In this document: piece by piece, positions 1-64,000 of the stretch
Layout: each line of letters opens with the position of its first letter
How positions within the stretch are numbered: the first letter of the stretch is position 1
Notes under the pieces: generated by a model
What the model saw: the letters and a program-made list of their open reading frames with translations, nothing else
The model's database searches: none
Told to the model about the DNA's origin: nothing
From: a virus
Virus record (IMG/VR): IMGVR_UViG_3300040751_004835
Location: 27,375 to 91,374 of that record
Length of the DNA: 64,000 nucleotides
Direction: 5' to 3' (one strand)
Made by a program: the position numbers and the translations under genes

Positions 1-1
1 A

Positions 2-1651
2 AGAATTAAATCTGTTTCAGAAGCTGGATGGCCAGACAATCCACTAACATCGGATTTTTCTTCTCCCGTGGTGGTAACGTTCCCAGAGGATCTTTCAACA
101 CAAAGTACCACACAAAGTGTTAGTACTAACCTTAAGGATGAAGCAATACTTGCAATTCAGGAGGATCTTAATGCTAAAGGGATTGATGGTCTTTTAAATC
201 AGCAGGTACAGACCGCAGATAAAACCTACTACCTTGGAACCTCGTCTATTTTAAGCGGATATTATGATAGCTCTGGTAATCCTTTGGATCTTTTCCAAAA
301 ATTGAACGAGCTCCAGGATCAAATTAATTCTCTGCAGGCTACAATTGGTAATGTTACTGGATCGCTAGAGGTTTACGTCGTTAGTGGATCAAATTCTCAG
401 CTTGTTTCGAATGGATCAACAGTCAATCTAAATGCTGGCTATTTTGATCAGATCTACCAGAACGCTTCAACCTCTGATGCAGGTAAGATAGCTTCAACTG
501 TTTACGAGATCAAAATTATTAATACCTCTGCAGGTTTATTAGAACTTTCTTCCATACTACCTGGTGGGTTATCTACTCTTGCTGGTACAAGCTCTACTTA
601 TTCTTTACCGGATGGATATACAACTAATTTAAGATATGGTGAAGTACCAATTTCAGTTACTTCTTTGAGTACCGCTGATATTATACCAACTGGATCAACT
701 GGTGGTGCTAATAACGACTCATTCAAAGAATTTAGACAAGCACCACCATACGCTTCTGGTAATTCTAACAGTCAGTTTATCTACCCAAGGTGGAAGTCAG
801 TAGGCTTTGATGCTCAGCTTTATAATGTACCTGCATCTTTTTCTGCATCTTATGACTATACCGGGGATTCGAGTGGATTGCCAAGAAACGGAAGTCAGCT
901 TTTGCCTTTTGATCCTACCGATTCTTCGGTTCCTACCGCATCAGGAACTGACGCAAATGTTTGGAATGGAACATTTTCTGGTGTGACCGGAAGTTATACT
1001 GGAAATGGAAATGGAACCCTAAGCGAATTCTGTATTCATAAGAATCATCCAGATCTAACAACCGGGTTATCTTTCACAAATCTTGTGAAACCAAACTTCA
1101 GCGGGGGAGTGGTAGTTTACCCTTATTTCAGGCAATCAGACTACTTCCATTTGGATACAACCGTTGTTAACAGCTTCCAGCAACTTGGATATCAGCAAGT
1201 TTCTGTAGATTTTGCCCAGGGTGCAACTGCATCGAGAGAAGATGCCATGTACCCGAATAAGCTTGGGTTTACTGCTAATGACGAGTATTTGATTGGAAGG
1301 TACACGTGTGGATCTTACCTATTCTTAGGTCCACCAACAGCATCTACCATACAAGTTGAGGGATCAACACAGCTGGCCTCAAAATATGTCAAAAGTGGAG
1401 ACAAAAATGCTATCAATATTCCTTTAATATTCCAATTTAGAGCTAATGATAAATTAGGTTATATCGGCGGTTTTAGAGCGGATGGAAACCCAACAAACAT
1501 AACATACACCAAAAAAGCTGGAATAGATATACAGGTAAGAAACCAAAGTCCTTTCTCTTTTGATGTTGTTGTGACTGGAAAGTATAAAAATGATACACTC
1601 TCAGCTCCTAATTTTGCATCTATTGGACAAAATATGGGAGGGGATTTTTAA
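2..1651 (+). CDS. Virion structural protein (baseplate/tail region), 5'-truncated by window edge
   Basis: Frame is open from position 2 (RIKSVSEAGWPDNP...), so the listed start at 68 is not the true start; S/T/G/N-rich, short coiled coil, lies in structural cluster. Confidence 0.6.
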   Translation, partial: RIKSVSEAGWPDNPLTSDFSSPVVVTFPEDLSTQSTTQSVSTNLKDEAILAIQEDLNAKGIDGLLNQQVQTADKTYYLGTSSILSGYYDSSGNPLDLFQKLNELQDQINSLQATIGNVTGSLEVYVVSGSNSQLVSNGSTVNLNAGYFDQIYQNASTSDAGKIASTVYEIKIINTSAGLLELSSILPGGLSTLAGTSSTYSLPDGYTTNLRYGEVPISVTSLSTADIIPTGSTGGANNDSFKEFRQAPPYASGNSNSQFIYPRWKSVGFDAQLYNVPASFSASYDYTGDSSGLPRNGSQLLPFDPTDSSVPTASGTDANVWNGTFSGVTGSYTGNGNGTLSEFCIHKNHPDLTTGLSFTNLVKPNFSGGVVVYPYFRQSDYFHLDTTVVNSFQQLGYQQVSVDFAQGATASREDAMYPNKLGFTANDEYLIGRYTCGSYLFLGPPTASTIQVEGSTQLASKYVKSGDKNAINIPLIFQFRANDKLGYIGGFRADGNPTNITYTKKAGIDIQVRNQSPFSFDVVVTGKYKNDTLSAPNFASIGQNMGGDF

Positions 1652-1678
1652 TTACTAAATAAAGGAATAAAACTTTAG

Positions 1679-4600
1679 ATGGCTTCACCAAAATTATTTG
1701 ATTACAATTCCTCTTTTGGACTTCTAAGAACAAACCCCAAATTAACGGGAAATGTAAAAGTTTCTTTGGATTCATCTGGTGGAGTTTGGCTAAACTCCTT
1801 TAATGCCAATCCAACGCTTAGTTCTGAGAGGTTTAAGAAGTTTCAAGTTACTGGAAAGGATTCTTATGCAACTGATATTTATAACTTTTTTGATAAGGGT
1901 GCTTTAGCTAATGATCTGATATTCCAAGTTGGTGAATTTACTGACGGGAGTTCCAAAGCCCAAGAGGACTTTGAATTTCAGTATGATTTTTTTTATGGAA
2001 GTGGAGCTTCTACCCTGATTGATAAAAATTATACTGAGAATTTCAGATATTTTCAGCCCCTTTGGTTGAGAAACGAGTTGCCTGAATTTTTTGTCATATT
2101 TAAAATACCAGAGCCATTAAGCTATCCATATACTACAAATGTAACTAGGATTAGGGAATCAATTAGTTATAAATTAATTCAAGATCCTGATTCAACGGAG
2201 ACTTTTCAAATAGCATATGGTAAGGACAACTCAGGTCTTGATATTTTATACAAGGCAAATCAAATCTTTGATGGAGTAAATCTTTACAGCACCTATCGTG
2301 TGGTTTCTGGTTCTGGAAAGGTCGTTGAAATGAACGAACTTAAGTTCCAAAATGATGTTGATGACGTCGAGGGATTTTTTAATTCTAAGATTCTACCCCA
2401 TGCAAAAGTAATAGCAACATATGATTTAAGGTCTGAGACTAAGATTGGGCAGTACATCAGGGGTATTGTTAACAATAAAAATTACAAAAAATCCCCGATT
2501 GATTTCTCTTTCCAACAGAATACTTACACATATTACAATGGAGTGAGCATTAAGGATGGTGTTTTTACAGAGAGGGGCGAGCTTCTATATGATTATTTGG
2601 TAAGCCCACAAGCATCTATCCAATCTGATTTTGAAAACTACGTTACTGACGGGTTTCAAAGAAATGGAGTTGTTTGTCCGAATGTGCTGAACATGGAATT
2701 TCTATTTAACGATCCAGATTCAGATTTATATACAATCAACAGATATTTTGGTTTTTATGTCTCCAAAAACGATCTTGGTGAGTTTTTCTTAAATGGCGAT
2801 TATTTTTTCGATTTCAAGAATAGTCCAGACAATTTAAATTTACCAAAGCCGTCTAGAAATAATTTGGGGCATTATGAAGATAATAGACCAAATTTCCAAA
2901 GTAGCACTGGTGGAGTAAGATTGTATTACGAGGGAGCCTCTGGGTGGATTCCCGGTTCGTATGATACCAATGTTAACGATCCACAGAAGCTTTATTACAT
3001 CACAGATAAGAGCGACAATTTTTATTCTCTAAAAAGGTTTGAGAATTATAACAGAACTACTAAAACCTGGGAGAACAATACGCCAGGATATGCTACCTAT
3101 GGTCCTTATGATAATGGTACCTTTGGAGTAACCGGAAATGTAAACCTTCCTACTGGATCCCTTGTAATAGGCAATAAGTCAATCAATCTACAGGCATTCA
3201 CAGGATATGGTGATAAGATTGGGTCAATCAAAGGGATTTTACCAGGTTCAAGGGGAAGAGCAAACATTGGAATTGAATTCTTAATAAACGAGCCATTAAA
3301 CGGAGAGGTAGTCTTTAAGCTATTTTGGCCGAATGGAACAAGATCTGAATCCGCTGGAAGATATGATTTAATTAAAACTGGAGAATTTGGTGGAACCCTT
3401 GTAGGATGGAAAGCCGGATCATCTTATAATATAGGGAACAATCATTATTTCAATGCAATTGACGGAAATACTAAACAGATAGCTTCTGCTTTTTGTGATT
3501 GCGTAAATTCAATAAGTGATGTGGTTTGGAATTCTGCTCCAAGCTCATCCACCTCGGTAATCAGAACCAAAGCTAGTGGTACAAAAGTTAATCGTGAGTA
3601 TAGAGTTGTAATCTACGATGACTATGCAACATTTGAATCTGAATATGTTGGATTATGGAACAACACAAGCGGATATTCTACTGGTGATGTTGTTATGTCA
3701 CAAAACAATTACTACAAAGCTAAAATCAATATCTCGCCATCTACTCCAGGATCTCCTAATGCAGATCCAGCCATAGATACTACTAGCTGGGAAATTTATT
3801 CAACATTTTCTCAATCTGGGTTTGTTAAGATAGGCGGTGTTGATGCATCAACCCTCTCTGGTGCTGTATCATTTAGCGGCGGAACAGATTATGCACTTTC
3901 TAGAGTTTCTTTTGGATCCTCTGAGAAAGATAAGGTTGTTGTTGGTAATTATATTGAGGTCAAGAGTGGAACTGGTGTCACCGGTGGTGCATCAGCGATA
4001 GAAACCGTTACTCCGTATGTTGATGATCCAATTTTTGATGTAAATGGAAAGGTAACTGGGTTTAATGGCTATGATGAATTACTTACCGCAAGTTTAAAAG
4101 ACCAAAAGTCTGTTATTGATCTTGGTACTAGCCAATCTTTTAATCTCTATGAAATGCCAAAGATTAAGACGGGAGTATTCTCTTTCTTTGATATCAAGGA
4201 TTTTGATTTTGATTTTTGGTCTTCCTCCTACGGAGAAACCCCGACTCCCGAATTCCACCGATACTTTCAGTTGATATCCGAAGTAAATGGACAGATCAAA
4301 TCTGGTGTTAAGTATATAGTCCAATCTGGAGAGATCTTAGTTGATAATGGAACTGGGAGTCAAAGGACCTTAACCACTGGTCAAGCTTTTATAGGAACTT
4401 CGGTAAGTTATTTCGAAGATATTGGCTTTAGTAATACTGGTGCTACCTCAATTGTTGTACCTGCAATATTTACACAATCTGGTTGGAAGGATGCTTCATC
4501 ACTATATAAGGGGGTAAAAGCCGAGGAGAACCTCGATTCATTTGATGGATTTTTCGGAATTCAGTCGATTAACGAGACCCAAGCAATTTCTCAAGCTAAC

Positions 4601-7201
4601 ACCAAAGAATATATTTTTAATTACGGAAAGCTAGATACTGAATATGAGTACCTAGAGGAAAACTATACAGCTCCAAGAGCAAATAGATCTAAAATCGTTC
4701 CATTCATAAACAAGTGGGGCTATTTTGGAGGTACTGATGCAAGGGGTCATTCTTATAGATTAAATGCATCTCCTGCGTTTAGCCCAACTAACTTTTCTCC
4801 CAGCTTTGAAAAGGAAATTCCAGATCCAATGTATCTTACCCATGAATGGATGCTTTTGGAAGGAGTTCCTGAAGGATACCCTTCTGATGAAATAGAGGGG
4901 CAAAACAGCTATTTACCGAGCAAGATAGACCTAAGCAAAATTAGGAGTGCAAATCCTGATGATGCTTTATATTTTTCTTCTTTCCTCACGGTTGAGCCAG
5001 CAGACTATTCTAGCCCTTATAATATTTCTGGAAACACAACAAAGGAGCTATTCACCCCATTTGTCTACAACAGGTCTACTGGATTTTATGATACTGTTTT
5101 TAGAGGGGCTAAGATATCGCTAAGAAGAAGGAGTACTGTTGCTAACCCTCAAAGTGCCCTTGAAAAATATGTTCCTAATTACAGAGGGTTTGAGGACTAT
5201 AAATTTGCTTCAATCTTAAGGGTTGAAGTCGAGACAACCAATACCATTCAATCTCCTGTTAGTTATGAGATAATCGAAAACACCCAACAAAAGTGTGTTC
5301 TTTTTGTCTGTACAGTAGTTATCAAAGATTATCGAGCATTCCCTCTAGGATATACTGGTGGGACTGGTAGTAGTCCCTATTTAGATTATACACTGCTTTA
5401 CAGTCTTAGTGATAAAAAGAGGGATTCTGGAGTAGGAACAACTGGGTCTACTGGAGCAACTGGATCTCCACTATATGAAATTGATGACATCAAACTTAGT
5501 GCTGCACTCGACTTGTCCATCTCTTCTAGTAGTTCAGTTACTGAATTTACTAATCCTGGTTTTATCTATACTATTCCAAATTCAGAATATGATACAGACT
5601 TAAGGGAAGAGATTAATACGATTTATCCTGTTGGTGGAACTGGATCTCTATCCCCCACAGGTAAGGGAAGCTTCAGCGTTCCTGCTATTTCCTCAACTTA
5701 CCCTTGGCCTATTGGAAGATCTAAAAATTTAGCATCTTTTGGTCCAGTTGGTACTAATTATACATTTACAATACCTTTTGCATTTAGCTCTCCTGTTACT
5801 GTACCTGTTGGACCTAAAAGTGCTTACCAAGGAAATCCAGTATTTCAGGTAGAGGGAGGTGAGAAATACTTTGATTTTATCATGAGGAGGATTTCTCTAT
5901 CACAGATTTCTGATAGGGTAAATAACGAAAGCCCCTTTATCAAATATCGAACATATTCTTGGGACGAAGAGACTCAAACTACCGAGGTACGAAATGATTA
6001 CTTCCAATTCTATATGCAAAAGCCAACTGCTCTTTTCCGAAGTAATGGGACATTCCCGGTAGCCGACTATTCAGGACCTCAGACTCTAGGTCAGAACCAA
6101 CCTACCGGATATCAGATTAACGTGGGCTCAAATTATGCTGCAGACATTTTAAGATATGCTGGTAAATACGAGCCATTGTTCAAGAAGGTAATGAGGTATA
6201 AAAACGATAAAACGGATACCATTACCGGATTTACCTCAGCAGATTTGAGTTACCGTAATTGTACCTTTGCTCCAGAAAAATCTGAGTTTGGTAAGCTAAA
6301 AAATCTAAATTATAGTAAGGTTTCACTGGGAAGAAACATTCTAGAGAAATCTGACAATTTACCCCTAGGTCCAGTTTATCCCCTAGTTGGTGAAACCCCT
6401 ATTGCGAAAAAAGATTTTTCTGTATTTCTTTCTACTTGGGATCCTGGTTATTTCAATCTTTTCACATCTGCTACACAGAATTCGTCAGTTGCTGGTACTA
6501 GATCAATGAGGGAAAACAAGTCTTTCTTTGGATCTAAGATGATGCAAACCCCTTATACGATAACATCATATACATTTATCACTTTGGAGGTAAATAGGAA
6601 TAGTGGAGAAACTGATATCCAGAAAATTAACGCGGCAGCTACCAGGGCACTTCAGCAGATACAGAGTATTACCCCACAAACATCAAACACTGGTATAGGT
6701 CAGTTGGGAACAGTTCTTTCGAGTGTAGACTTACCAGCATTCGATGAAGGAATTTATCCAGATGTTGAGGTTTTCTGGCAAAAGGACACACAAACAAATA
6801 AGCTTTATGGGTCAATTAGGCTTGATAGAATTTTAAGAAGATTCCTATTGAACTCTGGGATAAGCAAGGTATTCGTTGAAAATATAATTAGCGAATTTGG
6901 TGTTGGTGATCCTGAAAACATAAATGACGATATCAAAACCTATATTGATAAAAACATAGTGCCTATCTATCAGGGGATAACCTTTGATCTCTTTGTTAAA
7001 AAGACCGGTACTGATTTAAGTGCTACAGAGATACTACTCAGAGGTGATTTAGTAAGTCCAGATAGGATTAGATATTCGTATTATCAAGAACCAAACTATA
7101 AGCTTACAAAAAGAAATGCACTGTCATACTCTTTTGAACTCCCAATGGAAAGCGGGAAAAACTACTCCACTACATTTACTTTCCAGATAGAAAAAATATA
7201 G
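1679..7201 (+). CDS. Large virion structural protein (baseplate/tail) with a CBM5/12-like module
   Basis: 1840 aa; internal WNNTSGYSTGDVVMSQNNYYKAK...SWE resembles a CBM5/12 repeat; several GxTG motifs; structural context. Confidence 0.6.
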   Translation: MASPKLFDYNSSFGLLRTNPKLTGNVKVSLDSSGGVWLNSFNANPTLSSERFKKFQVTGKDSYATDIYNFFDKGALANDLIFQVGEFTDGSSKAQEDFEFQYDFFYGSGASTLIDKNYTENFRYFQPLWLRNELPEFFVIFKIPEPLSYPYTTNVTRIRESISYKLIQDPDSTETFQIAYGKDNSGLDILYKANQIFDGVNLYSTYRVVSGSGKVVEMNELKFQNDVDDVEGFFNSKILPHAKVIATYDLRSETKIGQYIRGIVNNKNYKKSPIDFSFQQNTYTYYNGVSIKDGVFTERGELLYDYLVSPQASIQSDFENYVTDGFQRNGVVCPNVLNMEFLFNDPDSDLYTINRYFGFYVSKNDLGEFFLNGDYFFDFKNSPDNLNLPKPSRNNLGHYEDNRPNFQSSTGGVRLYYEGASGWIPGSYDTNVNDPQKLYYITDKSDNFYSLKRFENYNRTTKTWENNTPGYATYGPYDNGTFGVTGNVNLPTGSLVIGNKSINLQAFTGYGDKIGSIKGILPGSRGRANIGIEFLINEPLNGEVVFKLFWPNGTRSESAGRYDLIKTGEFGGTLVGWKAGSSYNIGNNHYFNAIDGNTKQIASAFCDCVNSISDVVWNSAPSSSTSVIRTKASGTKVNREYRVVIYDDYATFESEYVGLWNNTSGYSTGDVVMSQNNYYKAKINISPSTPGSPNADPAIDTTSWEIYSTFSQSGFVKIGGVDASTLSGAVSFSGGTDYALSRVSFGSSEKDKVVVGNYIEVKSGTGVTGGASAIETVTPYVDDPIFDVNGKVTGFNGYDELLTASLKDQKSVIDLGTSQSFNLYEMPKIKTGVFSFFDIKDFDFDFWSSSYGETPTPEFHRYFQLISEVNGQIKSGVKYIVQSGEILVDNGTGSQRTLTTGQAFIGTSVSYFEDIGFSNTGATSIVVPAIFTQSGWKDASSLYKGVKAEENLDSFDGFFGIQSINETQAISQANTKEYIFNYGKLDTEYEYLEENYTAPRANRSKIVPFINKWGYFGGTDARGHSYRLNASPAFSPTNFSPSFEKEIPDPMYLTHEWMLLEGVPEGYPSDEIEGQNSYLPSKIDLSKIRSANPDDALYFSSFLTVEPADYSSPYNISGNTTKELFTPFVYNRSTGFYDTVFRGAKISLRRRSTVANPQSALEKYVPNYRGFEDYKFASILRVEVETTNTIQSPVSYEIIENTQQKCVLFVCTVVIKDYRAFPLGYTGGTGSSPYLDYTLLYSLSDKKRDSGVGTTGSTGATGSPLYEIDDIKLSAALDLSISSSSSVTEFTNPGFIYTIPNSEYDTDLREEINTIYPVGGTGSLSPTGKGSFSVPAISSTYPWPIGRSKNLASFGPVGTNYTFTIPFAFSSPVTVPVGPKSAYQGNPVFQVEGGEKYFDFIMRRISLSQISDRVNNESPFIKYRTYSWDEETQTTEVRNDYFQFYMQKPTALFRSNGTFPVADYSGPQTLGQNQPTGYQINVGSNYAADILRYAGKYEPLFKKVMRYKNDKTDTITGFTSADLSYRNCTFAPEKSEFGKLKNLNYSKVSLGRNILEKSDNLPLGPVYPLVGETPIAKKDFSVFLSTWDPGYFNLFTSATQNSSVAGTRSMRENKSFFGSKMMQTPYTITSYTFITLEVNRNSGETDIQKINAAATRALQQIQSITPQTSNTGIGQLGTVLSSVDLPAFDEGIYPDVEVFWQKDTQTNKLYGSIRLDRILRRFLLNSGISKVFVENIISEFGVGDPENINDDIKTYIDKNIVPIYQGITFDLFVKKTGTDLSATEILLRGDLVSPDRIRYSYYQEPNYKLTKRNALSYSFELPMESGKNYSTTFTFQIEKI

Positions 7202-7245
7202 GGATTAGAAGTTAAGGAATATATAAACAAAGATAAGAGAAGAAA

Positions 7246-8739
7246 ATGCCGAATCTGAACATAAAAGCTTTAAACGCCGGCGACAACCAGCAATCCATAA
7301 GGGAGAAAGTAAATTCTAACTTTGATGCTATTGTAGCTTCTGGCGGTGGCCCTCAAGGACAACAGGGAGCCCAAGGAGAGCAAGGACCGATTGGACCTGC
7401 TGGTCCTAAGGGTGATCCTGGACAAGAAGGCTTAAGAGGTACTAAGTGGTTTGTTCAGGGAGCTGAGCCAACTGGGGGAGCTAGCGACCCAATAAGGGTT
7501 GGAGATTATTGGGTTCAGACTTTGGCTAACAACTCTATTTTTGAGTATACTAGTGCTGGCTGGGTTGATACTGGGCAAAACCTGAAAGCATCAGAGGTTT
7601 TTGAAGTAGTATCTGGAGTTTCTGGTCCAACTGGAAGTAAGGATGCTATTGTTATCAGCAGCCCCTTCCCTGAACTCAATACCCTTGTACTTAGCGATTC
7701 TGCTGCGGCAACTTCAACCATAAACCCGACTTATGCTAAGTTTCTGATTTCTTCAAACGGTAGCAACGACTATCCGATTATGGAGTTTTCTAAAACCAAT
7801 GTAAGTGGAATTGGAACACCAGCAGATTATAATAGACACCCACAGTTTAGATGGTTAGATCCCTCTGGTTCTAATTATGATCTATTATTCTCGGTTCCAC
7901 AGGATGACCTTTCTATTACCTCAGGAGGAAGTATGCTTATACAGTCTACCTCATCAACACTGGATATATCTGGTAATGGTGGTCTGACCATGACTTCTGG
8001 TTCGAACATGAACGTGACCTCTACGGGTAATATGTCATTTTCGTCTGGGTCTTCACTAATGACTTTCTCATCTCAGAAATTTACACTTTCCAGTAGTTCA
8101 TTAGCCCTCTCGGTTCCGTTGAATATTACAGGAGTAACAAGTCAGTCCCCACTATTAAGCCTTCTTAGCTCTGGAAGTGGTGATACATTGAAAGTTCAAT
8201 CTACATCCTCGTCTTCTTCTTACTATCTTCTAAGGCTATTAAGTGCAAGCACAGAAAGATTTAGTGTTAGAAATGATGGTAAAGTAACATTCCAAAGACA
8301 AGTTAATGCTACTAATAATTCAAGCTCAACTGCATCATATAGTGCTAGTTTAAGTGGAACCCCTTGGGCATTTTGGTGTCATGGTCCTGCATCTGGTACC
8401 CAAAGTAGCGTTGTTAATGTTTATGATTTTGGAGCTGGAAATAACATATATGCAAACTGGACAACTTCTTCGAACCGGGGTATACTTATCAATCATTCTA
8501 GTGGTTCCTCACTAACTTGGGAAAGCTGGCTTTCCAATAATGAATCAATCACCCTAAACTACTATGCAGTAAGCGGTAAGGAAATTGAGGGGATAGCATC
8601 CATGAACGGTGCACCACCTTCATCGGTAAGTGTTTTCTCAACATCTGCTTCTTATGTACAGGTTACTATAATGAAAGTTGGATCTACTGCGAAGTGTTAT
8701 TGGTCTACATGTGCTGGAGAATGTGGAGTTTTATTCTAA
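7246..8739 (+). CDS. Collagen-repeat tail fibre-like protein
   Basis: GDNQQSIREKVNSNF fibre-type N-terminus, Gly-X-Y run GPQGQQGAQGEQGPIGPAGPKGDPGQEGLRG, Ser-rich beta repeats. Confidence 0.75.
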   Translation: MPNLNIKALNAGDNQQSIREKVNSNFDAIVASGGGPQGQQGAQGEQGPIGPAGPKGDPGQEGLRGTKWFVQGAEPTGGASDPIRVGDYWVQTLANNSIFEYTSAGWVDTGQNLKASEVFEVVSGVSGPTGSKDAIVISSPFPELNTLVLSDSAAATSTINPTYAKFLISSNGSNDYPIMEFSKTNVSGIGTPADYNRHPQFRWLDPSGSNYDLLFSVPQDDLSITSGGSMLIQSTSSTLDISGNGGLTMTSGSNMNVTSTGNMSFSSGSSLMTFSSQKFTLSSSSLALSVPLNITGVTSQSPLLSLLSSGSGDTLKVQSTSSSSSYYLLRLLSASTERFSVRNDGKVTFQRQVNATNNSSSTASYSASLSGTPWAFWCHGPASGTQSSVVNVYDFGAGNNIYANWTTSSNRGILINHSSGSSLTWESWLSNNESITLNYYAVSGKEIEGIASMNGAPPSSVSVFSTSASYVQVTIMKVGSTAKCYWSTCAGECGVLF

Positions 8740-8747
8740 TATAGGAG

Positions 8748-10331
8748 ATGGCAGATTTTAACACAAAATACATATTACCGGGAGATGACAAGGATACCAT
8801 CATCAATAAGATAAATCACAACTTTTATCAAGTATTTTTCAATGGTGTTGGTGAAAGGGGTCCTGTTGGCTACGTTGGTGCTACGGGTATTAGAGGTCAA
8901 GCTGGGAGAGATGGTGAAGCAGGTGCAACTGGCGAAAGAGCTGCTGATTGGTTTTTCTCCTCTACCGAACCAAGTGATTCTGAATCTCAAAATGGTGATA
9001 TTTGGATTAACATAGGGGTTACTGGAGGCCAGCAGGTTTACGTTTATACCTCAGGATCTTGGGTCAATACTGGACAAACACTTCTTTCTTCCGGTGTATT
9101 CTCTACAATAACTGGTGTTTCCGGTCCTGGTAATTCCACTTCAAATAATGCCATTTACATTAATGGAAGTCAGGGAGATAAAACTTTTGTTTTATCAGAT
9201 TCGGTTGGTGCAACATCGTCTATGAACCCTAACCTTTCTAAGGTAATAGTTTCAACAGATACCTCTCAAACTTCTGATTTTCCTATAGTTGGTTTTGCAA
9301 AGACTTTTTTAACTCAGACTCCTGGTGGAATAGTTTCTATGAAGTGGTCCCAAACAGGAAGCTCTTATGACCATAAATGGAACTTTCCCGGAGAAACTAG
9401 AATCCAAAGTGGACTTTCTTCCACTTATTCTGCCACGGGAGGAACGATGACACTTTCGGCTCCGAATCAGAATTTGAATGTTTCCTCTAGATCGACTGCT
9501 AGCTTTACTGCAGCAACGGGAGGTACTGGTACTTTTTCTTTTTCAACTCCTGGAATTTTTAGTTTTTCCTCTAGTTATGCAAACTTATCTGCTTCATCTT
9601 TTGATGTAACTATAAGTAATCCTGGCTCAACTGGATATATTGCTGCTACTGTTTCTCCATATACTCCTTTGGCGTCTTTGTCTGGCTCAGGAAATGGTGT
9701 AAACATCACTGCAGCATCAGAAACTTCAGACGAATTGCTTCAGGTATTAAGTACGACGGGTAAGGACTTTATTAAATCTGAAAGGACAAATAGATTTTCC
9801 ATCGGTGGAGCTAATGGAGCTACTGGTGCATATAAGGTCAAAGGTATAACTAATACCACCCAAAATCTCTTATCTGATGGAGTAGACTACTATGTAAATT
9901 GTGGAAATCCAACAAACGATGTTTGTGTCATTACTCCAGGTCCACTTTATTCAGGTAGTCCAAGTGCTAACGGAAAAGCTAACCGTGTCCTGCTGAATGT
10001 TGGTAGCAATTTTTCTTGGGCAGCGGGACTTTTAAATTCTGGTGAAAGCAGAACCTTCGATTTCTTTATGAATTCTTCAACATTTTCCTTTGGTGGAATA
10101 AGAGTGGTTAAATCCGGAATACCTGGTGTGGGCAAAGAATATATTAACGACAATACAGCAGGTGAAGATGGGTGTCAGCACATACGTTTAACTTTTTTCC
10201 CAGTAACACTCACTGCAAAATTCCACTACGAGGCTTTTTCAGACGATCACTACGAGTGTGGCTGGGAAACTTATACCATAGCGGTAACGACAGCTGGTGG
10301 AGGCGGAGGCGGAGGCTTTTTAGGTCTCTAA
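8748..10331 (+). CDS. Collagen-repeat tail fibre-like protein, paralog of 7246..8739
   Basis: GDDKDTIINKINHNF, Gly-X-Y run GERGPVGYVGATGIRGQAGRDGEAGATGER; colinear blocks shared with the upstream gene. Confidence 0.75.
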   Translation: MADFNTKYILPGDDKDTIINKINHNFYQVFFNGVGERGPVGYVGATGIRGQAGRDGEAGATGERAADWFFSSTEPSDSESQNGDIWINIGVTGGQQVYVYTSGSWVNTGQTLLSSGVFSTITGVSGPGNSTSNNAIYINGSQGDKTFVLSDSVGATSSMNPNLSKVIVSTDTSQTSDFPIVGFAKTFLTQTPGGIVSMKWSQTGSSYDHKWNFPGETRIQSGLSSTYSATGGTMTLSAPNQNLNVSSRSTASFTAATGGTGTFSFSTPGIFSFSSSYANLSASSFDVTISNPGSTGYIAATVSPYTPLASLSGSGNGVNITAASETSDELLQVLSTTGKDFIKSERTNRFSIGGANGATGAYKVKGITNTTQNLLSDGVDYYVNCGNPTNDVCVITPGPLYSGSPSANGKANRVLLNVGSNFSWAAGLLNSGESRTFDFFMNSSTFSFGGIRVVKSGIPGVGKEYINDNTAGEDGCQHIRLTFFPVTLTAKFHYEAFSDDHYECGWETYTIAVTTAGGGGGGGFLGL

Positions 10332-10373
10332 TAAGAAATTTTGTGATACATAAACTTAGATAAATATACAGTA

Positions 10374-10610
10374 ATGGAACTTACAAAGAAAGAGAAAAAT
10401 AAAGCCAATTCATTGAAGGACCAGTTTTCCTCGGTTAGAGGTGAAATTGAATCAGTACAGGCTGAGATGGATCTGCTAACTCAGAAAGCTGGTACATTGA
10501 TCAAGGAACTTGAAAATTTGAGGGACCAAGAAGCACAGTTTATAACTGGACTTAAGAACAAATATGGTGAGGGAACACTCGATCCATTCAAACTAATCTA
10601 TATGAAATGA
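10374..10610 (+). CDS. Small coiled-coil hypothetical protein
   Basis: Heptad-rich 78 aa ending KYGEGTLD; preceded by GATAAATA. Confidence 0.6.
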   Translation: MELTKKEKNKANSLKDQFSSVRGEIESVQAEMDLLTQKAGTLIKELENLRDQEAQFITGLKNKYGEGTLDPFKLIYMK

Positions 10611-11422
10611 CACCAATTGTTGGTAAAATATGGTCTTTAATTAACAGCAAGGTTGGACCTATAGTTGCTATAGTTGTCCTAGCTTTTTTGCTTTTAAGGC
10701 AGTGCAACGTTTCTCAAAATGCCAAAAGGGAGGCTGAAAGAAATATGAACAACCTTCTGGCAGAGCAGGATAGCGTAAGAGAAGTTACCTCAAAGCTTGG
10801 AAACGTTCTTGCGGAAAAATCTGCTTTCCAATTAAAATACAATGAACTTTCAGAGGAGCAAGAGGATCTGATTAAACAACTAGAATTAGCTAAAAATAAA
10901 AAGCCTGGAGTTGTTATTGAGACCCAAGTGGTTTATAGAGACACAACAATTATAGTACCTGTTGAAAATGAGATTGGCGATAGTTCTTCGACTTTGAAGT
11001 TTGCTTACAATCCAACTTTGCCAGGAAATAATAGATTAATGGTCAATGGCAAATTACCTTATACTACAAGTGATACCTTAATAAATGGGTTAGAAAGAAC
11101 CTTGATTAACCCCGGTGTAGTTAATCTTACCATTGAGCAAAAGATAGATTTGGTAACTGGTTTATATAGAGATCCGAAAACAGATAGGCTATTTGTAAGA
11201 GCTTCCACTACCTTCCCAGGCATTTCGTTTAATGATATAAATGCTTTGGATATGGTCGATGACCCAGGTACACGAAAAGCACTGAGGGGAGCAAGAAAAC
11301 CTTTTGGTATCGGTGTTAATGTAGGTTATGGTATGCTCCTTACAATGGATGGGTATCAAGCAGGGCCTATCATAGGAGTTGGCTTGCACTACTCACCAAA
11401 ATTCCTGCAGTTTGGTAAATAA
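10607..11422 (+). CDS. Membrane-anchored coiled-coil protein, possible spanin-like lysis protein
   Basis: N-terminal hydrophobic helix ending LLLRQC, coiled coil, C-terminal amphipathic beta hairpin FGIGVNVGYG...GPIIGVGLHY. Confidence 0.45.
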   Translation: MTPIVGKIWSLINSKVGPIVAIVVLAFLLLRQCNVSQNAKREAERNMNNLLAEQDSVREVTSKLGNVLAEKSAFQLKYNELSEEQEDLIKQLELAKNKKPGVVIETQVVYRDTTIIVPVENEIGDSSSTLKFAYNPTLPGNNRLMVNGKLPYTTSDTLINGLERTLINPGVVNLTIEQKIDLVTGLYRDPKTDRLFVRASTTFPGISFNDINALDMVDDPGTRKALRGARKPFGIGVNVGYGMLLTMDGYQAGPIIGVGLHYSPKFLQFGK

Positions 11423-11433
11423 AGAAAGATAAA

Positions 11434-13929
11434 ATGGCATTTTCAAGCACATCAAAATACGTTCAGCTTACTCCTTACTTGGTAATGGAGTATAGATATG
11501 CAGATCAACCAAACCCAGAGGCATATTTTGTCAACACCGGATCTCCATCAATTGGTTTTAATAAGTTGATCAATGGTGTGCTGGAAGATGATAACGGACA
11601 GCCTTCTAACGATGTACAGATAATGAACCTCGACGAGGATCAATCTGTAACACAAAATACCCGTAATAATAGCGTTGTACAAACTAACCAAAATACGTTT
11701 ATAACTCTTGATCCAGGACTTGTAGTACCTTACAATGATTTTAATTCAGATCTTACAGATACTGCAGATCTCCCTATTACATTTCCTTCTAATATTCAAG
11801 TGATTTATGACTCTGTAAGGTATCACATTCTTGCTGGATATAACCTAAATAATATTGATGGTCTTGTTCTTCAGATTCAGTATCTTGATGTAAACGGATC
11901 TCATGTAACATTTTCGCAGATTAAATTATCGAAGGGTTCTTCCCAGACTTACACATTGAGTCCAAATCCTCTGACGATTGGGTCTAATATTTTCGACAAA
12001 TATTACGAAGTTAAGATACCAAGTCTCGTTGACATGAACAACAAGTACGGTGCAGCTACAGCTTCAAATAAGTCAAAAACTTTAGCTGGATTAACTAGTA
12101 AGAGCGGTCGGGGATATCAAACAGCAGCTCCGATAAGGATTAAAGCCTACGAGATTTTAAGTACAACAACCACCAATGGCTATGACACCTATGGCACGAA
12201 TCTTCTGGCAGCTCTTTCTCTTGAGTCTACTGACCCATTTAAGAATATAGGTGCCTATATTGCACCGTCTGACCAGGGTGACTACTTTGAGTATTTTGCT
12301 ACTGATGATGGTGGATTTCCGGAAGATTTCATCCTCTTCCAAAATTCTATTGGAAATAGTTACTACCTAAATCATACTATTGAAACCCTTGAGCAAGTTG
12401 GAGGGGCACTGCTAAATACATCTAATTTTAGTAATATCCAAACCACTGCCTATGATGTTCCGAACCTTTTAAGGCCTATTGTTAGATACCCACAGGTTGC
12501 TTCTTCTTTTACCTTGAGATACACCATGACTCTGGTTAATAACAAAGATCAATCAAGGCTTATCAGAATTGCAACCTACACTTCTACTGATGTGAGTAGA
12601 TATGGTGCTGAAATTCAGCCATTGCAACTTCAGGTTCTTCCTCAGCAGCAAAAGATTTACAACAAGGTGGCTGGTAGCACAAACATATCGGTTCCAAGCA
12701 GCGGAATAACACCCAGTCAGATTACAAAATTTGCAAATGTTTTTGTTGACAGGACCTTAGTAAACACCTCACTTACCAATCTGGTTGTAAATGGGAGTAC
12801 CTTGAGAGAAGACACCTCTAACCAAACTACGGCTAGTGCAGCAATTTCTTACGGGGTTGGTCAAGCATACATTACTATTTCTCCTTTTGATAACTATTAT
12901 AAGTTTACATTTTTCCAAAAGGCAAATGACGGGACTACTAAAAATATAGATCTTTCCTCTTCTGGCGAATATTCAATGGTATTTGTTGACAACCAGAATA
13001 AGAAGGTTAGTGCTCCATCAATAGCTGATAATAATATTGCTAAACCTGCAAAGGGGGAACTAGCCTTTAAAATAGATGAAACCCTATCAACGCAAATATT
13101 GCAGTTTACCAATAAGAAGTTTTATATTTCTAATAGGCCTAGGGTTGAAGCAAACACAGGTAATGATGGAAACGCTTCTGCTTTGAGCAACTTAAGATCA
13201 CAAGTACAGTCTAGAACAACCTCTTTTAATAGATCTGTATCTGATATTTCTGTTTCTTCTCAAAACAACCAAGCAAAGATTGGAACTGCTAACATTTCAG
13301 CTAAATCCTCCTCGGTTTTATATTGGGGAAATTGGATATTAGAAGACGAGACTGCTCCACAAGTAAGTGTTGATACTGATCTACAAACCGGAACTATTTC
13401 TTCTGGTGAGGCTACGATTGGAAATATTCTAGATCTCTTCCCAACACAAACAACCGGTCAATCCTCTTGGCAAGCATACGGGTCAACCTCTGGTAACAAT
13501 CAGGCAAATACTCCACAATCTGCAACGACAACAACTGGTGGATCCCAAACGAGTAATTTAAGTCCTGCAGAAATAAGGAGTTCTATAGCATCCGATGTCC
13601 AAGGTAAGATAGAATTGGAATGGTCGACCAACGATATACTCGCTTACTATTTGGATCCTTCTGGTGTTGGGTATAAGCTTTACGGAGGTATTAGTAAAGG
13701 TGTATTTTATCAAGCAGTAAGTGGAATATTCGATAACACTGCACTTGGTATCCTCTATAATTACGGGAACACTGGATTTGGAACCACCAATGGTGGAGCT
13801 GCAGCAAGCAACAATTCCAGCAATAATGCATCCGGAAACGATAGTGGAAGTAGTACTGCTTCTACAAGTGGAACCTCTGGGGGATCACAAGGGCCAAAGG
13901 GTACTTTACCATCATTTATAACCGTGTAA
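11434..13929 (+). CDS. Putative virion structural protein
   Basis: 831 aa, beta-rich with S/T/N low-complexity tail; structural cluster. Confidence 0.55.
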   Translation: MAFSSTSKYVQLTPYLVMEYRYADQPNPEAYFVNTGSPSIGFNKLINGVLEDDNGQPSNDVQIMNLDEDQSVTQNTRNNSVVQTNQNTFITLDPGLVVPYNDFNSDLTDTADLPITFPSNIQVIYDSVRYHILAGYNLNNIDGLVLQIQYLDVNGSHVTFSQIKLSKGSSQTYTLSPNPLTIGSNIFDKYYEVKIPSLVDMNNKYGAATASNKSKTLAGLTSKSGRGYQTAAPIRIKAYEILSTTTTNGYDTYGTNLLAALSLESTDPFKNIGAYIAPSDQGDYFEYFATDDGGFPEDFILFQNSIGNSYYLNHTIETLEQVGGALLNTSNFSNIQTTAYDVPNLLRPIVRYPQVASSFTLRYTMTLVNNKDQSRLIRIATYTSTDVSRYGAEIQPLQLQVLPQQQKIYNKVAGSTNISVPSSGITPSQITKFANVFVDRTLVNTSLTNLVVNGSTLREDTSNQTTASAAISYGVGQAYITISPFDNYYKFTFFQKANDGTTKNIDLSSSGEYSMVFVDNQNKKVSAPSIADNNIAKPAKGELAFKIDETLSTQILQFTNKKFYISNRPRVEANTGNDGNASALSNLRSQVQSRTTSFNRSVSDISVSSQNNQAKIGTANISAKSSSVLYWGNWILEDETAPQVSVDTDLQTGTISSGEATIGNILDLFPTQTTGQSSWQAYGSTSGNNQANTPQSATTTTGGSQTSNLSPAEIRSSIASDVQGKIELEWSTNDILAYYLDPSGVGYKLYGGISKGVFYQAVSGIFDNTALGILYNYGNTGFGTTNGGAAASNNSSNNASGNDSGSSTASTSGTSGGSQGPKGTLPSFITV

Positions 13930-13962
13930 CCGTGTCTTAAGAAAATTAAAATAATTTTATAA

Positions 13963-14523
13963 ATGGCTATATTAAACGCAAGAGCAAATAGCTTTTATTT
14001 CGTATTTCCGAAAGGATTCTTTCCCGAGAAGGTCCATGAGAAGTATATTGACTACTTAAAAAAGCAGCCTACCCCATACGATACTCTAACTTCGTATATG
14101 AATAGCACTATACAAAGTGTGACATTTCCTTCGGTTAGTATGGATTTGTCTGAACAGGTTAGAAATTTAGGTAAGAGGATTAACTATCAGAGTGCAACAC
14201 CGGTTCAGGATTTATTTAACAGGGAGTTCCAGGTTTCCTTTAGAATAGCAGAGGGGTTTGTAAATTACTTTATTATGCTAGAAACTGTTTTGGATTATCT
14301 GGATTTTAAGAATCCTGGTACATATATTCAAAATTTGCCACTTAGGACTTTGGATAATGAGGGTAATATCCTGACAACAGTTATGTTCAAAGAAGTGACC
14401 CTAACATCTTTCTCCGAACTAAACTTGAACTATACACAAAACACTCCTTCTGTTTACACATTTAATGTTGGGTTCAAATGTAACTATTTGGGTCTCGATC
14501 TTGAAATTGGTAAGGAAAGGTAA
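13963..14523 (+). CDS. Tail tube-fold protein (T4 gp3/gp19-like)
   Basis: Pattern IQSVTFPSVS...FQVSFRIAEGFVNY...LDNEGN...FKEV..TSFSELNL.Y...FNVGFKCNY resembles tube/terminator family. Confidence 0.55.
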   Translation: MAILNARANSFYFVFPKGFFPEKVHEKYIDYLKKQPTPYDTLTSYMNSTIQSVTFPSVSMDLSEQVRNLGKRINYQSATPVQDLFNREFQVSFRIAEGFVNYFIMLETVLDYLDFKNPGTYIQNLPLRTLDNEGNILTTVMFKEVTLTSFSELNLNYTQNTPSVYTFNVGFKCNYLGLDLEIGKER

Positions 14524-14531
14524 GATATATA
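14524..14531 (+). promoter_or_regulatory. GATATATA putative late promoter (representative copy)
   Basis: Exact copies at 14524, 14851, 19001, 23380, 27171, 28055, 34067, 42949, 43785, 47415, 49180, 51748, 56744 (+) and 32574, 58838 (-), each just upstream of a gene start. Confidence 0.75.
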
Positions 14532-14552
14532 AAATACAAAAAATACTAAGGT

Positions 14553-14798
14553 ATGAAGAAGTTCTCAGATTTAACCAAAATTAACGAAATGAAGTACGGT
14601 CAGCCAATGTACGGCGAGGATGACCTAAAGCAACATATGAAAGATCTTTTAGTCGCTGCATCTGGCAATGACCAGAGAGTGTTAAACGATATTGTTGATT
14701 GCTTAACTGATGATCAGATGAAAAAGTGCTATGACAAACTGATCAACGATTACAACTACACTGGAAAGAAAGGTGAGGTTGTAAAGCCTAATATGTAA
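14553..14798 (+). CDS. Hypothetical protein with capsid-targeting-like N-terminus
   Basis: MKKFSDLTKINE; GATATATA at 14524; terminator downstream. Confidence 0.65.
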   Translation: MKKFSDLTKINEMKYGQPMYGEDDLKQHMKDLLVAASGNDQRVLNDIVDCLTDDQMKKCYDKLINDYNYTGKKGEVVKPNM

Positions 14799-14816
14799 AT
14801 CTAAATTCATTTAATT

Positions 14817-14846
14817 AAAGCCTTCCTATTTAGGAGGGCTTTTTTG
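14817..14846 (+). terminator. Rho-independent terminator
   Basis: AAAGCCTTCCTA-TT-TAGGAGGGCTTT followed by T run. Confidence 0.8.
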
Positions 14847-14883
14847 TGTTGATATATAACTTGTATTCTTAAACACGTTCATT

Positions 14884-15555
14884 TTGAAAACACTAGTCGG
14901 AATAGATTTTTCCCTCAATTCACCAGCATTTTGTATTTTAAGAGAAAACCAATTTACTTGGGGTTCCCTAACTAGGAGCGACCGGACTGCGGAATCCCTT
15001 AAGAAAAATACTAAAAAACCTTACTATGTTTTATCTGAAGACAAAACGGAAGACTATGTTCTTATGTTTATGTCAAAGGATAAAATGCCAGAAGACTACT
15101 CGGAAAGGGAAAGAATAAAGATAGATTATTTCCAGGAGCTCGTTGATGAATTTTGGTCTGAAATAGAAAATATCTGTGCAGGTGATGACATCATTGTAGC
15201 TATGGAAGGACTAAGTTTTGCCTCTAATGGTAATGCTTTGATTGATATCTCTATGGCCACAGCTCTACTCCGTAAGAAGATAGTTGACCACACAGGTAGC
15301 GATAATTTCTACGTTTATTCGCCAACTTCTATAAAGAAGTTCGCTTTTAAGGGAAATGCAAAAAAGCACGAACTTTATAATTCACTTCTTGATCGCAAAT
15401 TTCCAGAAACTAATTTAGGGTCTTTCACTAGTATTTTAGAAGAAAATAAGGACGAATGGATAACTCCCTCCGGTAATGTAAACAAGCCATTGGATGATAT
15501 TATAGATTCGACCTGGATATGTTTATTTTTATATGACTCAATCAAAGAAGGTTAA
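14884..15555 (+). CDS. RuvC-like Holliday junction resolvase (TTG start)
   Basis: GIDFSLNSPA, VAMEG, PTSIKKFA.KGNAKK, DDIIDS acidic RNase H-fold motifs. Confidence 0.75.
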   Translation: MKTLVGIDFSLNSPAFCILRENQFTWGSLTRSDRTAESLKKNTKKPYYVLSEDKTEDYVLMFMSKDKMPEDYSERERIKIDYFQELVDEFWSEIENICAGDDIIVAMEGLSFASNGNALIDISMATALLRKKIVDHTGSDNFYVYSPTSIKKFAFKGNAKKHELYNSLLDRKFPETNLGSFTSILEENKDEWITPSGNVNKPLDDIIDSTWICLFLYDSIKEG

Positions 15556-16264
15556 CATTCTTATTCCTCTCGGAGGTGCTGGAAGGAGATTCAGCGACGC
15601 TGGATACTTACAGATAAAGCCATTTATAGACGTCAGCGGAGAAACGATGATTAGGTCTGTGATCAAAAACCTAAATCATCAAGATGCACACTTTGTATTT
15701 GTGATAAACGAGGAATATATTTCTCCCACAGAATTTGAATCCCATATATCAGACATGGGAATATCGTTTGAGGTTTTCTCAACCCCAACCCTAACACAAG
15801 GACCAGCTTCAACAGTTCTCTTTGCAAGTCAGTCGATTGATAACGATTTACCCCTTATTGTTGTTAACTGTGATCAGATTATTCTGGATTTCAATCTGGA
15901 CTTCATTTTAGATTTTGCAAGAACTACGGGGTGTGATGGATTGTTGGGATGTTTTCTTTCCTCTTCTAAAAAGAACAGCTATGTTAAGTTAGATCCAAAC
16001 GGAGAGGTCTGTGATGTGAAGGAAAAAATTGTGATTTCCAACATTGCTACTAACGGGTTACATTTTTGGAAGCACGGCAAATACTTTGTAGAAAGTGCGG
16101 AACAAATGATAGCAGCAAACGATCGATATAATAATGAGTTCTACGTTGCACCTACCTACAATTACATGATAAAAAGTGGAAAGAAAATATTGCCCTTCTT
16201 CTATAACCTTCACTTTCCGATAGGTACCCCAGAGGACCTGGATAAATTTTTAAAGTTGGTTTAG
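15533..16264 (+). CDS. Sugar-phosphate nucleotidyltransferase (NTP_transferase family)
   Basis: ILIPLGGAGRRF...KPFIDV, TQGPAST, VNCDQ, VKEK, NEFYVAP, GTPEDL. Confidence 0.85.
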   Translation: MTQSKKVNILIPLGGAGRRFSDAGYLQIKPFIDVSGETMIRSVIKNLNHQDAHFVFVINEEYISPTEFESHISDMGISFEVFSTPTLTQGPASTVLFASQSIDNDLPLIVVNCDQIILDFNLDFILDFARTTGCDGLLGCFLSSSKKNSYVKLDPNGEVCDVKEKIVISNIATNGLHFWKHGKYFVESAEQMIAANDRYNNEFYVAPTYNYMIKSGKKILPFFYNLHFPIGTPEDLDKFLKLV

Positions 16265-16267
16265 TTT

Positions 16268-16591
16268 ATGGAAGTTTATAGAATTGAAGATATGGAGGGA
16301 GGTTGGTATGCTGGAGATTTCTCCCCAGTAGCTTACCAAACTAGTGATTTTGAGATTTGTTATAAAAAGCACTTCAAGGGCGAAGAGTGGCCAAAACATT
16401 ACCATAAGGAAGCGGATGAAATAAACTTCCTCAGATCGGGTAAAATGATTATACAAGGACGGGAATTAAATTCGGGGGATGTGTTTATTCTAAGGAAAGA
16501 TGAAATTGCTGACCCCGTATTTTTGGAAGACTGTGAAGTTTTTATAGTTAAGACCCCCTCGGTTCCTGGTGATAAATTTGTAATTGAATGA
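16268..16591 (+). CDS. Cupin-fold protein
   Basis: GWYAGDF...HYHKEADEIN...GKMII...GDVFIL cupin metal motif. Confidence 0.75.
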   Translation: MEVYRIEDMEGGWYAGDFSPVAYQTSDFEICYKKHFKGEEWPKHYHKEADEINFLRSGKMIIQGRELNSGDVFILRKDEIADPVFLEDCEVFIVKTPSVPGDKFVIE

Positions 16592-17823
16592 TAAGCATTT
16601 TTAAAAATAAGGCGGATTTCGATACATCCCAGTATTTTATAGTCAAATACTTTTTGGAAGCTAAAACTTCTTTGAGAGAAGCTTCCTGGAATTTGGCTAT
16701 AGGTCAAAGTATAGGTAACCCGAATAATAGGAGCGAGTGGGAAACCGATGAGATGTTTGAAAATCACAGTTGCTTTATTCTTGCAAACGAAGAAGATCTT
16801 GCCCAACTAAAAGAGGGCGAGATCGAGATAGCTTTTCCTCTAGCAAATCTTAATTTGGAAGAAGACGGGATCTCTCAAATACTTTGTCATATAGCTGGTG
16901 GTCAGGTTGACATAGAGGAAGTAAGACAATGTCATGTCTTGGACATTTCTTTGCCTGAGGATGCTGAGAGATCATTTTCTTTAAATCCGGCCTATGGTAT
17001 TGATGGATGGAGGAAATTTAATGGTATAAACCAAAGACCTTTCTTAGGTGGAATAGTTAAACCTAAGGTTGGTATGTCTCCCTCTGTTCTTCTCGAAGCT
17101 GTGAAGGAAATGGTTTATGGTGGTGTGAATTTCATCAAAGAGGATGAATTACTTGCTAACCCTTCCCACTGCCCTCTTGAAGAAAGAGTACCTTTGATTT
17201 CATCCTGGTTAAAAGAGAATGCGCCCAACGTAATTTATTGCTTTTGCATAAATGGTGATAGTCCATATGCCTTAGAAAGAGCAAAATTTGTAGCAGATAA
17301 CGGTGGGAACGGAATACACATAAACGTGTGGAGTGGACTGGGAATTTATCGTGCTATTAGAAAGCAAAATCCAAATCTCTGGATACATTTCCAAAAGAGC
17401 GGAGATAAATTCTTTACTGACCGTAGGGCGCCAAACCACATTTACTGGCCGGTTTTGTGCAAGATCGCTGGATGGTCTGGAGTCGATTCGATCCATGCAG
17501 GAATGATCGGCGGTTATATGAGCCAAGATGAGCAGGAAATAAAAGATACCTTACAAACCCTTTGGAATTATAACATTGTTCCTGCTTTAAGCTGTGGTAT
17601 GCATCCAGGGCTTGTTGAGTATATTAATACAACAATAGGAAGCTTCGATTGGATGGCAAACGTTGGTGGTGCTATGCATGGACACCCTCAGGGGACTAGG
17701 ACTGGTGCCTTGGCAATGAGACAGTCTATCGATGGAGATCACGATCAACCTGAATATAAAGCAGCAATAGAAAAATGGGGTAACAAATGTTTCTCTGAAG
17801 ATCTAGACTATCGAATATTCTGA
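16588..17823 (+). CDS. RuBisCO-like protein (form IV-like RLP)
   Basis: GGIVKPKVGM (K175/K177), GGVNFIKEDE (K201/D203/E204), DSIHAG (H327), PALSCGMH, NVGGAMHGHP; H294 position is Q and K334 is absent. Confidence 0.9.
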   Translation: MISIFKNKADFDTSQYFIVKYFLEAKTSLREASWNLAIGQSIGNPNNRSEWETDEMFENHSCFILANEEDLAQLKEGEIEIAFPLANLNLEEDGISQILCHIAGGQVDIEEVRQCHVLDISLPEDAERSFSLNPAYGIDGWRKFNGINQRPFLGGIVKPKVGMSPSVLLEAVKEMVYGGVNFIKEDELLANPSHCPLEERVPLISSWLKENAPNVIYCFCINGDSPYALERAKFVADNGGNGIHINVWSGLGIYRAIRKQNPNLWIHFQKSGDKFFTDRRAPNHIYWPVLCKIAGWSGVDSIHAGMIGGYMSQDEQEIKDTLQTLWNYNIVPALSCGMHPGLVEYINTTIGSFDWMANVGGAMHGHPQGTRTGALAMRQSIDGDHDQPEYKAAIEKWGNKCFSEDLDYRIF

Positions 17824-17824
17824 T

Positions 17825-18259
17825 ATGAAGCTAATATCACATAGAGGTAATTTAAAAGGTCCAAATCCGGATAGAGAAAATACGATTGACTATATACAGG
17901 AAGCTCTTGATCTGGGGTATGATGTGGAGATCGACGTTTGGATCTCCGGAGCATCAATCTATTTGGGACACGATTCTCCAGAAACCAAAATACATCTTGC
18001 TTGGCTTTTAGAAAGAGGGGATAAGTTATGGATACATTGTAAAAACATATCAGCTATGGTTTATCTGAAGGAATATGGAGATCTCAATGTTTTTTGGCAC
18101 GAAAACGACAAGGTAACCCTTACCTCTAAATCTTTCATTTGGGCTTTTCCTGGGATGCAACCAATTAGCAAAAGCATTGCGGTTTTACCTGAGATGTACG
18201 AGGAGAAAGTTGATAGTTGTTGTGGTGTATGTTCTGATTATATTGTGAATTATTCATGA
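17825..18259 (+). CDS. Short glycerophosphodiester phosphodiesterase-like protein
   Basis: ISHRGN...ENT...GYDVEIDVW...LGHD...WIHCKN...GVCSD. Confidence 0.7.
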   Translation: MKLISHRGNLKGPNPDRENTIDYIQEALDLGYDVEIDVWISGASIYLGHDSPETKIHLAWLLERGDKLWIHCKNISAMVYLKEYGDLNVFWHENDKVTLTSKSFIWAFPGMQPISKSIAVLPEMYEEKVDSCCGVCSDYIVNYS

Positions 18260-19038
18260 GGATTGCCTTACTACTTCCTGGTCAAATAAGGGAAGCTCAG
18301 GATTCCTTCCCGTTTATCAAGTCAGAAATTTTAGATAAGTACGATACTGATGTTTTCATATCAACCTGGAATCCTTCCGGTGAAATCAACCAGTCTCTTC
18401 ATGCTGAAACTAAGGACCTAGTGGATTCCTTAACTATTGACGATCTTATAAAGATGTATTCACCTAAGCATTTGAAGACTGACGATTTTGGTTCTGCTGC
18501 GATTAAAAGGTTTATTGACAGAGCTTGGTCGTATGAAAAGTTTGGTCCACAGACTGGTGAGATCAACCCAGTGTCTGTTTTTTTGATGTGGTATAAAATT
18601 AGACAAGCTTTCTCCCTGATGGAAGAATATGAAATCCAGGTAGGTCAAAAGTACGATTGCGTCATCAAGGGAAGAATGGATATTAAGATCCACAATGAAT
18701 TGAATTTAGGACGGGACTTGGATAAGATCAACGTCCCTCCTGGGTTTGATTGGAAGGGTGGAGTAAATGATATATTGGCTTGGGGTGGCAGAGAATCAAT
18801 GGAACATTACTGCAAAATGTTCGACTATCTGGAGGAGTATATTATATCCGATATTTACTTCCACCCTGAAACTTTACTAAGATATCACATAGAAAGTTCT
18901 GAATTTGGTTTATCTAGGCCGTTTGTCAAAGTTTCACTCCGAGGTAAGAATGTTTGGGAGACCGAAGTATCAGAAAACGAAATAGATGAAAAAAGTTTTG
19001 GATATATAATGTCTAGGGGAAACATTTGGGACACTTAG
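18256..19038 (+). CDS. Putative glycosyltransferase-like protein
   Basis: RIALLLPGQIR, DVFISTW, KYDCVIKGRMD, ND.LAWG, HPETLL; resembles GT-A-like proteins of phage/polysaccharide loci. Confidence 0.5.
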   Translation: MRIALLLPGQIREAQDSFPFIKSEILDKYDTDVFISTWNPSGEINQSLHAETKDLVDSLTIDDLIKMYSPKHLKTDDFGSAAIKRFIDRAWSYEKFGPQTGEINPVSVFLMWYKIRQAFSLMEEYEIQVGQKYDCVIKGRMDIKIHNELNLGRDLDKINVPPGFDWKGGVNDILAWGGRESMEHYCKMFDYLEEYIISDIYFHPETLLRYHIESSEFGLSRPFVKVSLRGKNVWETEVSENEIDEKSFGYIMSRGNIWDT

Positions 19039-19079
19039 AGATTAAATAAAGGATTTTAAAAAATAATTAAGAGAAAATC

Positions 19080-20033
19080 ATGAGTAATTTAGACATTTTT
19101 AATTTGGATGCGGAAGCATTCGTAACGAAAGCAAAAAAGGAGAATTCAGAAGGAACAGAATTTTACAAACCATATCCGGAAAACGGAAAGGATGGAGTTT
19201 ACAAATCGCTGATCCGTTTTCTTCCTAACCACGTCGATCCGACGAAATCAAAAATCCACAAGTACTACGTTTATCTAAACGATCCAACAACAGGTGATGG
19301 ATTTCCAGTTGACTGTCCGTCAACGGTAGGAAAAAAATCGGTACTTAAGGATATGTTCTGGAAGCTGAAAAATTCACATTCAGCAGCAGACCAAGAATTA
19401 TCAAGAAGTTTTTCTAGAAAGGAAGACTACTACTCACTCATTCAAATCGTACAGGATAAACACAATCCTGAGCTTGAGGGAAAAATTATGATCTTCAAAT
19501 TTGGACGTAAGCTGAATGATATGCTCGAAGCACAGCTCAAGCCTGAATATGGAGATTCTTGCAACCCTTACGACCTTTTCGAGGGTAAACTTTTCTCAGT
19601 ACATACAAGAAAAGTTGGTGAGTGGAACAACTACGATCTTTGCTCATTCGTTGGTGATAGAACCGCTATCGAGATCAACGGCAAGAAGATGGCTAAGAAT
19701 CAGGATGACATGAATGCAATCATGGAATACCTTAAAACAGGTCCTGATAACCTCACACAATTTGAATACAAGGATTGGGATCAAAATACTACCGACCGTG
19801 TGATGAATGTTATTAAGAATTCAGTTCCTGACGGAAGATTAGTTAATGAGGTTTTAGGAGGTGTAAACCAATCTTCTACTACAACTTCATCTTCTAGTTC
19901 AACGAACGATTTCTATAATGAAGCTTCTTCAACAAAGGTAGGATCCGAACCTGCAAAAGAGGATAAAGGCATCAGCCAACCTTCAGCACCAGAAACTTCA
20001 TCGTCCCTAGACGACCTATACGCAGATCTCTAA
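19080..20033 (+). CDS. ssDNA-binding protein, T4 gp32-like
   Basis: LIRFLP, YSLIQIVQD..NPELEGKIMIFKFGRKL, NPYDLFEG, NYD, acidic tail ending LDDLYADL. Confidence 0.85.
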   Translation: MSNLDIFNLDAEAFVTKAKKENSEGTEFYKPYPENGKDGVYKSLIRFLPNHVDPTKSKIHKYYVYLNDPTTGDGFPVDCPSTVGKKSVLKDMFWKLKNSHSAADQELSRSFSRKEDYYSLIQIVQDKHNPELEGKIMIFKFGRKLNDMLEAQLKPEYGDSCNPYDLFEGKLFSVHTRKVGEWNNYDLCSFVGDRTAIEINGKKMAKNQDDMNAIMEYLKTGPDNLTQFEYKDWDQNTTDRVMNVIKNSVPDGRLVNEVLGGVNQSSTTTSSSSSTNDFYNEASSTKVGSEPAKEDKGISQPSAPETSSSLDDLYADL

Positions 20034-20046
20034 ATCTATCTTGAAT

Positions 20047-20086
20047 GGGGGCTTGGCAATGAGAATTGCTGCCCCCTTTCTTTTTT
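20047..20086 (+). terminator. Rho-independent terminator
   Basis: GGGGGC-TT-GGCAAT-GAGA-ATTGCT-GCCCCC followed by TTTCTTTTTT. Confidence 0.75.
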
Positions 20087-20106
20087 AACTGTAAACTAGG
20101 ATTAAT

Positions 20107-21168
20107 ATGGATTTGGGTAGAATTAGGGAACTTTTAGATGACATTTTAAGAAAAGAGTTTGCTGGAAATGCTGGCAAACAAAAGATATATGAGGCTGGTA
20201 ATAGATTAAATATTTCTTGTCCATATTGCGGAGATAGCTCAAATCCTCGTAAGAAGAGGGGAAATTTCTACGTTGACACACTCACATATAAATGCTACAA
20301 TGGTGGTTGCGGGATTTATAAGGATGCTTTTTCGATGTTCAGGGATTTTCAGGTTGTATCAAAGCTTGACGGTGACGAAAAGAGGGATATCATTGACCTA
20401 ATTAAGAAGGGTAAGGAAAAGAGACAAACCACTTATGGCGACGTAGACATTTCTTTGTTTTTCGATACTGATTTCAAATCCGTAGTTATTCCAAGGGAGA
20501 GATTCATGCAAGAAATGGGACTCCAGGAGGTTAAGGGCTCTAAGATGGAAAACTATTTGATACGTAGAAACCAGCAATCCGATGACAAGTTTGCCTGGGA
20601 TCCTGAAACTGGTAAACTTTACCTTTTCAATCTATCCAAGGATAATGAGATACTTGGTTTACAATTTAGAAATATGGATTCCACATATGGTTCCAAATAT
20701 TACACATATAAACTAAGTGGAATATGGGAAAAGCTTCTTAAGACGGACGATCAAAATTTGATAGAAGAGGCAAAAAAGATAGATCCAGTATCATTTGTTT
20801 TTAATGTGGGGCGGATTTCTTTTGACCGAACCATCACAATCTTCGAGGGTCCAATGGATTCATGGCTCTGGAAAAATTCGGTTGCACTTTGCTCTATAGA
20901 AAACAAATTTCCGTTTGATGTTGAAAATGTACAATACTGGTATGATTGGGATAATGCGGGAAGGCAGAAACACTCTGAACTCTTATCTGCTGGTAAAAAA
21001 GTGTTTAATTGGAAGAAGTTTTTAACAGATCACGAACTTCCGATAAATAGGAAATGGGACTTAAATGACCTTGTAAATTTTCTTCGTGCGAAGAGAATAA
21101 AAATAAGGAGATTGGATAACTACTTTACTGAGGAAATACTTGATTTATCCGATTTCATATATGCTTGA
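20107..21168 (+). CDS. DNA primase, T4 gp61-like
   Basis: Zn finger CPYCGDS...CYNGGC; TOPRIM IFEGPMD and DWDNAG; KWDLND. Confidence 0.85.
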   Translation: MDLGRIRELLDDILRKEFAGNAGKQKIYEAGNRLNISCPYCGDSSNPRKKRGNFYVDTLTYKCYNGGCGIYKDAFSMFRDFQVVSKLDGDEKRDIIDLIKKGKEKRQTTYGDVDISLFFDTDFKSVVIPRERFMQEMGLQEVKGSKMENYLIRRNQQSDDKFAWDPETGKLYLFNLSKDNEILGLQFRNMDSTYGSKYYTYKLSGIWEKLLKTDDQNLIEEAKKIDPVSFVFNVGRISFDRTITIFEGPMDSWLWKNSVALCSIENKFPFDVENVQYWYDWDNAGRQKHSELLSAGKKVFNWKKFLTDHELPINRKWDLNDLVNFLRAKRIKIRRLDNYFTEEILDLSDFIYA

Positions 21169-21388
21169 GATGCCAACTATAGATCAAACCCAGGAATGGG
21201 AGGAGAGCTTAAATTCAGAAGAGGGGGACGTAAAATTTCCAGTATCTTTTCTTGATAGATTTAATGAAGAAGATATTAAGGTAGAGGCCTCCAATATTGA
21301 TATAGGAACACCAAGACTCAAGAAATCCTCAGTAAAGGAAATAAAGTTAGGCAAAAAGACTAAAAACAAAGGCAACGAATTATTCTAA
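21161..21388 (+). CDS. Hypothetical protein
   Basis: Fills primase-UvsY gap; ATG at 21161 overlaps primase end. Confidence 0.5.
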   Translation: MLEMPTIDQTQEWEESLNSEEGDVKFPVSFLDRFNEEDIKVEASNIDIGTPRLKKSSVKEIKLGKKTKNKGNELF

Positions 21389-21389
21389 T

Positions 21390-21836
21390 ATGTCAGAGCA
21401 ACAAAAAATTGATTATGGTAAGCTTTTTGAAACTGAAAGAGCTGAATGGAAAGAAAAAATCCAAGTAATATCACTGAGCTTAAAAAGCATTAGGACCGTT
21501 GCTGAAGCACAGGTAGAGTTGTTTTCTAATAGACAAATACTGTTAGAATATAGCTACAAACTAGCTCAGATTGTCAGCAAACTTGCTACAAAGGAAAGAA
21601 AGTTGAGGGCTTCAAAACTAAGAGATTATACTGTAAACAGTGATGTGAGATATGGATCAAACGAGACCAAATTACTTATAGAGGGAGATGTTGCAGACGT
21701 TGTGGAAAAAATACAGCTAGTTGAGGGACACCGCAAATTCATCGACCAAACAATTCAGACTGTTGATCATATGCTCTATGGTATAAAATCTAGGATTGCG
21801 CTTGAAGAATATTTGAGGGCGAGCACGATAAAATAA
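21390..21836 (+). CDS. uvsY: Recombination mediator UvsY-like
   Basis: Helical 148 aa, KLLIEGD..., TIQTVDHMLYGIKSRIALEEY; immediately upstream of UvsW as in T4-like phages. Confidence 0.55.
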   Translation: MSEQQKIDYGKLFETERAEWKEKIQVISLSLKSIRTVAEAQVELFSNRQILLEYSYKLAQIVSKLATKERKLRASKLRDYTVNSDVRYGSNETKLLIEGDVADVVEKIQLVEGHRKFIDQTIQTVDHMLYGIKSRIALEEYLRASTIK

Positions 21837-21845
21837 AATAGGTGG

Positions 21846-23369
21846 ATGATTAAGTTTAATGTATCCGAAGATCAACAATGGCTAATACTCGCTCAATCTA
21901 ATGATGAGATAGAAAAAAGGCAAATTGAGATCTCTCTAACCAAGAAAATACACAACTGGTATTTTCACCCATTGGTTAAGAAGAAGATCTGGGACGGTAA
22001 TATTTGCTTTATAGAAAAGAAAGGTGCCTTTTGGAAGGTTCCTATTGGTCTCTGGAGGGAGGTCCTAGAAATAGGAAAAGAGTTTAATATAGAAATTGAC
22101 ATTGAGGGTCTTGATAAGATAATACTCAGTGACTTAACTCTGGAGGAATTCCAGGAATGGGTGGATGGATTTTTTGGCGACAAAGAAATTACCCCGCGTG
22201 ATTATCAGGTTGAAGCTGCATGGAAAATTGTAAAATACAGGTATTCGGTATCTGAGATTGCTACATCTTCTGGTAAGACCCTTATATCTTTCATGATTTT
22301 TGCTTTTCTTAAGCAGAGGGGACTTATTAGAAAGTTCTTAATGATTGTACCAAACACTAACCTAGTCTTCCAAGGAAATGATGACTTTATAGACTATGGT
22401 ATTGGTGAACTGGGGGTAAGAATTCAACAAATCGGAGGGGGTAGTAAACTTAGAGATGGGTGTGACCTTATTATAGGTACTTTCCAATCATTGGTTAAGA
22501 AAGACGAAGATTTCTTTGAGGAGATTGATGCAGTTTTTGTTGACGAGGCTCATCACACCAACTCAATGTCTATTAAGAAGATTGTTGCTAAATGTATGCA
22601 CAGTAAGTGGAGATTTGGTTTAACTGGGACTCTTACTAAAAGGGGATCAGCTGACCATTTAACCATACAGCAATTCTTGGGTCCTGTTGTCGTTGAAATT
22701 TCCCCAGATTTCCTTTTCAAAAATAAACATGCAACACCAGTTCACATCAAGGTAGTACGGATGAATTGGCTGGATGATGAGATTAAGGGAAAGCTAGCAG
22801 ATTTAAAAGCTAATTCACAAAATCTTGAGGGCAATGAACTTTATAACCTTGAAAGGAAGCTTGTAATAGAAAGTGAGAAGAGGCTTAACTATGTCGTTGA
22901 ATTCATATCTAAAACATCTAAGAATTCCTTAGTGCTATTCCAATCCGTAAAAGACGAATACGGTAAGCAAATCTGGAATATGCTCAGAGAGATAACCAAC
23001 GATAAAGAGGTATTTTATGTTGATGGTGATACCGACGAATCCCTCAGGGAGGAATATAAGTCTAGGATGGCCAATGGAGAAAATAAAATCTTGGTTGCAA
23101 CCTATGGAACTTTCTCTACTGGTATCTCAATCAACAACCTTCACAACATTTTCTTAGTTGAATCTTATAAGAGCGAGGTCCTGATTAAGCAGAGCCTTGG
23201 TAGGGGGATGAGAAAAATGGATGGGAAGGATAAGGTTAATGTGATTGACTTTGTGGATGATTTTTCTTCCCCAAGATATAAGAATTACCTCCTCAAACAC
23301 AGCGAAGCAAGGATCGAGATCTACAAGAACGAAAAGTTCAAGTACAAGATCTTTAATGTTAATCTCTAA
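21846..23369 (+). CDS. uvsW: SF2 DNA helicase UvsW
   Basis: WDG.I, PRDYQ, ATSSGKT, DEAH, GLTGT, TYGTFSTGISI, QSLGRGMR. Confidence 0.9.
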   Translation: MIKFNVSEDQQWLILAQSNDEIEKRQIEISLTKKIHNWYFHPLVKKKIWDGNICFIEKKGAFWKVPIGLWREVLEIGKEFNIEIDIEGLDKIILSDLTLEEFQEWVDGFFGDKEITPRDYQVEAAWKIVKYRYSVSEIATSSGKTLISFMIFAFLKQRGLIRKFLMIVPNTNLVFQGNDDFIDYGIGELGVRIQQIGGGSKLRDGCDLIIGTFQSLVKKDEDFFEEIDAVFVDEAHHTNSMSIKKIVAKCMHSKWRFGLTGTLTKRGSADHLTIQQFLGPVVVEISPDFLFKNKHATPVHIKVVRMNWLDDEIKGKLADLKANSQNLEGNELYNLERKLVIESEKRLNYVVEFISKTSKNSLVLFQSVKDEYGKQIWNMLREITNDKEVFYVDGDTDESLREEYKSRMANGENKILVATYGTFSTGISINNLHNIFLVESYKSEVLIKQSLGRGMRKMDGKDKVNVIDFVDDFSSPRYKNYLLKHSEARIEIYKNEKFKYKIFNVNL

Positions 23370-23393
23370 TCATTTGTCCGATATATAGGATAA

Positions 23394-23894
23394 ATGAGGA
23401 AGATAATGGATAACATAAAAGATTTTCAAAGTTTTCTCAACGAGAATGTTGAAAGAAGAGAACCATATTCTGCTACTGAGTGGATTAAGCAGAAAAGGAG
23501 AAGCATAGAGGCAGAAACCGGCGCTGAGAAAATCTATCAAATGACTTATGATGAAGGCGGGGCTTTACAGAGACTTGTAAGAGGCGCTGTAGAGGGACTG
23601 CAAAAATTGGGTCAGGGAATTGCTGATCTATTTGATTCTGGTAAGGCAGCAAGCATGGATGTTGAGGATCTAAGTAAAAACAAAGACCAGGTGTTATCCA
23701 GATGGGGAGATTCAATTAAAGCCTCTGGAAAAAACAAAAGGGGTGAATATGAGACTTTCTATAGAGATGCTATCCGAAAGGGTAAGTCGACTTTTGGTAA
23801 AGACTTTGATATAAACAACCCACAAGGAAGAGATCAACAGCTTTACAAGGATTACGTCTTTTCTGCCACAGACTATTTTGATTTAGAAAAATGA
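23394..23894 (+). CDS. Hypothetical protein with capsid-targeting-like N-terminus
   Basis: NIKDFQSFLNE; GATATATA at 23380. Confidence 0.65.
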   Translation: MRKIMDNIKDFQSFLNENVERREPYSATEWIKQKRRSIEAETGAEKIYQMTYDEGGALQRLVRGAVEGLQKLGQGIADLFDSGKAASMDVEDLSKNKDQVLSRWGDSIKASGKNKRGEYETFYRDAIRKGKSTFGKDFDINNPQGRDQQLYKDYVFSATDYFDLEK

Positions 23895-24802
23895 GAAACG
23901 TGCTAAAATTTGGGGATTACGTTTCGTTATTTGAAGGCGGAGCGGCGATAAAAGAATCCAGAAGGATAAAGGAGAGTGAGGTTCCAAAAACTATGGAGTC
24001 TATCAAAGAAATCCTTTTCCCTTTGCTTGGTGGTGGTGAGGTAGACAAGGAATACCTTATCATTGGTAGCATCGGTAAGAAGAAAGATCAAAACGACACA
24101 TCTGGAGATATTGACCTCGGAATAGATAAAAAGTTTCTTTCGAAAAGATTAGGTGTTTCCGAGGATGATGTTCTTGGAGCTTTATATAAGAACCTTTCAG
24201 AGACACTACATAACAAACTTGGGTTTGTACCAGATATGAAATTAATGAGGGGAATCAACGTTCTTTCAATTGGCTGGCCTATAGAGGGTGATGCTGAAAA
24301 TGGTATAGTTCAATTGGATCTAATTCCAATTTCTGATATGGACTGGGCTAAGTTTATTTTCTATTCCCCAGATTACAGAAAGAACGAAAGTAAATACAAA
24401 TCAGCTCACAGAAACTGGCTTTTCCAAGCGATCCTTTCTTCTTTGAAGGAAGTGATATCTAAGGACGAGAATGACGAACTAGAAGATTTCTATTCTTATG
24501 CCCTAAGATTGAGCGACGGTATTTTCAAAAATAGAAAGTCCTTCAAAGGAGCTACAAAAAGACTCAAAAGTCCTAAAACAGTTAAAGGTGAAAGTACTTT
24601 GGTAACTAGGGATCCCGATGAGTTTGTTGAGATGATGTTTGGTAGCGGAATTAGAAAGGAAGATCTTAAATCTTTTGAGGATGCTTGGAAAATAGTTTCT
24701 TCACCAAACTTTGTCCATGCAGACAAGAAGGATGAGATCCGGGATGATCTAGAAAGGTACTTAATAAACGGAGGATTTGAAATCCCCACAGAGATCAAAT
24801 AA
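23891..24802 (+). CDS. Pol-beta-superfamily nucleotidyltransferase with capsid-targeting-like N-terminus
   Basis: IIGSIGKK...SGDIDL and VQLDL catalytic motifs; N-terminus MRNVLKFGDYVSLFE. Confidence 0.7.
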   Translation: MRNVLKFGDYVSLFEGGAAIKESRRIKESEVPKTMESIKEILFPLLGGGEVDKEYLIIGSIGKKKDQNDTSGDIDLGIDKKFLSKRLGVSEDDVLGALYKNLSETLHNKLGFVPDMKLMRGINVLSIGWPIEGDAENGIVQLDLIPISDMDWAKFIFYSPDYRKNESKYKSAHRNWLFQAILSSLKEVISKDENDELEDFYSYALRLSDGIFKNRKSFKGATKRLKSPKTVKGESTLVTRDPDEFVEMMFGSGIRKEDLKSFEDAWKIVSSPNFVHADKKDEIRDDLERYLINGGFEIPTEIK

Positions 24803-25254
24803 TGGAATTTACTCAAAGACATAATGATTTAATCTACGGAGCACTTGAGGTTTTTCTGGAAAAGGATTCTCCATCACTTGTAGCTAGGGAAGAAGATGGA
24901 CTTATTTCTTTTTCCACTGTACTTGGTTTAAGTGGTGTAATCGAAAAAGAAGAAGATGGCAGCGCTAATGTATTTCTTGAGGGACAAAAGTACTATGAGA
25001 TTGAGAAAGAAGTTTTTCATCTAATAGAGAATAGAAACGAAGCCCCCGAAGTTGAATCTTTATTGGAAGAGTTGGCTATAATACATCAGATGGAATTACA
25101 AGAAAGATCGAAAATTCTTATAGAAACGATCATAAGAGGTTTAGCAAAACTTATAGCGGACCAAAAAGTAACTGTTGGAGTTGATATTCAACTTGGGCCT
25201 GTACTTATCAAGAACACAGATGACATGGGGAACGTAAAAATTCTATTGAACTAA
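24802..25254 (+). CDS. Hypothetical protein
   Basis: 150 aa ORF, translationally coupled to the upstream gene. Confidence 0.55.
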   Translation: MEFTQRHNDLIYGALEVFLEKDSPSLVAREEDGLISFSTVLGLSGVIEKEEDGSANVFLEGQKYYEIEKEVFHLIENRNEAPEVESLLEELAIIHQMELQERSKILIETIIRGLAKLIADQKVTVGVDIQLGPVLIKNTDDMGNVKILLN

Positions 25255-25258
25255 GAGG

Positions 25259-27172
25259 ATGGCGGGAATAAATCACTTATACGACATTTATAATAAGAAG
25301 GGATCTGATTTTGTTAATCAGCTTTTTAATCGTTATGTAACAATTAACGAAAAGATGGACGGTTCAGCCTTCTCTTTTGAGAGGGATAAGGAATCTGGTA
25401 ATTTCCGTTTTTATAGGAGAGACCAAAGAAATCCTATAACTCTAGTAGATAGGACGCTCATGAAATATTATGAGAAGCCAATCCAGTATATCGAATCTCT
25501 TCCACCAAACATACTTGAAAAAATCCCCAGAGGATGGAGATTTGGACTTGAGTATTTTTCAAACACCAAACCCGTAGAGATTTCATATGATAGATTACCA
25601 AAGAATAATCTGATTCTCTCCTATATCCACAAAATGGGTACTGGCGGTAAGATAGAAAGTACTATACAGGATAAGGAAGAATTGGATAATTGGGCAGATC
25701 TGATTGGAGTTGAAAGACCGCCAATCGTTTTCCAGGGGGTGTTGGACGAAGATCAGAAATCTGAGCTTATGGAGTTTTTGAACACGCCGTTCAAAGATCT
25801 TGTTGAAAGGTTCAAAACACAATCTTTTGTTAGGTTTGTTATTAAGACCTTAAACCCGGATTTAACTAAAACTGCTCTTAACGACGACCTAGATAAGGAT
25901 GTCGAGGGTATAGTTTTTAGATTTGGAGAGCTCGATGGAGATAGTGATACTATATTAGCCAAAATGGTGGATCCTATATTCACTGAAATAGCTAAGCAAA
26001 AGTTTGCTGACAAAAAGAGTAAAAAGCCTTCGGATTTTCTTGGAATCACATTGCTTGATGTGATGAATTTCATTTTGGAAAAAGATCTTTCTGAATTTGA
26101 AGTTGAAGGTGAGTCTGAAGACGAGAGATACATTTCCTTTATGGGAGACGTATTTGTTAAATTCCTGGATGAATATGAGGAGAAGTATAAGGGTACTGAT
26201 TTTGAGGAACCTGATTACTTGAAACGGGATGAATTCAGACTGAATAAGGAAAAGATTAAAGACAGAAGAGTTCTTAAATATGTTGAGAAGGATGACTCAT
26301 TTGAGTCTTTATTTAAACTCATCCTTAATTCCTTTAGAAAGATAAAAACTAGAGCTGGAGGTATCATCACCTCTGGGATGAAAGATCAGATGAATCTTTT
26401 AATCAAGGATATCAAGGATTATATTAAAAAACCAGAGAAGAAAGTAAACGAATCAAGGTTTATTAGCTTTGGTGAATTCAGAAAGGAAAACTCTCCTTCG
26501 GTTGAATATCTACAGGAGGAAGACGATTCAGATTCAAGTGATGATCCATTCTTCTCATACCAAGAATTTATTAGCAAACTAGAAACCATTGATAACGAGG
26601 AGATCCCGGCTGAGGTAGAAATGCTCAAGGAGAAAGATACGGAGGAAAGAAAACCAGTTAATGTCATAATGGGTAGATTCCAGCCTTTCCACCAGGGACA
26701 TCTTAAGATGGCGAAGGATCTCATGGAGAAAAACGATCTCCCATCTTTTGTTGTTGTGGTTTATCCTGGACACAACAAGTCTGGAAAATCCCCATTTGAT
26801 GAGGAGGCAATCAAAAGATATATGGATGCAATAGTTGCTAATAACGAGGAGATTGAAGGATATGTCCTTGCTACAAGAGGTCTTCTTGGGTCTGCTATTG
26901 CAAGACTAATAGACATGGGATATGACCCTAAGTTAATTGGTGCAGGCCCCGATCGAATAGACGACTACACTAAGCAGATAGACTATGTTAAGATGTCTGA
27001 TATTAAGGACAAAATAAGTGATGACCTTGGTATTGTAGAAACACCAAGGGTAACGAGCGGTACTGAGGTTAGACAAGCTATGAAGGACCAAGACTTTTCT
27101 AAGTTCAAAAAGATGGTTCCAAAAGAGGTATCTAATCTTTACAACGACCTTATTACAAGCGTCAGGGACTGA
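25259..27172 (+). CDS. Fusion: ATP-dependent (RNA) ligase-like domain plus HxGH cytidylyl/adenylyltransferase domain
   Basis: Ligase motif I EKMDG, motif IV EGIVFR, motif V LAKM; C-terminal GRFQPFHQGH...SPF...GAGPDR...SGTEVR. Confidence 0.7.
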   Translation: MAGINHLYDIYNKKGSDFVNQLFNRYVTINEKMDGSAFSFERDKESGNFRFYRRDQRNPITLVDRTLMKYYEKPIQYIESLPPNILEKIPRGWRFGLEYFSNTKPVEISYDRLPKNNLILSYIHKMGTGGKIESTIQDKEELDNWADLIGVERPPIVFQGVLDEDQKSELMEFLNTPFKDLVERFKTQSFVRFVIKTLNPDLTKTALNDDLDKDVEGIVFRFGELDGDSDTILAKMVDPIFTEIAKQKFADKKSKKPSDFLGITLLDVMNFILEKDLSEFEVEGESEDERYISFMGDVFVKFLDEYEEKYKGTDFEEPDYLKRDEFRLNKEKIKDRRVLKYVEKDDSFESLFKLILNSFRKIKTRAGGIITSGMKDQMNLLIKDIKDYIKKPEKKVNESRFISFGEFRKENSPSVEYLQEEDDSDSSDDPFFSYQEFISKLETIDNEEIPAEVEMLKEKDTEERKPVNVIMGRFQPFHQGHLKMAKDLMEKNDLPSFVVVVYPGHNKSGKSPFDEEAIKRYMDAIVANNEEIEGYVLATRGLLGSAIARLIDMGYDPKLIGAGPDRIDDYTKQIDYVKMSDIKDKISDDLGIVETPRVTSGTEVRQAMKDQDFSKFKKMVPKEVSNLYNDLITSVRD

Positions 27173-27197
27173 TATATAAAAAAATATAAATAAACCA

Positions 27198-27737
27198 GTG
27201 GAAAAAAGAATACAGAATTTCTCAGACTTCCTAAAATCTAGCTCTGTCAACGAAGGAGATGGGTTTGGAACCTTCCCTTTTTTGCTAGTGAAGGATGGTG
27301 ATATTTATAACTACCTTTTTCAATTAGAACTTGAGAATGGATCCCAAAAAGGATTTATGCTGGTAGTTGGTAAATATTCACAGTATGAGACAATGGAGGG
27401 ACCTAAAAATTCCTATGCAATTCTCAATGTAAATGAGATTGCCCCTGAAATCATAGAGGACATTGCTATTAAGAAATCAGAGATTCCTGACCTGAACGAT
27501 GTTAAGTTCACTCTTAAAGATAACGATTTAAGCAGATTCTTGGAGCAGGTATCCAAAGCTTTACTAAATTATCTTGAGAAAAATCCAAAAGTAATTCGTA
27601 TATTTGACGAAATGCAGGATAATATGGATATTGAAAACTATGAAGAGATGGTAAAATCCGTTTTGCTTTCTTTCTTAGGGCCAGAATGGTCTATGCAAGA
27701 AGGATCCCACAAGGGAACGTTCATAATCAGTAGATAA
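27198..27737 (+). CDS. Hypothetical protein with capsid-targeting-like N-terminus (GTG start)
   Basis: MEKRIQNFSDFLKSSSVNE; GATATATA at 27171. Confidence 0.65.
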   Translation: MEKRIQNFSDFLKSSSVNEGDGFGTFPFLLVKDGDIYNYLFQLELENGSQKGFMLVVGKYSQYETMEGPKNSYAILNVNEIAPEIIEDIAIKKSEIPDLNDVKFTLKDNDLSRFLEQVSKALLNYLEKNPKVIRIFDEMQDNMDIENYEEMVKSVLLSFLGPEWSMQEGSHKGTFIISR

Positions 27738-27745
27738 CCTAAATC

Positions 27746-27773
27746 GAAACATTTACTTTTAACAATTATATAA
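27746..27773 (+). promoter_or_regulatory. G[AG]AA-N19-TA[TG]AA promoter-like element before hc1
   Basis: GAAA-19 nt-TATAA. Confidence 0.6.
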
Positions 27774-27794
27774 ATAAGGAAAATTTAAACAATT

Positions 27795-27971
27795 ATGGAA
27801 AATTTCGATCGAATCAAAGAAGTTATGGAAGCTGCAGAAGCTGACGTAGCAAAGTTTGTTGAAAAAGGCAATAAGGCAGCTGGAACAAGAGTTCGCCAAG
27901 CCATGCAAGAAGTTAAGAAGCTTGCTCAACAAGTAAGGTTGGATGTTCAAGAGGCAAAGAACAACGCTTAA
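27795..27971 (+). CDS. Histone H1-like Hc1-family protein (absent from ORF track)
   Basis: Hand translation MENFDRIKEVMEAAEADVAKFVEKGNKAAGTRVRQAMQEVKKLAQQVRLDVQEAKNNA; KGNKAAGTR.R is the Hc1 signature. Confidence 0.85.
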   Translation: MENFDRIKEVMEAAEADVAKFVEKGNKAAGTRVRQAMQEVKKLAQQVRLDVQEAKNNA

Positions 27972-27995
27972 GAAACCAAACTACAAACAGATATT

Positions 27996-28020
27996 AGGCA
28001 GCCCTTTCGGCTGCCTTTTC
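27996..28020 (+). terminator. Rho-independent terminator
   Basis: AGGCAGCC-CTTTC-GGCTGCCT followed by TTTC. Confidence 0.75.
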
Positions 28021-28081
28021 TGTGTAGATCAGAATGGAATAAAACCGTCCAATCGATATATAAGAAGTAAATTTTATACAC

Positions 28082-28288
28082 ATGGGATATTACGTAGCAA
28101 AAGTTAGCTTTGAATCAACTGAAACCAAAAGAAATGGTGATCCAGTAATTCACAGATCTGAATTTCTAGTTGCAGCTGAGTCTGTGATTGAAGTTGAAAC
28201 AAAAGTAGCAGAGTTCCTACAGGGAACCACTGGATTCTTTGAAACCACACAGATTTCAAAATCCAAAATTGAAGCAGTTATAGAATAA
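28082..28288 (+). CDS. DUF4494-like protein
   Basis: YYVAKV......G......SEFLVAAESVIEVE...F....ISKSKI..VI resembles Bacteroidota DUF4494 N-terminus. Confidence 0.6.
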   Translation: MGYYVAKVSFESTETKRNGDPVIHRSEFLVAAESVIEVETKVAEFLQGTTGFFETTQISKSKIEAVIE

Positions 28289-28824
28289 TGGCAAATACCG
28301 GCAGTTACATTCCCCCACAATCACCCATTGCTATCCAACCAGGAGACAAGGGATTTGAAATAGTTGGGAAGGGTTACAATAGATGGCTTTGGACATTCCC
28401 GGATTGGAAGAAGGGAAAGAAGAAGATCATTAATCCTGCAGCCAACTGGGAATTGAATGCCAAGCCAATGAGTCCTGCGGAAATTAAAAAAAAGATGAAG
28501 GGACTTTACTTGCAAGAGGATTCTGATGAAAGAATCGAAGGTGGTATTTCTTCTGGGAAGAATTTGAGGGATATTGCCATTATGCATACCTACGATGATT
28601 CTATGGACCACGTAGATCGTGATGCTATCGAAAAAATGCTATCACATCTGGAGAAACAACTTCAAATGGGAATTGAGGTAGAAATGGAGCACACTGACGA
28701 TAGAGACTTAGCTGCTGAAATAGCTAAAGATCACTTGGTTGAGGACCCAGATTACTACACAAAGCTTCAAAAAGTCGAGGAGGGGATGAGAATTATCATA
28801 CCATTCGAAAAATATAAGATTTAG
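28288..28824 (+). CDS. DUF5661-like protein
   Basis: QLQMGIEVEMEHTDD...AAEIAKDHLVEDPDYYTKL. Confidence 0.65.
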   Translation: MANTGSYIPPQSPIAIQPGDKGFEIVGKGYNRWLWTFPDWKKGKKKIINPAANWELNAKPMSPAEIKKKMKGLYLQEDSDERIEGGISSGKNLRDIAIMHTYDDSMDHVDRDAIEKMLSHLEKQLQMGIEVEMEHTDDRDLAAEIAKDHLVEDPDYYTKLQKVEEGMRIIIPFEKYKI

Positions 28825-28825
28825 C

Positions 28826-29263
28826 ATGCCATCAGTAAGTAAATCACAACAAGCAATTATGGGCCAAGCGTGGGCTCTAAGACAAAACGAGCTAAAGCTC
28901 AAGGACATCAATGCTAAATACAGAAAGGAGATTGAAAAGATTGCCTTTGGATATAAAGACAAAGATGGTAAGTTCATTGCACCTATGACTGACAAGGATC
29001 TCAAAAAGTTTGCAAAAACAAAATCTAAGGATTTACCAGAAAACGTTAAAGACGGGAAGCCTGTTAATGAAGGTGGATCCTCCCTTGGAGTTATCGATTC
29101 TAAAGATATGCCTTCTTTTACTCCTAAGATGAATTTTGGTGATGGAATCAAACCTATAATTCCCTATCTTAATCCAGATGCTAAGAAAGATAAAGCAGGC
29201 AAAAGGAACCTTGAGAATCTTAAGGATTATAGGGACTGGATAAAGGAAAGAAAGAAGGGATGA
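28826..29263 (+). CDS. DUF3008-like protein
   Basis: MPSVSKSQQ..MG.A...MTDKDLKKFAKTKSKDLPE. Confidence 0.55.
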   Translation: MPSVSKSQQAIMGQAWALRQNELKLKDINAKYRKEIEKIAFGYKDKDGKFIAPMTDKDLKKFAKTKSKDLPENVKDGKPVNEGGSSLGVIDSKDMPSFTPKMNFGDGIKPIIPYLNPDAKKDKAGKRNLENLKDYRDWIKERKKG

Positions 29264-29670
29264 TAAATCTTTTTGAATTTGATAAGTATGATCCTAAATC
29301 TGAGTATCTTGAGGATGAGAGGAGAAGCATAGATCTTGATAAGATAAGGAAGTCTGATGCATACAGAGATATCATAGATCTTGGTTTTTCTGACGAGACC
29401 TCTGAGCAACAAGAACTGAATAACACCCTCAAATTCAAAAGAAAAAAGCAACCCGAGGTAAAAGGGTATGACGAGGTATTTTATACCATACACCCGACGG
29501 GAGTGGTTCGTAGATACAATCCAATTAAATCGGATGAAACCCCAGAGGGTCAAGGAAACACTATTAGGACTTATCCATCCCCGTTCAGGAATGGCAAAGA
29601 ATATAAAAAGGCACTGAGGTACCTGTTTAATTATTTGCGGAGGAAGGAATTAAGAAAGGACTATAGATAA
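29260..29670 (+). CDS. Hypothetical protein
   Basis: 136 aa, ATGA overlap with the upstream gene. Confidence 0.55.
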   Translation: MINLFEFDKYDPKSEYLEDERRSIDLDKIRKSDAYRDIIDLGFSDETSEQQELNNTLKFKRKKQPEVKGYDEVFYTIHPTGVVRRYNPIKSDETPEGQGNTIRTYPSPFRNGKEYKKALRYLFNYLRRKELRKDYR

Positions 29671-29697
29671 ATATAGAAACAATTTAAAGAACATAAA

Positions 29698-29925
29698 ATG
29701 GGATGTGGATGTAATAAGGGATCAAGAACTACGACAACAACTCAAACTACCAAGCAGTATGATGATTTGTCAGGAAAGCTTATACTTGATACCAGCGGTA
29801 ACAAATTGCTTGTGATTTCTCCAATATATGATGCTTACAAAGATATTGTTGGGTATACAGCTAAAGACGAGCAAGGTAATTCTCTTAGAATATTTGCCAA
29901 GAATGTTCAAAAAATATTAGATTAA
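29698..29925 (+). CDS. Hypothetical protein (MGCGC N-terminus)
   Basis: 75 aa; GATAAATA at 29666. Confidence 0.55.
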   Translation: MGCGCNKGSRTTTTTQTTKQYDDLSGKLILDTSGNKLLVISPIYDAYKDIVGYTAKDEQGNSLRIFAKNVQKILD

Positions 29926-29927
29926 AA

Positions 29928-30419
29928 ATGGATTCAATGTATTATCCAACTGGAAATTCTACTAACGGACGAACTTTAGTTTGTTTGTGCTGTGAGGACG
30001 TTCCCGTAATGGAAGACCAAGAAACTCCAGATGCTATGGAACTTAAAATCAAGGAATGGTTGGACGAAAACGACTATTGTGTTGAAAAATGGCAAATGGA
30101 CGAAGAAATGAAAAATTGTGGATGTGAAGGGTATGAGCTCCAAGAAATGGATGGAGGAGCACCTGCACCAGCTGGAGACGGCGGTGGAGCATTCGCTACT
30201 CTAGGCACTACTCAGGGAATGGGAAATGTTGAAGCCCCTTCGTCAGGTGGTACCAATGCAGATTTTTATAACGGAGCGGTTGGATCTGGAGATAAGTTTC
30301 CTTCTCTTACTGTAGGAACCCCAGCAGCAAAAGGAGCTGGTAAAAAGAAGAAAAAGAAAGACCGTGTTATTAAAAGCTTTGATGATTTCAAGGAGATGAT
30401 GAAGTCTTTGCAGAAATAA
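29928..30419 (+). CDS. Hypothetical acidic/Gly-rich protein with C-terminal targeting-like motif
   Basis: Ends RVIKSFDDFKEMMKSLQK; internal LQE. Confidence 0.6.
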   Translation: MDSMYYPTGNSTNGRTLVCLCCEDVPVMEDQETPDAMELKIKEWLDENDYCVEKWQMDEEMKNCGCEGYELQEMDGGAPAPAGDGGGAFATLGTTQGMGNVEAPSSGGTNADFYNGAVGSGDKFPSLTVGTPAAKGAGKKKKKKDRVIKSFDDFKEMMKSLQK

Positions 30420-30443
30420 GACGAAAAGTCATATGAGATTGCT

Positions 30444-30480
30444 AAAAGGTGCCAAAAAGGCACCTTTTTCTTTGTTTTTT
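30444..30480 (+). terminator. Hairpin/terminator (may double as an operator)
   Basis: AAAAGGTGCC-AAAAA-GGCACCTTTT plus T-rich tail. Confidence 0.65.
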
Positions 30481-30484
30481 AGTA

Positions 30485-30500
30485 TTGGAATAGGATTTGA
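30485..30500 (+). promoter_or_regulatory. Possible sigma54-like (-24/-12) promoter for hsp20
   Basis: TTGGAATAGGATTTGA has GG-N10-GA spacing, 25 nt before the hsp20 ATG. Confidence 0.35.
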
Positions 30501-30525
30501 ACTATTGGTAGTAAAAAAACAAACT

Positions 30526-30882
30526 ATGAACAGAACAACTATCTACAGTCCTTTGGAAATGATGGAAAAGATTTTCGACAACACCAATCCGGTTATTCAA
30601 AGCCGCAATTACTTTGTTGATGAAAAGGATAGCGAGTATGTTTTAGAAATACCTGTTTCTGGGTTTTCTAAAAATGATATTTCGGTTGACGTTGAGGGAA
30701 ATTTCTTAGTTATCACTGGTGAGGATAACGAGTCGTATTGGACGGACGATTTTACAAGGAAGTTCAAGCTACCTAATGAAGCGGATGCTGATTCTATTAA
30801 AGCAAAAATTGAGGATGGTGTTTTAAAGGTTGCTATAGGTAAAAAGAAAGAATCCATGCCTAAGAAAATTAAAATCGCTTAA
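30526..30882 (+). CDS. Small heat-shock protein Hsp20
   Basis: alpha-crystallin motifs GFSKNDISVDVEGN.L.ITG, FTRKFKLP, IKAKIEDGVLKV; true start at MNRTT. Confidence 0.9.
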   Translation: MNRTTIYSPLEMMEKIFDNTNPVIQSRNYFVDEKDSEYVLEIPVSGFSKNDISVDVEGNFLVITGEDNESYWTDDFTRKFKLPNEADADSIKAKIEDGVLKVAIGKKKESMPKKIKIA

Positions 30883-30907
30883 TACCGAAATTTTTCTTAC
30901 GTTTAGA

Positions 30908-30947
30908 AATAATAAAGCTCGATCACTAAAGATTGAGCTTTATTATT
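30908..30947 (+). promoter_or_regulatory. 17-bp stem-loop ending directly at the start codon
   Basis: AATAATAAAGCTCGATC-ACTAAA-GATTGAGCTTTATTATT then ATG (one G-U pair). Confidence 0.65.
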
Positions 30948-31160
30948 ATGTCGAGGGAAAAAGAAATATTTGAAAGATTCGCTAGAGAGATTGCACAGGA
31001 AATCCTGGAGAAGGAAAAGAATCCAGATTACCAAATTATACTTGACCGTAGATCTGTAATAGATAAGCTTTCATCTATCATGGGTAAGGGTTATTCAGAA
31101 ACAGCATCAGAGTTCGACAATAAGATAAATGCATACCTCAAAAAGCTAAGGAATAGATAA
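30948..31160 (+). CDS. Hypothetical protein
   Basis: 70 aa from MSREKE; coupled to the next gene. Confidence 0.55.
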   Translation: MSREKEIFERFAREIAQEILEKEKNPDYQIILDRRSVIDKLSSIMGKGYSETASEFDNKINAYLKKLRNR

Positions 31161-31549
31161 TGGAAAGGCTGATTCAGGAAGACTATGTAGATAATCCATG
31201 GAAGATGACCGTGATCTGCATCCTCTTGAATCAAACAACCAATCAGCAAGTTAGAAAAATACTTAACCCTCTCTTTGATTTAATTGAATCTCCGGAGAAA
31301 TGCTCTTCTCTAGATGTTAGCGAAATCTATCCCATTATAAGAGGAACTGGTTTTGGGAATGTAAAAGCTAAAAGAATAGTCTCGATGAGCCAAAAGTGGA
31401 TCGGGGGGTTTAAAAGCGTAGAAGATTTGCCTGGGATTGGAAAATATGGTAAAGAATCCTGGGATATTTTTGTAAATCGCAAAACTGATTTTGTGCCCAC
31501 TGATAAAAAGCTTAGGATGTATTTAGAGTCCCTTAATCACCTTGACTAA
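31160..31549 (+). CDS. MBD4-like HhH DNA glycosylase
   Basis: LIQE...NPWK....ILLNQT, HhH LPGIGKYG.ESW.IF, P.DKKL..Y colinear with the MBD4 glycosylase domain. Confidence 0.75.
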   Translation: MERLIQEDYVDNPWKMTVICILLNQTTNQQVRKILNPLFDLIESPEKCSSLDVSEIYPIIRGTGFGNVKAKRIVSMSQKWIGGFKSVEDLPGIGKYGKESWDIFVNRKTDFVPTDKKLRMYLESLNHLD

Positions 31550-32218
31550 ATCTGGGTGTGGAGGACAGCTAAGTCTATCGATCCTTACATTGCTATGAGA
31601 CCAAAGACCCTGTCCACCCATAAGTGCTTCTTCGGATAATTCAAATCCCCCGTAAACCCCAAATTTCTCGATTTCTTTTTTCAGCCCTCTTTTAAGGTTA
31701 ATCTCATATTTTTCACTTAGCTCTAATATAAGAGATTTAATGGATTTAATCTGAGCATCTGAGTAGCTGTGGAAATACCTTGTTCCCCTAAATGGTGATT
31801 CTAATTCGGTAACCTGGTTTTTGTTAACCTTTATTTGTGTAGAAGTGTAGAAATCTCCATTTTCTGTTTTGGTCAGAGGACCGTAGTTGCAAATATCTAT
31901 TCCTATGCTCTTTTGGTTTAGAAATGTATTATTCTTTGCTTTGATGAATAGATGGTGTGACCACATTGTTTCATCAAATGCTCTATAGATGACACCATCA
32001 TATTTTTTGTCTCCTTTGCCGTCTGGTGATTGCCCACCGATAACAAAAGCGCTGGATGATCTAATTTTATTGGTTGAGTTTTTTCTATCCCTTCCCCAAG
32101 ATTCTATTAACCAGTCGGGTCTGTAGTGACCACTGGAATCTCTTAGAAATATTGAATCCTTAGGGTGTGGTTGTTGATAGTATGCACTTTCAGAAAGTGG
32201 ATAGTCAATATAGTCCAA
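31523..32218 (-). CDS. Amidase_2-fold protein, probably catalytically degenerate
   Basis: WSHHL, LNQKSIGIDICNYG, FRG.RYFHSYSDAQI, GLWSHSNVR; first Zn-binding His appears replaced (IFLRDSSG). Confidence 0.65.
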   Translation of the reverse strand: MDYIDYPLSESAYYQQPHPKDSIFLRDSSGHYRPDWLIESWGRDRKNSTNKIRSSSAFVIGGQSPDGKGDKKYDGVIYRAFDETMWSHHLFIKAKNNTFLNQKSIGIDICNYGPLTKTENGDFYTSTQIKVNKNQVTELESPFRGTRYFHSYSDAQIKSIKSLILELSEKYEINLKRGLKKEIEKFGVYGGFELSEEALMGGQGLWSHSNVRIDRLSCPPHPDLVKVIKGL

Positions 32219-32229
32219 TTCTCTGATAT

Positions 32230-32556
32230 TTATTTTTCTTCAGAGGTCTTGGCAGTTGGTGAAAGTTCTTCGTGTATTCTTTTCTTTAAATACTTTACCA
32301 GGTTTTTTGGAGCCTCGCCTCTTTTTACCATTTCGGAAAATTCCTGTTCTTCAGCTAGAGTATCTAAATAGTTATAAAGATCTGTGCTTTGGAACATTGA
32401 ATCAACTACCTGTGGGGTTTGCGTGTAAGCAGGTCTGTAGTTTCTAGAATTGACATTATCCTTGTACCATTCTCCCGGGACAACCACGCTTCCAGGTGCT
32501 GCTGAAATATAATATTCATTAAGGAAATTCTCGAAACTTTTGATCCTGCTATCCAT
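32230..32556 (-). CDS. Hypothetical protein with capsid-targeting-like N-terminus
   Basis: MDSRIKSFENFLNE; GATATATA on minus strand at 32574-32567 supports the start at 32556. Confidence 0.65.
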   Translation of the reverse strand: MDSRIKSFENFLNEYYISAAPGSVVVPGEWYKDNVNSRNYRPAYTQTPQVVDSMFQSTDLYNYLDTLAEEQEFSEMVKRGEAPKNLVKYLKKRIHEELSPTAKTSEEK

Positions 32557-32616
32557 AAGTATGTTGTATATATCTTTTGAGATCCTCTCCAAAGATGTAC
32601 TCTCAAATTTTATTCC

Positions 32617-34029
32617 ATGATTGTAGATATTGAAAATAAAGGAACATATTTAAAGGTATCATCATACTCTGAAGATGGTGATTTAATTTTTGTTGATGTT
32701 CCAGTCCCGGAAGAAGAGAGATTTATTTGGGAAAAGTGCTCACCCAATGATAGGAGAAAAGAAGCTGATTGGCATTCTTGGGATGGAATGCCTGTTAGAA
32801 AGGTCAACACTCAGAAGTATGACAAATATAGGATGGTTCAGATTCTGGAAGAAGCTGATCCAGAGCTAACTAAGTCCCTTTGGGATTTCCAGATTCCAAA
32901 AAAATACTTTGTGGATATTGAGGTCGAGATGACCGACGAAATGGGGGATTCTTTGGATACTGCTAATGCTAAGAATAAAGTACTTTCGATCGGTATTGCA
33001 ACCGATAGATGTAAGTCGATAATTCTAGGACTGGACCCACTTTCAGCTGAAGAACAAGCAGACATTTACAAAAAGACCAATGAGTACTTGGAGCCGATGG
33101 GAGATGAATGGTCTTTCAAGTACCATCAGTTTGAGTCGGAGTATGATATGCTTTATACTTTCTTCAAGAAATTGGCTCCTAAAATGCCACTGATTACCGG
33201 ATGGAACTGGTTTGGGTATGACTGGCCGTATCTGGTTAATCGTGCTAAGAGACTTGGTATCGACCCCAAGGTAATTTCACCAGCCAATTGGCTTATAGGT
33301 AAGAACAATCTTCCCATGCACTTACTAATGGTCGATTATCTTGAGATCTATAAAAAATGGGATCGAACAATTAAGATCAAGGAGAGCAATAGATTGGACT
33401 ACGTAGCGGAAAAGGCTACAGGATTAAAGAAGATAGTATATGAAGGATCTTTGAGGGACCTTTACCAGTCTGACTTCCCTAAGTTTATTCTTTACAACGT
33501 AATTGACTGTGCTCTTGTCCACTATATTGATGTGAAGCTAAAAACGCTGTTAACTTATTTTAAAATAGCCAACCTCAACCGTGTTGAAATCAGTAGGGCA
33601 CTTTCTCCAGTGTGGGCGACTGAGGTTATGATGCTCAAAAAGTTCTTGGAGAGGAATCAGGTCTTTGTGAATGAGAGGAAGGAAGAAAGTCATGTCAAGT
33701 TTATTGGTGGATATGTGAAAGAGCCTATCAAGGGACTACACGAATGGGTTGCTTGTTACGACTTTGCTTCACTATACCCAAACACGATTGTCCAATGGGG
33801 TATTTCTCCGGAGGTTTATAAGGGTAAACTTGGAAAAGATATATCTGAAGCCAAAGAGGGATGGGTGAAAACCTCTTCCACTGCTCTTTTTGGTGGGGAT
33901 GATGAAAGTCCAATTCTGAAGACAATAATTAAGGATCTGTACTCAAAAAGGAAAGCAACAAAAAAGAGAATGCTTGAGTTACAAATAGAAATTGACGGAT
34001 TGGAGAAACAATTGAAAAAATTAACATAG
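32617..34029 (+). CDS. Family B DNA polymerase, N-terminal half (3'-5' exonuclease plus motif A)
   Basis: ExoI FVDIE, ExoII GWNWFGYDWPYL, ExoIII YNVID, GGYVKEP, YDFASLYPN; ends in the fingers helix. Confidence 0.9.
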   Translation: MIVDIENKGTYLKVSSYSEDGDLIFVDVPVPEEERFIWEKCSPNDRRKEADWHSWDGMPVRKVNTQKYDKYRMVQILEEADPELTKSLWDFQIPKKYFVDIEVEMTDEMGDSLDTANAKNKVLSIGIATDRCKSIILGLDPLSAEEQADIYKKTNEYLEPMGDEWSFKYHQFESEYDMLYTFFKKLAPKMPLITGWNWFGYDWPYLVNRAKRLGIDPKVISPANWLIGKNNLPMHLLMVDYLEIYKKWDRTIKIKESNRLDYVAEKATGLKKIVYEGSLRDLYQSDFPKFILYNVIDCALVHYIDVKLKTLLTYFKIANLNRVEISRALSPVWATEVMMLKKFLERNQVFVNERKEESHVKFIGGYVKEPIKGLHEWVACYDFASLYPNTIVQWGISPEVYKGKLGKDISEAKEGWVKTSSTALFGGDDESPILKTIIKDLYSKRKATKKRMLELQIEIDGLEKQLKKLT

Positions 34030-34126
34030 AATTTTCCTAAAATCACCGCACTTTAGGGACCCACTTGATATATAAAAAACCTAGAGACGGGAAGGGATTT
34101 TAAAAAACTATTGCAAACAAACAAAT

Positions 34127-34594
34127 ATGGCAAATACAGATAATCAATGTGCAGACCTACAGATCGAAAACCTTTATCCCGAATCTAAAGATACTCTAGG
34201 CGACATTCTAAATCTTCAGGCAGAAACCCAGAAGAATGTTTATGGTTACAACTTCGACGAGATGTCTCTAAGAGACCTTATGGAGTTTTGGCACATGAAC
34301 AATCACGCATTAATCGACGAGATCCACGAGGCAACTGATGCTCTCGGTGGTATTAAAGACGGTAACGGAAACGCTATTTGGAAAAGGTGGAAAAGTGCAT
34401 ATACCACTTATTCAGACAAAAGCTTTTCTGACCTCTCTGAATCCGACAAAATGGAGTGCAAGTTTGAAATTGTAGACATGCTACATTTCTTTATGAACTA
34501 TGCAGCCTCCATAGGAATGACCTCCCAGGAAATGTACAACATGTACATGAGTAAGAACGAGGAAAATCGTCGAAGACAGGCAAACAATTACTAA
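34127..34594 (+). CDS. Dimeric all-alpha dUTPase/dCTPase
   Basis: DEIHEA, WKRWK, EIVDMLHF, Y.SKNEENRRRQ..NY. Confidence 0.8.
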   Translation: MANTDNQCADLQIENLYPESKDTLGDILNLQAETQKNVYGYNFDEMSLRDLMEFWHMNNHALIDEIHEATDALGGIKDGNGNAIWKRWKSAYTTYSDKSFSDLSESDKMECKFEIVDMLHFFMNYAASIGMTSQEMYNMYMSKNEENRRRQANNY

Positions 34595-34620
34595 ACTAAA
34601 AAAAAACAAAGTATTAAATT

Positions 34621-35604
34621 ATGAAGGAGGACTATTCGCTACCGGAACCGATTTTACAAGAAAATCCTAACAGATTTGTTATATTTCCTATCCAACACCA
34701 GGAGATTTGGGAGATGTACAAAAACCAGGAAGCTTGTATCTGGACAGCAGAAGAAATTGACCTTTCGGCAGATATTGACGATTGGAGAAACAAGTTGAAT
34801 GACAACGAAAGACACTTTATCAAGCATGTGTTGGCATTCTTTGCTGCATCAGACGGTATTGTGAATGAGAACTTAGCTGAAAATTTTGTCAGGGAGGTGC
34901 AATACTCGGAAGCTAAATTCTTCTACGGGTTCCAGATTATGATGGAGAACATCCATTCTGAGACCTACTCACTTCTGATTGATACCTATATTTCTGATCA
35001 AGCTGAGAAGAAAATGCTTTTCAATGCAATTGAAACTATCCCAGCAGTTAAGAAAAAAGCTGAATGGGCTTTAAAGTGGGTTGAATCTGAGCATTTCCAA
35101 GAGAGACTAGTTGCCTTCGCAGCAGTGGAGGGTATATTCTTCTCTGGTTCTTTCTGTTCAATCTTCTGGCTTAAAAAGCGTGGATTGATGCCTGGATTAA
35201 GCTTCTCAAACGAACTTATTTCAAGAGACGAAGGTATGCACTGTGACTTTGCAGTACTCCTACACAACAAATACCTAGCTAATAAGGTATCTGAGGAGAG
35301 AATCAAAGAAATCATTCTCAGTGCACTGGAGATTGAAAAGGAATTTATTACTGAATCTTTGCCTGTTAAGCTAATCGGTATGAACCAAGATCTTATGAAA
35401 CAATACTTAGAGTTTGTTGCTGACAGATTGCTTGTAGATCTTGGATGTCCAAAGGTTTTCAATGCAGAAAACCCATTTGACTTTATGGCAAACATTTCTT
35501 TACAAGGTAAGACCAACTTCTTTGAAAAAAGAGTTGGAGAATACCAAAAAGCTGGAGTGAAAAATTCCTCCGAAAATGCGTTCGATATGGACGTAGACTT
35601 CTAA
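34621..35604 (+). CDS. nrdB: Ribonucleotide reductase class Ia beta subunit
   Basis: [43 protein letters not shown]. Confidence 0.95.
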
Positions 35605-35620
35605 AAAAATAAAAGCAAGC

Positions 35621-38095
35621 ATGTACGTAACTAAGAGAGACGGATCCAAAGAAGCGGTTAGATTCGATAAGATTTCTAATCGTGTAAAAAAGATGACTTA
35701 TGGCCTGAACAACGACTTTGTTGATTGGATGGGCATTTCACAAAAAGTAATCGCGGGAATTTATGATGGAATTTCGACCGGGGAGTTAGATAATCTAGCT
35801 GCTGAAACCTCAGCATCACTTATTCCAAGTCACCCAGACCATTCAATTTTGGCAGCAAGAATTGCTATTTCTAGATTGCATAAGTCTACAAAGAAGAAAT
35901 TTTCTGAAACGATTGAGGATTTATATTCCTACATCGACCCAGAAACTAATAAGCCTGCAGGTCTTATTGGTGATGAAACCTACGAGGTAATAATGAAGAA
36001 TAAGAAAAAATTTGATTCTGCCATTATACATGATAGGGATTTCAACTTCGAATACTTTGGATTCAAAACGCTTGAAAAAAGTTACCTCCTTAAAATGCAT
36101 GGAATGCCAGCAGAAACCCCACAACATATGTACATGCGTGTTGCGGTAGGTATCTGGGGAGATGATATTAAAAATGCTCTCAAAACATATGAGCTTCTCT
36201 CAACTCATATGATGACACATGCAACTCCAACGCTATTTAATTCCGGTACTAAAAAACCACAGCTATCTTCCTGTTTCCTTTTAACTATGCAGGAAGATTC
36301 TATTCCTGGAATCTACAAGACTCTTTCTGATGTTGCTATGATTTCTCAGAATGCTGGTGGTATTGGTCTTGCTATCCACAACGTAAGATCAACCGGTTCT
36401 TATATCAGAGGTACAAACGGTAAATCAAACGGTATTGTACCTATGCTTAAAGTATTCAACGAAACTGCAAGATATGTTGACCAAGGTGGCGGTAAAAGAA
36501 AAGGATCTTTTGCTATCTACTTAGAGCCATGGCACGCTGATGTTGAAGATTTCTTAGATCTAAGAAAGAACACAGGTAAGGAAGAAAGAAGAGCTAGAGA
36601 CCTGTTCCTTGCTCTTTGGGTTTCTGATCTATTCATGGAAAGGGTAGAAAAAGATGAAATGTGGTCTTTGTTCTCTCCTTCTGAGGTACCTGGACTTCAT
36701 GAAGTTTATGGACAGAAGTTCAATGAAATGTACATAGCAGCTGAAGAGGCTGGGAAAGCAAAGAAAACTATTAAAGCAAGGGAACTTTGGGGAAAGATTA
36801 TAGAGTCTCAAATTGAAACCGGAACTCCTTATATCCTTTACAAAGACTCTGCTAACAGGAAGTCAAACCAGCAGAATTTAGGGACCATCAAATCTTCGAA
36901 TTTATGCTGTGAGATTATCGAATACACAGACAAGGATGAACAAGCAGTTTGTAATTTGGCCTCCATCCCGGTTAACAAGTTCTTAAAATCTACAGATGCA
37001 AGAACATCAAAGATTACCAGAGGAAAATGTGAGGTTGATCATGACTACTTATATGAAGTATCATATCAAACTGCTGTAAATCTGAATCGGGTAATTGATG
37101 TAAACTTCTACCCTACTGTTGAGACTAAAAGATCCAACATGAGACATCGTCCGATTGGTATTGGAATTCAGGGTTTAGCGGATCTTTATGCAACCATGGG
37201 TATTCCATTTACTTCTGATGAGGCAAGGAAAATTAACTCCGAACTATTTGAGACGATCTACTTCGCATCAATGACAGCTTCTAAAGATCTAGCTAAGAAA
37301 TTTGGAGCTTATGAAACTTTTGAAGGATCTCCATTAAGTGAGGGTAAATTCCAATATAACTTATGGCAGGTAAATGACGAGGATCTCTCGGGAAGATGGG
37401 ATTGGAAAAAACTCAGAAAGGATGTTATGAAGCATGGAGTTAGAAACTCTCTTCTTATTGCTCCTATGCCAACAGCTTCGACAGCACAAATTATGGGTAA
37501 CAACGAAGCTTTTGAGCCCTTTACATCTAATATCTACACTAGGAGAACTCTAAGTGGCGAATATGTGATTATTAATAAGCACCTAGTTGGAGATCTAATT
37601 TCATTGGGACTTTGGAATGAGGATATGAAGAATATGATTATCATCCATAAAGGATCGGTACAAAATATTCCAAATATCCCTGATGACATCAAGGAGATCT
37701 ACAAAACAGTTTGGGAGATCAAGCAGAAGGATCTTATCGAAATGTCTGCTGATCGTGGTAAATTCATTTGCCAATCACAATCTCTAAACCTATTTATAGA
37801 GGGAGTTAATGCTGCCAAACTTACTGCAGCTCATTTCCATTCTTGGAAATTAGGTCTTAAAACTGGTATGTATTACCTAAGAACAAAAGCTGCAGTAGAT
37901 GCTCTTTCAGGTCTTGGTATTGACACGAGCAAATACAAAAAGGTAGAAGAAACTGCTCCAGCACCAAAACAAGTTGTTGTAGAACCTCAACCTAGAGTAG
38001 CAAACGAAGATCTCAAAGCTTTGGCAGAACAAACTATGAACGATCTTTCTTGTAGCTTGGACAATCCAGATGATTGTTTGTCTTGTGGTTCTTAA
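35621..38095 (+). CDS. nrdA: Ribonucleotide reductase class Ia alpha subunit with ATP cone
   Basis: VTKRDG cone, ATPTLFN, SSCF, SNLCCEI, APMPTAST, C-terminal CLSCGS. Confidence 0.95.
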   Translation: MYVTKRDGSKEAVRFDKISNRVKKMTYGLNNDFVDWMGISQKVIAGIYDGISTGELDNLAAETSASLIPSHPDHSILAARIAISRLHKSTKKKFSETIEDLYSYIDPETNKPAGLIGDETYEVIMKNKKKFDSAIIHDRDFNFEYFGFKTLEKSYLLKMHGMPAETPQHMYMRVAVGIWGDDIKNALKTYELLSTHMMTHATPTLFNSGTKKPQLSSCFLLTMQEDSIPGIYKTLSDVAMISQNAGGIGLAIHNVRSTGSYIRGTNGKSNGIVPMLKVFNETARYVDQGGGKRKGSFAIYLEPWHADVEDFLDLRKNTGKEERRARDLFLALWVSDLFMERVEKDEMWSLFSPSEVPGLHEVYGQKFNEMYIAAEEAGKAKKTIKARELWGKIIESQIETGTPYILYKDSANRKSNQQNLGTIKSSNLCCEIIEYTDKDEQAVCNLASIPVNKFLKSTDARTSKITRGKCEVDHDYLYEVSYQTAVNLNRVIDVNFYPTVETKRSNMRHRPIGIGIQGLADLYATMGIPFTSDEARKINSELFETIYFASMTASKDLAKKFGAYETFEGSPLSEGKFQYNLWQVNDEDLSGRWDWKKLRKDVMKHGVRNSLLIAPMPTASTAQIMGNNEAFEPFTSNIYTRRTLSGEYVIINKHLVGDLISLGLWNEDMKNMIIIHKGSVQNIPNIPDDIKEIYKTVWEIKQKDLIEMSADRGKFICQSQSLNLFIEGVNAAKLTAAHFHSWKLGLKTGMYYLRTKAAVDALSGLGIDTSKYKKVEETAPAPKQVVVEPQPRVANEDLKALAEQTMNDLSCSLDNPDDCLSCGS

Positions 38096-38109
38096 ATAAA
38101 TATACTACA

Positions 38110-38769
38110 ATGGAGAAGGTACGTAATTTTGAAAATTTTATTGCTATAAACGAAAGAGTTATCCCGGATAAACAAGGAGAGATCCTTGTTATTCTGGGAC
38201 CTCCGGGATCTGGTAAAGGAACTCTATCAAAGAAACTTGTTGATAGGAACAAATTTACCCATATTTCTACGGGAGAGCTTATTAGAAATTCTGATGATAA
38301 GGAATTGAAGAAAACCGTGGAGAAAGGGGATTTCATACCTGATCGGGTTATGGTGAGGATGTTAAGAAAGGCACTAGGAAAGGCTGATTTGGAGAACGGG
38401 ATTATCATTGATGGATTTCCAAGAAACGTTAAACAGGCTAAGCTACTTGATTCCCTTCTTGGAAAGTTAGGTGTGGGTTTGAACCATGTGATCTATCTAG
38501 ATTTGGAAGAGGAAAAAGCCAAAGATAGAATCATGAAAAGAGCCGAGAAAGAAGATCGTGCTGACGATAAGGATCCAGAAATCATATCCAAGAGATTCAA
38601 GGAATATAAGGAGAAAACTTTACCCTTAGTCAAGAAGTATAAAAAAAGCAGAAAGCTTGTTAAGGTAGATGCTTCTAAAAAAATAGAAAGGGTCTACAAA
38701 CAATTGCTTGACAAAATCGGGATTAGTTACAAACCTCAGGATGAAGAAGGGAAAGAAAAAGCTTCCTGA
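38110..38769 (+). CDS. adk: Adenylate kinase with capsid-targeting-like N-terminal extension
   Basis: GPPGSGKGT, HISTGELIR, DGFPR, R.DD; leader MEKVRNFENFIAINE. Confidence 0.85.
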   Translation: MEKVRNFENFIAINERVIPDKQGEILVILGPPGSGKGTLSKKLVDRNKFTHISTGELIRNSDDKELKKTVEKGDFIPDRVMVRMLRKALGKADLENGIIIDGFPRNVKQAKLLDSLLGKLGVGLNHVIYLDLEEEKAKDRIMKRAEKEDRADDKDPEIISKRFKEYKEKTLPLVKKYKKSRKLVKVDASKKIERVYKQLLDKIGISYKPQDEEGKEKAS

Positions 38770-39160
38770 TAATATTGTTTATAGCGAAGATAGTGGTAAG
38801 TATGATGCCTTCCTCAAGCCATATGCAACCTCAATATCTTCCCCTAAGATAGATGTTTCTGGTTTAGCGCTATTCAAACAGCGTGCTGCAATACACTCAA
38901 ATCACAAATTTGGTAAAAGAGCTGAGGAGATCAAAGAACAAATCTCGGACCTTCTCCAGGAATTTGAAGACAACGAGCTTGTTTGGAATTCTACAATGTC
39001 TTTTGAAGCACATATCGGGACAGAGATATATCTATATGAAAATTCAAAGGGAGAAACTTTTGCAAGTCTTATTTCTCCTGAGGAATGGAATAACAAATTC
39101 CCATTCTTCGGTAGGTTTAAATTAGACACAGATTTTTCCTGGAAAAGGATAAGAGATTAA
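38741..39160 (+). CDS. DUF2452-like protein
   Basis: LKPYATSISSPKI...SFE..IG..YLYE......SLISPEEW. Confidence 0.6.
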   Translation: MKKGKKKLPDNIVYSEDSGKYDAFLKPYATSISSPKIDVSGLALFKQRAAIHSNHKFGKRAEEIKEQISDLLQEFEDNELVWNSTMSFEAHIGTEIYLYENSKGETFASLISPEEWNNKFPFFGRFKLDTDFSWKRIRD

Positions 39161-39162
39161 AA

Positions 39163-39864
39163 ATGAGTATTCATCAAGATAAATTGGTAGATGATTTTCT
39201 AGCAAAGATTGAATCTGAGCTAGAGCATAAGAAAAAACTAAACCTCTCCGAGAAGGAGCAATTAGAAACAATTATTGAGGTCATCACAAACTACCTCAGG
39301 TATTTTGCTGAGGTTGATGTAAAAGAGCCTAAATTAATTAGAGGAAAACATCCCCATGTAATAATTGATGCACCAAAAACTGATGTAGAGGATCTCATAT
39401 CTGCTGTTGAAAAACTTTTCATGGAGCTCGGAATTCGTTTCAAGAGACACAGATTCCAAGGATCACTATCTCTGCTATCCGCAAAAAATAACACAGTCCC
39501 TGGACTTGTTTACGGTAGGGGATATTTTTTGGTTACACCATCTACTAAATTTAAGACAACCGGATCTACACTTAGAATTGAATGTTTAAGAGAAAATCAG
39601 GTAGTAAAGGTACTTGATGGTAAATTAGACAATCTCACTCTGGTTTATTGGAATGGTCGAGGAATGAGTAGAATGGCTTTTGACCCCGTCTGTGAAGATG
39701 AAAAGAAAAAAGCTATTGAATACCCGGACGATCAAACGGGTTTTGTAACCCTAGATCTTGTTGCTAGAAAAAAGGAAAAAAACATCAAGGCGGTTGGCGA
39801 TTTCACACTTACCCTTAATGATGAACTGATTCTCGAAAGAATTACCTCATTAGCTCGAGGATAA
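39163..39864 (+). CDS. Hypothetical protein
   Basis: 233 aa ORF in operon. Confidence 0.55.
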   Translation: MSIHQDKLVDDFLAKIESELEHKKKLNLSEKEQLETIIEVITNYLRYFAEVDVKEPKLIRGKHPHVIIDAPKTDVEDLISAVEKLFMELGIRFKRHRFQGSLSLLSAKNNTVPGLVYGRGYFLVTPSTKFKTTGSTLRIECLRENQVVKVLDGKLDNLTLVYWNGRGMSRMAFDPVCEDEKKKAIEYPDDQTGFVTLDLVARKKEKNIKAVGDFTLTLNDELILERITSLARG

Positions 39865-39919
39865 GGTGAAATTTTTCTAATTATTGGGATATAAATAGAA
39901 ACGACAATATTTAGTTTCT

Positions 39920-41182
39920 ATGGCTTCCAAGACCAAAAAGAAAAGGGCAAAAAAATCTACTACCCCCAGTAAATCAAAATCTTCAAACCAGCAGGTTGAT
40001 TTAACAAAGCAAGACATTTCACTTTGTCTTGTTATGATTGTAAAGGATGAGGAGGACACTATTAGGAGGTGTCTCACTCAAGTTTCTCCTTACATTTCCT
40101 ATTATGTCATAGTTGATACTGGATCCTCTGATAATACTATCCAGGAGATTAATTCTACTATGGAAGAACTCGGTATTGACGGGGAGGTTCACGAAAGACC
40201 TTGGGTAAATTTTGAGGTAAACAGAACAGAAAGTTTACAGCTTGCTAAGGGAAAATGTGATTATAGGTGGATAATCGATGCAGACGATACATTTAGAGTA
40301 GCAAATCCTGAGGTAAATCCTTTTAGCAATTTACCAAAAGAGAAGGTTGATTGCTTACAGATTCTTTATAAGCTCAACAACCTTCAATATCATAGGGCTC
40401 AAATTGTAAGATCTGACCAGGATTGGGTTTATAAGGGGGTACTCCATGAATATTTGGAATTACCTGGGAAGGAACCTTTGATTCAATACCAGATCCCTAG
40501 AGATAAATGTTACGTTGATGCCGACATCAGCCCGCTTAAAAGGGCAAATACACTTGAAGAGAAATATGCGAATGATGCTAATATTCTCGAAAAAGCACTT
40601 GAGGATGAGCCTACAAATACAAGGTATATGTTCTATTTAGCACAAAGCTATAGGGATTCAAACCAGAAAGTGAAGGCGATCGATGCTTACGAAAAAAGGA
40701 TTGAAGCAGGTGGATGGGAAGAAGAGGTATACTATTCAATGTATATGATCGGAAAAATCAAAGAGCAGTTAGGAAGACACCCAGATGAGGTTATACAAGC
40801 TTATTCTAGAGCATGGGAATATAGGCCAGAAAGACTTGAAGCTGTTTTCCATGCAATGAGAAAACTCAGAGAGAGGGGAAGATGGGTAATGTCGTTTACC
40901 TATGGCAACATGGCAGTCAAAAATCCGGGAACTTCTGATATACTATTCGTTGAGCCAGAGGTTTGGCAGTGGAGACTTTTGGATGAATATGCTTTAGCAG
41001 CTTTCCACACTGGAAATCCAGAGCTAGCATTCGAAAAAATAGATGCGGTTGTTAGAGAGGAATTCTTCTCATCCCTCCCACCAAACGAGAAAGATAGGAT
41101 GCTCAAAAACCTAGACCATTATAGAAATGCTGCAGCACAAAAGGCAGAAGCTATAAAATCAAGAGAAGCCGTTAAACAATAA
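39920..41182 (+). CDS. GT2 glycosyltransferase with C-terminal TPRs
   Basis: LCLVMIVKDEE...RCL...VIVDTGSSDNT, DADD, GVLHE, TPR-like RYMFYLAQSYRD. Confidence 0.85.
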   Translation: MASKTKKKRAKKSTTPSKSKSSNQQVDLTKQDISLCLVMIVKDEEDTIRRCLTQVSPYISYYVIVDTGSSDNTIQEINSTMEELGIDGEVHERPWVNFEVNRTESLQLAKGKCDYRWIIDADDTFRVANPEVNPFSNLPKEKVDCLQILYKLNNLQYHRAQIVRSDQDWVYKGVLHEYLELPGKEPLIQYQIPRDKCYVDADISPLKRANTLEEKYANDANILEKALEDEPTNTRYMFYLAQSYRDSNQKVKAIDAYEKRIEAGGWEEEVYYSMYMIGKIKEQLGRHPDEVIQAYSRAWEYRPERLEAVFHAMRKLRERGRWVMSFTYGNMAVKNPGTSDILFVEPEVWQWRLLDEYALAAFHTGNPELAFEKIDAVVREEFFSSLPPNEKDRMLKNLDHYRNAAAQKAEAIKSREAVKQ

Positions 41183-41191
41183 ATATTTAGG

Positions 41192-42946
41192 ATGGCAAAA
41201 ATTCTTTCCATATCTGCAATTGCACACGATTGTGGTGTAGCTCTAATAGAGGACGGGATTGTAAAATACGCTTTTGATGAAGAAAGATTTCGAAGGGTAA
41301 AGGGGATTTTTATACAGTTTTTATTCCCAGATCTCTCCTTGCAAGCCTTAGAAAAAGAAACAGGTATAACGCCATTTGATGATGATGTGATTGTTGTTAT
41401 GTCAAAGTCTGTTCTGTGTGGACTTGATTATATCGAAAAAATTCTTGACGTCAAGGACATTTATCTTTTCGACCACCACTATGCTCATGCATGTACCGCA
41501 TATTACTTATCTGGTTTTTCAGAGGAAACCCTAGTGTTGACTTATGATGCTGGGGATAGTAATGGCATTCATGAATCTGTTTTGACAAAAGAGGTTCTTC
41601 AAAAGATCTACGAACAAAAACTACCTTTCCGCAAAACAGAGATCCCTGAGGAGGATTTTATAAAATTAGCTAGAGGAGAAGTAGACAGGGAAACGAAATT
41701 TTTCCCATATCAGGTGATGATGTATCCAGATAGTTGGTGGAAATCTGAAGATCATATAAAGAATAGGAACAACTGCTCTGTTTACATTGGAAATGGTTCT
41801 AAGCTCACCAACGAGCTGGAATACAGAAACTTTGATTCGATTGCTTCACTGTGGGATGCTTTTTGTCTCTTGAATAATATGTTTGGTGGTAAAGACGAGG
41901 GTAAAATTGTAGGTATGGCTTCTCAGGGTTCATTTAATACTGAGATCAATGAAGCCATCGGACATTTTTTTGATTTTAATGAGGGTTTCTTTTGGGAACA
42001 CTATTGGGATGTTAGAGACTATTTTGAATCCTTGGATCTTAAGAACAGGAAGATCCAAATGGATGCTTCCTTCATGCTGCAATACCTAACAGAAAAATAT
42101 TTTCTTGAAGCCATCGGGTATTTGAAGCAAAAATTTCCTTCTTGTAAAAAATTAGCATTAGCCGGGGGTTTATTCTCAAATGTCAAGCTGAACCAAAAGA
42201 TAAATGAGCTTTCTGAATTTGATGAGATCTTTATTGCCCCTGGAATGGGAGATGGAGGATTAGCGATCGGTGCTGCAATAGCTAAGGCCAATGAACTTGG
42301 TGAATTTGATGTACAGACTATTGATAATGTTTTCTGGGGGAATAAAACGGATACTAACTTTATTCATCCTGGGGTTGAAGAGACCGAGTTAAATTACAGC
42401 CAGATAGCTTCGGAATTGTCTGAGGGTAAGGTAGTTGGGATTTTTTCTAACAGAAGGGAATGGGGTCCAAGAGCTTTGGGTGGAACCTCTATTATGTTTG
42501 ACCCCCGTAGAGAAGATGCCCAAGAATATGTGAATAGAAGGCTCAATCGTAATGAAGTTATGCCATTTGCTCCAGTAGTTATGGATGGATTTGAATCAGT
42601 CCCCTTCTACTGCTACAAATCTAAATATGCTTCCCAATTTATGACCATCTGTTATCCGGTAAAAGAGGAATGGGTGAATAAAATCCCTGGGGTTATAAAT
42701 AGGTTTGATAACACCTCAAGGATTCAAATTGCTAAAAAAGATAACAAACCTTTCTTCCCTATACTAGAGGCTTTTAAAGAAATTACCGGAGTTCCGGTGT
42801 TGATGAATACCTCTTTTAATGTTCATGGTGAACCAATTATTAACGAAACTGAACAAGCAATGAAACACCTAGTGAATGGTGTAGTTGATATTTTGGTTGT
42901 TGATGATAAAGTTTACAGGAAAAAAACTTCCGTCTTTGATATCTAA
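41192..42946 (+). CDS. Carbamoyltransferase (NodU/CmcH/TobZ family)
   Basis: HD.G...EERF.R.K, HHYAHA, EGK..GMA, AGG...NVKLN, GDGG.AIGAA, GPRALG, PFAP, NTSFNVHGEPI. Confidence 0.9.
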   Translation: MAKILSISAIAHDCGVALIEDGIVKYAFDEERFRRVKGIFIQFLFPDLSLQALEKETGITPFDDDVIVVMSKSVLCGLDYIEKILDVKDIYLFDHHYAHACTAYYLSGFSEETLVLTYDAGDSNGIHESVLTKEVLQKIYEQKLPFRKTEIPEEDFIKLARGEVDRETKFFPYQVMMYPDSWWKSEDHIKNRNNCSVYIGNGSKLTNELEYRNFDSIASLWDAFCLLNNMFGGKDEGKIVGMASQGSFNTEINEAIGHFFDFNEGFFWEHYWDVRDYFESLDLKNRKIQMDASFMLQYLTEKYFLEAIGYLKQKFPSCKKLALAGGLFSNVKLNQKINELSEFDEIFIAPGMGDGGLAIGAAIAKANELGEFDVQTIDNVFWGNKTDTNFIHPGVEETELNYSQIASELSEGKVVGIFSNRREWGPRALGGTSIMFDPRREDAQEYVNRRLNRNEVMPFAPVVMDGFESVPFYCYKSKYASQFMTICYPVKEEWVNKIPGVINRFDNTSRIQIAKKDNKPFFPILEAFKEITGVPVLMNTSFNVHGEPIINETEQAMKHLVNGVVDILVVDDKVYRKKTSVFDI

Positions 42947-42960
42947 TAGATATATAAAGT

Positions 42961-43518
42961 ATGAAACTAAGGAGCTTTACATCCTATACATCTCACAATA
43001 TAAGTGAATCTTTAAAGTACCATTTAGAGAAGGGCCTTTCCTTAATGGAGAGTGTTTATAGGATTGAATCTGATTCGTGGTTAGATCTAATCAATGAATC
43101 TAGAATTCTTTGGTTGAATGAGGAGATTGATCTTGAACTAGATGATGTTTTTCTGATAAGTACAGATGCTGGTGAGAAAGCTAAGTATGCTGGTGAAGAT
43201 GTAATACTTGACGTTCCTTTTGAACTTAACGAAGAAGAGTATCAGGGTAGACAAGTAAAGCTAAACAAGCCTTTTAGAACCCCAGGGGAAACTAGAAAAT
43301 TTGCAGTATACACTAAGAATGGTGAGGGCAAGGTTGTCAAGGTAAGGTTTGGACAGCCGGGACAAAGGATTAAAAACGATGACAAGAAAGCTTCAAAGTC
43401 GTTTAGAGCTAGACATAGATGTACCGAGCCAGGACCAAAATGGAAACCAAGATATTGGTCTTGCAATGTTCACAGGTATCACAAGCTTTTGGGTCTTAAA
43501 TCTAACAACCCTTGGTAA
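42961..43518 (+). CDS. Conserved T4-like hypothetical protein with capsid-targeting-like N-terminus
   Basis: EYQGRQVKLNKPFR...KFAVY...KSFRARHRC...PRYWSC; leader MKLRSFTSY...ISE; GATATATA at 42949. Confidence 0.65.
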   Translation: MKLRSFTSYTSHNISESLKYHLEKGLSLMESVYRIESDSWLDLINESRILWLNEEIDLELDDVFLISTDAGEKAKYAGEDVILDVPFELNEEEYQGRQVKLNKPFRTPGETRKFAVYTKNGEGKVVKVRFGQPGQRIKNDDKKASKSFRARHRCTEPGPKWKPRYWSCNVHRYHKLLGLKSNNPW

Positions 43519-43793
43519 ACCCATTTTCTGAGGAGAGAATATCAAGCACAGAATTTATAAGATGCTTTGATCAGGACTTAGATCCAGCAGAATTAAAGTG
43601 GCACCAGGACTGGGAAGACCGAACTATCCAGTTTTTGGAATCTAATGATTGGATGTTCCAGTTTGATAACGAGCTTCCGATTAAGTGCATTGGTGAGATA
43701 ACAATTAAATCAGGGACTTGGCACCGGGTAATTAAAGGAAGTGGTAGTTTAAGAGTGAAGATTACTAAACATCCTTTCTCCGAAGATATATAA
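43512..43793 (+). CDS. Small cupin-like protein
   Basis: WHQD.EDR...WMFQFD...WHRVIKG. Confidence 0.55.
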   Translation: MVNPFSEERISSTEFIRCFDQDLDPAELKWHQDWEDRTIQFLESNDWMFQFDNELPIKCIGEITIKSGTWHRVIKGSGSLRVKITKHPFSEDI

Positions 43794-43811
43794 ACAAAGA
43801 AATTTTTCGAG

Positions 43812-44342
43812 ATGAACAATTTAAAATTATATGAGGAGTTTACTAATTCAATCTACGAAGGAGTGACTCCGGTTTATGACGAGTCTAAGTTTAGAAAGAA
43901 TGTAAACATTAGGCCTGAAATGGAACTTAAATATTCTGAAGTAATTCCAGCATTAAGGGATTTACTGGCACAAAAGGAGGCTGGACAGATTGAAAGTATT
44001 ACAGCCATTGCAGAAGTACCAACACAAGGTAAGGGTGCTCCTGATTATGTGAAGGATGTTATCGACCAGGAAAGAGAAAGGTTAGCAAGACAGTACAAAT
44101 CTACGATTGGTAAATCTATTGATAGTGACACGGATGCCGAAGATTTTGATTTTGATCTAAACAGGTTTGGAGATAAAAGAACCATCTTCTTTGATTCTGA
44201 GTTTATTGTTGACCGTGTAGAAACCATCGAGGGCAAAGATTATGTTATAGGGATTCCGGTTTCTTTAAAGGATAAGGGATACGAAGCAAAAATTCTACCG
44301 ATTAAAATTGAGGAGATTTACTTTGAGCCAGCTGGTGAGTAA
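43812..44342 (+). CDS. Hypothetical protein with capsid-targeting-like N-terminus
   Basis: MNNLKLYEEFTNSIYE; GATATATA at 43785. Confidence 0.65.
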   Translation: MNNLKLYEEFTNSIYEGVTPVYDESKFRKNVNIRPEMELKYSEVIPALRDLLAQKEAGQIESITAIAEVPTQGKGAPDYVKDVIDQERERLARQYKSTIGKSIDSDTDAEDFDFDLNRFGDKRTIFFDSEFIVDRVETIEGKDYVIGIPVSLKDKGYEAKILPIKIEEIYFEPAGE

Positions 44343-44362
44343 TCTACAATCAAACGATATAC

Positions 44363-44387
44363 AAAAGCGGGTCTTCCCGCTTTTTTT
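44363..44387 (+). terminator. Rho-independent terminator
   Basis: AAAAGCGGG-TCTT-CCCGCTTTT plus T run. Confidence 0.8.
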
Positions 44388-44389
44388 GT

Positions 44390-44417
44390 GAAATTTAATC
44401 AAGACCTACACATATAA
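44390..44417 (+). promoter_or_regulatory. G[AG]AA-N19-TA[TG]AA element before topoisomerase large subunit
   Basis: GAAA-19 nt-TATAA right after a terminator. Confidence 0.6.
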
Positions 44418-44436
44418 CCTCAAACAATTATAGTTA

Positions 44437-46215
44437 ATGGCAACTAAAGATATACAGGTACTTACCGACTTTGAACACATCCTCAAGAGACCTACCATTT
44501 ATGTTGGTTCGGTTAAGCTCAGCGAGGAAATTATACCTATTGTTAAAAGTGATAGGATAGATTCAGTTGGGTACCAAATTTCGGTTGGGATGTATAAGCT
44601 CTTTGATGAGGTCTTTTCGAATTGCGTAGATGAAGCAAAGAGAATGAAAAAGAGTATGCCATCCATCTCAGTCGAAGTGGATTCTAAGACAAACACGATT
44701 AAGATTACAGATACCGGTGAAGGATTTGTAAATGGATCAGCACTAAATAAGAAGAGCGGATTATCCAATATTGCAACTGCGGTATCTATGTTAAGGGCAG
44801 GTTCCAATTTTGATAACGACAACGTATCTGAAACCTTAATTGGTACAAATGGAATGGGAGTAAGTCTTGTAAATGCAATGTCAAGCTTTTTCTCAATAGA
44901 AACCACAAACCCAAACGAGTATTACTACCAGGAGTGGAAAAACTTCAAACCTCAGAAAGCAAAAATCCTGAAAAGAGGAAGGAACAAATTAGGTACTTCT
45001 GTAAGCTTTACCCCTCTCCCAAATATTTTCGATAAGTGCAAATGGAACAAAGACATTTTGTTGTCTCAATTGCTTCTCAAGAAGAGAGTGCTTGAAACTG
45101 AGGAGAACACGAAGAACATTAAGATCAATTTCATCTGGGATGGTAAAGAGGTTCCAGTAGACACCAGCATTTTCAAGCAGATCTCATACAAAACAAAAAT
45201 CGGTGAACTGCTAATTTGGGAGAAGACACCAGACTCTGGATCATTCTCTTTTGTGAATTCTGCTATTTGTACTGGGATTCACCAGAAGATCATAATGGAT
45301 CAGATTAATAACAATCTTGATGATTCCCTCGCACACCACTTCTATGACTTTTGTCTAATTATTAATCTCCCACCGGCCCTTGTTAAGTTTGGTGACCAAA
45401 ACAAAACCAAATTTGTCACTAGAAGGGAAGATGTTGAAAATATAATTGTAAACAGCTTTGGATCTTCACTAAAGAAATTTTACAGCACACCGCTTTTCAA
45501 AAAAATTAGGAAGGAGGTAGAAGCAAGAAAAAGGGATGCGAGTCTTAAAAAAATACGAAAGGAGAAAAAGAATACGAGGGTAAAATTCTCAAATAAGTAT
45601 TTTCCTCCAACCTCTAGGAATGCCGAGAACCTCTTTATCGTGGAAGGATTAAGTGCTATGGGATCCATTCTTCAAAAAAGGAACCCAACACGTGATGGTG
45701 TTTATGCACTTAAGGGTAAAATTAAGAACGCAAGAAGTCTCTCAGATCTTGCTGACAACAAGGAGATCCTGGAGTTGATGCAAATACTAAACTTGGAACC
45801 TGAAAGACCAGATCTGGCTTGTCCATACGATAATATAGTAATTGCTACTGACCAGGATCCCGATGGTGCCCACATTACTTCCCTCCTAATAAATCTTTTC
45901 TTTAAGTGGTTCCCCTGGATTGTTGAAAACAAGAAATTGAGCTTTCTAGAAACACCTCTTGTTTCTGTGGGTGATAGAAGTAAGACCTATTATTACTCTC
46001 TGGAAGAATTTAAAACCAAAAGCCAGGGTAAAAGGATTTCTAATGTTAGGTATCTAAAGGGTCTTGGTTCCCTGTCTTTAGAAGATTGGGATCATGTAAT
46101 GAAGAACAAGAAGATTACCAAAATCGTCAAGGATAGGAAATCCAATGCAATGCTTGAGATGGCTTTTGGTAAATCTTCTGACGCCAGGAAGGTTTGGTTA
46201 TCAAATTTCTCCTGA
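44437..46215 (+). CDS. Type II topoisomerase ATPase/TOPRIM subunit (T4 gp39+60-like)
   Basis: EHILKRP..YVG, DEVFSNCVDE, GSNFD, GTNGMG, VEGLSA, LKGKIKN, TDQDPDG.HI, YLKGLGS. Confidence 0.9.
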   Translation: MATKDIQVLTDFEHILKRPTIYVGSVKLSEEIIPIVKSDRIDSVGYQISVGMYKLFDEVFSNCVDEAKRMKKSMPSISVEVDSKTNTIKITDTGEGFVNGSALNKKSGLSNIATAVSMLRAGSNFDNDNVSETLIGTNGMGVSLVNAMSSFFSIETTNPNEYYYQEWKNFKPQKAKILKRGRNKLGTSVSFTPLPNIFDKCKWNKDILLSQLLLKKRVLETEENTKNIKINFIWDGKEVPVDTSIFKQISYKTKIGELLIWEKTPDSGSFSFVNSAICTGIHQKIIMDQINNNLDDSLAHHFYDFCLIINLPPALVKFGDQNKTKFVTRREDVENIIVNSFGSSLKKFYSTPLFKKIRKEVEARKRDASLKKIRKEKKNTRVKFSNKYFPPTSRNAENLFIVEGLSAMGSILQKRNPTRDGVYALKGKIKNARSLSDLADNKEILELMQILNLEPERPDLACPYDNIVIATDQDPDGAHITSLLINLFFKWFPWIVENKKLSFLETPLVSVGDRSKTYYYSLEEFKTKSQGKRISNVRYLKGLGSLSLEDWDHVMKNKKITKIVKDRKSNAMLEMAFGKSSDARKVWLSNFS

Positions 46216-46255
46216 TTCGTTTTTACCTAACCGGATAAATCCTTATTATTACCCC

Positions 46256-47203
46256 ATGCAAAGGAAGTTTGGATATTGTTGTATAAATCTTTCGCTGAAC
46301 GAAGGCGTCAAAAAGAAAGATAGAATTACAACAAATCGCTCGATGACCAAAAAGACCTTCCTTGCCAAAGGTATAGCTTACGCTTCTGAGTTGTCTTTGC
46401 AAAACGTAAAAGACCTCAAGAAAATACTTGAGTGGAACTACGAGAATGAAATTCTAATGTATAGAATGAGTTCAGACATGTTCCCGTGGTGCTCTGAGTA
46501 TGAGCTAGAAGATCTTCCGCACATAGATGAAATAAAGGAAGCACTTAAACAAGCAGGAGATGTAGCATTATCCACAGGGCAAAGAATCACGTTCCATCCC
46601 TCGCCATATTCTGTTTTAGCTTCTCTAAGGGATGATGTTGTAGATAATGCAATTAAGGAGCTTAGTCAACATGGTGAAATCATGGATTTAATGGGTTTAC
46701 CTAGGAATCACTATTATCCGATTAACATACATGTGAATACCACTCAACCTACAAAGGAGGAAGCTGCAAAAAGATTTTGCGATAACTTTGACCTACTACC
46801 AGAATCTGTGAAATCTAGACTGGTTGTTGAGGTGGATGATAAGGGTTCTCAATACACCTCGGTTGATCTGAAAAGCATGGTTCACGACGAGATAGGAATT
46901 CCTATAACATTCGACTATTTGCACAACAGATGCAACCCACCAGTTGGTCTTTCTGAATCTGAGTCATTGAAGATTTGCATAGACACGTGGCCGGATGGAA
47001 TTACACCGTTAACACATTTTTCTGAGTCTAAAGCACTGTTTGAAGACAACTCTGCAAAGGAGCTAGCACACTCGGATTGGATACACGAAAAGATCGAAAC
47101 ATATGGGTTCGAGTTTGATATAGAATTGGAGGTAAAACAAAAAGATAAAGCCCTTTTGGATTACCACCATAATATCGAACAAATCCTATGTCTCAAGAGC
47201 TAA
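46256..47203 (+). CDS. uvsE: UV-damage endonuclease
   Basis: GYCCIN, YRMSSDMFP, RITFHP, INIHV, FDYLH, HFSES, AHSD, ELEVKQKDKA; start reassigned to MQRKFG. Confidence 0.85.
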   Translation: MQRKFGYCCINLSLNEGVKKKDRITTNRSMTKKTFLAKGIAYASELSLQNVKDLKKILEWNYENEILMYRMSSDMFPWCSEYELEDLPHIDEIKEALKQAGDVALSTGQRITFHPSPYSVLASLRDDVVDNAIKELSQHGEIMDLMGLPRNHYYPINIHVNTTQPTKEEAAKRFCDNFDLLPESVKSRLVVEVDDKGSQYTSVDLKSMVHDEIGIPITFDYLHNRCNPPVGLSESESLKICIDTWPDGITPLTHFSESKALFEDNSAKELAHSDWIHEKIETYGFEFDIELEVKQKDKALLDYHHNIEQILCLKS

Positions 47204-47439
47204 CAAAAGAAGATCTAAAAAAATTTGAAGAATTTGAAAAAACCATTCTTAACCTTAAAGATTCATCCGTAAGATATAAGAGGGATGATGAAATGGAGGT
47301 TCAGATAAAGAAAGAAGTACTTTACTCAAACTTTGGAAAGGACAAAGTAGATCAGATTTTGGAAAAGCTAAAGGTTAATTTTACCGATTTAATCGATCAC
47401 AAGGTTTATATAGAGATATATAAATTTTTAGACTCATGA
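47188..47439 (+). CDS. Hypothetical protein
   Basis: 83 aa ORF overlapping the uvsE end. Confidence 0.5.
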   Translation: MSQELTKEDLKKFEEFEKTILNLKDSSVRYKRDDEMEVQIKKEVLYSNFGKDKVDQILEKLKVNFTDLIDHKVYIEIYKFLDS

Positions 47440-47446
47440 CAAACCA

Positions 47447-47794
47447 ATGAATATAGACCCTGGAAATTATCACTTCTCAGATTGGGGTTCGTCCTTCGAC
47501 GATCATCCCCAGTATGATATATTGAAGTGTCATGTTGAAAGAGCAGTTCAGGATCTTTTTCTAAATGCTCTTAGACTTCAATCAGAGGATTTCGTCTATA
47601 TTTTCGATACTGAAGAAAAGATAGACGATTTTTGTAGTAGGATGATTGGTTATTGGGAAAGAGAAGAGGACTACGAAATTTGTGGTGAGATCGTTTCTCT
47701 AAGAAAAGACTTAAAGAGCAAGTGGTATCTAATACCACCAGTGGATAGAGGAAAAGAAATAGTAATTCGTGAATGGCTTAAATCCTCTTTCTAG
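47447..47794 (+). CDS. Hypothetical protein with UVR-like motif
   Basis: WEREEDYEICGEIVSLR; GATATATA at 47415. Confidence 0.55.
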   Translation: MNIDPGNYHFSDWGSSFDDHPQYDILKCHVERAVQDLFLNALRLQSEDFVYIFDTEEKIDDFCSRMIGYWEREEDYEICGEIVSLRKDLKSKWYLIPPVDRGKEIVIREWLKSSF

Positions 47795-47803
47795 GGATAT
47801 AAA

Positions 47804-48823
47804 ATGAAGCCAGATTACTATAACATACTTGGGGTAAATCGGAATTCTTCCCCCGAGGAAATCAAAAAAGCTTACAGGAAATTAGCACTGAAGTATCACC
47901 CAGATAAAGCGGGTGGTGATCCAGAAGCTGAGAAAAAATTTAAGGAGATTGCTGAAGCATATGATACCTTAAGTAATCCGGATAAAAAGTCCAAGTACGA
48001 CAACCCAAACCCATTCGGTGGATTTGGAAGAAACCCATTTGAAAATGGATTTGGAGGTTTCCATGGCGGTAATTTTTATGAGGGCGATGTTATCAAAAAA
48101 GGCAACAATATAAATGCCAAAGTTGAAATAACGCTCGAAGAGGTTCTTAATGGTGTTAAAAAGAATGCTAATCTTTATAGAAAGATGCAGTGTTCTGATT
48201 GTAAAGGTACCGGAGCCCAGAATGCTGAGTTAGACACATGCCATGTTTGTGCTGGCATGGGTGTAAAAAGGAGAATTGTTAATACCAACTTTGGCCAGAT
48301 GGCAATGGATGAAACCTGTTATGCCTGTGAAGGTATCGGGAAAATTCCAAAGTCAATGTGTAAAACATGTGCTGGCTCAGGGGTAGTTAGAAAACCGGAC
48401 CAGATAGAAATTAATATCCCAAAGGGATCTGTCTCGGGAATTAGTTTTAGGGTTCCACAGAAGGGAGATCACGCTAAAGCACCTTCCGATCCTGGTGATC
48501 TGGTTGTAAATGTTTATGATAAGAAGCACGATTTTTTCAGGAGAGACGGATACAATTTAATATGCGATGTGGATCTTACATTTCCGGAAGCATGTTTGGG
48601 CAAGGAAGTTACTATTCCAAATTTAGTTTCAGGTGGTGAATATAAAATTACCATTCCCCCCGGCACATCACCAGGAAAAATCTTTAGATTAGCAGGCAAG
48701 GGGGTTCCTGAATTTAATTCCACATATCGAGGAGATATATTGGTTAAGGTTGGCATAAAGGTGCCTAAAAATTTATCCCCAGAACAACAAGAATTTATTG
48801 AAAATTATAAAGACAAATTCTAA
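47804..48823 (+). CDS. dnaJ: DnaJ chaperone
   Basis: J domain with HPD, G/F region, four CxxCxGxG repeats, C-terminal GKGVP. Confidence 0.95.
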
Positions 48824-49170
48824 TGAAAGATTTATATTTTATACTTATTGCGTGGTCAATCACTTCGATCCTGGTCAATGGGACAATCTTTGATAGGCTG
48901 AGAATTTATCTACTGATTAAAGCTCCTATGCTACATAAGCTATTCTCTTGTATGCAGTGTAGTGGTTTCTGGGTTGGTATCATTTTGGGAATTTTAGCAA
49001 CCGATGGAATTATCTATAACCCCTTGGGTTCTCTTTTCCATTCACCTAGTAATAATTTTTGGATCCATTACCCACTTACAACATTTGCTTATGGATTTTT
49101 GTCCAGCGGGGTAAGTGTCCTTTTGAATAGCTTAGTAGTTTTCTTTTACTCCTTCAGTCAGAAAGAATAA
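48823..49170 (+). CDS. Small membrane protein, DUF1360-like
   Basis: Hydrophobic helices with LFSCMQCSGFWVG. Confidence 0.55.
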   Translation: MKDLYFILIAWSITSILVNGTIFDRLRIYLLIKAPMLHKLFSCMQCSGFWVGIILGILATDGIIYNPLGSLFHSPSNNFWIHYPLTTFAYGFLSSGVSVLLNSLVVFFYSFSQKE

Positions 49171-49202
49171 TATCTCCTGGATATATAGCATAAATATTTC
49201 CA

Positions 49203-50300
49203 ATGATGGGAAGGATTAAGTCTTTTAGTGAGTTTGGTAAAAAATTAAATGAAGATGCAGCAGCTTCTGCTGGCGAGTTTATCGGTCAGGCTAAAGCGGA
49301 TGCTGCAAATAGACCTACTCCCGGATCTACCACCCCTTCATCAACAAAACCATCCACCAGGGGAAGGAAAGTATTATTTGGTGGCGATGGTAAGGTCACT
49401 GGATTGGATCTATTCTTAGCTACTAAAGCAGGACAAGGACTGGAAAGCTGGTTTTTAGCAAACCAAGATATAGGAAGTGGTACACCCTCAGATTCACCGG
49501 AAACTGCGGACGAGATAATTGCCCACATTGGGAGAAATCAACATGAAAGGGATAGAGTAAACAGAAATTTAGAGATAGCTAGGGAAGAAAATCCTTCCTT
49601 TGAAGCTATTGCACCAGATGCTAATTTATTACCACCAAGTAGACCTTACACTTATAGTAATCTAGAAAACCTTACTTATGATAGGGTGAAAGATTTTTTA
49701 GTCGAGTCGGGGGAATGGAGCAAAATAGATAAGGAGAGATACACTATTGTTGCTTTGCGAAATAAGTTAAGCTTAAAGAAAAGATCCCACAATCATTTTA
49801 TAGATGCTTTAGTTTTAATGTCTCCTGAATCTGACAAAAAAGTTTGGGCATATAAAGCAACAACGGTGCCTGGTCCAATGTTTATGGTTCAGGAATTTAG
49901 AAATTGGTATCTTACCCACGGAAAGGGCGATGTCATTAATCCTAAGGGACTTGCAATTATCCAGCCTGGTGTATATAATTATAAAGTAGGAACCCATAAG
50001 GGATACCAAGCTTTTGTACAAGATGGAAATGTAAAGGTTGATAGATATAAACCAGTTAATGGACCAGAGTCTGTTGATTTTGAAACCTTCTCGCCGGGAA
50101 ATACTGAATCCGGTAAATTTGGAATTAACATTCATAGAGCTTCCGCAAGCGGGACTACCCAAAACGTTAATACATATTCCGCTGGATGTCTTGTTTTTTC
50201 AAATCCGAACGACCTTAAGGAGGTTCTTAAAAAGTTAAAAGGTGCACGCCAAAGGAAAGTTCAGTTGGCGGTAGTTCAGTTGGATGATACTGCTAGCTGA
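49203..50300 (+). CDS. YkuD/L,D-transpeptidase-like cell-wall enzyme with capsid-targeting-like N-terminus
   Basis: ATTVPG, PGVY, FGINIHRA...SAGCLVF (His...Cys); leader MMGRIKSFSEFGKKLNE; GATATATA at 49180. Confidence 0.6.
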   Translation: MMGRIKSFSEFGKKLNEDAAASAGEFIGQAKADAANRPTPGSTTPSSTKPSTRGRKVLFGGDGKVTGLDLFLATKAGQGLESWFLANQDIGSGTPSDSPETADEIIAHIGRNQHERDRVNRNLEIAREENPSFEAIAPDANLLPPSRPYTYSNLENLTYDRVKDFLVESGEWSKIDKERYTIVALRNKLSLKKRSHNHFIDALVLMSPESDKKVWAYKATTVPGPMFMVQEFRNWYLTHGKGDVINPKGLAIIQPGVYNYKVGTHKGYQAFVQDGNVKVDRYKPVNGPESVDFETFSPGNTESGKFGINIHRASASGTTQNVNTYSAGCLVFSNPNDLKEVLKKLKGARQRKVQLAVVQLDDTAS

Positions 50301-50334
50301 TCTTTTCTTTGACGTTCAGCTTTTTGCATAATTA

Positions 50335-50362
50335 GAAACAAACTTTCTCAAATCATATAGAA
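50335..50362 (+). promoter_or_regulatory. G[AG]AA-N19-TA[TG]AA element before gp52-like gene
   Basis: GAAA-19 nt-TAGAA. Confidence 0.6.
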
Positions 50363-50379
50363 CTACCGTAAATCAATTA

Positions 50380-51756
50380 TTGGTGGCGAATACTTTAACT
50401 ATAACAGATCAGATCAATCAAAAGTATAGAGACTATGCACTCTATGTTTTGCAATCTAGGGGGATTCCAAATTTCTACGATTCACTAACTCCAGTACAGA
50501 GGATAATTATTGAGAATAGTCCCAACTCTTTCAATAAAACAATTGGTCTTGTTGGAGAGGTAATTAGAACTGGGTTATATCACCATGGGGATTCTTCTCT
50601 TGCAGGTGCAATCTCGAAATTAGCCAGACCTTTTGGCTGTTCTTTTGAAATTCTAGAGGGAGATGGATTCTTTGGGTCTCCGGTTAACCCTAACCCCTCT
50701 GCCCCAAGATATACTGCGGTGAAGATTAACCGTAGCATAAAGGAAATAGTAGAAAAGCATAAGGATCTCAACGAAAAAAACGAAGAGGGCGGGTTCGACT
50801 GGCTTCATTTAGAAATTCCTATTGGATTGCTTACACACATTGTTGGTATTGCAGTTGGATATAGAAGTAATATCCTTCCTAGAAAGGTCGAGGATATCGT
50901 AGAATATCTTGAGGGTAAAAACAAGCTTCTAAAACCCTATTTCAAAGATTTTTCTGGTAAGATTTATAAGTTAGATTCTGATGATTCTTGGATCATAGAA
51001 AGTGGGTTTGAAATAAATGAAAGGAAAAAGACCCTCCGGATTTTTGACCTCCCACCAATTATGAGGTATGAATCTTTTATGAAAAAGCTTCTTGGTAAGC
51101 TTGAGGCATATGGCTATGACTACTATCTCGAAAACAATTCACAGAGCAAATGTGATATAGGAATATCCCTTAAAAAGGTAAACCCAAAAGAGTTTAAAGA
51201 AGCTGTAGAAGTCATAAAGAAACAGACTCAGATAGTTGTCAGGGAAAATGTTGTGTTTATTAAGGATGGATCAGTAGCACAGTTCGACTCTGTAAAATCT
51301 TACCTGGATTCTTTCAAGGTACATTTAGAAAATGTTAGGCTCAAAAGGCTGATGAAAGATGAAGTTGATTTGAAGCTAGACTTAGAGTTTTTAGAGGCTA
51401 AGCTAAAGTTCTTGATTTTCATGAGTCAAAAGAAGAGACAAAATAAGGAGATTGTAGAATTTCTTAGTAAGTTTGCTAAGTGGATATCATCCAGGCTTTC
51501 CCAAATTCAAATAGTGAAGCTTTCCTCAGATCATATCAAAGAAACTGAGGGAATGATCAAGGACATAAAGAAACGAATCCAGGAAACTAAGAAGGCTATC
51601 ACAAAGCAACAGCAGGTGGTTAAAAAGGTAACTGCTGCATTGAAGAAAACCAAATCAGCTTCATTAATTCCAAAATCCGTTGTACCTAAATCACTTTCAT
51701 TAGACCCAGAGATAGAAGTATTTGATCTGGAAGAGGAAGACGAGGAAGATATATAA
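50380..51756 (+). CDS. Type II topoisomerase breakage-reunion subunit (T4 gp52-like)
   Basis: RGIPNFYDSLTPVQR, YHHGDSS, GDGFFG, catalytic APRYT. Confidence 0.9.
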   Translation: MVANTLTITDQINQKYRDYALYVLQSRGIPNFYDSLTPVQRIIIENSPNSFNKTIGLVGEVIRTGLYHHGDSSLAGAISKLARPFGCSFEILEGDGFFGSPVNPNPSAPRYTAVKINRSIKEIVEKHKDLNEKNEEGGFDWLHLEIPIGLLTHIVGIAVGYRSNILPRKVEDIVEYLEGKNKLLKPYFKDFSGKIYKLDSDDSWIIESGFEINERKKTLRIFDLPPIMRYESFMKKLLGKLEAYGYDYYLENNSQSKCDIGISLKKVNPKEFKEAVEVIKKQTQIVVRENVVFIKDGSVAQFDSVKSYLDSFKVHLENVRLKRLMKDEVDLKLDLEFLEAKLKFLIFMSQKKRQNKEIVEFLSKFAKWISSRLSQIQIVKLSSDHIKETEGMIKDIKKRIQETKKAITKQQQVVKKVTAALKKTKSASLIPKSVVPKSLSLDPEIEVFDLEEEDEEDI

Positions 51757-51772
51757 TCTAAAAATCTTCCCT

Positions 51773-52774
51773 ATGGAAAATATACACAGCTTTTCTAAAA
51801 GGTATTTTCTTTCATTGGATGAGTCTCTAAACATTAACTGGTCCGGATCTGGGCTTCCGTTAGAACAGGAGATCGAAATCAACGGCGAGTCTATTAAGCC
51901 CTATGTAATAGCAATGGGCATAGTTGATTCTTGGTTAGAAAATATCAAGGAAGTTACTGCAGGGAACATCGAAAAAAGCTCGGATAGGGCGATCTTTAAT
52001 GCTGCTTTTAACAGAATTTCGAAAAAGATATTTCCTACTCTCATAAGCTACCTATTACCTAGCATTGAATTTGAAGGGAAGGAAGTTATTAAAACCAAGA
52101 AAGCTTCACCAGCTTCATTTTGGAAAGAAGCCTGGCCTCAAGTTTGGAACGAGTTTAGCAAAATTGAAAGGGGGTTAATTTCTAAGTTCACCACCCTCAA
52201 CAAAGACACTTCATACGATGAGATCATGAAAAGTCTTGGTAGTACGCTTTCGGATTCTAGCCCATATAAAGGTTACAAGCCTTTAATTGGACAACAGGTA
52301 AAGCTTTTCTATGACATGATGGGAAATGGATTTTCTCAGATGTTCAATAATGAGAAGGTTTCGCTTAACAACGATTTAATCCTTGCCTTAGGTAATGACT
52401 TAAATAGTAATATTAATGGATCTAAGATTGATTTTGGAATAGGCAAAAAAGAAGATGTCAAAGGCAATTTGGAAAAACTTCCTTCAAAAGATATTTCTAA
52501 AGTTGCTCAAAAGGGGATTGATAGTGTTGTTCAAACGTTATCCAAATTTACCGAGAAGGCTTTTGATCCTCAAAAATCTAAAGATAACGCCGATACTGCA
52601 AGTAAAGATTCCGGGGAAGCTAAAGATAAAGGTGATAATGCTAAAGCATCAACAGGTGGTTCTGCTGATCAACCAGCATACCCAACAGACGTGCAAAGTA
52701 TCAGGAAATGGGCAAAAACTCTAAATCCTGTAGACAAAAGGGTAATTATTGATACGCTAAGATCAACCCTTTAA
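51773..52774 (+). CDS. Hypothetical protein with capsid-targeting-like N-terminus
   Basis: MENIHSFSKRYFLSLDE; GATATATA at 51748 supports this start. Confidence 0.6.
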   Translation: MENIHSFSKRYFLSLDESLNINWSGSGLPLEQEIEINGESIKPYVIAMGIVDSWLENIKEVTAGNIEKSSDRAIFNAAFNRISKKIFPTLISYLLPSIEFEGKEVIKTKKASPASFWKEAWPQVWNEFSKIERGLISKFTTLNKDTSYDEIMKSLGSTLSDSSPYKGYKPLIGQQVKLFYDMMGNGFSQMFNNEKVSLNNDLILALGNDLNSNINGSKIDFGIGKKEDVKGNLEKLPSKDISKVAQKGIDSVVQTLSKFTEKAFDPQKSKDNADTASKDSGEAKDKGDNAKASTGGSADQPAYPTDVQSIRKWAKTLNPVDKRVIIDTLRSTL

Positions 52775-52795
52775 TTTCTAACTCCTTAAAAAATT

Positions 52796-52826
52796 AAATC
52801 CTAGCAAAAACGCTAGGATTTTTTTT
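52796..52826 (+). terminator. Rho-independent terminator
   Basis: AAATCCTAGC-AAAAAC-GCTAGGATTT plus T run. Confidence 0.8.
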
Positions 52827-52835
52827 GTGTTAGAC

Positions 52836-52863
52836 GAAAACAAATCGTTTTACCTCTATAGAA
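52836..52863 (+). promoter_or_regulatory. G[AG]AA-N19-TA[TG]AA element before clamp/polymerase C-half
   Basis: GAAA-19 nt-TAGAA right after a terminator. Confidence 0.6.
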
Positions 52864-52885
52864 GAATAAAGTTAAAACGTAAGAA

Positions 52886-53647
52886 ATGAAGATTAGGGTA
52901 ACAAGCACAAACAATCTAATAGCTTTCCTTAAAAAGCTAAAGGTTGTTGATAAGAGTGTTCTTCTTGAACTCAATGACGAAAGGCTGTTCTGTAAGGTAC
53001 ACACGCCGGATAAGTCTGTTATGAAATATTCTTCCGTAGATATAAGTCAAGTTTTCGAGGAGGTTCCTGGATTTGACGATCTCGGTTGTGATCGTATAAA
53101 AATTGGTCTAATTGATGTGACCAGACTGATGGATTGTTTTAAACACTTCCGACCAGAGGAGGACATTCACCTAGATCTGAATATCAATGATGTTGATGGT
53201 GAATGTGTTGCTTCCGAAATGCAGGTGGTTTCACCTTCGCTGAAGATCAAAATACGTTGTGCAGACCTTTCCCTATTATCTTATGTGGAGGATACCATCC
53301 TTAAAATGGTTCATTCACAGGAAGATGCTCTTTCAAACTTTAAGATCTATAATTCTGACTTCTCTTCTGTCATGTCTCTATGTGGTCTAGAATCAAACTC
53401 TGAGGAGCTTTTGGTGTATCGGGTAAACAAAGAACAGGTAAAGATTAGCGGTGATTCATTTGATTACAAATTAAATATCGGACCATCTGAAATCGTGGTT
53501 CAAGATCCACTTGAATCTTCAATTTACAAGTCTCATCTTAATTACGTTGATGCTGAGTCCTCTTCTTGCTACGTTCATGAGAATAGAATCATCTTCTTCT
53601 CAGAGCAAACAGATACTTCGACTGCAGTAGGAATCATAGAAAAATAA
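52886..53647 (+). CDS. Probable DNA polymerase sliding clamp (gp45/PCNA-like)
   Basis: 253 aa acidic, clamp-like helix/strand pattern (FLKKLKVVDKSVLLE...); directly upstream of the polymerase C-half. Confidence 0.55.
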   Translation: MKIRVTSTNNLIAFLKKLKVVDKSVLLELNDERLFCKVHTPDKSVMKYSSVDISQVFEEVPGFDDLGCDRIKIGLIDVTRLMDCFKHFRPEEDIHLDLNINDVDGECVASEMQVVSPSLKIKIRCADLSLLSYVEDTILKMVHSQEDALSNFKIYNSDFSSVMSLCGLESNSEELLVYRVNKEQVKISGDSFDYKLNIGPSEIVVQDPLESSIYKSHLNYVDAESSSCYVHENRIIFFSEQTDTSTAVGIIEK

Positions 53648-53651
53648 AAGA

Positions 53652-54797
53652 ATGTCTGAAGTACAAGACCTTAAGGAAAAAATTGAAAGGCTCACTGCTT
53701 TAAAGAACGAGCTTAAAAACGAAGAACAAGCCATTAAGCTAACCATGAACTCTATCTATGGAGCGATTGGTAATAGCTGGTTTGTTTGCTTCAATCCTGA
53801 GGTTGCTGAGGCTGTGACTTTGCAAGGACAAGATTTGATCAAACACTCTGAAAAAATCCTCCACAAGTACTTCCACGAATTTTGGCACAAGGATAAAGAG
53901 CTACACGATAAGCTTGGACTTACTAATGTCAAAAAAATACACCGCCCGATGGTAGTGTATGGGGATACTGACTCCAATTATGTCACCTTCCAGGAAGTCG
54001 TTGCTTCTTGTGAAGGATGGGAAGGAAGTGATAAAGATTTAATCCTGGCAATCAACGAGAATCGTTTGGTTGGCTACCTCAAAAAGTGTTTTGACATCTA
54101 TGCTGAAAAATGGGGCACAGATAACTACCAAGACTTTGAGATGGAGACTCTTTCTATCAACGGGATTTTCCTTGGTAAGAAAAAGTACGTTACAAACATT
54201 GTCTACTCAGATGGTGTGCATTCGGAACCACTTAGCTCTATCAAAACAACGGGGGTTGAAATGGTAAAGGGTGGTACTCCATCATTTGTAAGGGAAAAAC
54301 TCATTTATCTGACCAAGTTTATTTTTAGAAAAGGTGGTGGTTTTGAGCTACGAGAATTTGTACAGGAACTGAAGGCTATTAAGAAAGACTTTAAAGCACA
54401 GGAGCCGGAAAACATCTCGGTTGCTGTAAATGTCAATAATTACCAAAAGTTTGTTTTAAACGACACAACTTCACTGGAGGTTGCTAAGGGGTGTCCGATT
54501 CATGTTAGAGCATCTGCTTATCACAACTTTCTACTTAATGCAACCAAGTATAAAGACAAGTATCCACTTATCGGTGGCGGTGAAAAGGTAAGATTCTATT
54601 TTGTTAAAGTTAAGAATCCAGGAGACAATAACGTTTTTGCTTATTCCCAGGGTACTCATCCTTACGAATTTGCACCACCAATAGATTTCGATCAGCAGTT
54701 TACCAAAACAATTTTGGATCCAATCAATCGGTTCATAGAGGTGATGGGGCACAATAAAATATCCCCTAACCTCTTTATGATTAACACATTATTCTAA
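53652..54797 (+). CDS. Family B DNA polymerase, C-terminal half (motifs B, C, thumb)
   Basis: KLTMNSIYG, YGDTDS, KKKY, TGVE, PIHVRAS, GEKV. Confidence 0.9.
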   Translation: MSEVQDLKEKIERLTALKNELKNEEQAIKLTMNSIYGAIGNSWFVCFNPEVAEAVTLQGQDLIKHSEKILHKYFHEFWHKDKELHDKLGLTNVKKIHRPMVVYGDTDSNYVTFQEVVASCEGWEGSDKDLILAINENRLVGYLKKCFDIYAEKWGTDNYQDFEMETLSINGIFLGKKKYVTNIVYSDGVHSEPLSSIKTTGVEMVKGGTPSFVREKLIYLTKFIFRKGGGFELREFVQELKAIKKDFKAQEPENISVAVNVNNYQKFVLNDTTSLEVAKGCPIHVRASAYHNFLLNATKYKDKYPLIGGGEKVRFYFVKVKNPGDNNVFAYSQGTHPYEFAPPIDFDQQFTKTILDPINRFIEVMGHNKISPNLFMINTLF

Positions 54798-55001
54798 ATG
54801 GGATTTAATAAAAAATTTTTACCGGACCTCTCCTCTCTAAAAGCAATTAGAGAAAGATATGAGGATGATCAAATGTTCCTACGCATTTATTTACATTCTC
54901 CAGATGCGCTTATAGGTTCATCTGAATCAATCGACTACCTTAAATCAATAGACCAAAAATACCATGAAAATGAAGAAGAAAGCAATTCACGCAGAATATA
55001 G
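54798..55001 (+). CDS. Hypothetical protein
   Basis: 67 aa, MGFNKKFLP...DALIG. Confidence 0.5.
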   Translation: MGFNKKFLPDLSSLKAIRERYEDDQMFLRIYLHSPDALIGSSESIDYLKSIDQKYHENEEESNSRRI

Positions 55002-55353
55002 AAAAACCTCAGAGTCGTTCCCTGATTGGCTTAAATATGAGGTAACCATATTATCAGAGGATGGAAAAATAAGTAAGGTACCTGCCTATGGGAAGGATTT
55101 ACAAGATGCCCTGTCTAGAGTGGTCCACGACGAAAAAGTTGAAAAGGTTAGCAAAACCACAAAGAGAATACCTGATTTAGTTTGGGTTTTAATGTGGTTT
55201 GGGTATATGCTTGGATTAGTCCAATTAACTTATTCTTATTCCGGTTATAACGAGTTTAATGGATTATTCTTTATGGGTGGGATGATTATTCTAACCACCG
55301 CTATCTTGAGCATCAAGAATTGGCTGAGACTCAGAAATATCGATAAGGGATGA
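54964..55353 (+). CDS. Hypothetical membrane protein
   Basis: PAYGKDLQDALSR followed by two hydrophobic helices. Confidence 0.55.
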   Translation: MKMKKKAIHAEYRKTSESFPDWLKYEVTILSEDGKISKVPAYGKDLQDALSRVVHDEKVEKVSKTTKRIPDLVWVLMWFGYMLGLVQLTYSYSGYNEFNGLFFMGGMIILTTAILSIKNWLRLRNIDKG

Positions 55354-55631
55354 TAGATCCGTTTACTGAGCATCTCTTTGATGAGGGGTTTGAGGAATAT
55401 CGGGACTTCATGTATAGCAATTATGACATGATAATGAAGCACCGAACTTTCTTCATATCCGATAAGTACTTCTCAACTTCATTTAAGTGTGAAAGGGTAA
55501 AAGAACTGCTGGATTTTTTTGAACTTGAGGAAGACTTTGAAAAATGTGAAAAACTTAAGAAATTACATTCGGCGGTAGAGGTTGACCACCTTTTTACAGA
55601 GGTCTCACAAAAACAAAGTGTTAAAGAGTAG
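55350..55631 (+). CDS. Hypothetical protein with UVR-like motif
   Basis: LLDFFELEEDFEKCEKLKKL. Confidence 0.5.
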   Translation: MIDPFTEHLFDEGFEEYRDFMYSNYDMIMKHRTFFISDKYFSTSFKCERVKELLDFFELEEDFEKCEKLKKLHSAVEVDHLFTEVSQKQSVKE

Positions 55632-56752
55632 TGGCAAAACCTTATGATTATATTATTGTTGGATCAGGTCTCTTCGGTAGTGTATTTGCACAACAAGCAA
55701 CTGAGGCAGGCAAGAAATGCCTTATCCTCGAAAGGAGAGACCACAATGGTGGAAATTGCTACACAGAGAATGTTGAGGGAATAGAGGTCCACAAATACGG
55801 CCCACACATTTTTCATACCTCGGACAAGGGTATTTGGGAATACGTAAACAGATTTGCAGAGTTCAACAATTACGTAAACAAACCCAAGGTAAGGCATGGG
55901 AATAGAATGTATTCATTCCCAATAAACCTAATGACACTTCACCAGCTATTTGGTGTATCAACGCCGGAGGAAGCCAGAAAAAAACTTGATGAGGTAAAGG
56001 TAAAAATTAAGAACCCGTCCAATCTAGAAGAATGGGTTTTAAATGAGGTTGGTGAGGAAATTTATGAAAAGTTCATAAAAGGATATACAACAAAGCAATG
56101 GGGCAGGGATCCTAAGGAACTTCCATCATTTATAATCAGGAGACTTCCGATCAGATTAACTTACGACGAGAATTATTTCTTTGATCGATATCAGGGAATT
56201 CCTATAGGTGGATATACCAAGATGATAGAGAACATTCAAGGAGATGTTGAAGTAAGGTTTAGTGTGGATTTCCTACAGGAAAGAGAATACTGGGAATCCC
56301 AGGCACATAAGATAGTTTTCACCGGCCCCATAGATGAATTTTTTGGATTCTCCGAGGGAGTGCTAGAATACAGAAGTCTAGACTTTGAAACATCGGTGTT
56401 GGATATAGAGGATTATCAGGGCAATGCAATTGTGAACTATACGGAGGCTGAAATACCTTGGACTAGAATATGTGAGCACAAGCACTTTGATTGGACTAAG
56501 ACAGATAAAACTGTTATTACTAAGGAATATCCAGCAGAGTGGGAGGTTGGTAAGGAAAGATTCTATCCGGTCTCTGACGACAAAAACAAGGAGGTGTATG
56601 GTAGGTATAAAAAACTTGCTGACCAAATTTCAGACAGATATATTTTTGGAGGACGTCTAGCAGAGTATAAGTATTATGATATGCACCATGTTATAGGTAG
56701 TGCATTAGCGAGGTCCAAGAGGGAAATAAGAAACATCTCTGAGGATATATAG
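55631..56752 (+). CDS. glf: UDP-galactopyranose mutase
   Basis: IVGSGLFG, GGNCY, HKYGPHIFHT, GYTTKQWG, YQGIP, YRSL, TRI.EHKHF, GRLAEYKYYDM. Confidence 0.95.
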   Translation: MAKPYDYIIVGSGLFGSVFAQQATEAGKKCLILERRDHNGGNCYTENVEGIEVHKYGPHIFHTSDKGIWEYVNRFAEFNNYVNKPKVRHGNRMYSFPINLMTLHQLFGVSTPEEARKKLDEVKVKIKNPSNLEEWVLNEVGEEIYEKFIKGYTTKQWGRDPKELPSFIIRRLPIRLTYDENYFFDRYQGIPIGGYTKMIENIQGDVEVRFSVDFLQEREYWESQAHKIVFTGPIDEFFGFSEGVLEYRSLDFETSVLDIEDYQGNAIVNYTEAEIPWTRICEHKHFDWTKTDKTVITKEYPAEWEVGKERFYPVSDDKNKEVYGRYKKLADQISDRYIFGGRLAEYKYYDMHHVIGSALARSKREIRNISEDI

Positions 56753-56770
56753 GATAAATTATTTGTCTTA

Positions 56771-58261
56771 ATGAAGAAGGTAACCCCTGCTCTTAATTTC
56801 GAATCTTTTCTTAACGAAGCTAAGGATAACGGGATGGTTGACATCCTTATTTTAAGCGGGGAGTCTAAGCCCAGCAAAACTGCAAAATCTTTTCTTGAAG
56901 AATGTGGAAAAATGGACATACCGTGTAACGTGGTAAATGTCAACAATGTGGTGTTGGAAAAAATATACAACGGACACATTGTTAAATTTTCTGATGGTGA
57001 CGAGACTAAAGAGATCTTAATTAAACCTGAGACTACTGCTATAATTCCTAGAAGAGGTGTAATTACAAACTCCTATACTAAGCAGATAATGAGAGATCTA
57101 GAAGCTGCTAGATACTTTTGTGTCAACACATTAGAATCCATTGAAATCTGTGAAAGTAAATACCTTACCTCAAAAGTTCTGGAGGAAGAAGGACTGCCAA
57201 TCCCAAGATATTCTTTGGTTAATGGAATAGATGGACTTGATAGAGCATTGGAAGAAGTTGGTGGTGAATTCCCGGTTGTCATGAAACTTCTTTCTGGAGC
57301 ACAAGGAATCGGAGTTTCCATTGTTGATTCATATGCTTCTCTTAAATCAGTTTATCAAACTATTGAGAAGCTTGATCCGGATGGAGAAATTCTGTTACAA
57401 GAAAAAATTGATTCGAACTTTGATGTTAGAGTCCAAGTGATTGTAAAGAAGTTTGATCCACTAAATCCTGGTGCTGAGAATTGCGAAGTATTAGGGGCAA
57501 TGAAAAGAGAAGCGGTTGAGAAGGACTTTAGAACTAATTATACTTTAGGCGGAGAAGTTTCTGCTTATGAAATAACTGAGGAGATTGAAAGAATAGCTTG
57601 TGAAGCTGCAAATGCTGTTTCGTGCCACTGGTGTGGAGTTGATATAATGATAGATTCTAAAACCAACAAGCCTTATATCTTGGAGGTAAACTCATCACCA
57701 GGAACGGATGGAATTTCACAAGCAATAGGAAAACCCATTGTGGATGATGTGATTAACTATGTCGTTAAAAAAGATAATTGGTCCCAATCTAAGCTTGAAG
57801 TTGGGTATTTAGAAACTATTGAGATTCCTCAAATTGGTAAAATGGTAGCTAAGTTTGATACCGGAAATGGATCTACTGCTTCCTCAATACATGCTGATGA
57901 AATATCTGAAGATGGTGATACACTTACCTGGAAGATAGGAGACAATGAAATGAGTGGTAAGATTATCGGACGGACAAAAACCGAAATTGGTAGAGGTACG
58001 GAAGAAAGACCTATTGTAAAAATGGATATTCTTTTCAATGGAGTTAAGATTCCAGGAGTTAAGGTTGCTCCAACCGACAGGATTTCAAAAAGTACCCCAT
58101 TCTTAGCAAACAGACCGCTGATGAAAAAGCTGGGGGTAATGGTCAATCCACACAAAGCATTTGTAGTCTCTGATCGTATTGATGACTATTCACCTATGCA
58201 AGCTAAAGGTGATCCTTATGGAGGAATTGAATTTATGGAAATTTCTGACCAGGAGGATTAA
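56771..58261 (+). CDS. rimK: RimK-family ATP-grasp ligase fused to RimB-like aspartic protease; capsid-targeting-like N-terminus
   Basis: FPVVMK...GAQGIGV, LLQEKI, DFRTN, GVDI, LEVNSSPG; C-domain AKFDTGN...ERPIV...FLANR; leader ALNFESFLNE. Confidence 0.85.
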   Translation: MKKVTPALNFESFLNEAKDNGMVDILILSGESKPSKTAKSFLEECGKMDIPCNVVNVNNVVLEKIYNGHIVKFSDGDETKEILIKPETTAIIPRRGVITNSYTKQIMRDLEAARYFCVNTLESIEICESKYLTSKVLEEEGLPIPRYSLVNGIDGLDRALEEVGGEFPVVMKLLSGAQGIGVSIVDSYASLKSVYQTIEKLDPDGEILLQEKIDSNFDVRVQVIVKKFDPLNPGAENCEVLGAMKREAVEKDFRTNYTLGGEVSAYEITEEIERIACEAANAVSCHWCGVDIMIDSKTNKPYILEVNSSPGTDGISQAIGKPIVDDVINYVVKKDNWSQSKLEVGYLETIEIPQIGKMVAKFDTGNGSTASSIHADEISEDGDTLTWKIGDNEMSGKIIGRTKTEIGRGTEERPIVKMDILFNGVKIPGVKVAPTDRISKSTPFLANRPLMKKLGVMVNPHKAFVVSDRIDDYSPMQAKGDPYGGIEFMEISDQED

Positions 58262-58289
58262 ATATATAAAGTAGAAATAAATTCCAATT

Positions 58290-58469
58290 ATGGCAAAAGG
58301 AGAAGATAAAACAGAAAAAATCCAGGTCCTGTTATCAACAGAAGACCTGGAAGAACTAAGTAAAAAGATTTCTAAGAAGGCTTTGACCTCTGGGGAACCC
58401 CCAGTTTCAATTTCTCATTATGTAAGGGGTCTAATCAGAAGAGATCTTGGAAGATCTGAGAGAGATTAA
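58290..58469 (+). CDS. Ribbon-helix-helix-like DNA-binding protein (absent from ORF track)
   Basis: Hand translation MAKGEDKTEKIQVLLSTEDLEELSKKISKKALTSGEPPVSISHYVRGLIRRDLGRSERD; AATATATA at 58261. Confidence 0.65.
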   Translation: MAKGEDKTEKIQVLLSTEDLEELSKKISKKALTSGEPPVSISHYVRGLIRRDLGRSERD

Positions 58470-58804
58470 TCTCTGTTATTAAGAAAATCTTCAAACCTCA
58501 TTACTCTACCGGGTGATGAGGTTTCTTGTGATTGCTGAACTGGCTCTACTGGAGCAGGTTCCGATGGGATCTCCGCTGTAGTAGGTTCTTGTAGAGAATC
58601 TGTTTGGTCGACTGGGTCGGTTTGATCCATTTGCTGTGGTTCTGTAGTTTCCGTAGGATCAACAGACATTTCTGGGGTTTCCTCCTCAGCGTCGGTTTGT
58701 TCAAAATCAGTCACCTCGGGGGTAAGTTCTTCTTGTTCTGTAGGCTGTTCGTTAGTAAAATCAACCTGATCTTCGATTTGTGTATCTCTTTCTTCTGTAG
58801 ACAT
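58466..58804 (-). CDS. Acidic disordered protein with C-terminal targeting-like motif
   Basis: E/Q/T/P/D-rich, ends RVMRFEDFLNNRD; minus-strand GATATATA at 58838-58831. Confidence 0.65.
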   Translation of the reverse strand: MSTEERDTQIEDQVDFTNEQPTEQEELTPEVTDFEQTDAEEETPEMSVDPTETTEPQQMDQTDPVDQTDSLQEPTTAEIPSEPAPVEPVQQSQETSSPGRVMRFEDFLNNRD

Positions 58805-58827
58805 TTCGATTATCTATTAGTGTTATT

Positions 58828-58838
58828 GAATATATATC
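58828..58838. promoter_or_regulatory. Bidirectional RATATATA promoter element
   Basis: GAATATATATC reads AATATATA on + (gene 58864) and GATATATA on - (gene 58804). Confidence 0.6.
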
Positions 58839-58863
58839 AAGTAAAACAATAAGTGTTTCGGCT

Positions 58864-59184
58864 ATGAGATTAATTAGAGAATTTGACGACTTTATGTCCG
58901 ACCTATCCTTAACCCAACCAGAGCAGGCTATGATTAGGGATTTTGTTAAGAAATATGAGAAGTATTTTAAGTTCCACGATCCTGCAGAATTTGAAAATTC
59001 ATTGGATAAGATAGTTGATGATGTAATGTCAACATACAAGTTTCCACCAGAGAAAAGGGACGACGTAATGAATTACATATCTAGCCTTCATGACCTCTCA
59101 GATGGGATATCTGTTATCATGTCTCCAAATCCACAAATTACATACCGGACACAACCAGATATGGTACAGACCATTTTAATGTAG
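58864..59184 (+). CDS. Hypothetical protein with capsid-targeting-like N-terminus
   Basis: MRLIREFDDF; AATATATA at 58829. Confidence 0.6.
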   Translation: MRLIREFDDFMSDLSLTQPEQAMIRDFVKKYEKYFKFHDPAEFENSLDKIVDDVMSTYKFPPEKRDDVMNYISSLHDLSDGISVIMSPNPQITYRTQPDMVQTILM

Positions 59185-59185
59185 T

Positions 59186-59213
59186 GGAATAATCCAACAA
59201 AGAACAACTATAA
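59186..59213 (+). promoter_or_regulatory. G[AG]AA-N19-TA[TG]AA element before thioredoxin
   Basis: GGAA-19 nt-TATAA. Confidence 0.5.
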
Positions 59214-59229
59214 CTAATAAATAAAAATT

Positions 59230-59532
59230 ATGACGATAGAAGAATTTAATCAGGAGCTTGAAGCAGGAGGAAACATCCTAGTTGATTTTTGGGCACCTTG
59301 GTGCGGACCCTGTAAAATGTTAGGTCCAGTATTGGAAAGGATTGACGAGGCAAACCCAAAACTTAAAGTTGTCAAAGTAAATGTTGATGAATCTAGAGAG
59401 ATTGCTGTTGAAAGGGGAATTAGAAGTATTCCAACTATGACTATTTTCAAAGACGGAAAAGAGGTTTCTATGAAAACTGGGGCAATGCCACAGGCTAAGG
59501 TCCAAGAATGGGTCAACGAATATATGGTTTAA
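59230..59532 (+). CDS. trxA: Thioredoxin
   Basis: VDFWAPWCGPCK, IRSIPT. Confidence 0.95.
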   Translation: MTIEEFNQELEAGGNILVDFWAPWCGPCKMLGPVLERIDEANPKLKVVKVNVDESREIAVERGIRSIPTMTIFKDGKEVSMKTGAMPQAKVQEWVNEYMV

Positions 59533-59537
59533 TCATA

Positions 59538-59861
59538 ATGAAGTTCTTAGAAGAATTACAATCATATCTTAAGGAGAAGGAGGGTTTTGATACCCACTTC
59601 TCCGATTTTTTTCAAAAGCCATCTGGTGATGGTGTTGTTTACATACATTGTGTTTGTCCAGTACATGGCAAATGCACGCTAAGGTGTAAGTTCTCTGATG
59701 TTATGGGTGAAAATCATCTTGTGTCTATAAAGCCCATGCTCAGACTCTCTGAATCTCAATTTCCATGGGATAGCACAATAAAGAATGTGTATTCTTTGTA
59801 TAGCGGAATTGCTGGTGTGGGCGGTGTAGCTAACCGATCTGTTAATAATTCCCTCATTTAA
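59538..59861 (+). CDS. Hypothetical protein
   Basis: CPVHG motif; ATG 5 nt after the trx stop. Confidence 0.45.
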   Translation: MKFLEELQSYLKEKEGFDTHFSDFFQKPSGDGVVYIHCVCPVHGKCTLRCKFSDVMGENHLVSIKPMLRLSESQFPWDSTIKNVYSLYSGIAGVGGVANRSVNNSLI

Positions 59862-59918
59862 ATTTTTTTTCTTCGTTGCTTCCTGGTAGTTTTGAGGTAT
59901 AATCCAAAACTGTATAGA

Positions 59919-60158
59919 ATGGAAAATGTAAAATATATGCTCCAAGAAGCAGGAGCGAAAGTAAATTCAGCTATTGGGGATATTGAGGATTTAACAATAT
60001 CTAAAAACCATAAAGTCAACATCCTGGATGTTTTAGAAGAATTAAAGGCAGCAAGGGAAATAATTTATCACTTACAGGGTAATATTAATACCGGTAATGA
60101 TCGCTATTTTATCAACAGGGAAACCGGGATAAGAGAGCCTTTCAAACTAGAATATTAA
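59919..60158 (+). CDS. Hypothetical protein
   Basis: Helical ORF abutting the next gene. Confidence 0.45.
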   Translation: MENVKYMLQEAGAKVNSAIGDIEDLTISKNHKVNILDVLEELKAAREIIYHLQGNINTGNDRYFINRETGIREPFKLEY

Positions 60159-60737
60159 GTGATAGTAGTTATTGACGACTTTATTAAGGATGAAGAGCTG
60201 TTGGCAGAAATTGCAGCAGATCAGGATTTCTTCAAAGATGCCGGTGCAAATTATTTCTTCTGGGAAGGGTGGTGGAGTACACCACCTGATACACTCAAGA
60301 AAAGATTGATCAAATACGTCTGGGGAGACAACTGTCCTATCGATAAAGTATTCAATGTAGCTGGCTTTGAGTATTGGACTGGAATACTTTCTGGAGATCC
60401 CGATAATCACTATCTAGACAGATTAGACGTTCACTTTGATAAGGATGAGGAATTATTTTCCGCAACAAGGGAAATACAATCCTCCCAAATTGGAACAGTA
60501 TATTATCCACCACAGGAAGAATTTGAAGGTGGAATGTTGGAAATCTTTTCAGAGGGTCTTGATAAAGAACCGGAAAGGATTTATGCGAAATCAAATAGAC
60601 TTGTAATATTTGATGCTGGTACAGTTCCACATGGGGTGTCTCAGGTAACAAGAGGTACAAGAAAAGCAATAGCAATAAATCTTTGGGAATTTGTCCCACA
60701 CAGCCAAACTATAGGAAAGCTTAAAAAAGAAATATGA
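60159..60737 (+). CDS. 2OG-Fe(II) oxygenase (prolyl-hydroxylase-like)
   Basis: VIDDF, HFD, FEGGML, NRLVIFD, PHGV, R..IAIN. Confidence 0.8.
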   Translation: MIVVIDDFIKDEELLAEIAADQDFFKDAGANYFFWEGWWSTPPDTLKKRLIKYVWGDNCPIDKVFNVAGFEYWTGILSGDPDNHYLDRLDVHFDKDEELFSATREIQSSQIGTVYYPPQEEFEGGMLEIFSEGLDKEPERIYAKSNRLVIFDAGTVPHGVSQVTRGTRKAIAINLWEFVPHSQTIGKLKKEI

Positions 60738-61399
60738 GAAAAGAATTTGAAAAATACGCGATGAGCGAGCATAACATTGGTTCGCTGGACGTACACAATT
60801 ATTCAAGGTTTATCGAGGGTTCTTTAACCCCATATATTTTGGAAGAGAGAGAACTGAGAGCTACCCAAATGGACATCTTCTCTAGGCTGATGATGGATAG
60901 GCTTCTCTGGGTTGCTGGACCTGTTAACGACAAGATGTCAACGATAGTTCAAGCTCAGTTGATGTTTTTGGATTCTGTGGATGGCAAAGACATTACTATG
61001 CATATTGATTCCCCAGGTGGATCTGTTAAATCTGGTCTTTCTATGGTGGATGTTATGGATTATATCAAATCGGATATAGTTACGGTAAATACTGGTATGG
61101 CTGCTTCTATGGGATCTATTCTTCTTGGTGCTGGTACAAAAGGCAAAAGATATTCTCTGAGATTCTCTAAAGTAATGCTTCACCAGTCATCTGGCGGCTT
61201 TAGTGGAAATATCCAGGATGCAAAGATCGATTTCGTGGAATGGGAAAAATACAATAAGATTCTTTTTGAATTACTTGGTGAATATTGTGATAAAGACCCA
61301 AAGCAAGTTGCTGCAGATGCTAGTAGGGATTTTTGGATGGATGCGAAAGAAGCTGTTAAATATGGCATCATAGATGATGTGATAAAAAACAAAAAATAA
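60734..61399 (+). CDS. clpP: ClpP protease subunit
   Basis: TPYILEER...MDIFSRLMMDR, IDSPGG, GMAASMG (Ser), MLHQ (His), RDFW (Asp). Confidence 0.95.
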   Translation: MRKEFEKYAMSEHNIGSLDVHNYSRFIEGSLTPYILEERELRATQMDIFSRLMMDRLLWVAGPVNDKMSTIVQAQLMFLDSVDGKDITMHIDSPGGSVKSGLSMVDVMDYIKSDIVTVNTGMAASMGSILLGAGTKGKRYSLRFSKVMLHQSSGGFSGNIQDAKIDFVEWEKYNKILFELLGEYCDKDPKQVAADASRDFWMDAKEAVKYGIIDDVIKNKK

Positions 61400-61412
61400 C
61401 CTATACGTTTCC

Positions 61413-62534
61413 TTGTCTAGTCCGAAAGAAAAAATAGCTTGGTTTGCCTCCTGGCCAGATTCTCAAGAGAAAATAGACCAAATTAACACGAATGCTGCCC
61501 TTCTGAGAAAAAATGGATGGGAAGTTGGCTTGGTTACACAGTATCCAAAATTGAATGCCATTGATTTTTCTGGGTTGGATCATGTTGTTTTTGACAATAC
61601 CAATGAGATGTACTTCTCGGAAACTAAATCCTTCAAGTTTGGGTTCAACCGGATAATACCATCATGTTCGGAAATGAGACAAGATTGTGGGGATTGGGTT
61701 TTTGTCGATAATAAAGCACGAGCACCTCACGTTTATTCTGTTTATCGCCTTTACTCCGTTTCCATGCACCTAAGCTCTGGTTATGGGTATAAGGTTTATG
61801 CATATTTTGAAGCAGATTTTAACGGCACACAAAAGTTGTGCGACGGGATAAATCAACTTGCAAACGACATAATTCAGGATGAATTAAATTTTGTAGGATT
61901 TGACTCATCGAACCGAGAGGGAGGTATGAATGCTTGCTTGTTTTTGGGACCTCCTCAAAAACTGTCTTCATACTTTCCTATGCATTCAGTCAAAACCGAG
62001 GATGATTTTTTTAGACACTACCAGAATGAAAGTGTCGAGGATTCGCTTGTAAGGTTTTTTAAAGGTGATCCAAATTCAAAAATTTACACAAAGGAGGAAG
62101 TGGTCAATTTTTTGGGTGGATATGGAAAAGATTGGGATACATCTCACGCTGGATTAGATTGGATAGAGGAAGCAAGTACAAGGGTATTATCTGCTTTCAC
62201 TACAAACGCTCCGTTCTTGAAATCTAGTGAAAACGGTTTCTCTCTGTTTTACCTCTTTAAACAAGAACTGATACTTAAGGAGGTTATTTTTAAAGCAAAG
62301 GTTACATTATCTAATGAATCCGGGAATAGAGTTCTGTTTGATGAAACTGCATCCCTTCCCTTTAATCACTACAGGTTTTTTGTTGATCTGTCAGACATTT
62401 TATTTGATGAACACGGTAGTATAAGGGTTGAGACTGAGACCTCGTGCGGCGATTCAGTTTTGCGGGAGGATTATTCAATATCACTTAGCTTTAAAGAATT
62501 AACTGGTTATTACAAGATTAGGCACATAGAATAA
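61413..62534 (+). CDS. Hypothetical protein, possibly glycosyltransferase-like
   Basis: 373 aa; VGLVTQYP, VVFDNTN, YFEAD DxD-like motif. Confidence 0.4.
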   Translation: MSSPKEKIAWFASWPDSQEKIDQINTNAALLRKNGWEVGLVTQYPKLNAIDFSGLDHVVFDNTNEMYFSETKSFKFGFNRIIPSCSEMRQDCGDWVFVDNKARAPHVYSVYRLYSVSMHLSSGYGYKVYAYFEADFNGTQKLCDGINQLANDIIQDELNFVGFDSSNREGGMNACLFLGPPQKLSSYFPMHSVKTEDDFFRHYQNESVEDSLVRFFKGDPNSKIYTKEEVVNFLGGYGKDWDTSHAGLDWIEEASTRVLSAFTTNAPFLKSSENGFSLFYLFKQELILKEVIFKAKVTLSNESGNRVLFDETASLPFNHYRFFVDLSDILFDEHGSIRVETETSCGDSVLREDYSISLSFKELTGYYKIRHIE

Positions 62535-63034
62535 TGGGAACAAACTATTATAGAATTCCGACTGAATCGGAAATGGAGGAGCGCAGGGACAGACTCCGGA
62601 CAAGGCTTATTGGTCTCAAGATGACACCGGATCTTATAGCTGACAGGTTTAGGTACATTGATGGTGGTTTGGATGATGAAGTGTTTGGCGGTATTACCCC
62701 ATGGGATGAGTTTTTAAGTGACACTCGTGTACACTTAGGAAAGAGAAGCATGGGCTGGAAATTCTGCTGGAACTTCCACGATAATAAGTATTATTCAAAT
62801 AAGCAGCAACTCATTGATTTTATCAGGAGTGGTCGCATAGTTGACGAATATGGTGCAGAGGAATCACCTCAGGAATTTTTAGATATGGCATTTAATTGGG
62901 GAGAACCTGACGGTTTGACTGTTGATACTGAATATTATAAAAACAACGAAAGGAGTTCCTTATTTAACGATCCCAAATATTACGATAAAGAAATCGATGG
63001 ATTAAGGGTTTCTTCGTCCACAGATTTCTCTTAA
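62534..63034 (+). CDS. Conserved phage hypothetical protein
   Basis: MGTNYY...HLGKRSMGWKF...IVDEYG...TDFS. Confidence 0.6.
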   Translation: MGTNYYRIPTESEMEERRDRLRTRLIGLKMTPDLIADRFRYIDGGLDDEVFGGITPWDEFLSDTRVHLGKRSMGWKFCWNFHDNKYYSNKQQLIDFIRSGRIVDEYGAEESPQEFLDMAFNWGEPDGLTVDTEYYKNNERSSLFNDPKYYDKEIDGLRVSSSTDFS

Positions 63035-64000
63035 TGGCTACCAATAAAAAAATAGTAGATACCTCAATATTAAATAGCGACCAAAGATTGGCATTTGGGA
63101 AGCTGGTAAATTATGTTAGGAACCCAACTGACAGATCCATCTATGTGCTTAGAGGTTGGGCTGGGACTGGTAAAACATTTTGCGTAAGTCTTTTAGTGAA
63201 CTACCTTTTATCGGAGCTTTATCGGGATAAGGGGTGGTATAGAATTGCCGTTACTGGGCCAACTAATAAATCAGTCAGGGTCATTCGCAGATCGTCTGAT
63301 ATACACGACACCCGTGTCTCATTCCAAACCATTCACAAGTTACTTGGATTAAAGGAGAAGATAACACTTGACGGGAAGCAGGAGTTTGTCAAGGATCCTG
63401 GATTTCAGCCGAAGATATCGAAAATTAAGCTTCTAATAATCGATGAGGTCTCCATGTTGAATGATGATCTCTTTGAAAAAATAATTAAGCACAGGGAAAA
63501 TATAAAGGTAATATGCATGGGTGATCCTGCACAGATCCCACCTGTTGGGAAACCAGATTGTATACCTTTTAGAGAAGAGCTTGCAGAGGAATATGGAATT
63601 AAGACCTTGGATCTTAAGACCATCATGAGACAAAAGCTTGATAATCCGATCATTAGTTCTTCTGTAAAAATTCGTGAAAATATTAACGAGGCAGATTCTG
63701 GTATTCTACCACAGACCATAACTAATAAATCTGGGGAAGGTATTGAATTTCTAAATCTTGGAGATCCTGGGGTAAGGAAAAACATTTCCTCTTACATGGA
63801 AAAGTATTTCAAAACCAAAAGCTTCGAGGAAGACTCCGAATATGCTAAGGTGATAGCTTGGAGGAATAAAACGGTGTCAACCATGAACACTCTGGTCAGA
63901 AGAGTAATCTATGGGGAGGAGCAAATCAGCGAGAAAATACTTGTTGGGGAAAAGCTCATTATCAATAGTCCCTATATTGTTAATGGAATGGTTGTTTTCA
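63034..64000 (+). CDS. SF1B helicase (Dda/RecD-like), 3'-truncated by window edge (absent from ORF track)
   Basis: Hand translation: LNSDQ, LRGWAGTGKT, GPTNKSV, TIHKLLG, LIIDEVSM, GDPAQIPPV, IMRQ. Confidence 0.9.
   Translation, partial: MATNKKIVDTSILNSDQRLAFGKLVNYVRNPTDRSIYVLRGWAGTGKTFCVSLLVNYLLSELYRDKGWYRIAVTGPTNKSVRVIRRSSDIHDTRVSFQTIHKLLGLKEKITLDGKQEFVKDPGFQPKISKIKLLIIDEVSMLNDDLFEKIIKHRENIKVICMGDPAQIPPVGKPDCIPFREELAEEYGIKTLDLKTIMRQKLDNPIISSSVKIRENINEADSGILPQTITNKSGEGIEFLNLGDPGVRKNISSYMEKYFKTKSFEEDSEYAKVIAWRNKTVSTMNTLVRRVIYGEEQISEKILVGEKLIINSPYIVNGMVVF

Follow-up and report, generated by a model that had tools for sequence, protein, structure and literature searches.

The closest described system is the capsid targeting sequence (CTS) that phage T4 places on its internal proteins IPI, IPII, and IPIII and that its prohead protease gp21 removes, as it does the Alt propeptide (Mullaney and Black 1996; PMC9026906, PMC3012670). 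In the T4 CTS, MKTYQEFIAE, the aromatic residues 4 and 7 are responsible for targeting, while residues 8 (I/L) and 10 (E) direct processing (PMC9026906). Inspection of the T4 record revealed that ipII and ipIII both start with MKTYQEFIAE/A (a slash marks the end of a leader throughout), and that ipI starts with MKTFKEFT..ITE/A, which includes an insertion. T4 also carries Alt in its head, an injected ADP-ribosyltransferase that is trimmed by gp21 and acts at once on host targets (PMC9026906). In the giant phages phiKZ and SPN3US, many inner-head proteins exist, including a virion RNA polymerase (Thomas and Black 2013; Ali et al. 2017, PMC5694885), and a gp21-related protease cuts after x-x-E in proteins that are ejected into the host (PMC5694885).

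The window analyzed here is a stretch of 64,000 nucleotides (IMG/VR record IMGVR_UViG_3300040751_004835, positions 27,375 to 91,374) from a 91-kb contig that amounts to ~33% of the genome of an uncultured giant phage that is related to T4 and whose hosts are marine Bacteroidota. An N-terminal peptide of the form [ILV]-[KR]-x-F-x-x-F ... [ILV]-x-E is found at 12 gene starts of this window (Table 1), and it is common to otherwise unrelated proteins whose bodies fall into different Pfam/PHROG families or none. We consider it likely that this peptide is the lineage's own version of the T4 CTS, which is what the original prediction had proposed and what the tag residues, the S77 protease, gp23, and gp20 of related phages, and the leaders of several enzymes all support. 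Much of the arrangement is reminiscent of T4: a 10-20-residue N-terminal leader on unrelated proteins, aromatics three residues apart, an I/L-x-E end, a two-part design with an insertion as in IPI, and, in the relatives, an S77 protease together with a gp23-type capsid protein whose propeptide has an h-x-E end. As in T4, transcription is predicted to occur late and to use a promoter of a single element. However, T4 has three internal proteins plus Alt, whereas we count at least 11 predicted cargo genes within 45 kb of one-third of a genome and ~20 N-terminal tag matches in an 85%-complete relative (G006). The tagged genes are also dispersed through the replication region, their predicted products include housekeeping-type enzymes, the system is predicted from sequence, the first aromatic is usually at position 7 instead of 4, the end prefers h-N-E, the promoter is GATATATA in place of T4's TATAAATA, and the scaffold of the relatives is fused to the protease and made of tandem tag-like repeats. 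The phiKZ/SPN3US system resembles the present one in the kind of cutting site, but its propeptides are mostly >100 residues with no single shared short motif, and it differs in lineage, capsid protein family context, and host phylum.

Table 1. Tagged genes and promoter boxes in the window, with leaders given up to the residue after the slash
Feature	Position	Strand	Description
Box GATATATA	14524..14531	+	box of 14553
Tagged ORF	14553..14798	+	81 aa; leader MKKFSDLTKINE/M (weaker)
Box GATATATA	14851..14858	+	box of untagged RuvC-like gene
Box GATATATA	19001		before untagged gp32-like SSB gene
Box GATATATA	23380..23387	+	box of 23394
Tagged ORF	23394..23894	+	166 aa; leader ..NIKDFQSFLNE/N
Tagged ORF	23891..24802	+	303 aa; Pol-beta-type nucleotidyltransferase; leader MRNVLKFGDYVSLFE/GGAAI; translationally coupled to 23394
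Box GATATATA	27171..27178	+	box of 27198
Tagged ORF	27198..27737	+	179 aa; GTG start; leader ..RIQNFSDFLKSSSVNE/G
Box GATATATA	28055		before untagged gene
Tagged ORF	32230..32556	-	108 aa; leader MDSRIKSFENFLNE/Y
Box GATATATA	32567..32574	-	box of 32556(-)
Box GATATATA	34067		before untagged NTP pyrophosphohydrolase gene
Variant box AATAAATA	38095..38102	+	box of adenylate kinase gene; exact GATATATA in G006 ortholog
Tagged ORF	38110..38769	+	219 aa; adenylate kinase; leader MEKVRNFENFIAINE/R
Box GATATATA	42949..42956	+	box of 42961
Tagged ORF	42961..43518	+	185 aa; phrog_7595; leader MKLRSFTSYTSHNISE/S
Box GATATATA	43785..43792	+	box of 43812
Tagged ORF	43812..44342	+	176 aa; leader MNNLKLYEEFTNSIYE/G
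Extra candidate ORF	47188..47439	+	83 aa; ..DLKKFEEFEKTILNLKD, Asp in place of Glu; beyond the original list
Box GATATATA	47415		before untagged gene
Box GATATATA	49180..49187	+	box of 49203
Tagged ORF	49203..50300	+	365 aa; leader MMGRIKSFSEFGKKLNE/D, disordered linker, predicted YkuD-fold (L,D-transpeptidase/carboxypeptidase-like) domain
Box GATATATA	51748..51755	+	box of 51773
Tagged ORF	51773..52774	+	333 aa; leader MENIHSFSKRYFLSLDE/S
Box GATATATA	56744..56751	+	box of 56771
Tagged ORF	56771..58261	+	496 aa; RimK-type ATP-grasp ligase; leader MKKVTPALNFESFLNE/A
Variant box AATATATA	58829..58836	+	box of 58864; overlaps the minus-strand GATATATA below
Box GATATATA	58831..58838	-	serves untagged gene 58466-58804(-)
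Partial member	58864..59184	+	106 aa; F-x-x-F core (MRLIREFDDFMSDL), no h-x-E

Upon rereading, all 12 N-termini agreed with their original wording. The tags follow the pattern F-x-x-F-[LI]-x-E, the two halves being separated by an insertion in some of them. The aromatic pair [FY]-x-x-[FY] is present in 10 of them, the other two being 14553 (F-x-x-L, with Leu replacing the second aromatic) and 51773 (F-x-x-x-Y), and 11 end in [ILV]-x-E (LNE four times, INE twice, and VNE, LFE, ISE, IYE, and LDE once each). The one start that lacks this end is 58864, whose G006 ortholog ends in LSE, and the end of the G006 ortholog of the extra candidate 47188 (tag HMM, 10.1 bits) is ILQLE. The motif is commoner at N-termini than elsewhere: its core regular expression matched 10 of 91 N-termini, where the internal rate would give 1.7 (P = 1.5e-5). 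An HMM trained solely upon the tags of this window and then applied to the independent relative G006 similarly matched 20/279 N-terminal but 10/1125 internal windows (odds ratio 8.6, P = 2e-8). Orthologs retain their leaders even where the adjoining linker has diverged past alignment: in G006, the 14553 ortholog (80% identical) has both leader and box, the 23394 ortholog has its own leader MTPRLKNFSMFSEAINRE although the body alignment begins only at aa 40, the 27198 ortholog (53% identical) starts with VKVILPYSQFITQLNE/A, the 32556(-) ortholog with MTPRIKSFKKFLSE/S, and the 51773 ortholog has the canonical leader MNSIIKFSDYILEEE. Since different synonymous codons encode the conserved F, L, I, K, and E residues, the tag is conserved at the level of the peptide rather than the DNA. 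This variation counts against a nucleic-acid artefact, whether recombination had copied a cassette of promoter and 5' coding sequence or an A-rich initiation region, in a host that lacks Shine-Dalgarno sites, encodes similar peptides by chance. Gene starts here are A-rich without SD sequences, and the internal-protein loci of T4 do shuffle by recombination; however, the distance between box and ATG varies between 4 and 27 nt, the leaders vary in both sequence and length, conservation extends across families at 30-60% identity, and A-rich bias does not produce Phe-x-x-Phe-Leu-x-Glu. We therefore give such an artefact almost no credence.

The claim that the tag has been grafted onto enzymes held up, as leaders precede ADK, RimK ATP-grasp, nucleotidyltransferase, and predicted YkuD-fold domains. 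The adenylate kinase matches Pfam ADK (PF00406) over aa 28-180 (1e-37, 129.9 bits against a cut-off of 26.8), and its P-loop, GPPGSGK, comes after the leader. The leader is present in 119 of its 120 closest homologs (58-96% identity), the exception being an N-terminally short sequence, and F-x-x-F can be separated from h-N-E by insertions. The ligase matches Pfam RimK (PF08443) over aa 129-330 (5e-32, 111.4 bits against a cut-off of 21), and L[ND]FxSF[LI]NE likewise occurs in 119/120 of its closest homologs. Strong selection appears to act upon the leader in these two sets of homologs. The label of RimK-protease given to the ligase is unsupported, as residues 330-496 have no family match. In the T4-like phages Mosig and Melnitz, the RimK homologs also have CTS-like leaders, and no leader was found on the RimK of cyanophage S-RIM8. 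In YerA41, the RimK homolog has a weak annotation as a structural protein and no tag, and the same record flags ribonucleotide reductase as particle-associated.

The remaining two enzymes were recognized from conserved residues and predicted structures. In the nucleotidyltransferase, a GS..DxD..D pattern (G59-S60, D73-x-D75, D143) is invariant in 68 sequences, and in its AlphaFold model (pLDDT 94.7) the leader is helical at aa 7-14. The top Foldseek matches are all DNA polymerase beta (E 6e-4, with TM only 0.32-0.38), and no Pfam match was obtained at E <= 0.01. Among 150 representatives of this family, 75 have a leader ending in xE/GG and 23 start at MGG, so that the boundary lies exactly at E/GG and leader-less members begin right behind the Glu. 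The 49203 protein has an invariant H311 and S326-A-G-C329 (S-x-G-C), and nearly all Foldseek matches to its model (pLDDT 83) are L,D-transpeptidases/L,D-carboxypeptidases (best E 1.4e-4, low TM). It has no Pfam match, including YkuD (PF03734), and its domain is predicted to be a YkuD-fold peptidoglycan enzyme. The leader occurs in 35/35 full-length homologs, some of which have an additional Peptidase_M23 domain, and is absent from short, domain-only homologs. Judging from its presence and absence within both of these families, the leader is a modular unit.

The original prediction coupled the tag to a shared promoter. Nine tagged starts do have an exact GATATATA 4-21 nt upstream, two have variants (AATAAATA 7 nt before 38110 and AATATATA 27 nt before 58864), and 23891 is coupled behind 23394 by an ATGA overlap, all as described. 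The box occurs 15 times in the window compared with 3.25 +/- 1.9 times in dinucleotide shuffles, none of 100 of which reached 15, and each of the 18 copies in the 91-kb contig is directly upstream of a co-oriented gene start. Tag and box co-occur significantly in both this contig (odds ratio 10.9, P = 4e-4) and G006 (11.9, P = 1e-6). However, half of the boxes sit before untagged genes, including SSB and RuvC-like genes, and in the relatives GATATATA precedes tail, portal, sheath-sized, protease, and scaffold genes. Thus, the box by itself does not mark cargo and seems instead to be the general late-type promoter of the lineage. No -35 element was seen at the boxes, and a gp55-like late sigma factor is present in relatives (phrog_234). 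Tagged and structural genes would then be co-transcribed from a single-element late-type promoter without a -35 box, presumably read by such a sigma factor. Given the untagged genes that also follow the box, the term late is tentative; metatranscriptome contigs show just that tagged genes are transcribed.

A gp21-like protease was expected in the remainder of the genome. No head genes, Peptidase S77 included, were found on the 91-kb contig (~33% of the genome), whereas all five relatives with upstream DNA have a Peptidase_S77 domain, four of them above the Pfam cut-off and the fifth (G008) at 26.6 bits against 27. We infer the head genes of this phage from these relatives, in which a neighboring protein is 55-89% identical. 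Their protease matches the PHROG head maturation protease (phrog_207, 1e-33), starts with MNESLLNE compared with MNEPQLLIE in T4, and aligns with T4 gp21 at H85 and S140, which we take to be the catalytic residues. The relatives also match Pfam Gp23 (8e-42) and Portal_T4, the gp20 portal (5e-59), and the propeptide of their gp23-type capsid protein ends in ..SLNE/SAG, aligning with ..FLTE/AEI of T4. Fused to the protease in the five relatives is a scaffold domain in which Y[ST]xY[LIV]AE recurs every 14 residues, giving 13-14 tandem repeats with 13-14 h-A-E sites. The seven-residue core of the repeat, Y-S-E-Y-L-A-E, is the same as that of the tag, and the likeness is limited to this core, as the tag HMM does not score the repeats highly. 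Since the repeats contain the core of the tag, the tag most likely behaves like a single scaffold repeat set free, which would co-assemble with the core of the prohead.

Short F-x-x-F-L motifs elsewhere are clamp- or hub-binding peptides, and the clamp-binding tails of T4 proteins are short aromatic/acidic peptides. The tag could by analogy dock onto a non-capsid hub, such as the sliding clamp, a DnaJ-like or Hsp20 chaperone, or a replication/transcription factory; DnaJ-like and Hsp20-like proteins are encoded in the window, and many of the tagged genes belong to the replication region. Even so, we judge this very unlikely: the motif occurs strictly at N-termini, the [ILV]-x-E behind it matches the predicted cut site of the capsid propeptide, it agrees with the scaffold repeat core and with the T4 CTS at four experimentally tested positions, leader-less family members begin exactly behind its Glu, and tagged proteins also occur inside the head gene cluster of the relatives, adjoining the protease and capsid genes.

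According to the CTS reading, the leader would form a short amphipathic helix that binds the protein, through two aromatics three residues apart and the next Leu/Ile, to the scaffolding core of the assembling prohead, and the prohead protease of the gp21 type (Peptidase S77) would cut at [ILV]-x-Glu. With its leader removed, the mature protein would stay in the head alongside the DNA and be available for delivery to the next host cell. The predicted cargo in the window amounts to ~11 proteins, namely the adenylate kinase, the RimK-type ligase, the Pol-beta-type nucleotidyltransferase, the YkuD-fold enzyme, and seven others. T4 Alt offers a functional analogy for the tagged ligase or nucleotidyltransferase, but Alt is of another enzyme class, has a non-canonical CTS leader, and is processed at its C-terminus as well. 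The leader might instead be a propeptide for the same protease on proteins that are mostly never delivered, either core accessories degraded or expelled at maturation, as are gp67/gp68 of T4, or enzymes of the cytoplasm that the leader just regulates, with a zymogen-like release late in infection and no more than incidental packaging. Several tagged proteins are small and without an assigned family, the same protease in T4 destroys core proteins too, and the enzymes are encoded among replication and nucleotide-metabolism genes, a setting in which an adenylate kinase could simply act in the infected cell. Still, we regard non-delivery as unlikely, given that the four folded enzymes each have only one site, located at the leader boundary, instead of many, that hundreds of homologs retain the leader, and that zymogen activation would require a protease which in T4 works only inside the prohead.

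From these results, the tag set is best viewed as a large further instance of the already known T4 system, and packaged, probably injected proteins would become predictable from sequence via their leader. The clade in question appears to consist of marine/estuarine relatives of the Lak phages and of other huge phages of Bacteroidota, together with some T4-like Pelagibacter/Methylophilales phages. A bolder proposal, which we hold only tentatively, is that the tag is a free single copy of the 14-residue repeat of the scaffold, that cargo is loaded by co-assembly and set free when the same cuts take the scaffold apart, and that this clade thereby injects a ready-made kit of enzymes. If so, the kit would comprise an adenylate kinase, a RimK-type protein-glutamate ligase, a nucleotidyltransferase, and a cell-wall enzyme, which would act upon host nucleotide pools, ribosomes, or other targets before phage gene expression, and injected proteomes would be readable from sequence alone across uncultured T4-superfamily phages.

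According to the original prediction, about a dozen otherwise unrelated proteins begin with a shared peptide that targets them to the capsid, and all twelve of the listed N-termini read as it gave them. The tag is bipartite. Its first part runs from a hydrophobic and a basic residue into aromatic-x-x-aromatic, mostly with Leu or Ile next; its second part, 0-6 residues further on, reads [ILV]-x-Glu (four LNE, two INE, and one each of VNE, LFE, ISE, IYE, and LDE). The gene at window position 58864 has the first part only, while those at 14553 and 51773 are slightly off-pattern. The motif occurs at the N-termini of 10 of the 91 genes in the contig versus 1.7 expected (P = 1.5e-5). As a low-pseudocount PSSM was overfitted, an HMM was used in its place; trained on this window only and run on G006, an independent relative, it detected the tag in 20 of 279 N-terminal versus 10 of 1125 internal windows (P = 2e-8). 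Codons at the conserved tag residues vary synonymously, so it is the peptide that is under selection. Further tag-like sequences and related features are collected in the table. The three tandem paralogs listed there look like a recently amplified cargo family, and the internal tag-like stretch of the ligase-cytidylyltransferase fusion may either be left over from a tagged gene that once stood alone or serve for cleavage within the protein. A different stretch of this fusion (..VTINE/KMDG) was rejected as a leader, since its Glu precedes the active-site lysine (KxDG) of the ligase.

Coordinates of features in the contig and in its relatives G004 and G006. L-numbers are stretches of DNA read; here and in the text, a slash marks the end of a leader or propeptide.
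Feature	Location	Strand	Observation
Prohead protease fused to a scaffold-like domain	L033:4558-6564 (G004), likewise L026-L030		13-14 exact-period (14 aa) repeats YSEYLAENLDKGI
Two similar adjacent ORFs, 542 and 534 aa	G004 28017-31259 (L032)		Like N-termini; the first matches Portal_T4 (5e-59)
903-aa head-cluster protein	L033:1781-4492 (G004)		Directly before protease; tag-like motifs within the protein at about residue 110 (VSSFSDYVKLLE) and about residue 640; G006 ortholog has SFDEFAQIYE near residue 110
163-aa ORF	window 29928-30419	+	Free-standing copy of major capsid protein N-arm; residues 84-127 match G004 capsid residues 43-99, from the predicted maturation cut on (BLASTP E 7e-9); then a lysine run and C-terminal tag-like RVIKSFDDFKEMM; kept in G006
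637-aa ligase-cytidylyltransferase fusion	window 25259-27172	+	Internal tag-like RFISFGEF...VEYLQE at the two-domain junction; kept in G006
935-aa protein	L007:2643-5450 (contig bases 2643-5450, upstream of window)		Next after gp5-like baseplate hub; tail-region gene whose product has the tag-like leader MAILPDKIIQDYEFEAFIKRVNE/G; kept in G004
Three tandem paralogs	G006 147039-149948 (L043)	-	Identical leader VKHLQSFSLFEA; one GATATATA box each
AT-rich palindrome-like site	window 58829-58838	both	Box on both strands: AATATATA for 58864 (+), GATATATA for 58466-58804 (-)
Boxes close to annotated ATG	window 42949-42963 and 23380-23396; G006 adenylate kinase		Distances of only 4 and 6 nt in the window; 4 nt in G006

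In the T4 record, ipII and ipIII both begin MKTYQEFIAE/A, and a third ORF begins MKTFKEFT-STTTPVST-ITE/A; we take the latter to be ipI, as its 19-residue leader fits the literature description. Thus, T4 itself has both the aromatic-x-x-aromatic and the I-x-E parts, with or without an insertion. Suppressor experiments on the capsid targeting sequence (CTS) of T4 IPIII found that targeting rests mainly on residues 4 and 7 (Tyr and Phe), while residues 8 and 10 (Ile and Glu) govern processing; Asp at position 10 blocked cutting, but not targeting (PMC9026906). All four of these positions are exactly kept in the tags of the present phage. The review that describes these experiments adds that T4-like phages may quite generally use the CTS to load varied proteins (PMC9026906), so the concept of a cargo-loading CTS is already known.

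The window spans bases 27375-91374 of an IMG/VR viral contig of 91,374 bp. The head machinery is not on this contig, whose CheckV completeness of 33% implies a whole genome of roughly 270 kb. Upstream of the window and in its first 14 kb lie genes of the tail and baseplate, among them those for a gp5-like hub and a gp6-like wedge, and the remainder of the window is given over to T4-style genes of replication and nucleotide metabolism (gp32-like SSB, primase, gp41-like helicase, split family-B polymerase, and ribonucleotide reductase). Shine-Dalgarno sites are absent from the starts. DNA matches indicate phages of Flavobacteriia, and the stretch is present in DNA runs of estuary, seawater, and salt-marsh metagenomes. 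Tenacibaculum phage pT24, suggested as a relative by a ribonucleotide reductase match, was dropped because its gene content differs. PF03420 had no match in this contig or in three relatives found via the gene at 51773; all of them are 19-33% fragments, so the negative has no bearing on true absence.

The contig's first gene led to 17 relatives, two of which were read whole: G004, whose neighbour protein is 89% identical, and the 230-kb G006, which is 85% complete. An ORF of ~670 aa with a Peptidase_S77 domain is present in all five relatives having enough upstream DNA, and in G004 and G006 it is identified as a head maturation protease (phrog_207, 1e-33; S77 above the Pfam cut-off). Its His and Ser align with the catalytic residues H85 and S140 of T4 gp21, and its N-terminus (MNESLLNE) resembles that of gp21 (MNEPQLLIE); a PDB sequence search with this protease gave nothing useful. 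Both genomes also encode a Gp23-family capsid protein (8e-42), a T4-type portal (5e-59), and a gp55-like late sigma factor (phrog_234). The nearest deposited relatives of the capsid protein are, in order, huge uncultured phages and Lak phages of Prevotella, Tenacibaculum phage PTm1, and classical T4-likes. Its propeptide ends ..HYHSLNE/SAG, aligned with ..SFLTE/AEI in T4. Adjoining the G004 protease and capsid genes are tagged proteins that start ..VVKGFSDFVLNE, MSRIKSHKQFLIE, MLLSFKQWESQNINE, ..HIKKLDEFPIFEGVNE, and MANNIKSFEDFKSESVNE, the same relative position that gp67, gp68, and core proteins occupy in T4. The 903-aa protein of this cluster may have a long propeptide or be a polyprotein. 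It is still conceivable that the tag is a docking motif for another hub. However, such a role would leave unexplained why the tag is strictly N-terminal and bounded by Glu, why it matches the end of the capsid propeptide, and why head-cluster proteins have it.

In all five relatives, the last two thirds of the ~670-aa protease ORF contain 13-14 tandem repeats with a period of exactly 14 residues and a core of Y-[ST]-x-Y-[LIV]-A-E, each ending in a protease-type site. A seven-residue core is common to the cargo tag (F-E-N-F-L-N-E), the T4 CTS (Y-Q-E-F-I-A-E), and the scaffold repeat (Y-S-E-Y-L-A-E), although the window-trained HMM is lineage-specific, as it ranks neither T4 IPII/IPIII nor the scaffold repeats highly. 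The scaffold would accordingly be an array of short amphipathic helices that is later chopped by the protease, and the cargo leader would be one such helix joining the array. LR756500, a more distant huge phage with a 46% identical capsid protein, has degenerate scaffold repeats only, and its head region has neither an excess of the GATATATA box nor a clear shared tag. Within the protease ORF of the relatives, including G004 and G006, an internal box is followed 62 nt on by an in-frame ATG, which would yield a nested scaffold protein of 436-442 aa, the same arrangement as in lambda C/Nu3.

Exact GATATATA boxes lie 4-21 nt upstream of nine tagged genes and one-mismatch variants precede two more, while 23891 overlaps the stop of 23394. 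The window has 15 copies versus 3.25 expected, and each of the 18 copies in the contig lies just before a start in the same orientation. The association between tag and box has an odds ratio of ~11 in both this contig and G006. Together with the tag, the box was proposed to mark cargo, but by itself it does not, and half of the boxes in the contig precede untagged genes. In G004 and G006, it precedes a sheath-sized gene, the portal, the protease, and baseplate genes as well as tagged genes, and no -35 region is conserved, as in T4 late promoters. Thus, the box is the general promoter of this lineage, of a presumably late type. The palindrome-like site is likely a divergent promoter pair, and genes with a spacing of 4-6 nt either have (nearly) leaderless mRNAs or use a downstream Met, for instance Met5 in 23394. 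Within window 40001-60000, parts of the tagged genes 42961, 49203, 51773, and 56771 are covered by metatranscriptome contigs from salt marsh (90-99% identical), with stretches lacking cover carrying no meaning. Several of these contigs begin 10-30 nt past a box, which is a weak hint only of promoter use, as contigs cannot show transcript starts or timing.

Orthologs in G006 and three further relatives retain the leader even though the adjoining linker has diverged past alignment, as for 49203 and 23394. In 119 of the 120 closest database homologs of the adenylate kinase (58-96% identity), the start reads ..K-x-F-x-x-F-[LIV]-N-E/R-x-[LI]-P-D, with insertions only between the two parts of the tag; distant tagged homologs were assigned to phages on the grounds of family resemblance and contig size. 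The RimK-like ligase likewise keeps L-[ND]-F-x-S-F-[LI]-N-E/[AS] in 119/120. In two T4-like phages, Mosig of Pelagibacter and Melnitz of Methylophilales, homologs of this ligase begin with MQVQPFKNYLEE/A and (M)TQKFSQFITE/E, respectively, while the short form in cyanophage S-RIM8 has no leader. The 'structural protein' label of the YerA41 RimK homolog was rejected as support, since this homolog is untagged and the same record flags ribonucleotide reductase as particle-associated. The nucleotidyltransferase 23891 is the clearest case of leader modularity: in 75 of 150 representatives with <50% mutual identity, a leader of 6-33 residues has its x-E end right before the conserved GG[NKHA]A, some leaders being near-copies of the T4 CTS (e.g. 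MKTFKQFLAE/GGNA), whereas 23 begin M-GG.., exactly at the predicted cut. All 35 full-length homologs of 49203 have a leader, while short domain-only homologs lack one. A nucleic-acid or cassette artefact is excluded by the synonymous variation, variable spacing, and family-wide conservation of the tag.

Pfam firmly identifies two of the predicted cargo proteins, the adenylate kinase and the RimK ATP-grasp ligase; no family supports the protease originally assigned to the latter. The 23891 protein has a GS..DxD..D signature and a confident model (pLDDT 94.7) in which aa 7-14, within the leader, form a helix. DNA polymerase beta accounts for all of its best structural matches, with low TM-scores. 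In 49203, a His and S-x-G-Cys are invariant, structural matches to this YkuD-fold protein are almost all L,D-transpeptidases or L,D-carboxypeptidases, and some homologs add a Peptidase_M23 domain. A cell-wall enzyme, as predicted here, would be a natural ejected protein. PDB sequence searches with 23891 and 49203 gave nothing useful, the ESM Atlas gave leads only, and Pfam/PHROG-type family searches assigned no function to the other seven tagged proteins.

As far as sequence reaches, these results support the capsid-cargo reading and show the system to be of the T4 CTS/gp21 type already known, here in an uncultured branch that lies far out in the T4 superfamily. The apparent particulars of this lineage are an unusually large, enzyme-rich predicted cargo set and a scaffold of tag-like repeats. 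A more serious reservation than docking to another hub concerns delivery, as cleavage and head entry are no proof of it: among the small tagged proteins, some may belong to the core and be destroyed, and tagged enzymes may also be at work in the producing cell.

Capsid-borne proteins are at work from the first seconds of infection, and much of the phage-host arms race is fought over them; in T4, for example, IPI* blocks a restriction enzyme and Alt modifies RNA polymerase. For uncultured phages, such proteins escape ordinary annotation, and an N-terminal aromatic-x-x-aromatic helix ending in [ILV]-x-E, together with an S77 protease in the genome, offers a rule for predicting them. The leader could also be a packaging handle in engineering phages of this group, and its likeness to the scaffold repeats offers a structural explanation for recognition of the T4-type targeting sequence, which is unsettled even in T4. 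An adenylate kinase and a RimK-type ligase are unexpected as predicted cargo, each with a leader that just one of its 120 closest metagenomic homologs lacks, and the predicted set leads to concrete, testable hypotheses on how nucleotide pools and the translation apparatus of marine Bacteroidota may be taken over at the immediate-early stage.

Follow-up and report, generated by a model that had tools for sequence, protein, structure and literature searches.

The window, a 64,000-nucleotide stretch of DNA from a jumbo estuarine phage, carries five closely packed genes (15533-19038), all on the + strand, for a nucleotidyltransferase (g1), a cupin (g2), a RuBisCO-like protein (RLP; g3), a GDPD-type phosphodiesterase (g4) and a glycosyltransferase-like protein (g5). 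They lie between the genes for a RuvC-like resolvase and a gp32-like protein (Table 1). The spacing is +3 nt between g1 and g2, -4 between g2 and g3, +1 between g3 and g4 and -4 between g4 and g5 (negative values are overlaps), and the start of g1 overlaps the upstream RuvC-like gene by 23 nt. A terminator-like hairpin sets the upstream limit of a transcription unit that contains ruvC and the cassette; as far as 20200 it is the one terminator-like site found on the + strand. The cassette consists of real genes that are coupled in translation and evolve under purifying selection (dN 0.08-0.36, dS saturated, omega 0.03-0.2 where computable). An earlier note on this DNA had proposed a five-gene operon between the resolvase and gp32. 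Coordinates, strand and spacers (+3 to -4 nt) bear this out, and profile or structure matches agree with the identity it gave to each gene product.

Table 1 Features at the cassette locus, in window positions
Feature	Coordinates	Strand	Evidence and remarks
Terminator-like hairpin, then GATATATA motif	14817..14842	+	11-bp stem and T run
RuvC-like resolvase	14884..15555	+	phrog_159, 6.8e-13; conserved backbone gene; left border of insertion
g1, sugar-phosphate nucleotidyltransferase, NDP-sugar pyrophosphorylase type, 243 aa	15533..16264	+	PF00483, 1.8e-10
g2, small cupin, 107 aa	16268..16591	+	Cupin motif 1 and PDB cupin matches
g3, RuBisCO-like protein (RLP), 411 aa	16588..17823	+	PF00016 RuBisCO_large, 1.3e-32; alignment to 2cwx
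g4, miniature GDPD-type phosphodiesterase barrel, 144 aa	17825..18259	+	GDPD motifs, AF2 model
g5, GT-A-fold glycosyltransferase-like, near DUF7796, 260 aa	18256..19038	+	AF2 and Foldseek
gp32-like ssDNA-binding protein	19080..20033	+	PF08804, 1.8e-12; phrog_224, 2e-33; right border of insertion

The nucleotidyltransferase scored 41 bits against Pfam NTP_transferase (cut-off 21). Its family profile matched 4evw best (3e-34), followed by GDP-mannose pyrophosphorylases and RmlA (1e-13 to 1e-10), with weak matches to LicC and IspD (1e-4 to 3e-5). In g2, the cupin motif 1 reads G-x5-H-x-H-x4-E-x6-G with H44, H46 and E51 invariant, and its profile matched PDB cupin structures (E 2e-6 to 1e-4); g2 is probably a metal-dependent isomerase or epimerase. 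The g4 protein has invariant GDPD motifs (HRG..EN..ExD..GHD), and its sequence profile matched GDPD structures at 1e-4. Its AF2 model (pLDDT 97.5) was aligned with VIA-align, and the best 22 structural matches were all GDPD/PLD chains (Z 8-10.3), with 136-139 of 144 residues aligned. Elsewhere g4 occurs without the RLP: it is paired with the transferase alone in phage B3 and is also found as the sole cassette gene between ruvC and gp32. For g5 (AF2 pLDDT 88), Foldseek returned BoGT6a, glycogenin and alpha-1,3-GalT (E 1e-6 to 1e-5, TM 0.42-0.46), with a probability of 1.0 for the first two. We regard g5 as a putative GT-A-fold glycosyltransferase-like protein with a moderate fold match (TM ~0.45) and a DxD motif that is not established.

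The RLP keeps K175/K177 (KPK), K201/D203/E204 (as K-E-D-E), H327 and the GG loop. Substitutions are present at H294 (Q), R295 (K), H298 (D), K334 (Y) and G380 (C), and the alignment confirmed the residues read earlier, including Q at H294 and the missing K334. Residues for carboxylation and hydration are lost (H294Q, K334Y, E60Q, N123Q, T173I); the Mg2+/carbamate triad is retained, as are K175/K177 and the C1-phosphate loop of the backbone. Judged by these residues, the protein is predicted to be a non-carboxylating RuBisCO relative, incapable of CO2 fixation. Phages, SAR11, DPANN archaea, Patescibacteria and Legionella together supply ~110 homologues, and the signature does not vary among them; it is the same in all four subclades at overall identities of 31-99%, which implies a single conserved reaction. 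In the tree these proteins form a clade with 100% support, with a Beckwithbacteria relative (L092) inside it. Among characterized enzymes, MtnW/YkrW (2,3-diketo-5-methylthiopentyl-1-phosphate enolase) and the RLP of Rhodospirillum rubrum (5-methylthioribulose-1-phosphate isomerase) share with it the RuBisCO fold, the carbamylated-Lys/Mg2+ site and, as predicted for the window RLP, enolization of a keto-sugar 1-phosphate without CO2. The window RLP differs from both in having Q294, K295, D298, Y334 and C380, and in its anabolic rather than methionine-salvage neighbors (nucleotidyltransferase, glycosyltransferase, methyltransferase). The R. rubrum pathway reportedly has a partner cupin as well, which is a 1-methylthioxylulose-5-phosphate methylsulfurylase. 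Scores against family models were 89-119 bits for MtnW (cut-offs 409-514), 164 bits for rubisco_III (cut-off 497) and 123 bits for OiaX (cut-off 700). The MtnW scores rule out a methionine-salvage enolase, an identity that the earlier note had named as one that would overturn its reading.

The RLP and the nucleotidyltransferase are an ancient linked pair in phages, bacteria and archaea. Among 80 viral RLP loci, g1 was present in 77, g2 in 74, g4 in 61 and g5 in 33, against a baseline of 15/80 for the window's own flanking genes. After dereplication to 57 clusters, and counting within 6.5 kb, the nucleotidyltransferase accompanied the RLP in 55, the cupin in 53, the GDPD-like protein in 45 and the GT-like protein in 34. 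Similarly, 37 of 38 cellular loci (RLP at least 300 bits against the clade profile) had the transferase within the fetched locus, in most cases adjoining the RLP. Co-occurrence with the transferase, on which the earlier reading had been staked, is thus found in both sets. The transferase is not linked to six distant homologues whose RuBisCO residues are canonical, and the cupin is absent beside many SAR11, DPANN and Legionella copies of the RLP. Fusions point to the same association: two proteins (P0121 and P0122; 813 and 817 aa) join RLP, g1 and cupin in that order, g1 and g2 are fused in 12 loci, g1 is fused to a beta-phosphoglucomutase-family HAD protein in 15, and GDPD and GT domains (g4 and g5) are fused in one (L056).

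We also identified a sister cassette, new in this analysis, in 72 phage loci. It has the same transferase-cupin-GDPD-GT order and no RLP (0/72). Instead, 69 of these loci encode an RpiB-type sugar-phosphate isomerase, joined to the transferase in one protein, 70 a PfkB-like kinase and 68 a KdsC-like HAD phosphatase. Conversely, RpiB, the KdsC-like HAD, the PfkB-like kinase and a GHMP kinase were found in 0 of 131 RLP loci. The occurrence of the RpiB module only where the RLP is absent argues that the RLP fills the slot of the sugar-phosphate isomerase. However, this complementarity is a comparison of two seeded locus sets and may reflect two lineages with different sugars rather than one shared slot. 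The RLP is linked to the module as had been claimed, but it is not indispensable, since the sister module works without it.

The surroundings of the cassette in other genomes are rich in glycan genes. In other phages it sits within large islands of glycosyltransferase, methyltransferase and epimerase genes, and in SAR11 it lies in surface-glycan, O-antigen-like clusters with Wzy_C, GT1/17/61 and Fcl-like and RmlD-like SDRs, adjoining pheST-lepA. Some loci have methyltransferases of CmcI, TylF and FkbM types immediately 3' of the RLP gene; NAD-dependent epimerases, DegT and GT2 are also present. In four Legionellaceae genomes a divergently oriented gene for a LicD-family phosphotransferase adjoins the RLP-transferase pair. 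Homologues of g1, g2, g4 and g5 (24-49% identity) occur in the glycan ('LPS') islands of T4-like cyanophages (S-SM2, Bellamy, S-CAM9, B3) amid glycosyltransferases, epimerases and kinases; the RLP was not found there and had no match in 50,697 GenBank phage records, a set that may lack entries close to the window's own genome. Two known systems offer further parallels. ManC/AlgA/WbpW, the type II phosphomannose isomerase/GDP-mannose pyrophosphorylases, have a transferase followed by a cupin isomerase domain, like the 12 g1-g2 fusions; g1 matches GDP-mannose pyrophosphorylases and g2 matches 7zvm, a small cupin deposited as a mannose-6-phosphate isomerase. In contrast to these enzymes, to which sequence similarity is low, the window cupin lacks the second-motif His, and its unit includes an RLP and no linked phosphomannomutase. 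The NDP-heptose pathways (GmhA isomerase, HddA/HldE kinase, GmhB phosphatase, HddC/HldE transferase) share their logic with the sister cassette, whereas the window cassette has the RLP in place of RpiB, the PfkB-like kinase and the KdsC-like HAD.

On balance, we favor reading the five genes as a glycan cassette, accessory and horizontally mobile, that makes an activated sugar linked to a nucleotide (or a comparable sugar-like unit) and passes it to a transferase. Within it, the RLP probably reshapes a sugar phosphate toward an unusual activated sugar. The biosynthetic, nucleotide-activating role suggested earlier for the RLP draws support from the linkage, the fusions, the SAR11 clusters and the low MtnW scores. 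The branched sugar that the earlier note had raised as a possibility is conjectural, and so is any dephosphorylation or epimerization by g4 and g2. In this scheme the RLP would enolize a 2-keto-sugar phosphate on Mg2+, and reprotonation would yield an isomer or C3 epimer; the enolization half-reaction and the misprotonation side reaction of RuBisCO correspond to this step. The product could reach g1 directly, or via the cupin as a second isomerase or epimerase and a host or HAD mutase. The transferase would join the resulting sugar phosphate to an NMP. Placing the sugar on a virion or host-surface glycan would then fall to g5 or other glycosyltransferases, and g4 would cut a phosphodiester. 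Counting against the glycan cassette is the source of the sugar 1-phosphate, as the core cassette has no mutase or anomeric kinase. The lack of a cupin beside many cellular RLP copies, the occurrence of g4 apart from the RLP and the moderate fold match of g5 also weigh against it.

The same gap would be accommodated if the RLP product were a ketose or alditol phosphate whose primary phosphate g1 activated, giving a CDP-alcohol-like donor modeled on CDP-ribitol, CDP-6-fructose or CDP-choline. The unit would then be moved as a phosphodiester-linked substituent, and making, editing or removing this phosphodiester would be the task of the GDPD-like g4. Consistent with this idea, the phosphates of RLP substrates known to date are terminal and non-anomeric, the module conserves a GDPD-type phosphodiesterase with complete catalytic residues, and LicD stands beside the RLP-transferase pair. 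However, LicD was found solely in the Legionellaceae loci, the partner g5 has a predicted GT-A fold, and the g1 profile prefers the sugar-1-phosphate nucleotidyltransferases GMPP, RmlA and HddC (1e-13 to 1e-9) to LicC, IspD and IPCT (~1e-4). The isomerase/kinase/phosphatase logic of the sister cassette is likewise of the NDP-heptose type, which ends in a sugar 1-phosphate. We therefore consider such a donor unlikely. A mutase would also be unnecessary if g1 activated a common sugar 1-phosphate and the RLP and cupin then modified the NDP-linked keto-sugar in the manner of RmlC- or FdtA-type cupins, with the nucleotide in the former C1-phosphate site. The H-x-H cupin, the Fcl-like and RmlD-like reductases that occur near RLP loci with no recognizable 4,6-dehydratase, and the domain order of the triple fusion fit this order of events. 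Against it, the cupin profile matches cupin_2 and PMI-like structures rather than RmlC or FdtA, the sister module has RpiB, which acts on sugar phosphates before activation, in the place of the RLP, and we know of no RuBisCO-family member that takes a nucleotide-linked substrate. Tailoring after activation is thus improbable.

The position of the cassette between ruvC and gp32, within a replication and recombination module, would be explained if the activated sugar were transferred to phage DNA bases, as in glucosyl- or arabinosyl-hmC, and one relative with the same backbone encodes a member of the thymidylate-synthase family plus another, weak homologue. In the window's phage lineage, however, the cassette is a 3.5-kb insertion outside the replication machinery. 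The ruvC-gp32 gap is ~3.5 kb in 16 close relatives that carry it (5.0 kb in L235). In 59 backbone relatives without it, ruvC adjoins gp32 (gap 39-1288 bp), and no cassette gene was found within ~8 kb on each side of the pair. Nor was any RLP match obtained from four relatives of 270-434 kb, whose completeness is 99-100%. Moreover, cassette genes are 63-85% identical in L082 against 90-97% for the flanks, and RLP identity is just 51-53% in L055 and L079 with flanks at ~80%. Insertion, together with the lack of detection in the four near-complete relatives, argues against a link to DNA. Elsewhere the cassette lies in glycan islands and clusters, and the 91-kb record, which is only ~33% complete, yielded no thymidylate-synthase-like gene. 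Phage DNA, which the earlier note had listed as a possible target of the sugar, is therefore disfavored, and we regard it as very improbable.

Similarly doubtful is an auxiliary metabolic gene for methionine/MTA salvage, AMP-pentose bisphosphate or apiose catabolism with unrelated neighbors: to our knowledge every characterized RLP is a salvage or catabolic enzyme, and form III RuBisCO and MtnW/OiaX are the closest matches in PDB and NCBIfam, but all these scores fall well under the family cut-offs, the active-site signature is distinct and invariant, two proteins join the RLP and the transferase in one chain, and among the neighboring ORFs scanned with Pfam and NCBIfam no annotation indicated a salvage or catabolic enzyme, the neighbors being nucleotidyltransferase, methyltransferase, GT and SDR genes.

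Phage RLPs have a precedent without an assigned pathway, as had been supposed. Jaffe, Castelle, Dupont and Banfield (2018, Mol Biol Evol, PMC6389311) described 'Form IV-like' RuBisCO-related proteins in phages and Beckwithbacteria, discussed carbon metabolism and gene transfer, and left the function open. Their proteins belong to the same clade: they come from large Myoviridae-type phage contigs of many environments and from a Beckwithbacteria relative, branch deeply and have kept the catalytic residues only in part. Additions to that report are the finding that the RLP is linked or fused to a nucleotidyltransferase and cupin, its setting in glycan clusters and the complementary RpiB module.

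The five cassette genes (g1 to g5: nucleotidyltransferase, cupin, RuBisCO-like protein or RLP, mini-GDPD and GT-A-fold protein) lie on the plus strand between genes for a RuvC-like resolvase and gp32, with spacers of +3, -4, +1 and -4 nt. A strong terminator-like hairpin precedes ruvC, and no further terminator-like site was found on the plus strand until after 20200. The motif TTGATATATAAC, which directly follows this hairpin, matches the promoter-like GATATATA motif that the earlier note had picked out elsewhere in the genome.

Coordinates of the cassette, its neighbours and other features in the window
Feature	Coordinates	Remark
Strong terminator-like hairpin	14817-14842	upstream of ruvC
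Motif TTGATATATAAC	14843-14870	between hairpin and ruvC
RuvC-like resolvase	14884-15555	left neighbour of cassette
Cassette g1 to g5	15533-19038	plus strand
RLP (g3)	16588-17823	411 aa
gp32	19080-20033	right neighbour of cassette
Family B DNA polymerase ORF	32617-34029	470 aa
GT2-TPR protein	39920-41182	
NodU/CmcH-type carbamoyltransferase	41192-42946	

The 91-kb IMG/VR viral record that holds the window is 33% complete by CheckV estimate. Since relatives with the same backbone span 270-434 kb, and two of these carry terminal repeats, its source is a jumbo phage. The phage turns up again in the metagenomes of many studies, covering estuary, marine and oyster samples. Comparison of the cassette with four relatives gave dN of 0.08-0.36 and omega of 0.03-0.2 where computable, dN/dS being limited to a few pairs because dS was saturated. 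Metatranscriptome contigs from four studies matched parts of g2-g5, some with zero mismatches; these contigs are short and possibly DNA-derived, and show neither a transcript nor a level. Elsewhere in the window, the family B DNA polymerase ORF encodes the exonuclease domain and only the first third of the polymerase domain; because it stops there, the remainder may be encoded separately, as a split polymerase.

We examined the identity of each RLP partner. g1 scored 41.3 bits against NTP_transferase (PF00483; gathering cut-off 21.2) and conserves G15, G17, R19, K29 and P30 of the N-terminal G-x-G-x-R ... K-P motif. A profile of 42 g1 homologues best matched 4evw, an uncharacterised "NDP-sugar pyrophosphorylase" structure (3e-34), followed by GDP-mannose pyrophosphorylases, RmlA and HddC (1e-13 to 1e-9), with LicC, IspD and IPCT well behind. 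g2 is a 107-aa cupin in which motif 1 (G-x5-H-x-H-x3,4-E-x6-G) is present as G38...H44-x-H46...E51...G58, invariant or nearly so, with H44, H46 and E51 invariant. It matched PDB cupins at 2e-6 to 1e-4 and no Pfam cupin at E <= 0.01, and the region of the second motif lacked the conserved histidine that would serve as fourth metal ligand. g4 keeps the full GDPD catalytic set, the histidine pair and metal-binding Glu/Asp/Glu included (H6, R7, E18, N19, E35, D37, H49 and D50, invariant or nearly so). At 144 aa it is smaller than the usual GDPD domain of about 230-250 aa, and it matched no Pfam family at E <= 0.01, PF03009 included. Its model (pLDDT 97.5) is a barrel without most helices, and the 22 best structural matches were all GDPD or PLD, over the whole barrel (Z 8-10.3). 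Foldseek alone reached only E ~4e-3 and the protein atlas added weak GDPD and Menorin leads; a wider VIA search settled the predicted fold as GDPD. g5 adopts a predicted GT-A fold, matching BoGT6a and glycogenin (GT6, GT8) in Foldseek (probability 1.0, E 1e-6, TM 0.42-0.46), and conserves G9, R12, D32, Y133-D134, R140-x-D142 and D172. It had no sequence match in Pfam or the PDB, and its relatives gave only weak DUF7796 matches. On this evidence from Pfam, motifs, profiles and folds, the five gene calls made in the earlier note were correct.

We then asked how consistently the RLP travels with these partners, using 80 viral RLP loci and 51 from cellular genome assemblies. The viral loci carried g1 in 77 cases, g2 in 74, g4 in 61 and g5 in 33; the window's own flanking genes were present in only 15. 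After dereplication at 90%, the counts were 55/57 clusters for g1, 53/57 for g2, 45/57 for g4 and 34/57 for g5. Among cellular loci with an RLP of at least 300 bits, a transferase was found in 37/38, down to 34% identity; it was absent beside the canonical-residue RuBisCO homologues. Gene fusions tie the cassette parts together: g1 and g2 are fused in 12 loci, g4 and g5 in one, a beta-phosphoglucomutase-family HAD domain is joined to g1 in about 15, and two proteins of 813 and 817 aa combine RLP, transferase and cupin in a single chain. g4 always separates the sugar-forming genes from the GT.

The wider neighbourhood of the RLP is typical of glycan synthesis. Among ORFs scanned by Pfam and NCBIfam, neighbours were nucleotidyltransferase, cupin, methyltransferase, GT and SDR proteins, and many neighbour clusters carried no annotation. 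In many loci a methyltransferase of the CmcI, TylF or FkbM family lies directly 3' of the RLP. Other frequent neighbours are NAD-dependent epimerase/reductases, DegT aminotransferases, GT2 and additional g5-like proteins. The SAR11 cassette sits amid Wzy_C proteins, GT1/GT17/GT61 and Fcl-like and RmlD-like reductases; one copy directly follows pheS-pheT-lepA and is therefore chromosomal. Divergent from the RLP-nucleotidyltransferase pair, a LicD-family phosphotransferase adjoins it in four Legionellaceae (L121, Legionella nautarum, 6666-7517; L122; L123; L124). This neighbour supports a less likely alternative, in which the cassette makes a CDP-alcohol-type phosphodiester donor. LicD was rejected as a general RLP partner, having been found in those four loci only.

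Cultured T4-like cyanophages (S-SM2, Bellamy, S-CAM9, S-PRM1, B3 and others) carry homologues of g4, g1, g2 and g5 within glycan islands, and no RLP was found in them. With the Bellamy cupin as search seed we collected 72 viral loci, in which transferase, cupin, g4 and g5 are contiguous and in the window's order. Here the transferase forms a single 385-aa protein together with an RpiB/LacAB sugar-phosphate isomerase (PF02502, 1e-32; TIGR00689, 105 bits, cut-off 88); genes for a KdsC-like HAD phosphatase and a PfkB-like kinase come before it. RpiB was present in 69 of these 72 loci, the HAD in 68, the kinase in 70 and the RLP in none, whereas the 131 RLP loci had no RpiB, KdsC-like HAD, PfkB-like kinase or GHMP kinase; each set was gathered with its own seed, and the sugars that the two make may differ. 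The RLP-less module resembles NDP-heptose pathways, which isomerise, phosphorylate C1, remove the distal phosphate and activate. The RLP occupies the place of the isomerase in the window's module, and perhaps those of the kinase and phosphatase too. This placement is our strongest hint that a free sugar phosphate, ahead of activation, is what the RLP works on, and it speaks against an alternative in which the RLP and cupin act on the NDP-sugar after activation.

Several observations accompany this comparison. A class II aldolase/adducin, suggested as RLP counterpart by S-SM2 and Bellamy, was rejected, being present in 2/55 RLP-less and 0/131 RLP loci. The GenBank name "phosphatase" for Bellamy gp206 (L135:2172-3329, 385 aa) looks wrong: its N-terminal half matches g1, and its close homologue at L141:6847-8004 joins a nucleotidyltransferase to an RpiB/LacAB isomerase (PF02502, 1e-32). 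The S-SM2 protein SSM2_204 (L136:2388-3956, 522 aa, "dN-sugar pyrophosphorylase") has tandem g1-like domains at residues 1-245 and 268-495. The Bellamy glycan island ends with a carbamoyltransferase; in the window, the adjoining GT2-TPR and NodU/CmcH-type carbamoyltransferase genes form a second glycan-related pair.

With gp32 as seed we obtained 80 relatives of the phage backbone, 79 of which had both ruvC and gp32 within the fetched locus. In the 16 closest, ruvC and gp32 lie about 3.5 kb apart (5.0 kb in locus L235) with the cassette between them, while in 59 the gap is 39-1288 bp and cassette genes were not found within about 8 kb. The remaining four (L225-L227 and L234) have a lone g4 homologue in a gap of 520-540 bp, at about 7459-7990 in L225, with no other cassette genes; this copy may be left over from a cassette, or g4 may be useful by itself. 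Four relatives that are 99-100% complete yielded no RLP match, in a search whose tool and model lacked a positive control. The cassette is also more diverged than its surroundings: locus L082 is 63-85% identical to the window in the cassette genes and 90-97% in the flanks, and the RLPs of L055 and L079 are 51-53% identical with flanks at about 80%. Because of the cassette-free relatives and this divergence, the cassette is an accessory, exchangeable island. L082 itself (CALAZP010000190.1, 64 kb, from an "uncultured Saprospirales" MAG) has tail tube, ruvC, cassette, gp32 and primase arranged as in the window; given this arrangement and its flanks, it is a phage contig within a bacterial bin, and its binning may hint at a Saprospirales (Bacteroidota) host.

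DNA glycosylation is a further but unlikely fate of the sugar. Since the cassette is exchangeable, its seat beside replication genes is no evidence for DNA modification. Thymidylate-synthase and ThyX families were not found in the 91-kb record, a result that is uninformative at about 33% completeness. In a relative with the same backbone, IMGVR_UViG_3300023172_000016 (loci L133 and L134), one protein of 365 aa matches the thymidylate-synthase family strongly (314 bits) and another, of 267 aa, only very weakly (17.8 bits).

We turned to the RLP itself. g3 scored 113.7 bits against RuBisCO_large (PF00016, cut-off 30.1), which, together with the catalytic residues described below, places it in the RuBisCO large-subunit superfamily as an RLP (form IV in the broad sense), and its best solved relatives were the Pyrococcus form III RuBisCO (8.6e-36) and then an RLP (3nwr). 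It fell far below the cut-offs of all curated NCBIfam families, including rubisco_III (164 bits, cut-off 497). A salvage or catabolic role is disfavoured by scores under the cut-offs for the MtnW/YkrW DK-MTP-1-P enolase (NF007095, 118.7 vs 409; TIGR03332, 89.2 vs 513.6) and for the OiaX/OiaC apiose-catabolism RLP (NF042437, 123.3 vs 700).

A protein search returned about 2,330 RLP homologues, the best 120 of which are 75-87% identical and lie on contigs of up to 288 kb. In a tree built without reference form IV subfamilies, 110 sequences formed one clade with support 100, apart from six canonical-residue homologues. The clade includes 68 viral rows and a Beckwithbacteria sequence (L092), a grouping that assigns it to the phage/Beckwithbacteria "form IV-like" clade (Jaffe et al. 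2018; PMC6389311). Its first part is cell-only (Legionella nautarum, L. drozanskii, L. maceachernii, Tatlockia, Francisellaceae, Azospirillum, Turneriella and Elusimicrobia), as is its second (SAR11, DPANN archaea and Verrucomicrobia); the third is mostly viral and also holds a complete Pelagibacter chromosome and Beckwithbacteria. Jaffe et al. (2018; PMC6389311) described about 80 divergent RLPs, from Beckwithbacteria and from large phage contigs, and did not assign them a function, and Yooseph et al. (2007) reported unclassified RuBisCO homologues in ocean data. Full-text literature searches yielded no paper connecting an RLP with the synthesis of nucleotide sugars or polysaccharides, and none assigning a function to the RLPs of SAR11 or of phage cassettes. 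Neither the window DNA nor the RLP protein had a match in the GenBank phage collection, which possibly does not cover close relatives of this genome, so no cultured RLP phage was identified.

Twenty-two active-site positions (RuBisCO numbering) are uniform across the clade: Q60, N65, P66, Q123, I173, K175, K177, K201, D203, E204, Q294, K295, D298, H327, Y334, S379, C380, G381, G403, G404, H407 and H409. Only position 407 varies, being H or Q in the SAR11/DPANN/Verrucomicrobia branch. In the six outgroup sequences H294, R295, H298, K334 and G380 are retained. g3 retains KPK and K-E-D-E (K175, K201, D203, E204), and the residues named in the earlier note were correctly read (K175/K177, KEDE, H327 and the GG loop kept; Q at 294 and no K at 334). 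A carboxylating RuBisCO of forms I-III is out, with Q294, K295, Y334, Q60 and Q123 invariant in the clade. Judged from the alignment, the clade keeps the metal/carbamate site, the lysines of enolisation and the backbone loop that receives the C1 phosphate; residues serving CO2 addition, hydration and part of the distal-phosphate site have been swapped in a fixed way. Such a fixed pattern of kept and replaced residues points to a single conserved reaction, without carboxylation, whose substrate is a phosphorylated keto-sugar.

In the mechanism that we propose, the RLP would bind a 2-keto-sugar phosphate on Mg2+/carbamate and form the enediolate, whose reprotonation would give an isomer or C3 epimer. 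RuBisCO performs the same reprotonation in a side reaction when making xylulose bisphosphate. The cupin would be a second isomerase or epimerase, and the 1-phosphate would come from the HAD mutase where present and otherwise from a host mutase. g1 would then form the NDP-sugar, to be consumed by g5 and other glycosyltransferases. In its full form our proposal is a long shot: the clade would catalyse an undescribed anabolic reaction of the RuBisCO superfamily, in which a 1-phospho-keto-sugar is isomerised, or epimerised at C3, in dependence on Mg2+/carbamate. This would supply a rare sugar phosphate for nucleotide activation with neither kinase nor phosphatase, and so replace the isomerase-kinase-phosphatase trio of the RLP-less module. 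The sugar would be a variable recognition determinant on surface glycans of SAR11, DPANN archaea, Patescibacteria and Legionella and on the virions or hosts of large aquatic phages.

To our knowledge, the RLPs characterised so far all serve salvage or catabolic routes. If this clade does take part in nucleotide-sugar biosynthesis, one of the most thoroughly studied enzyme folds would gain an anabolic function. Its members are widespread and reach into the surface-glycan islands of SAR11, the most abundant marine bacteria, where such islands are thought to govern recognition by phages and grazers. The idea is directly testable, given the invariant signature, the triple fusion that occurs in nature, three Legionella species that can be cultured, and the RLP-less sister module in cyanophages already in culture. 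For phage biology, the cassette is a further example of a swappable glycan cassette in jumbo phages.
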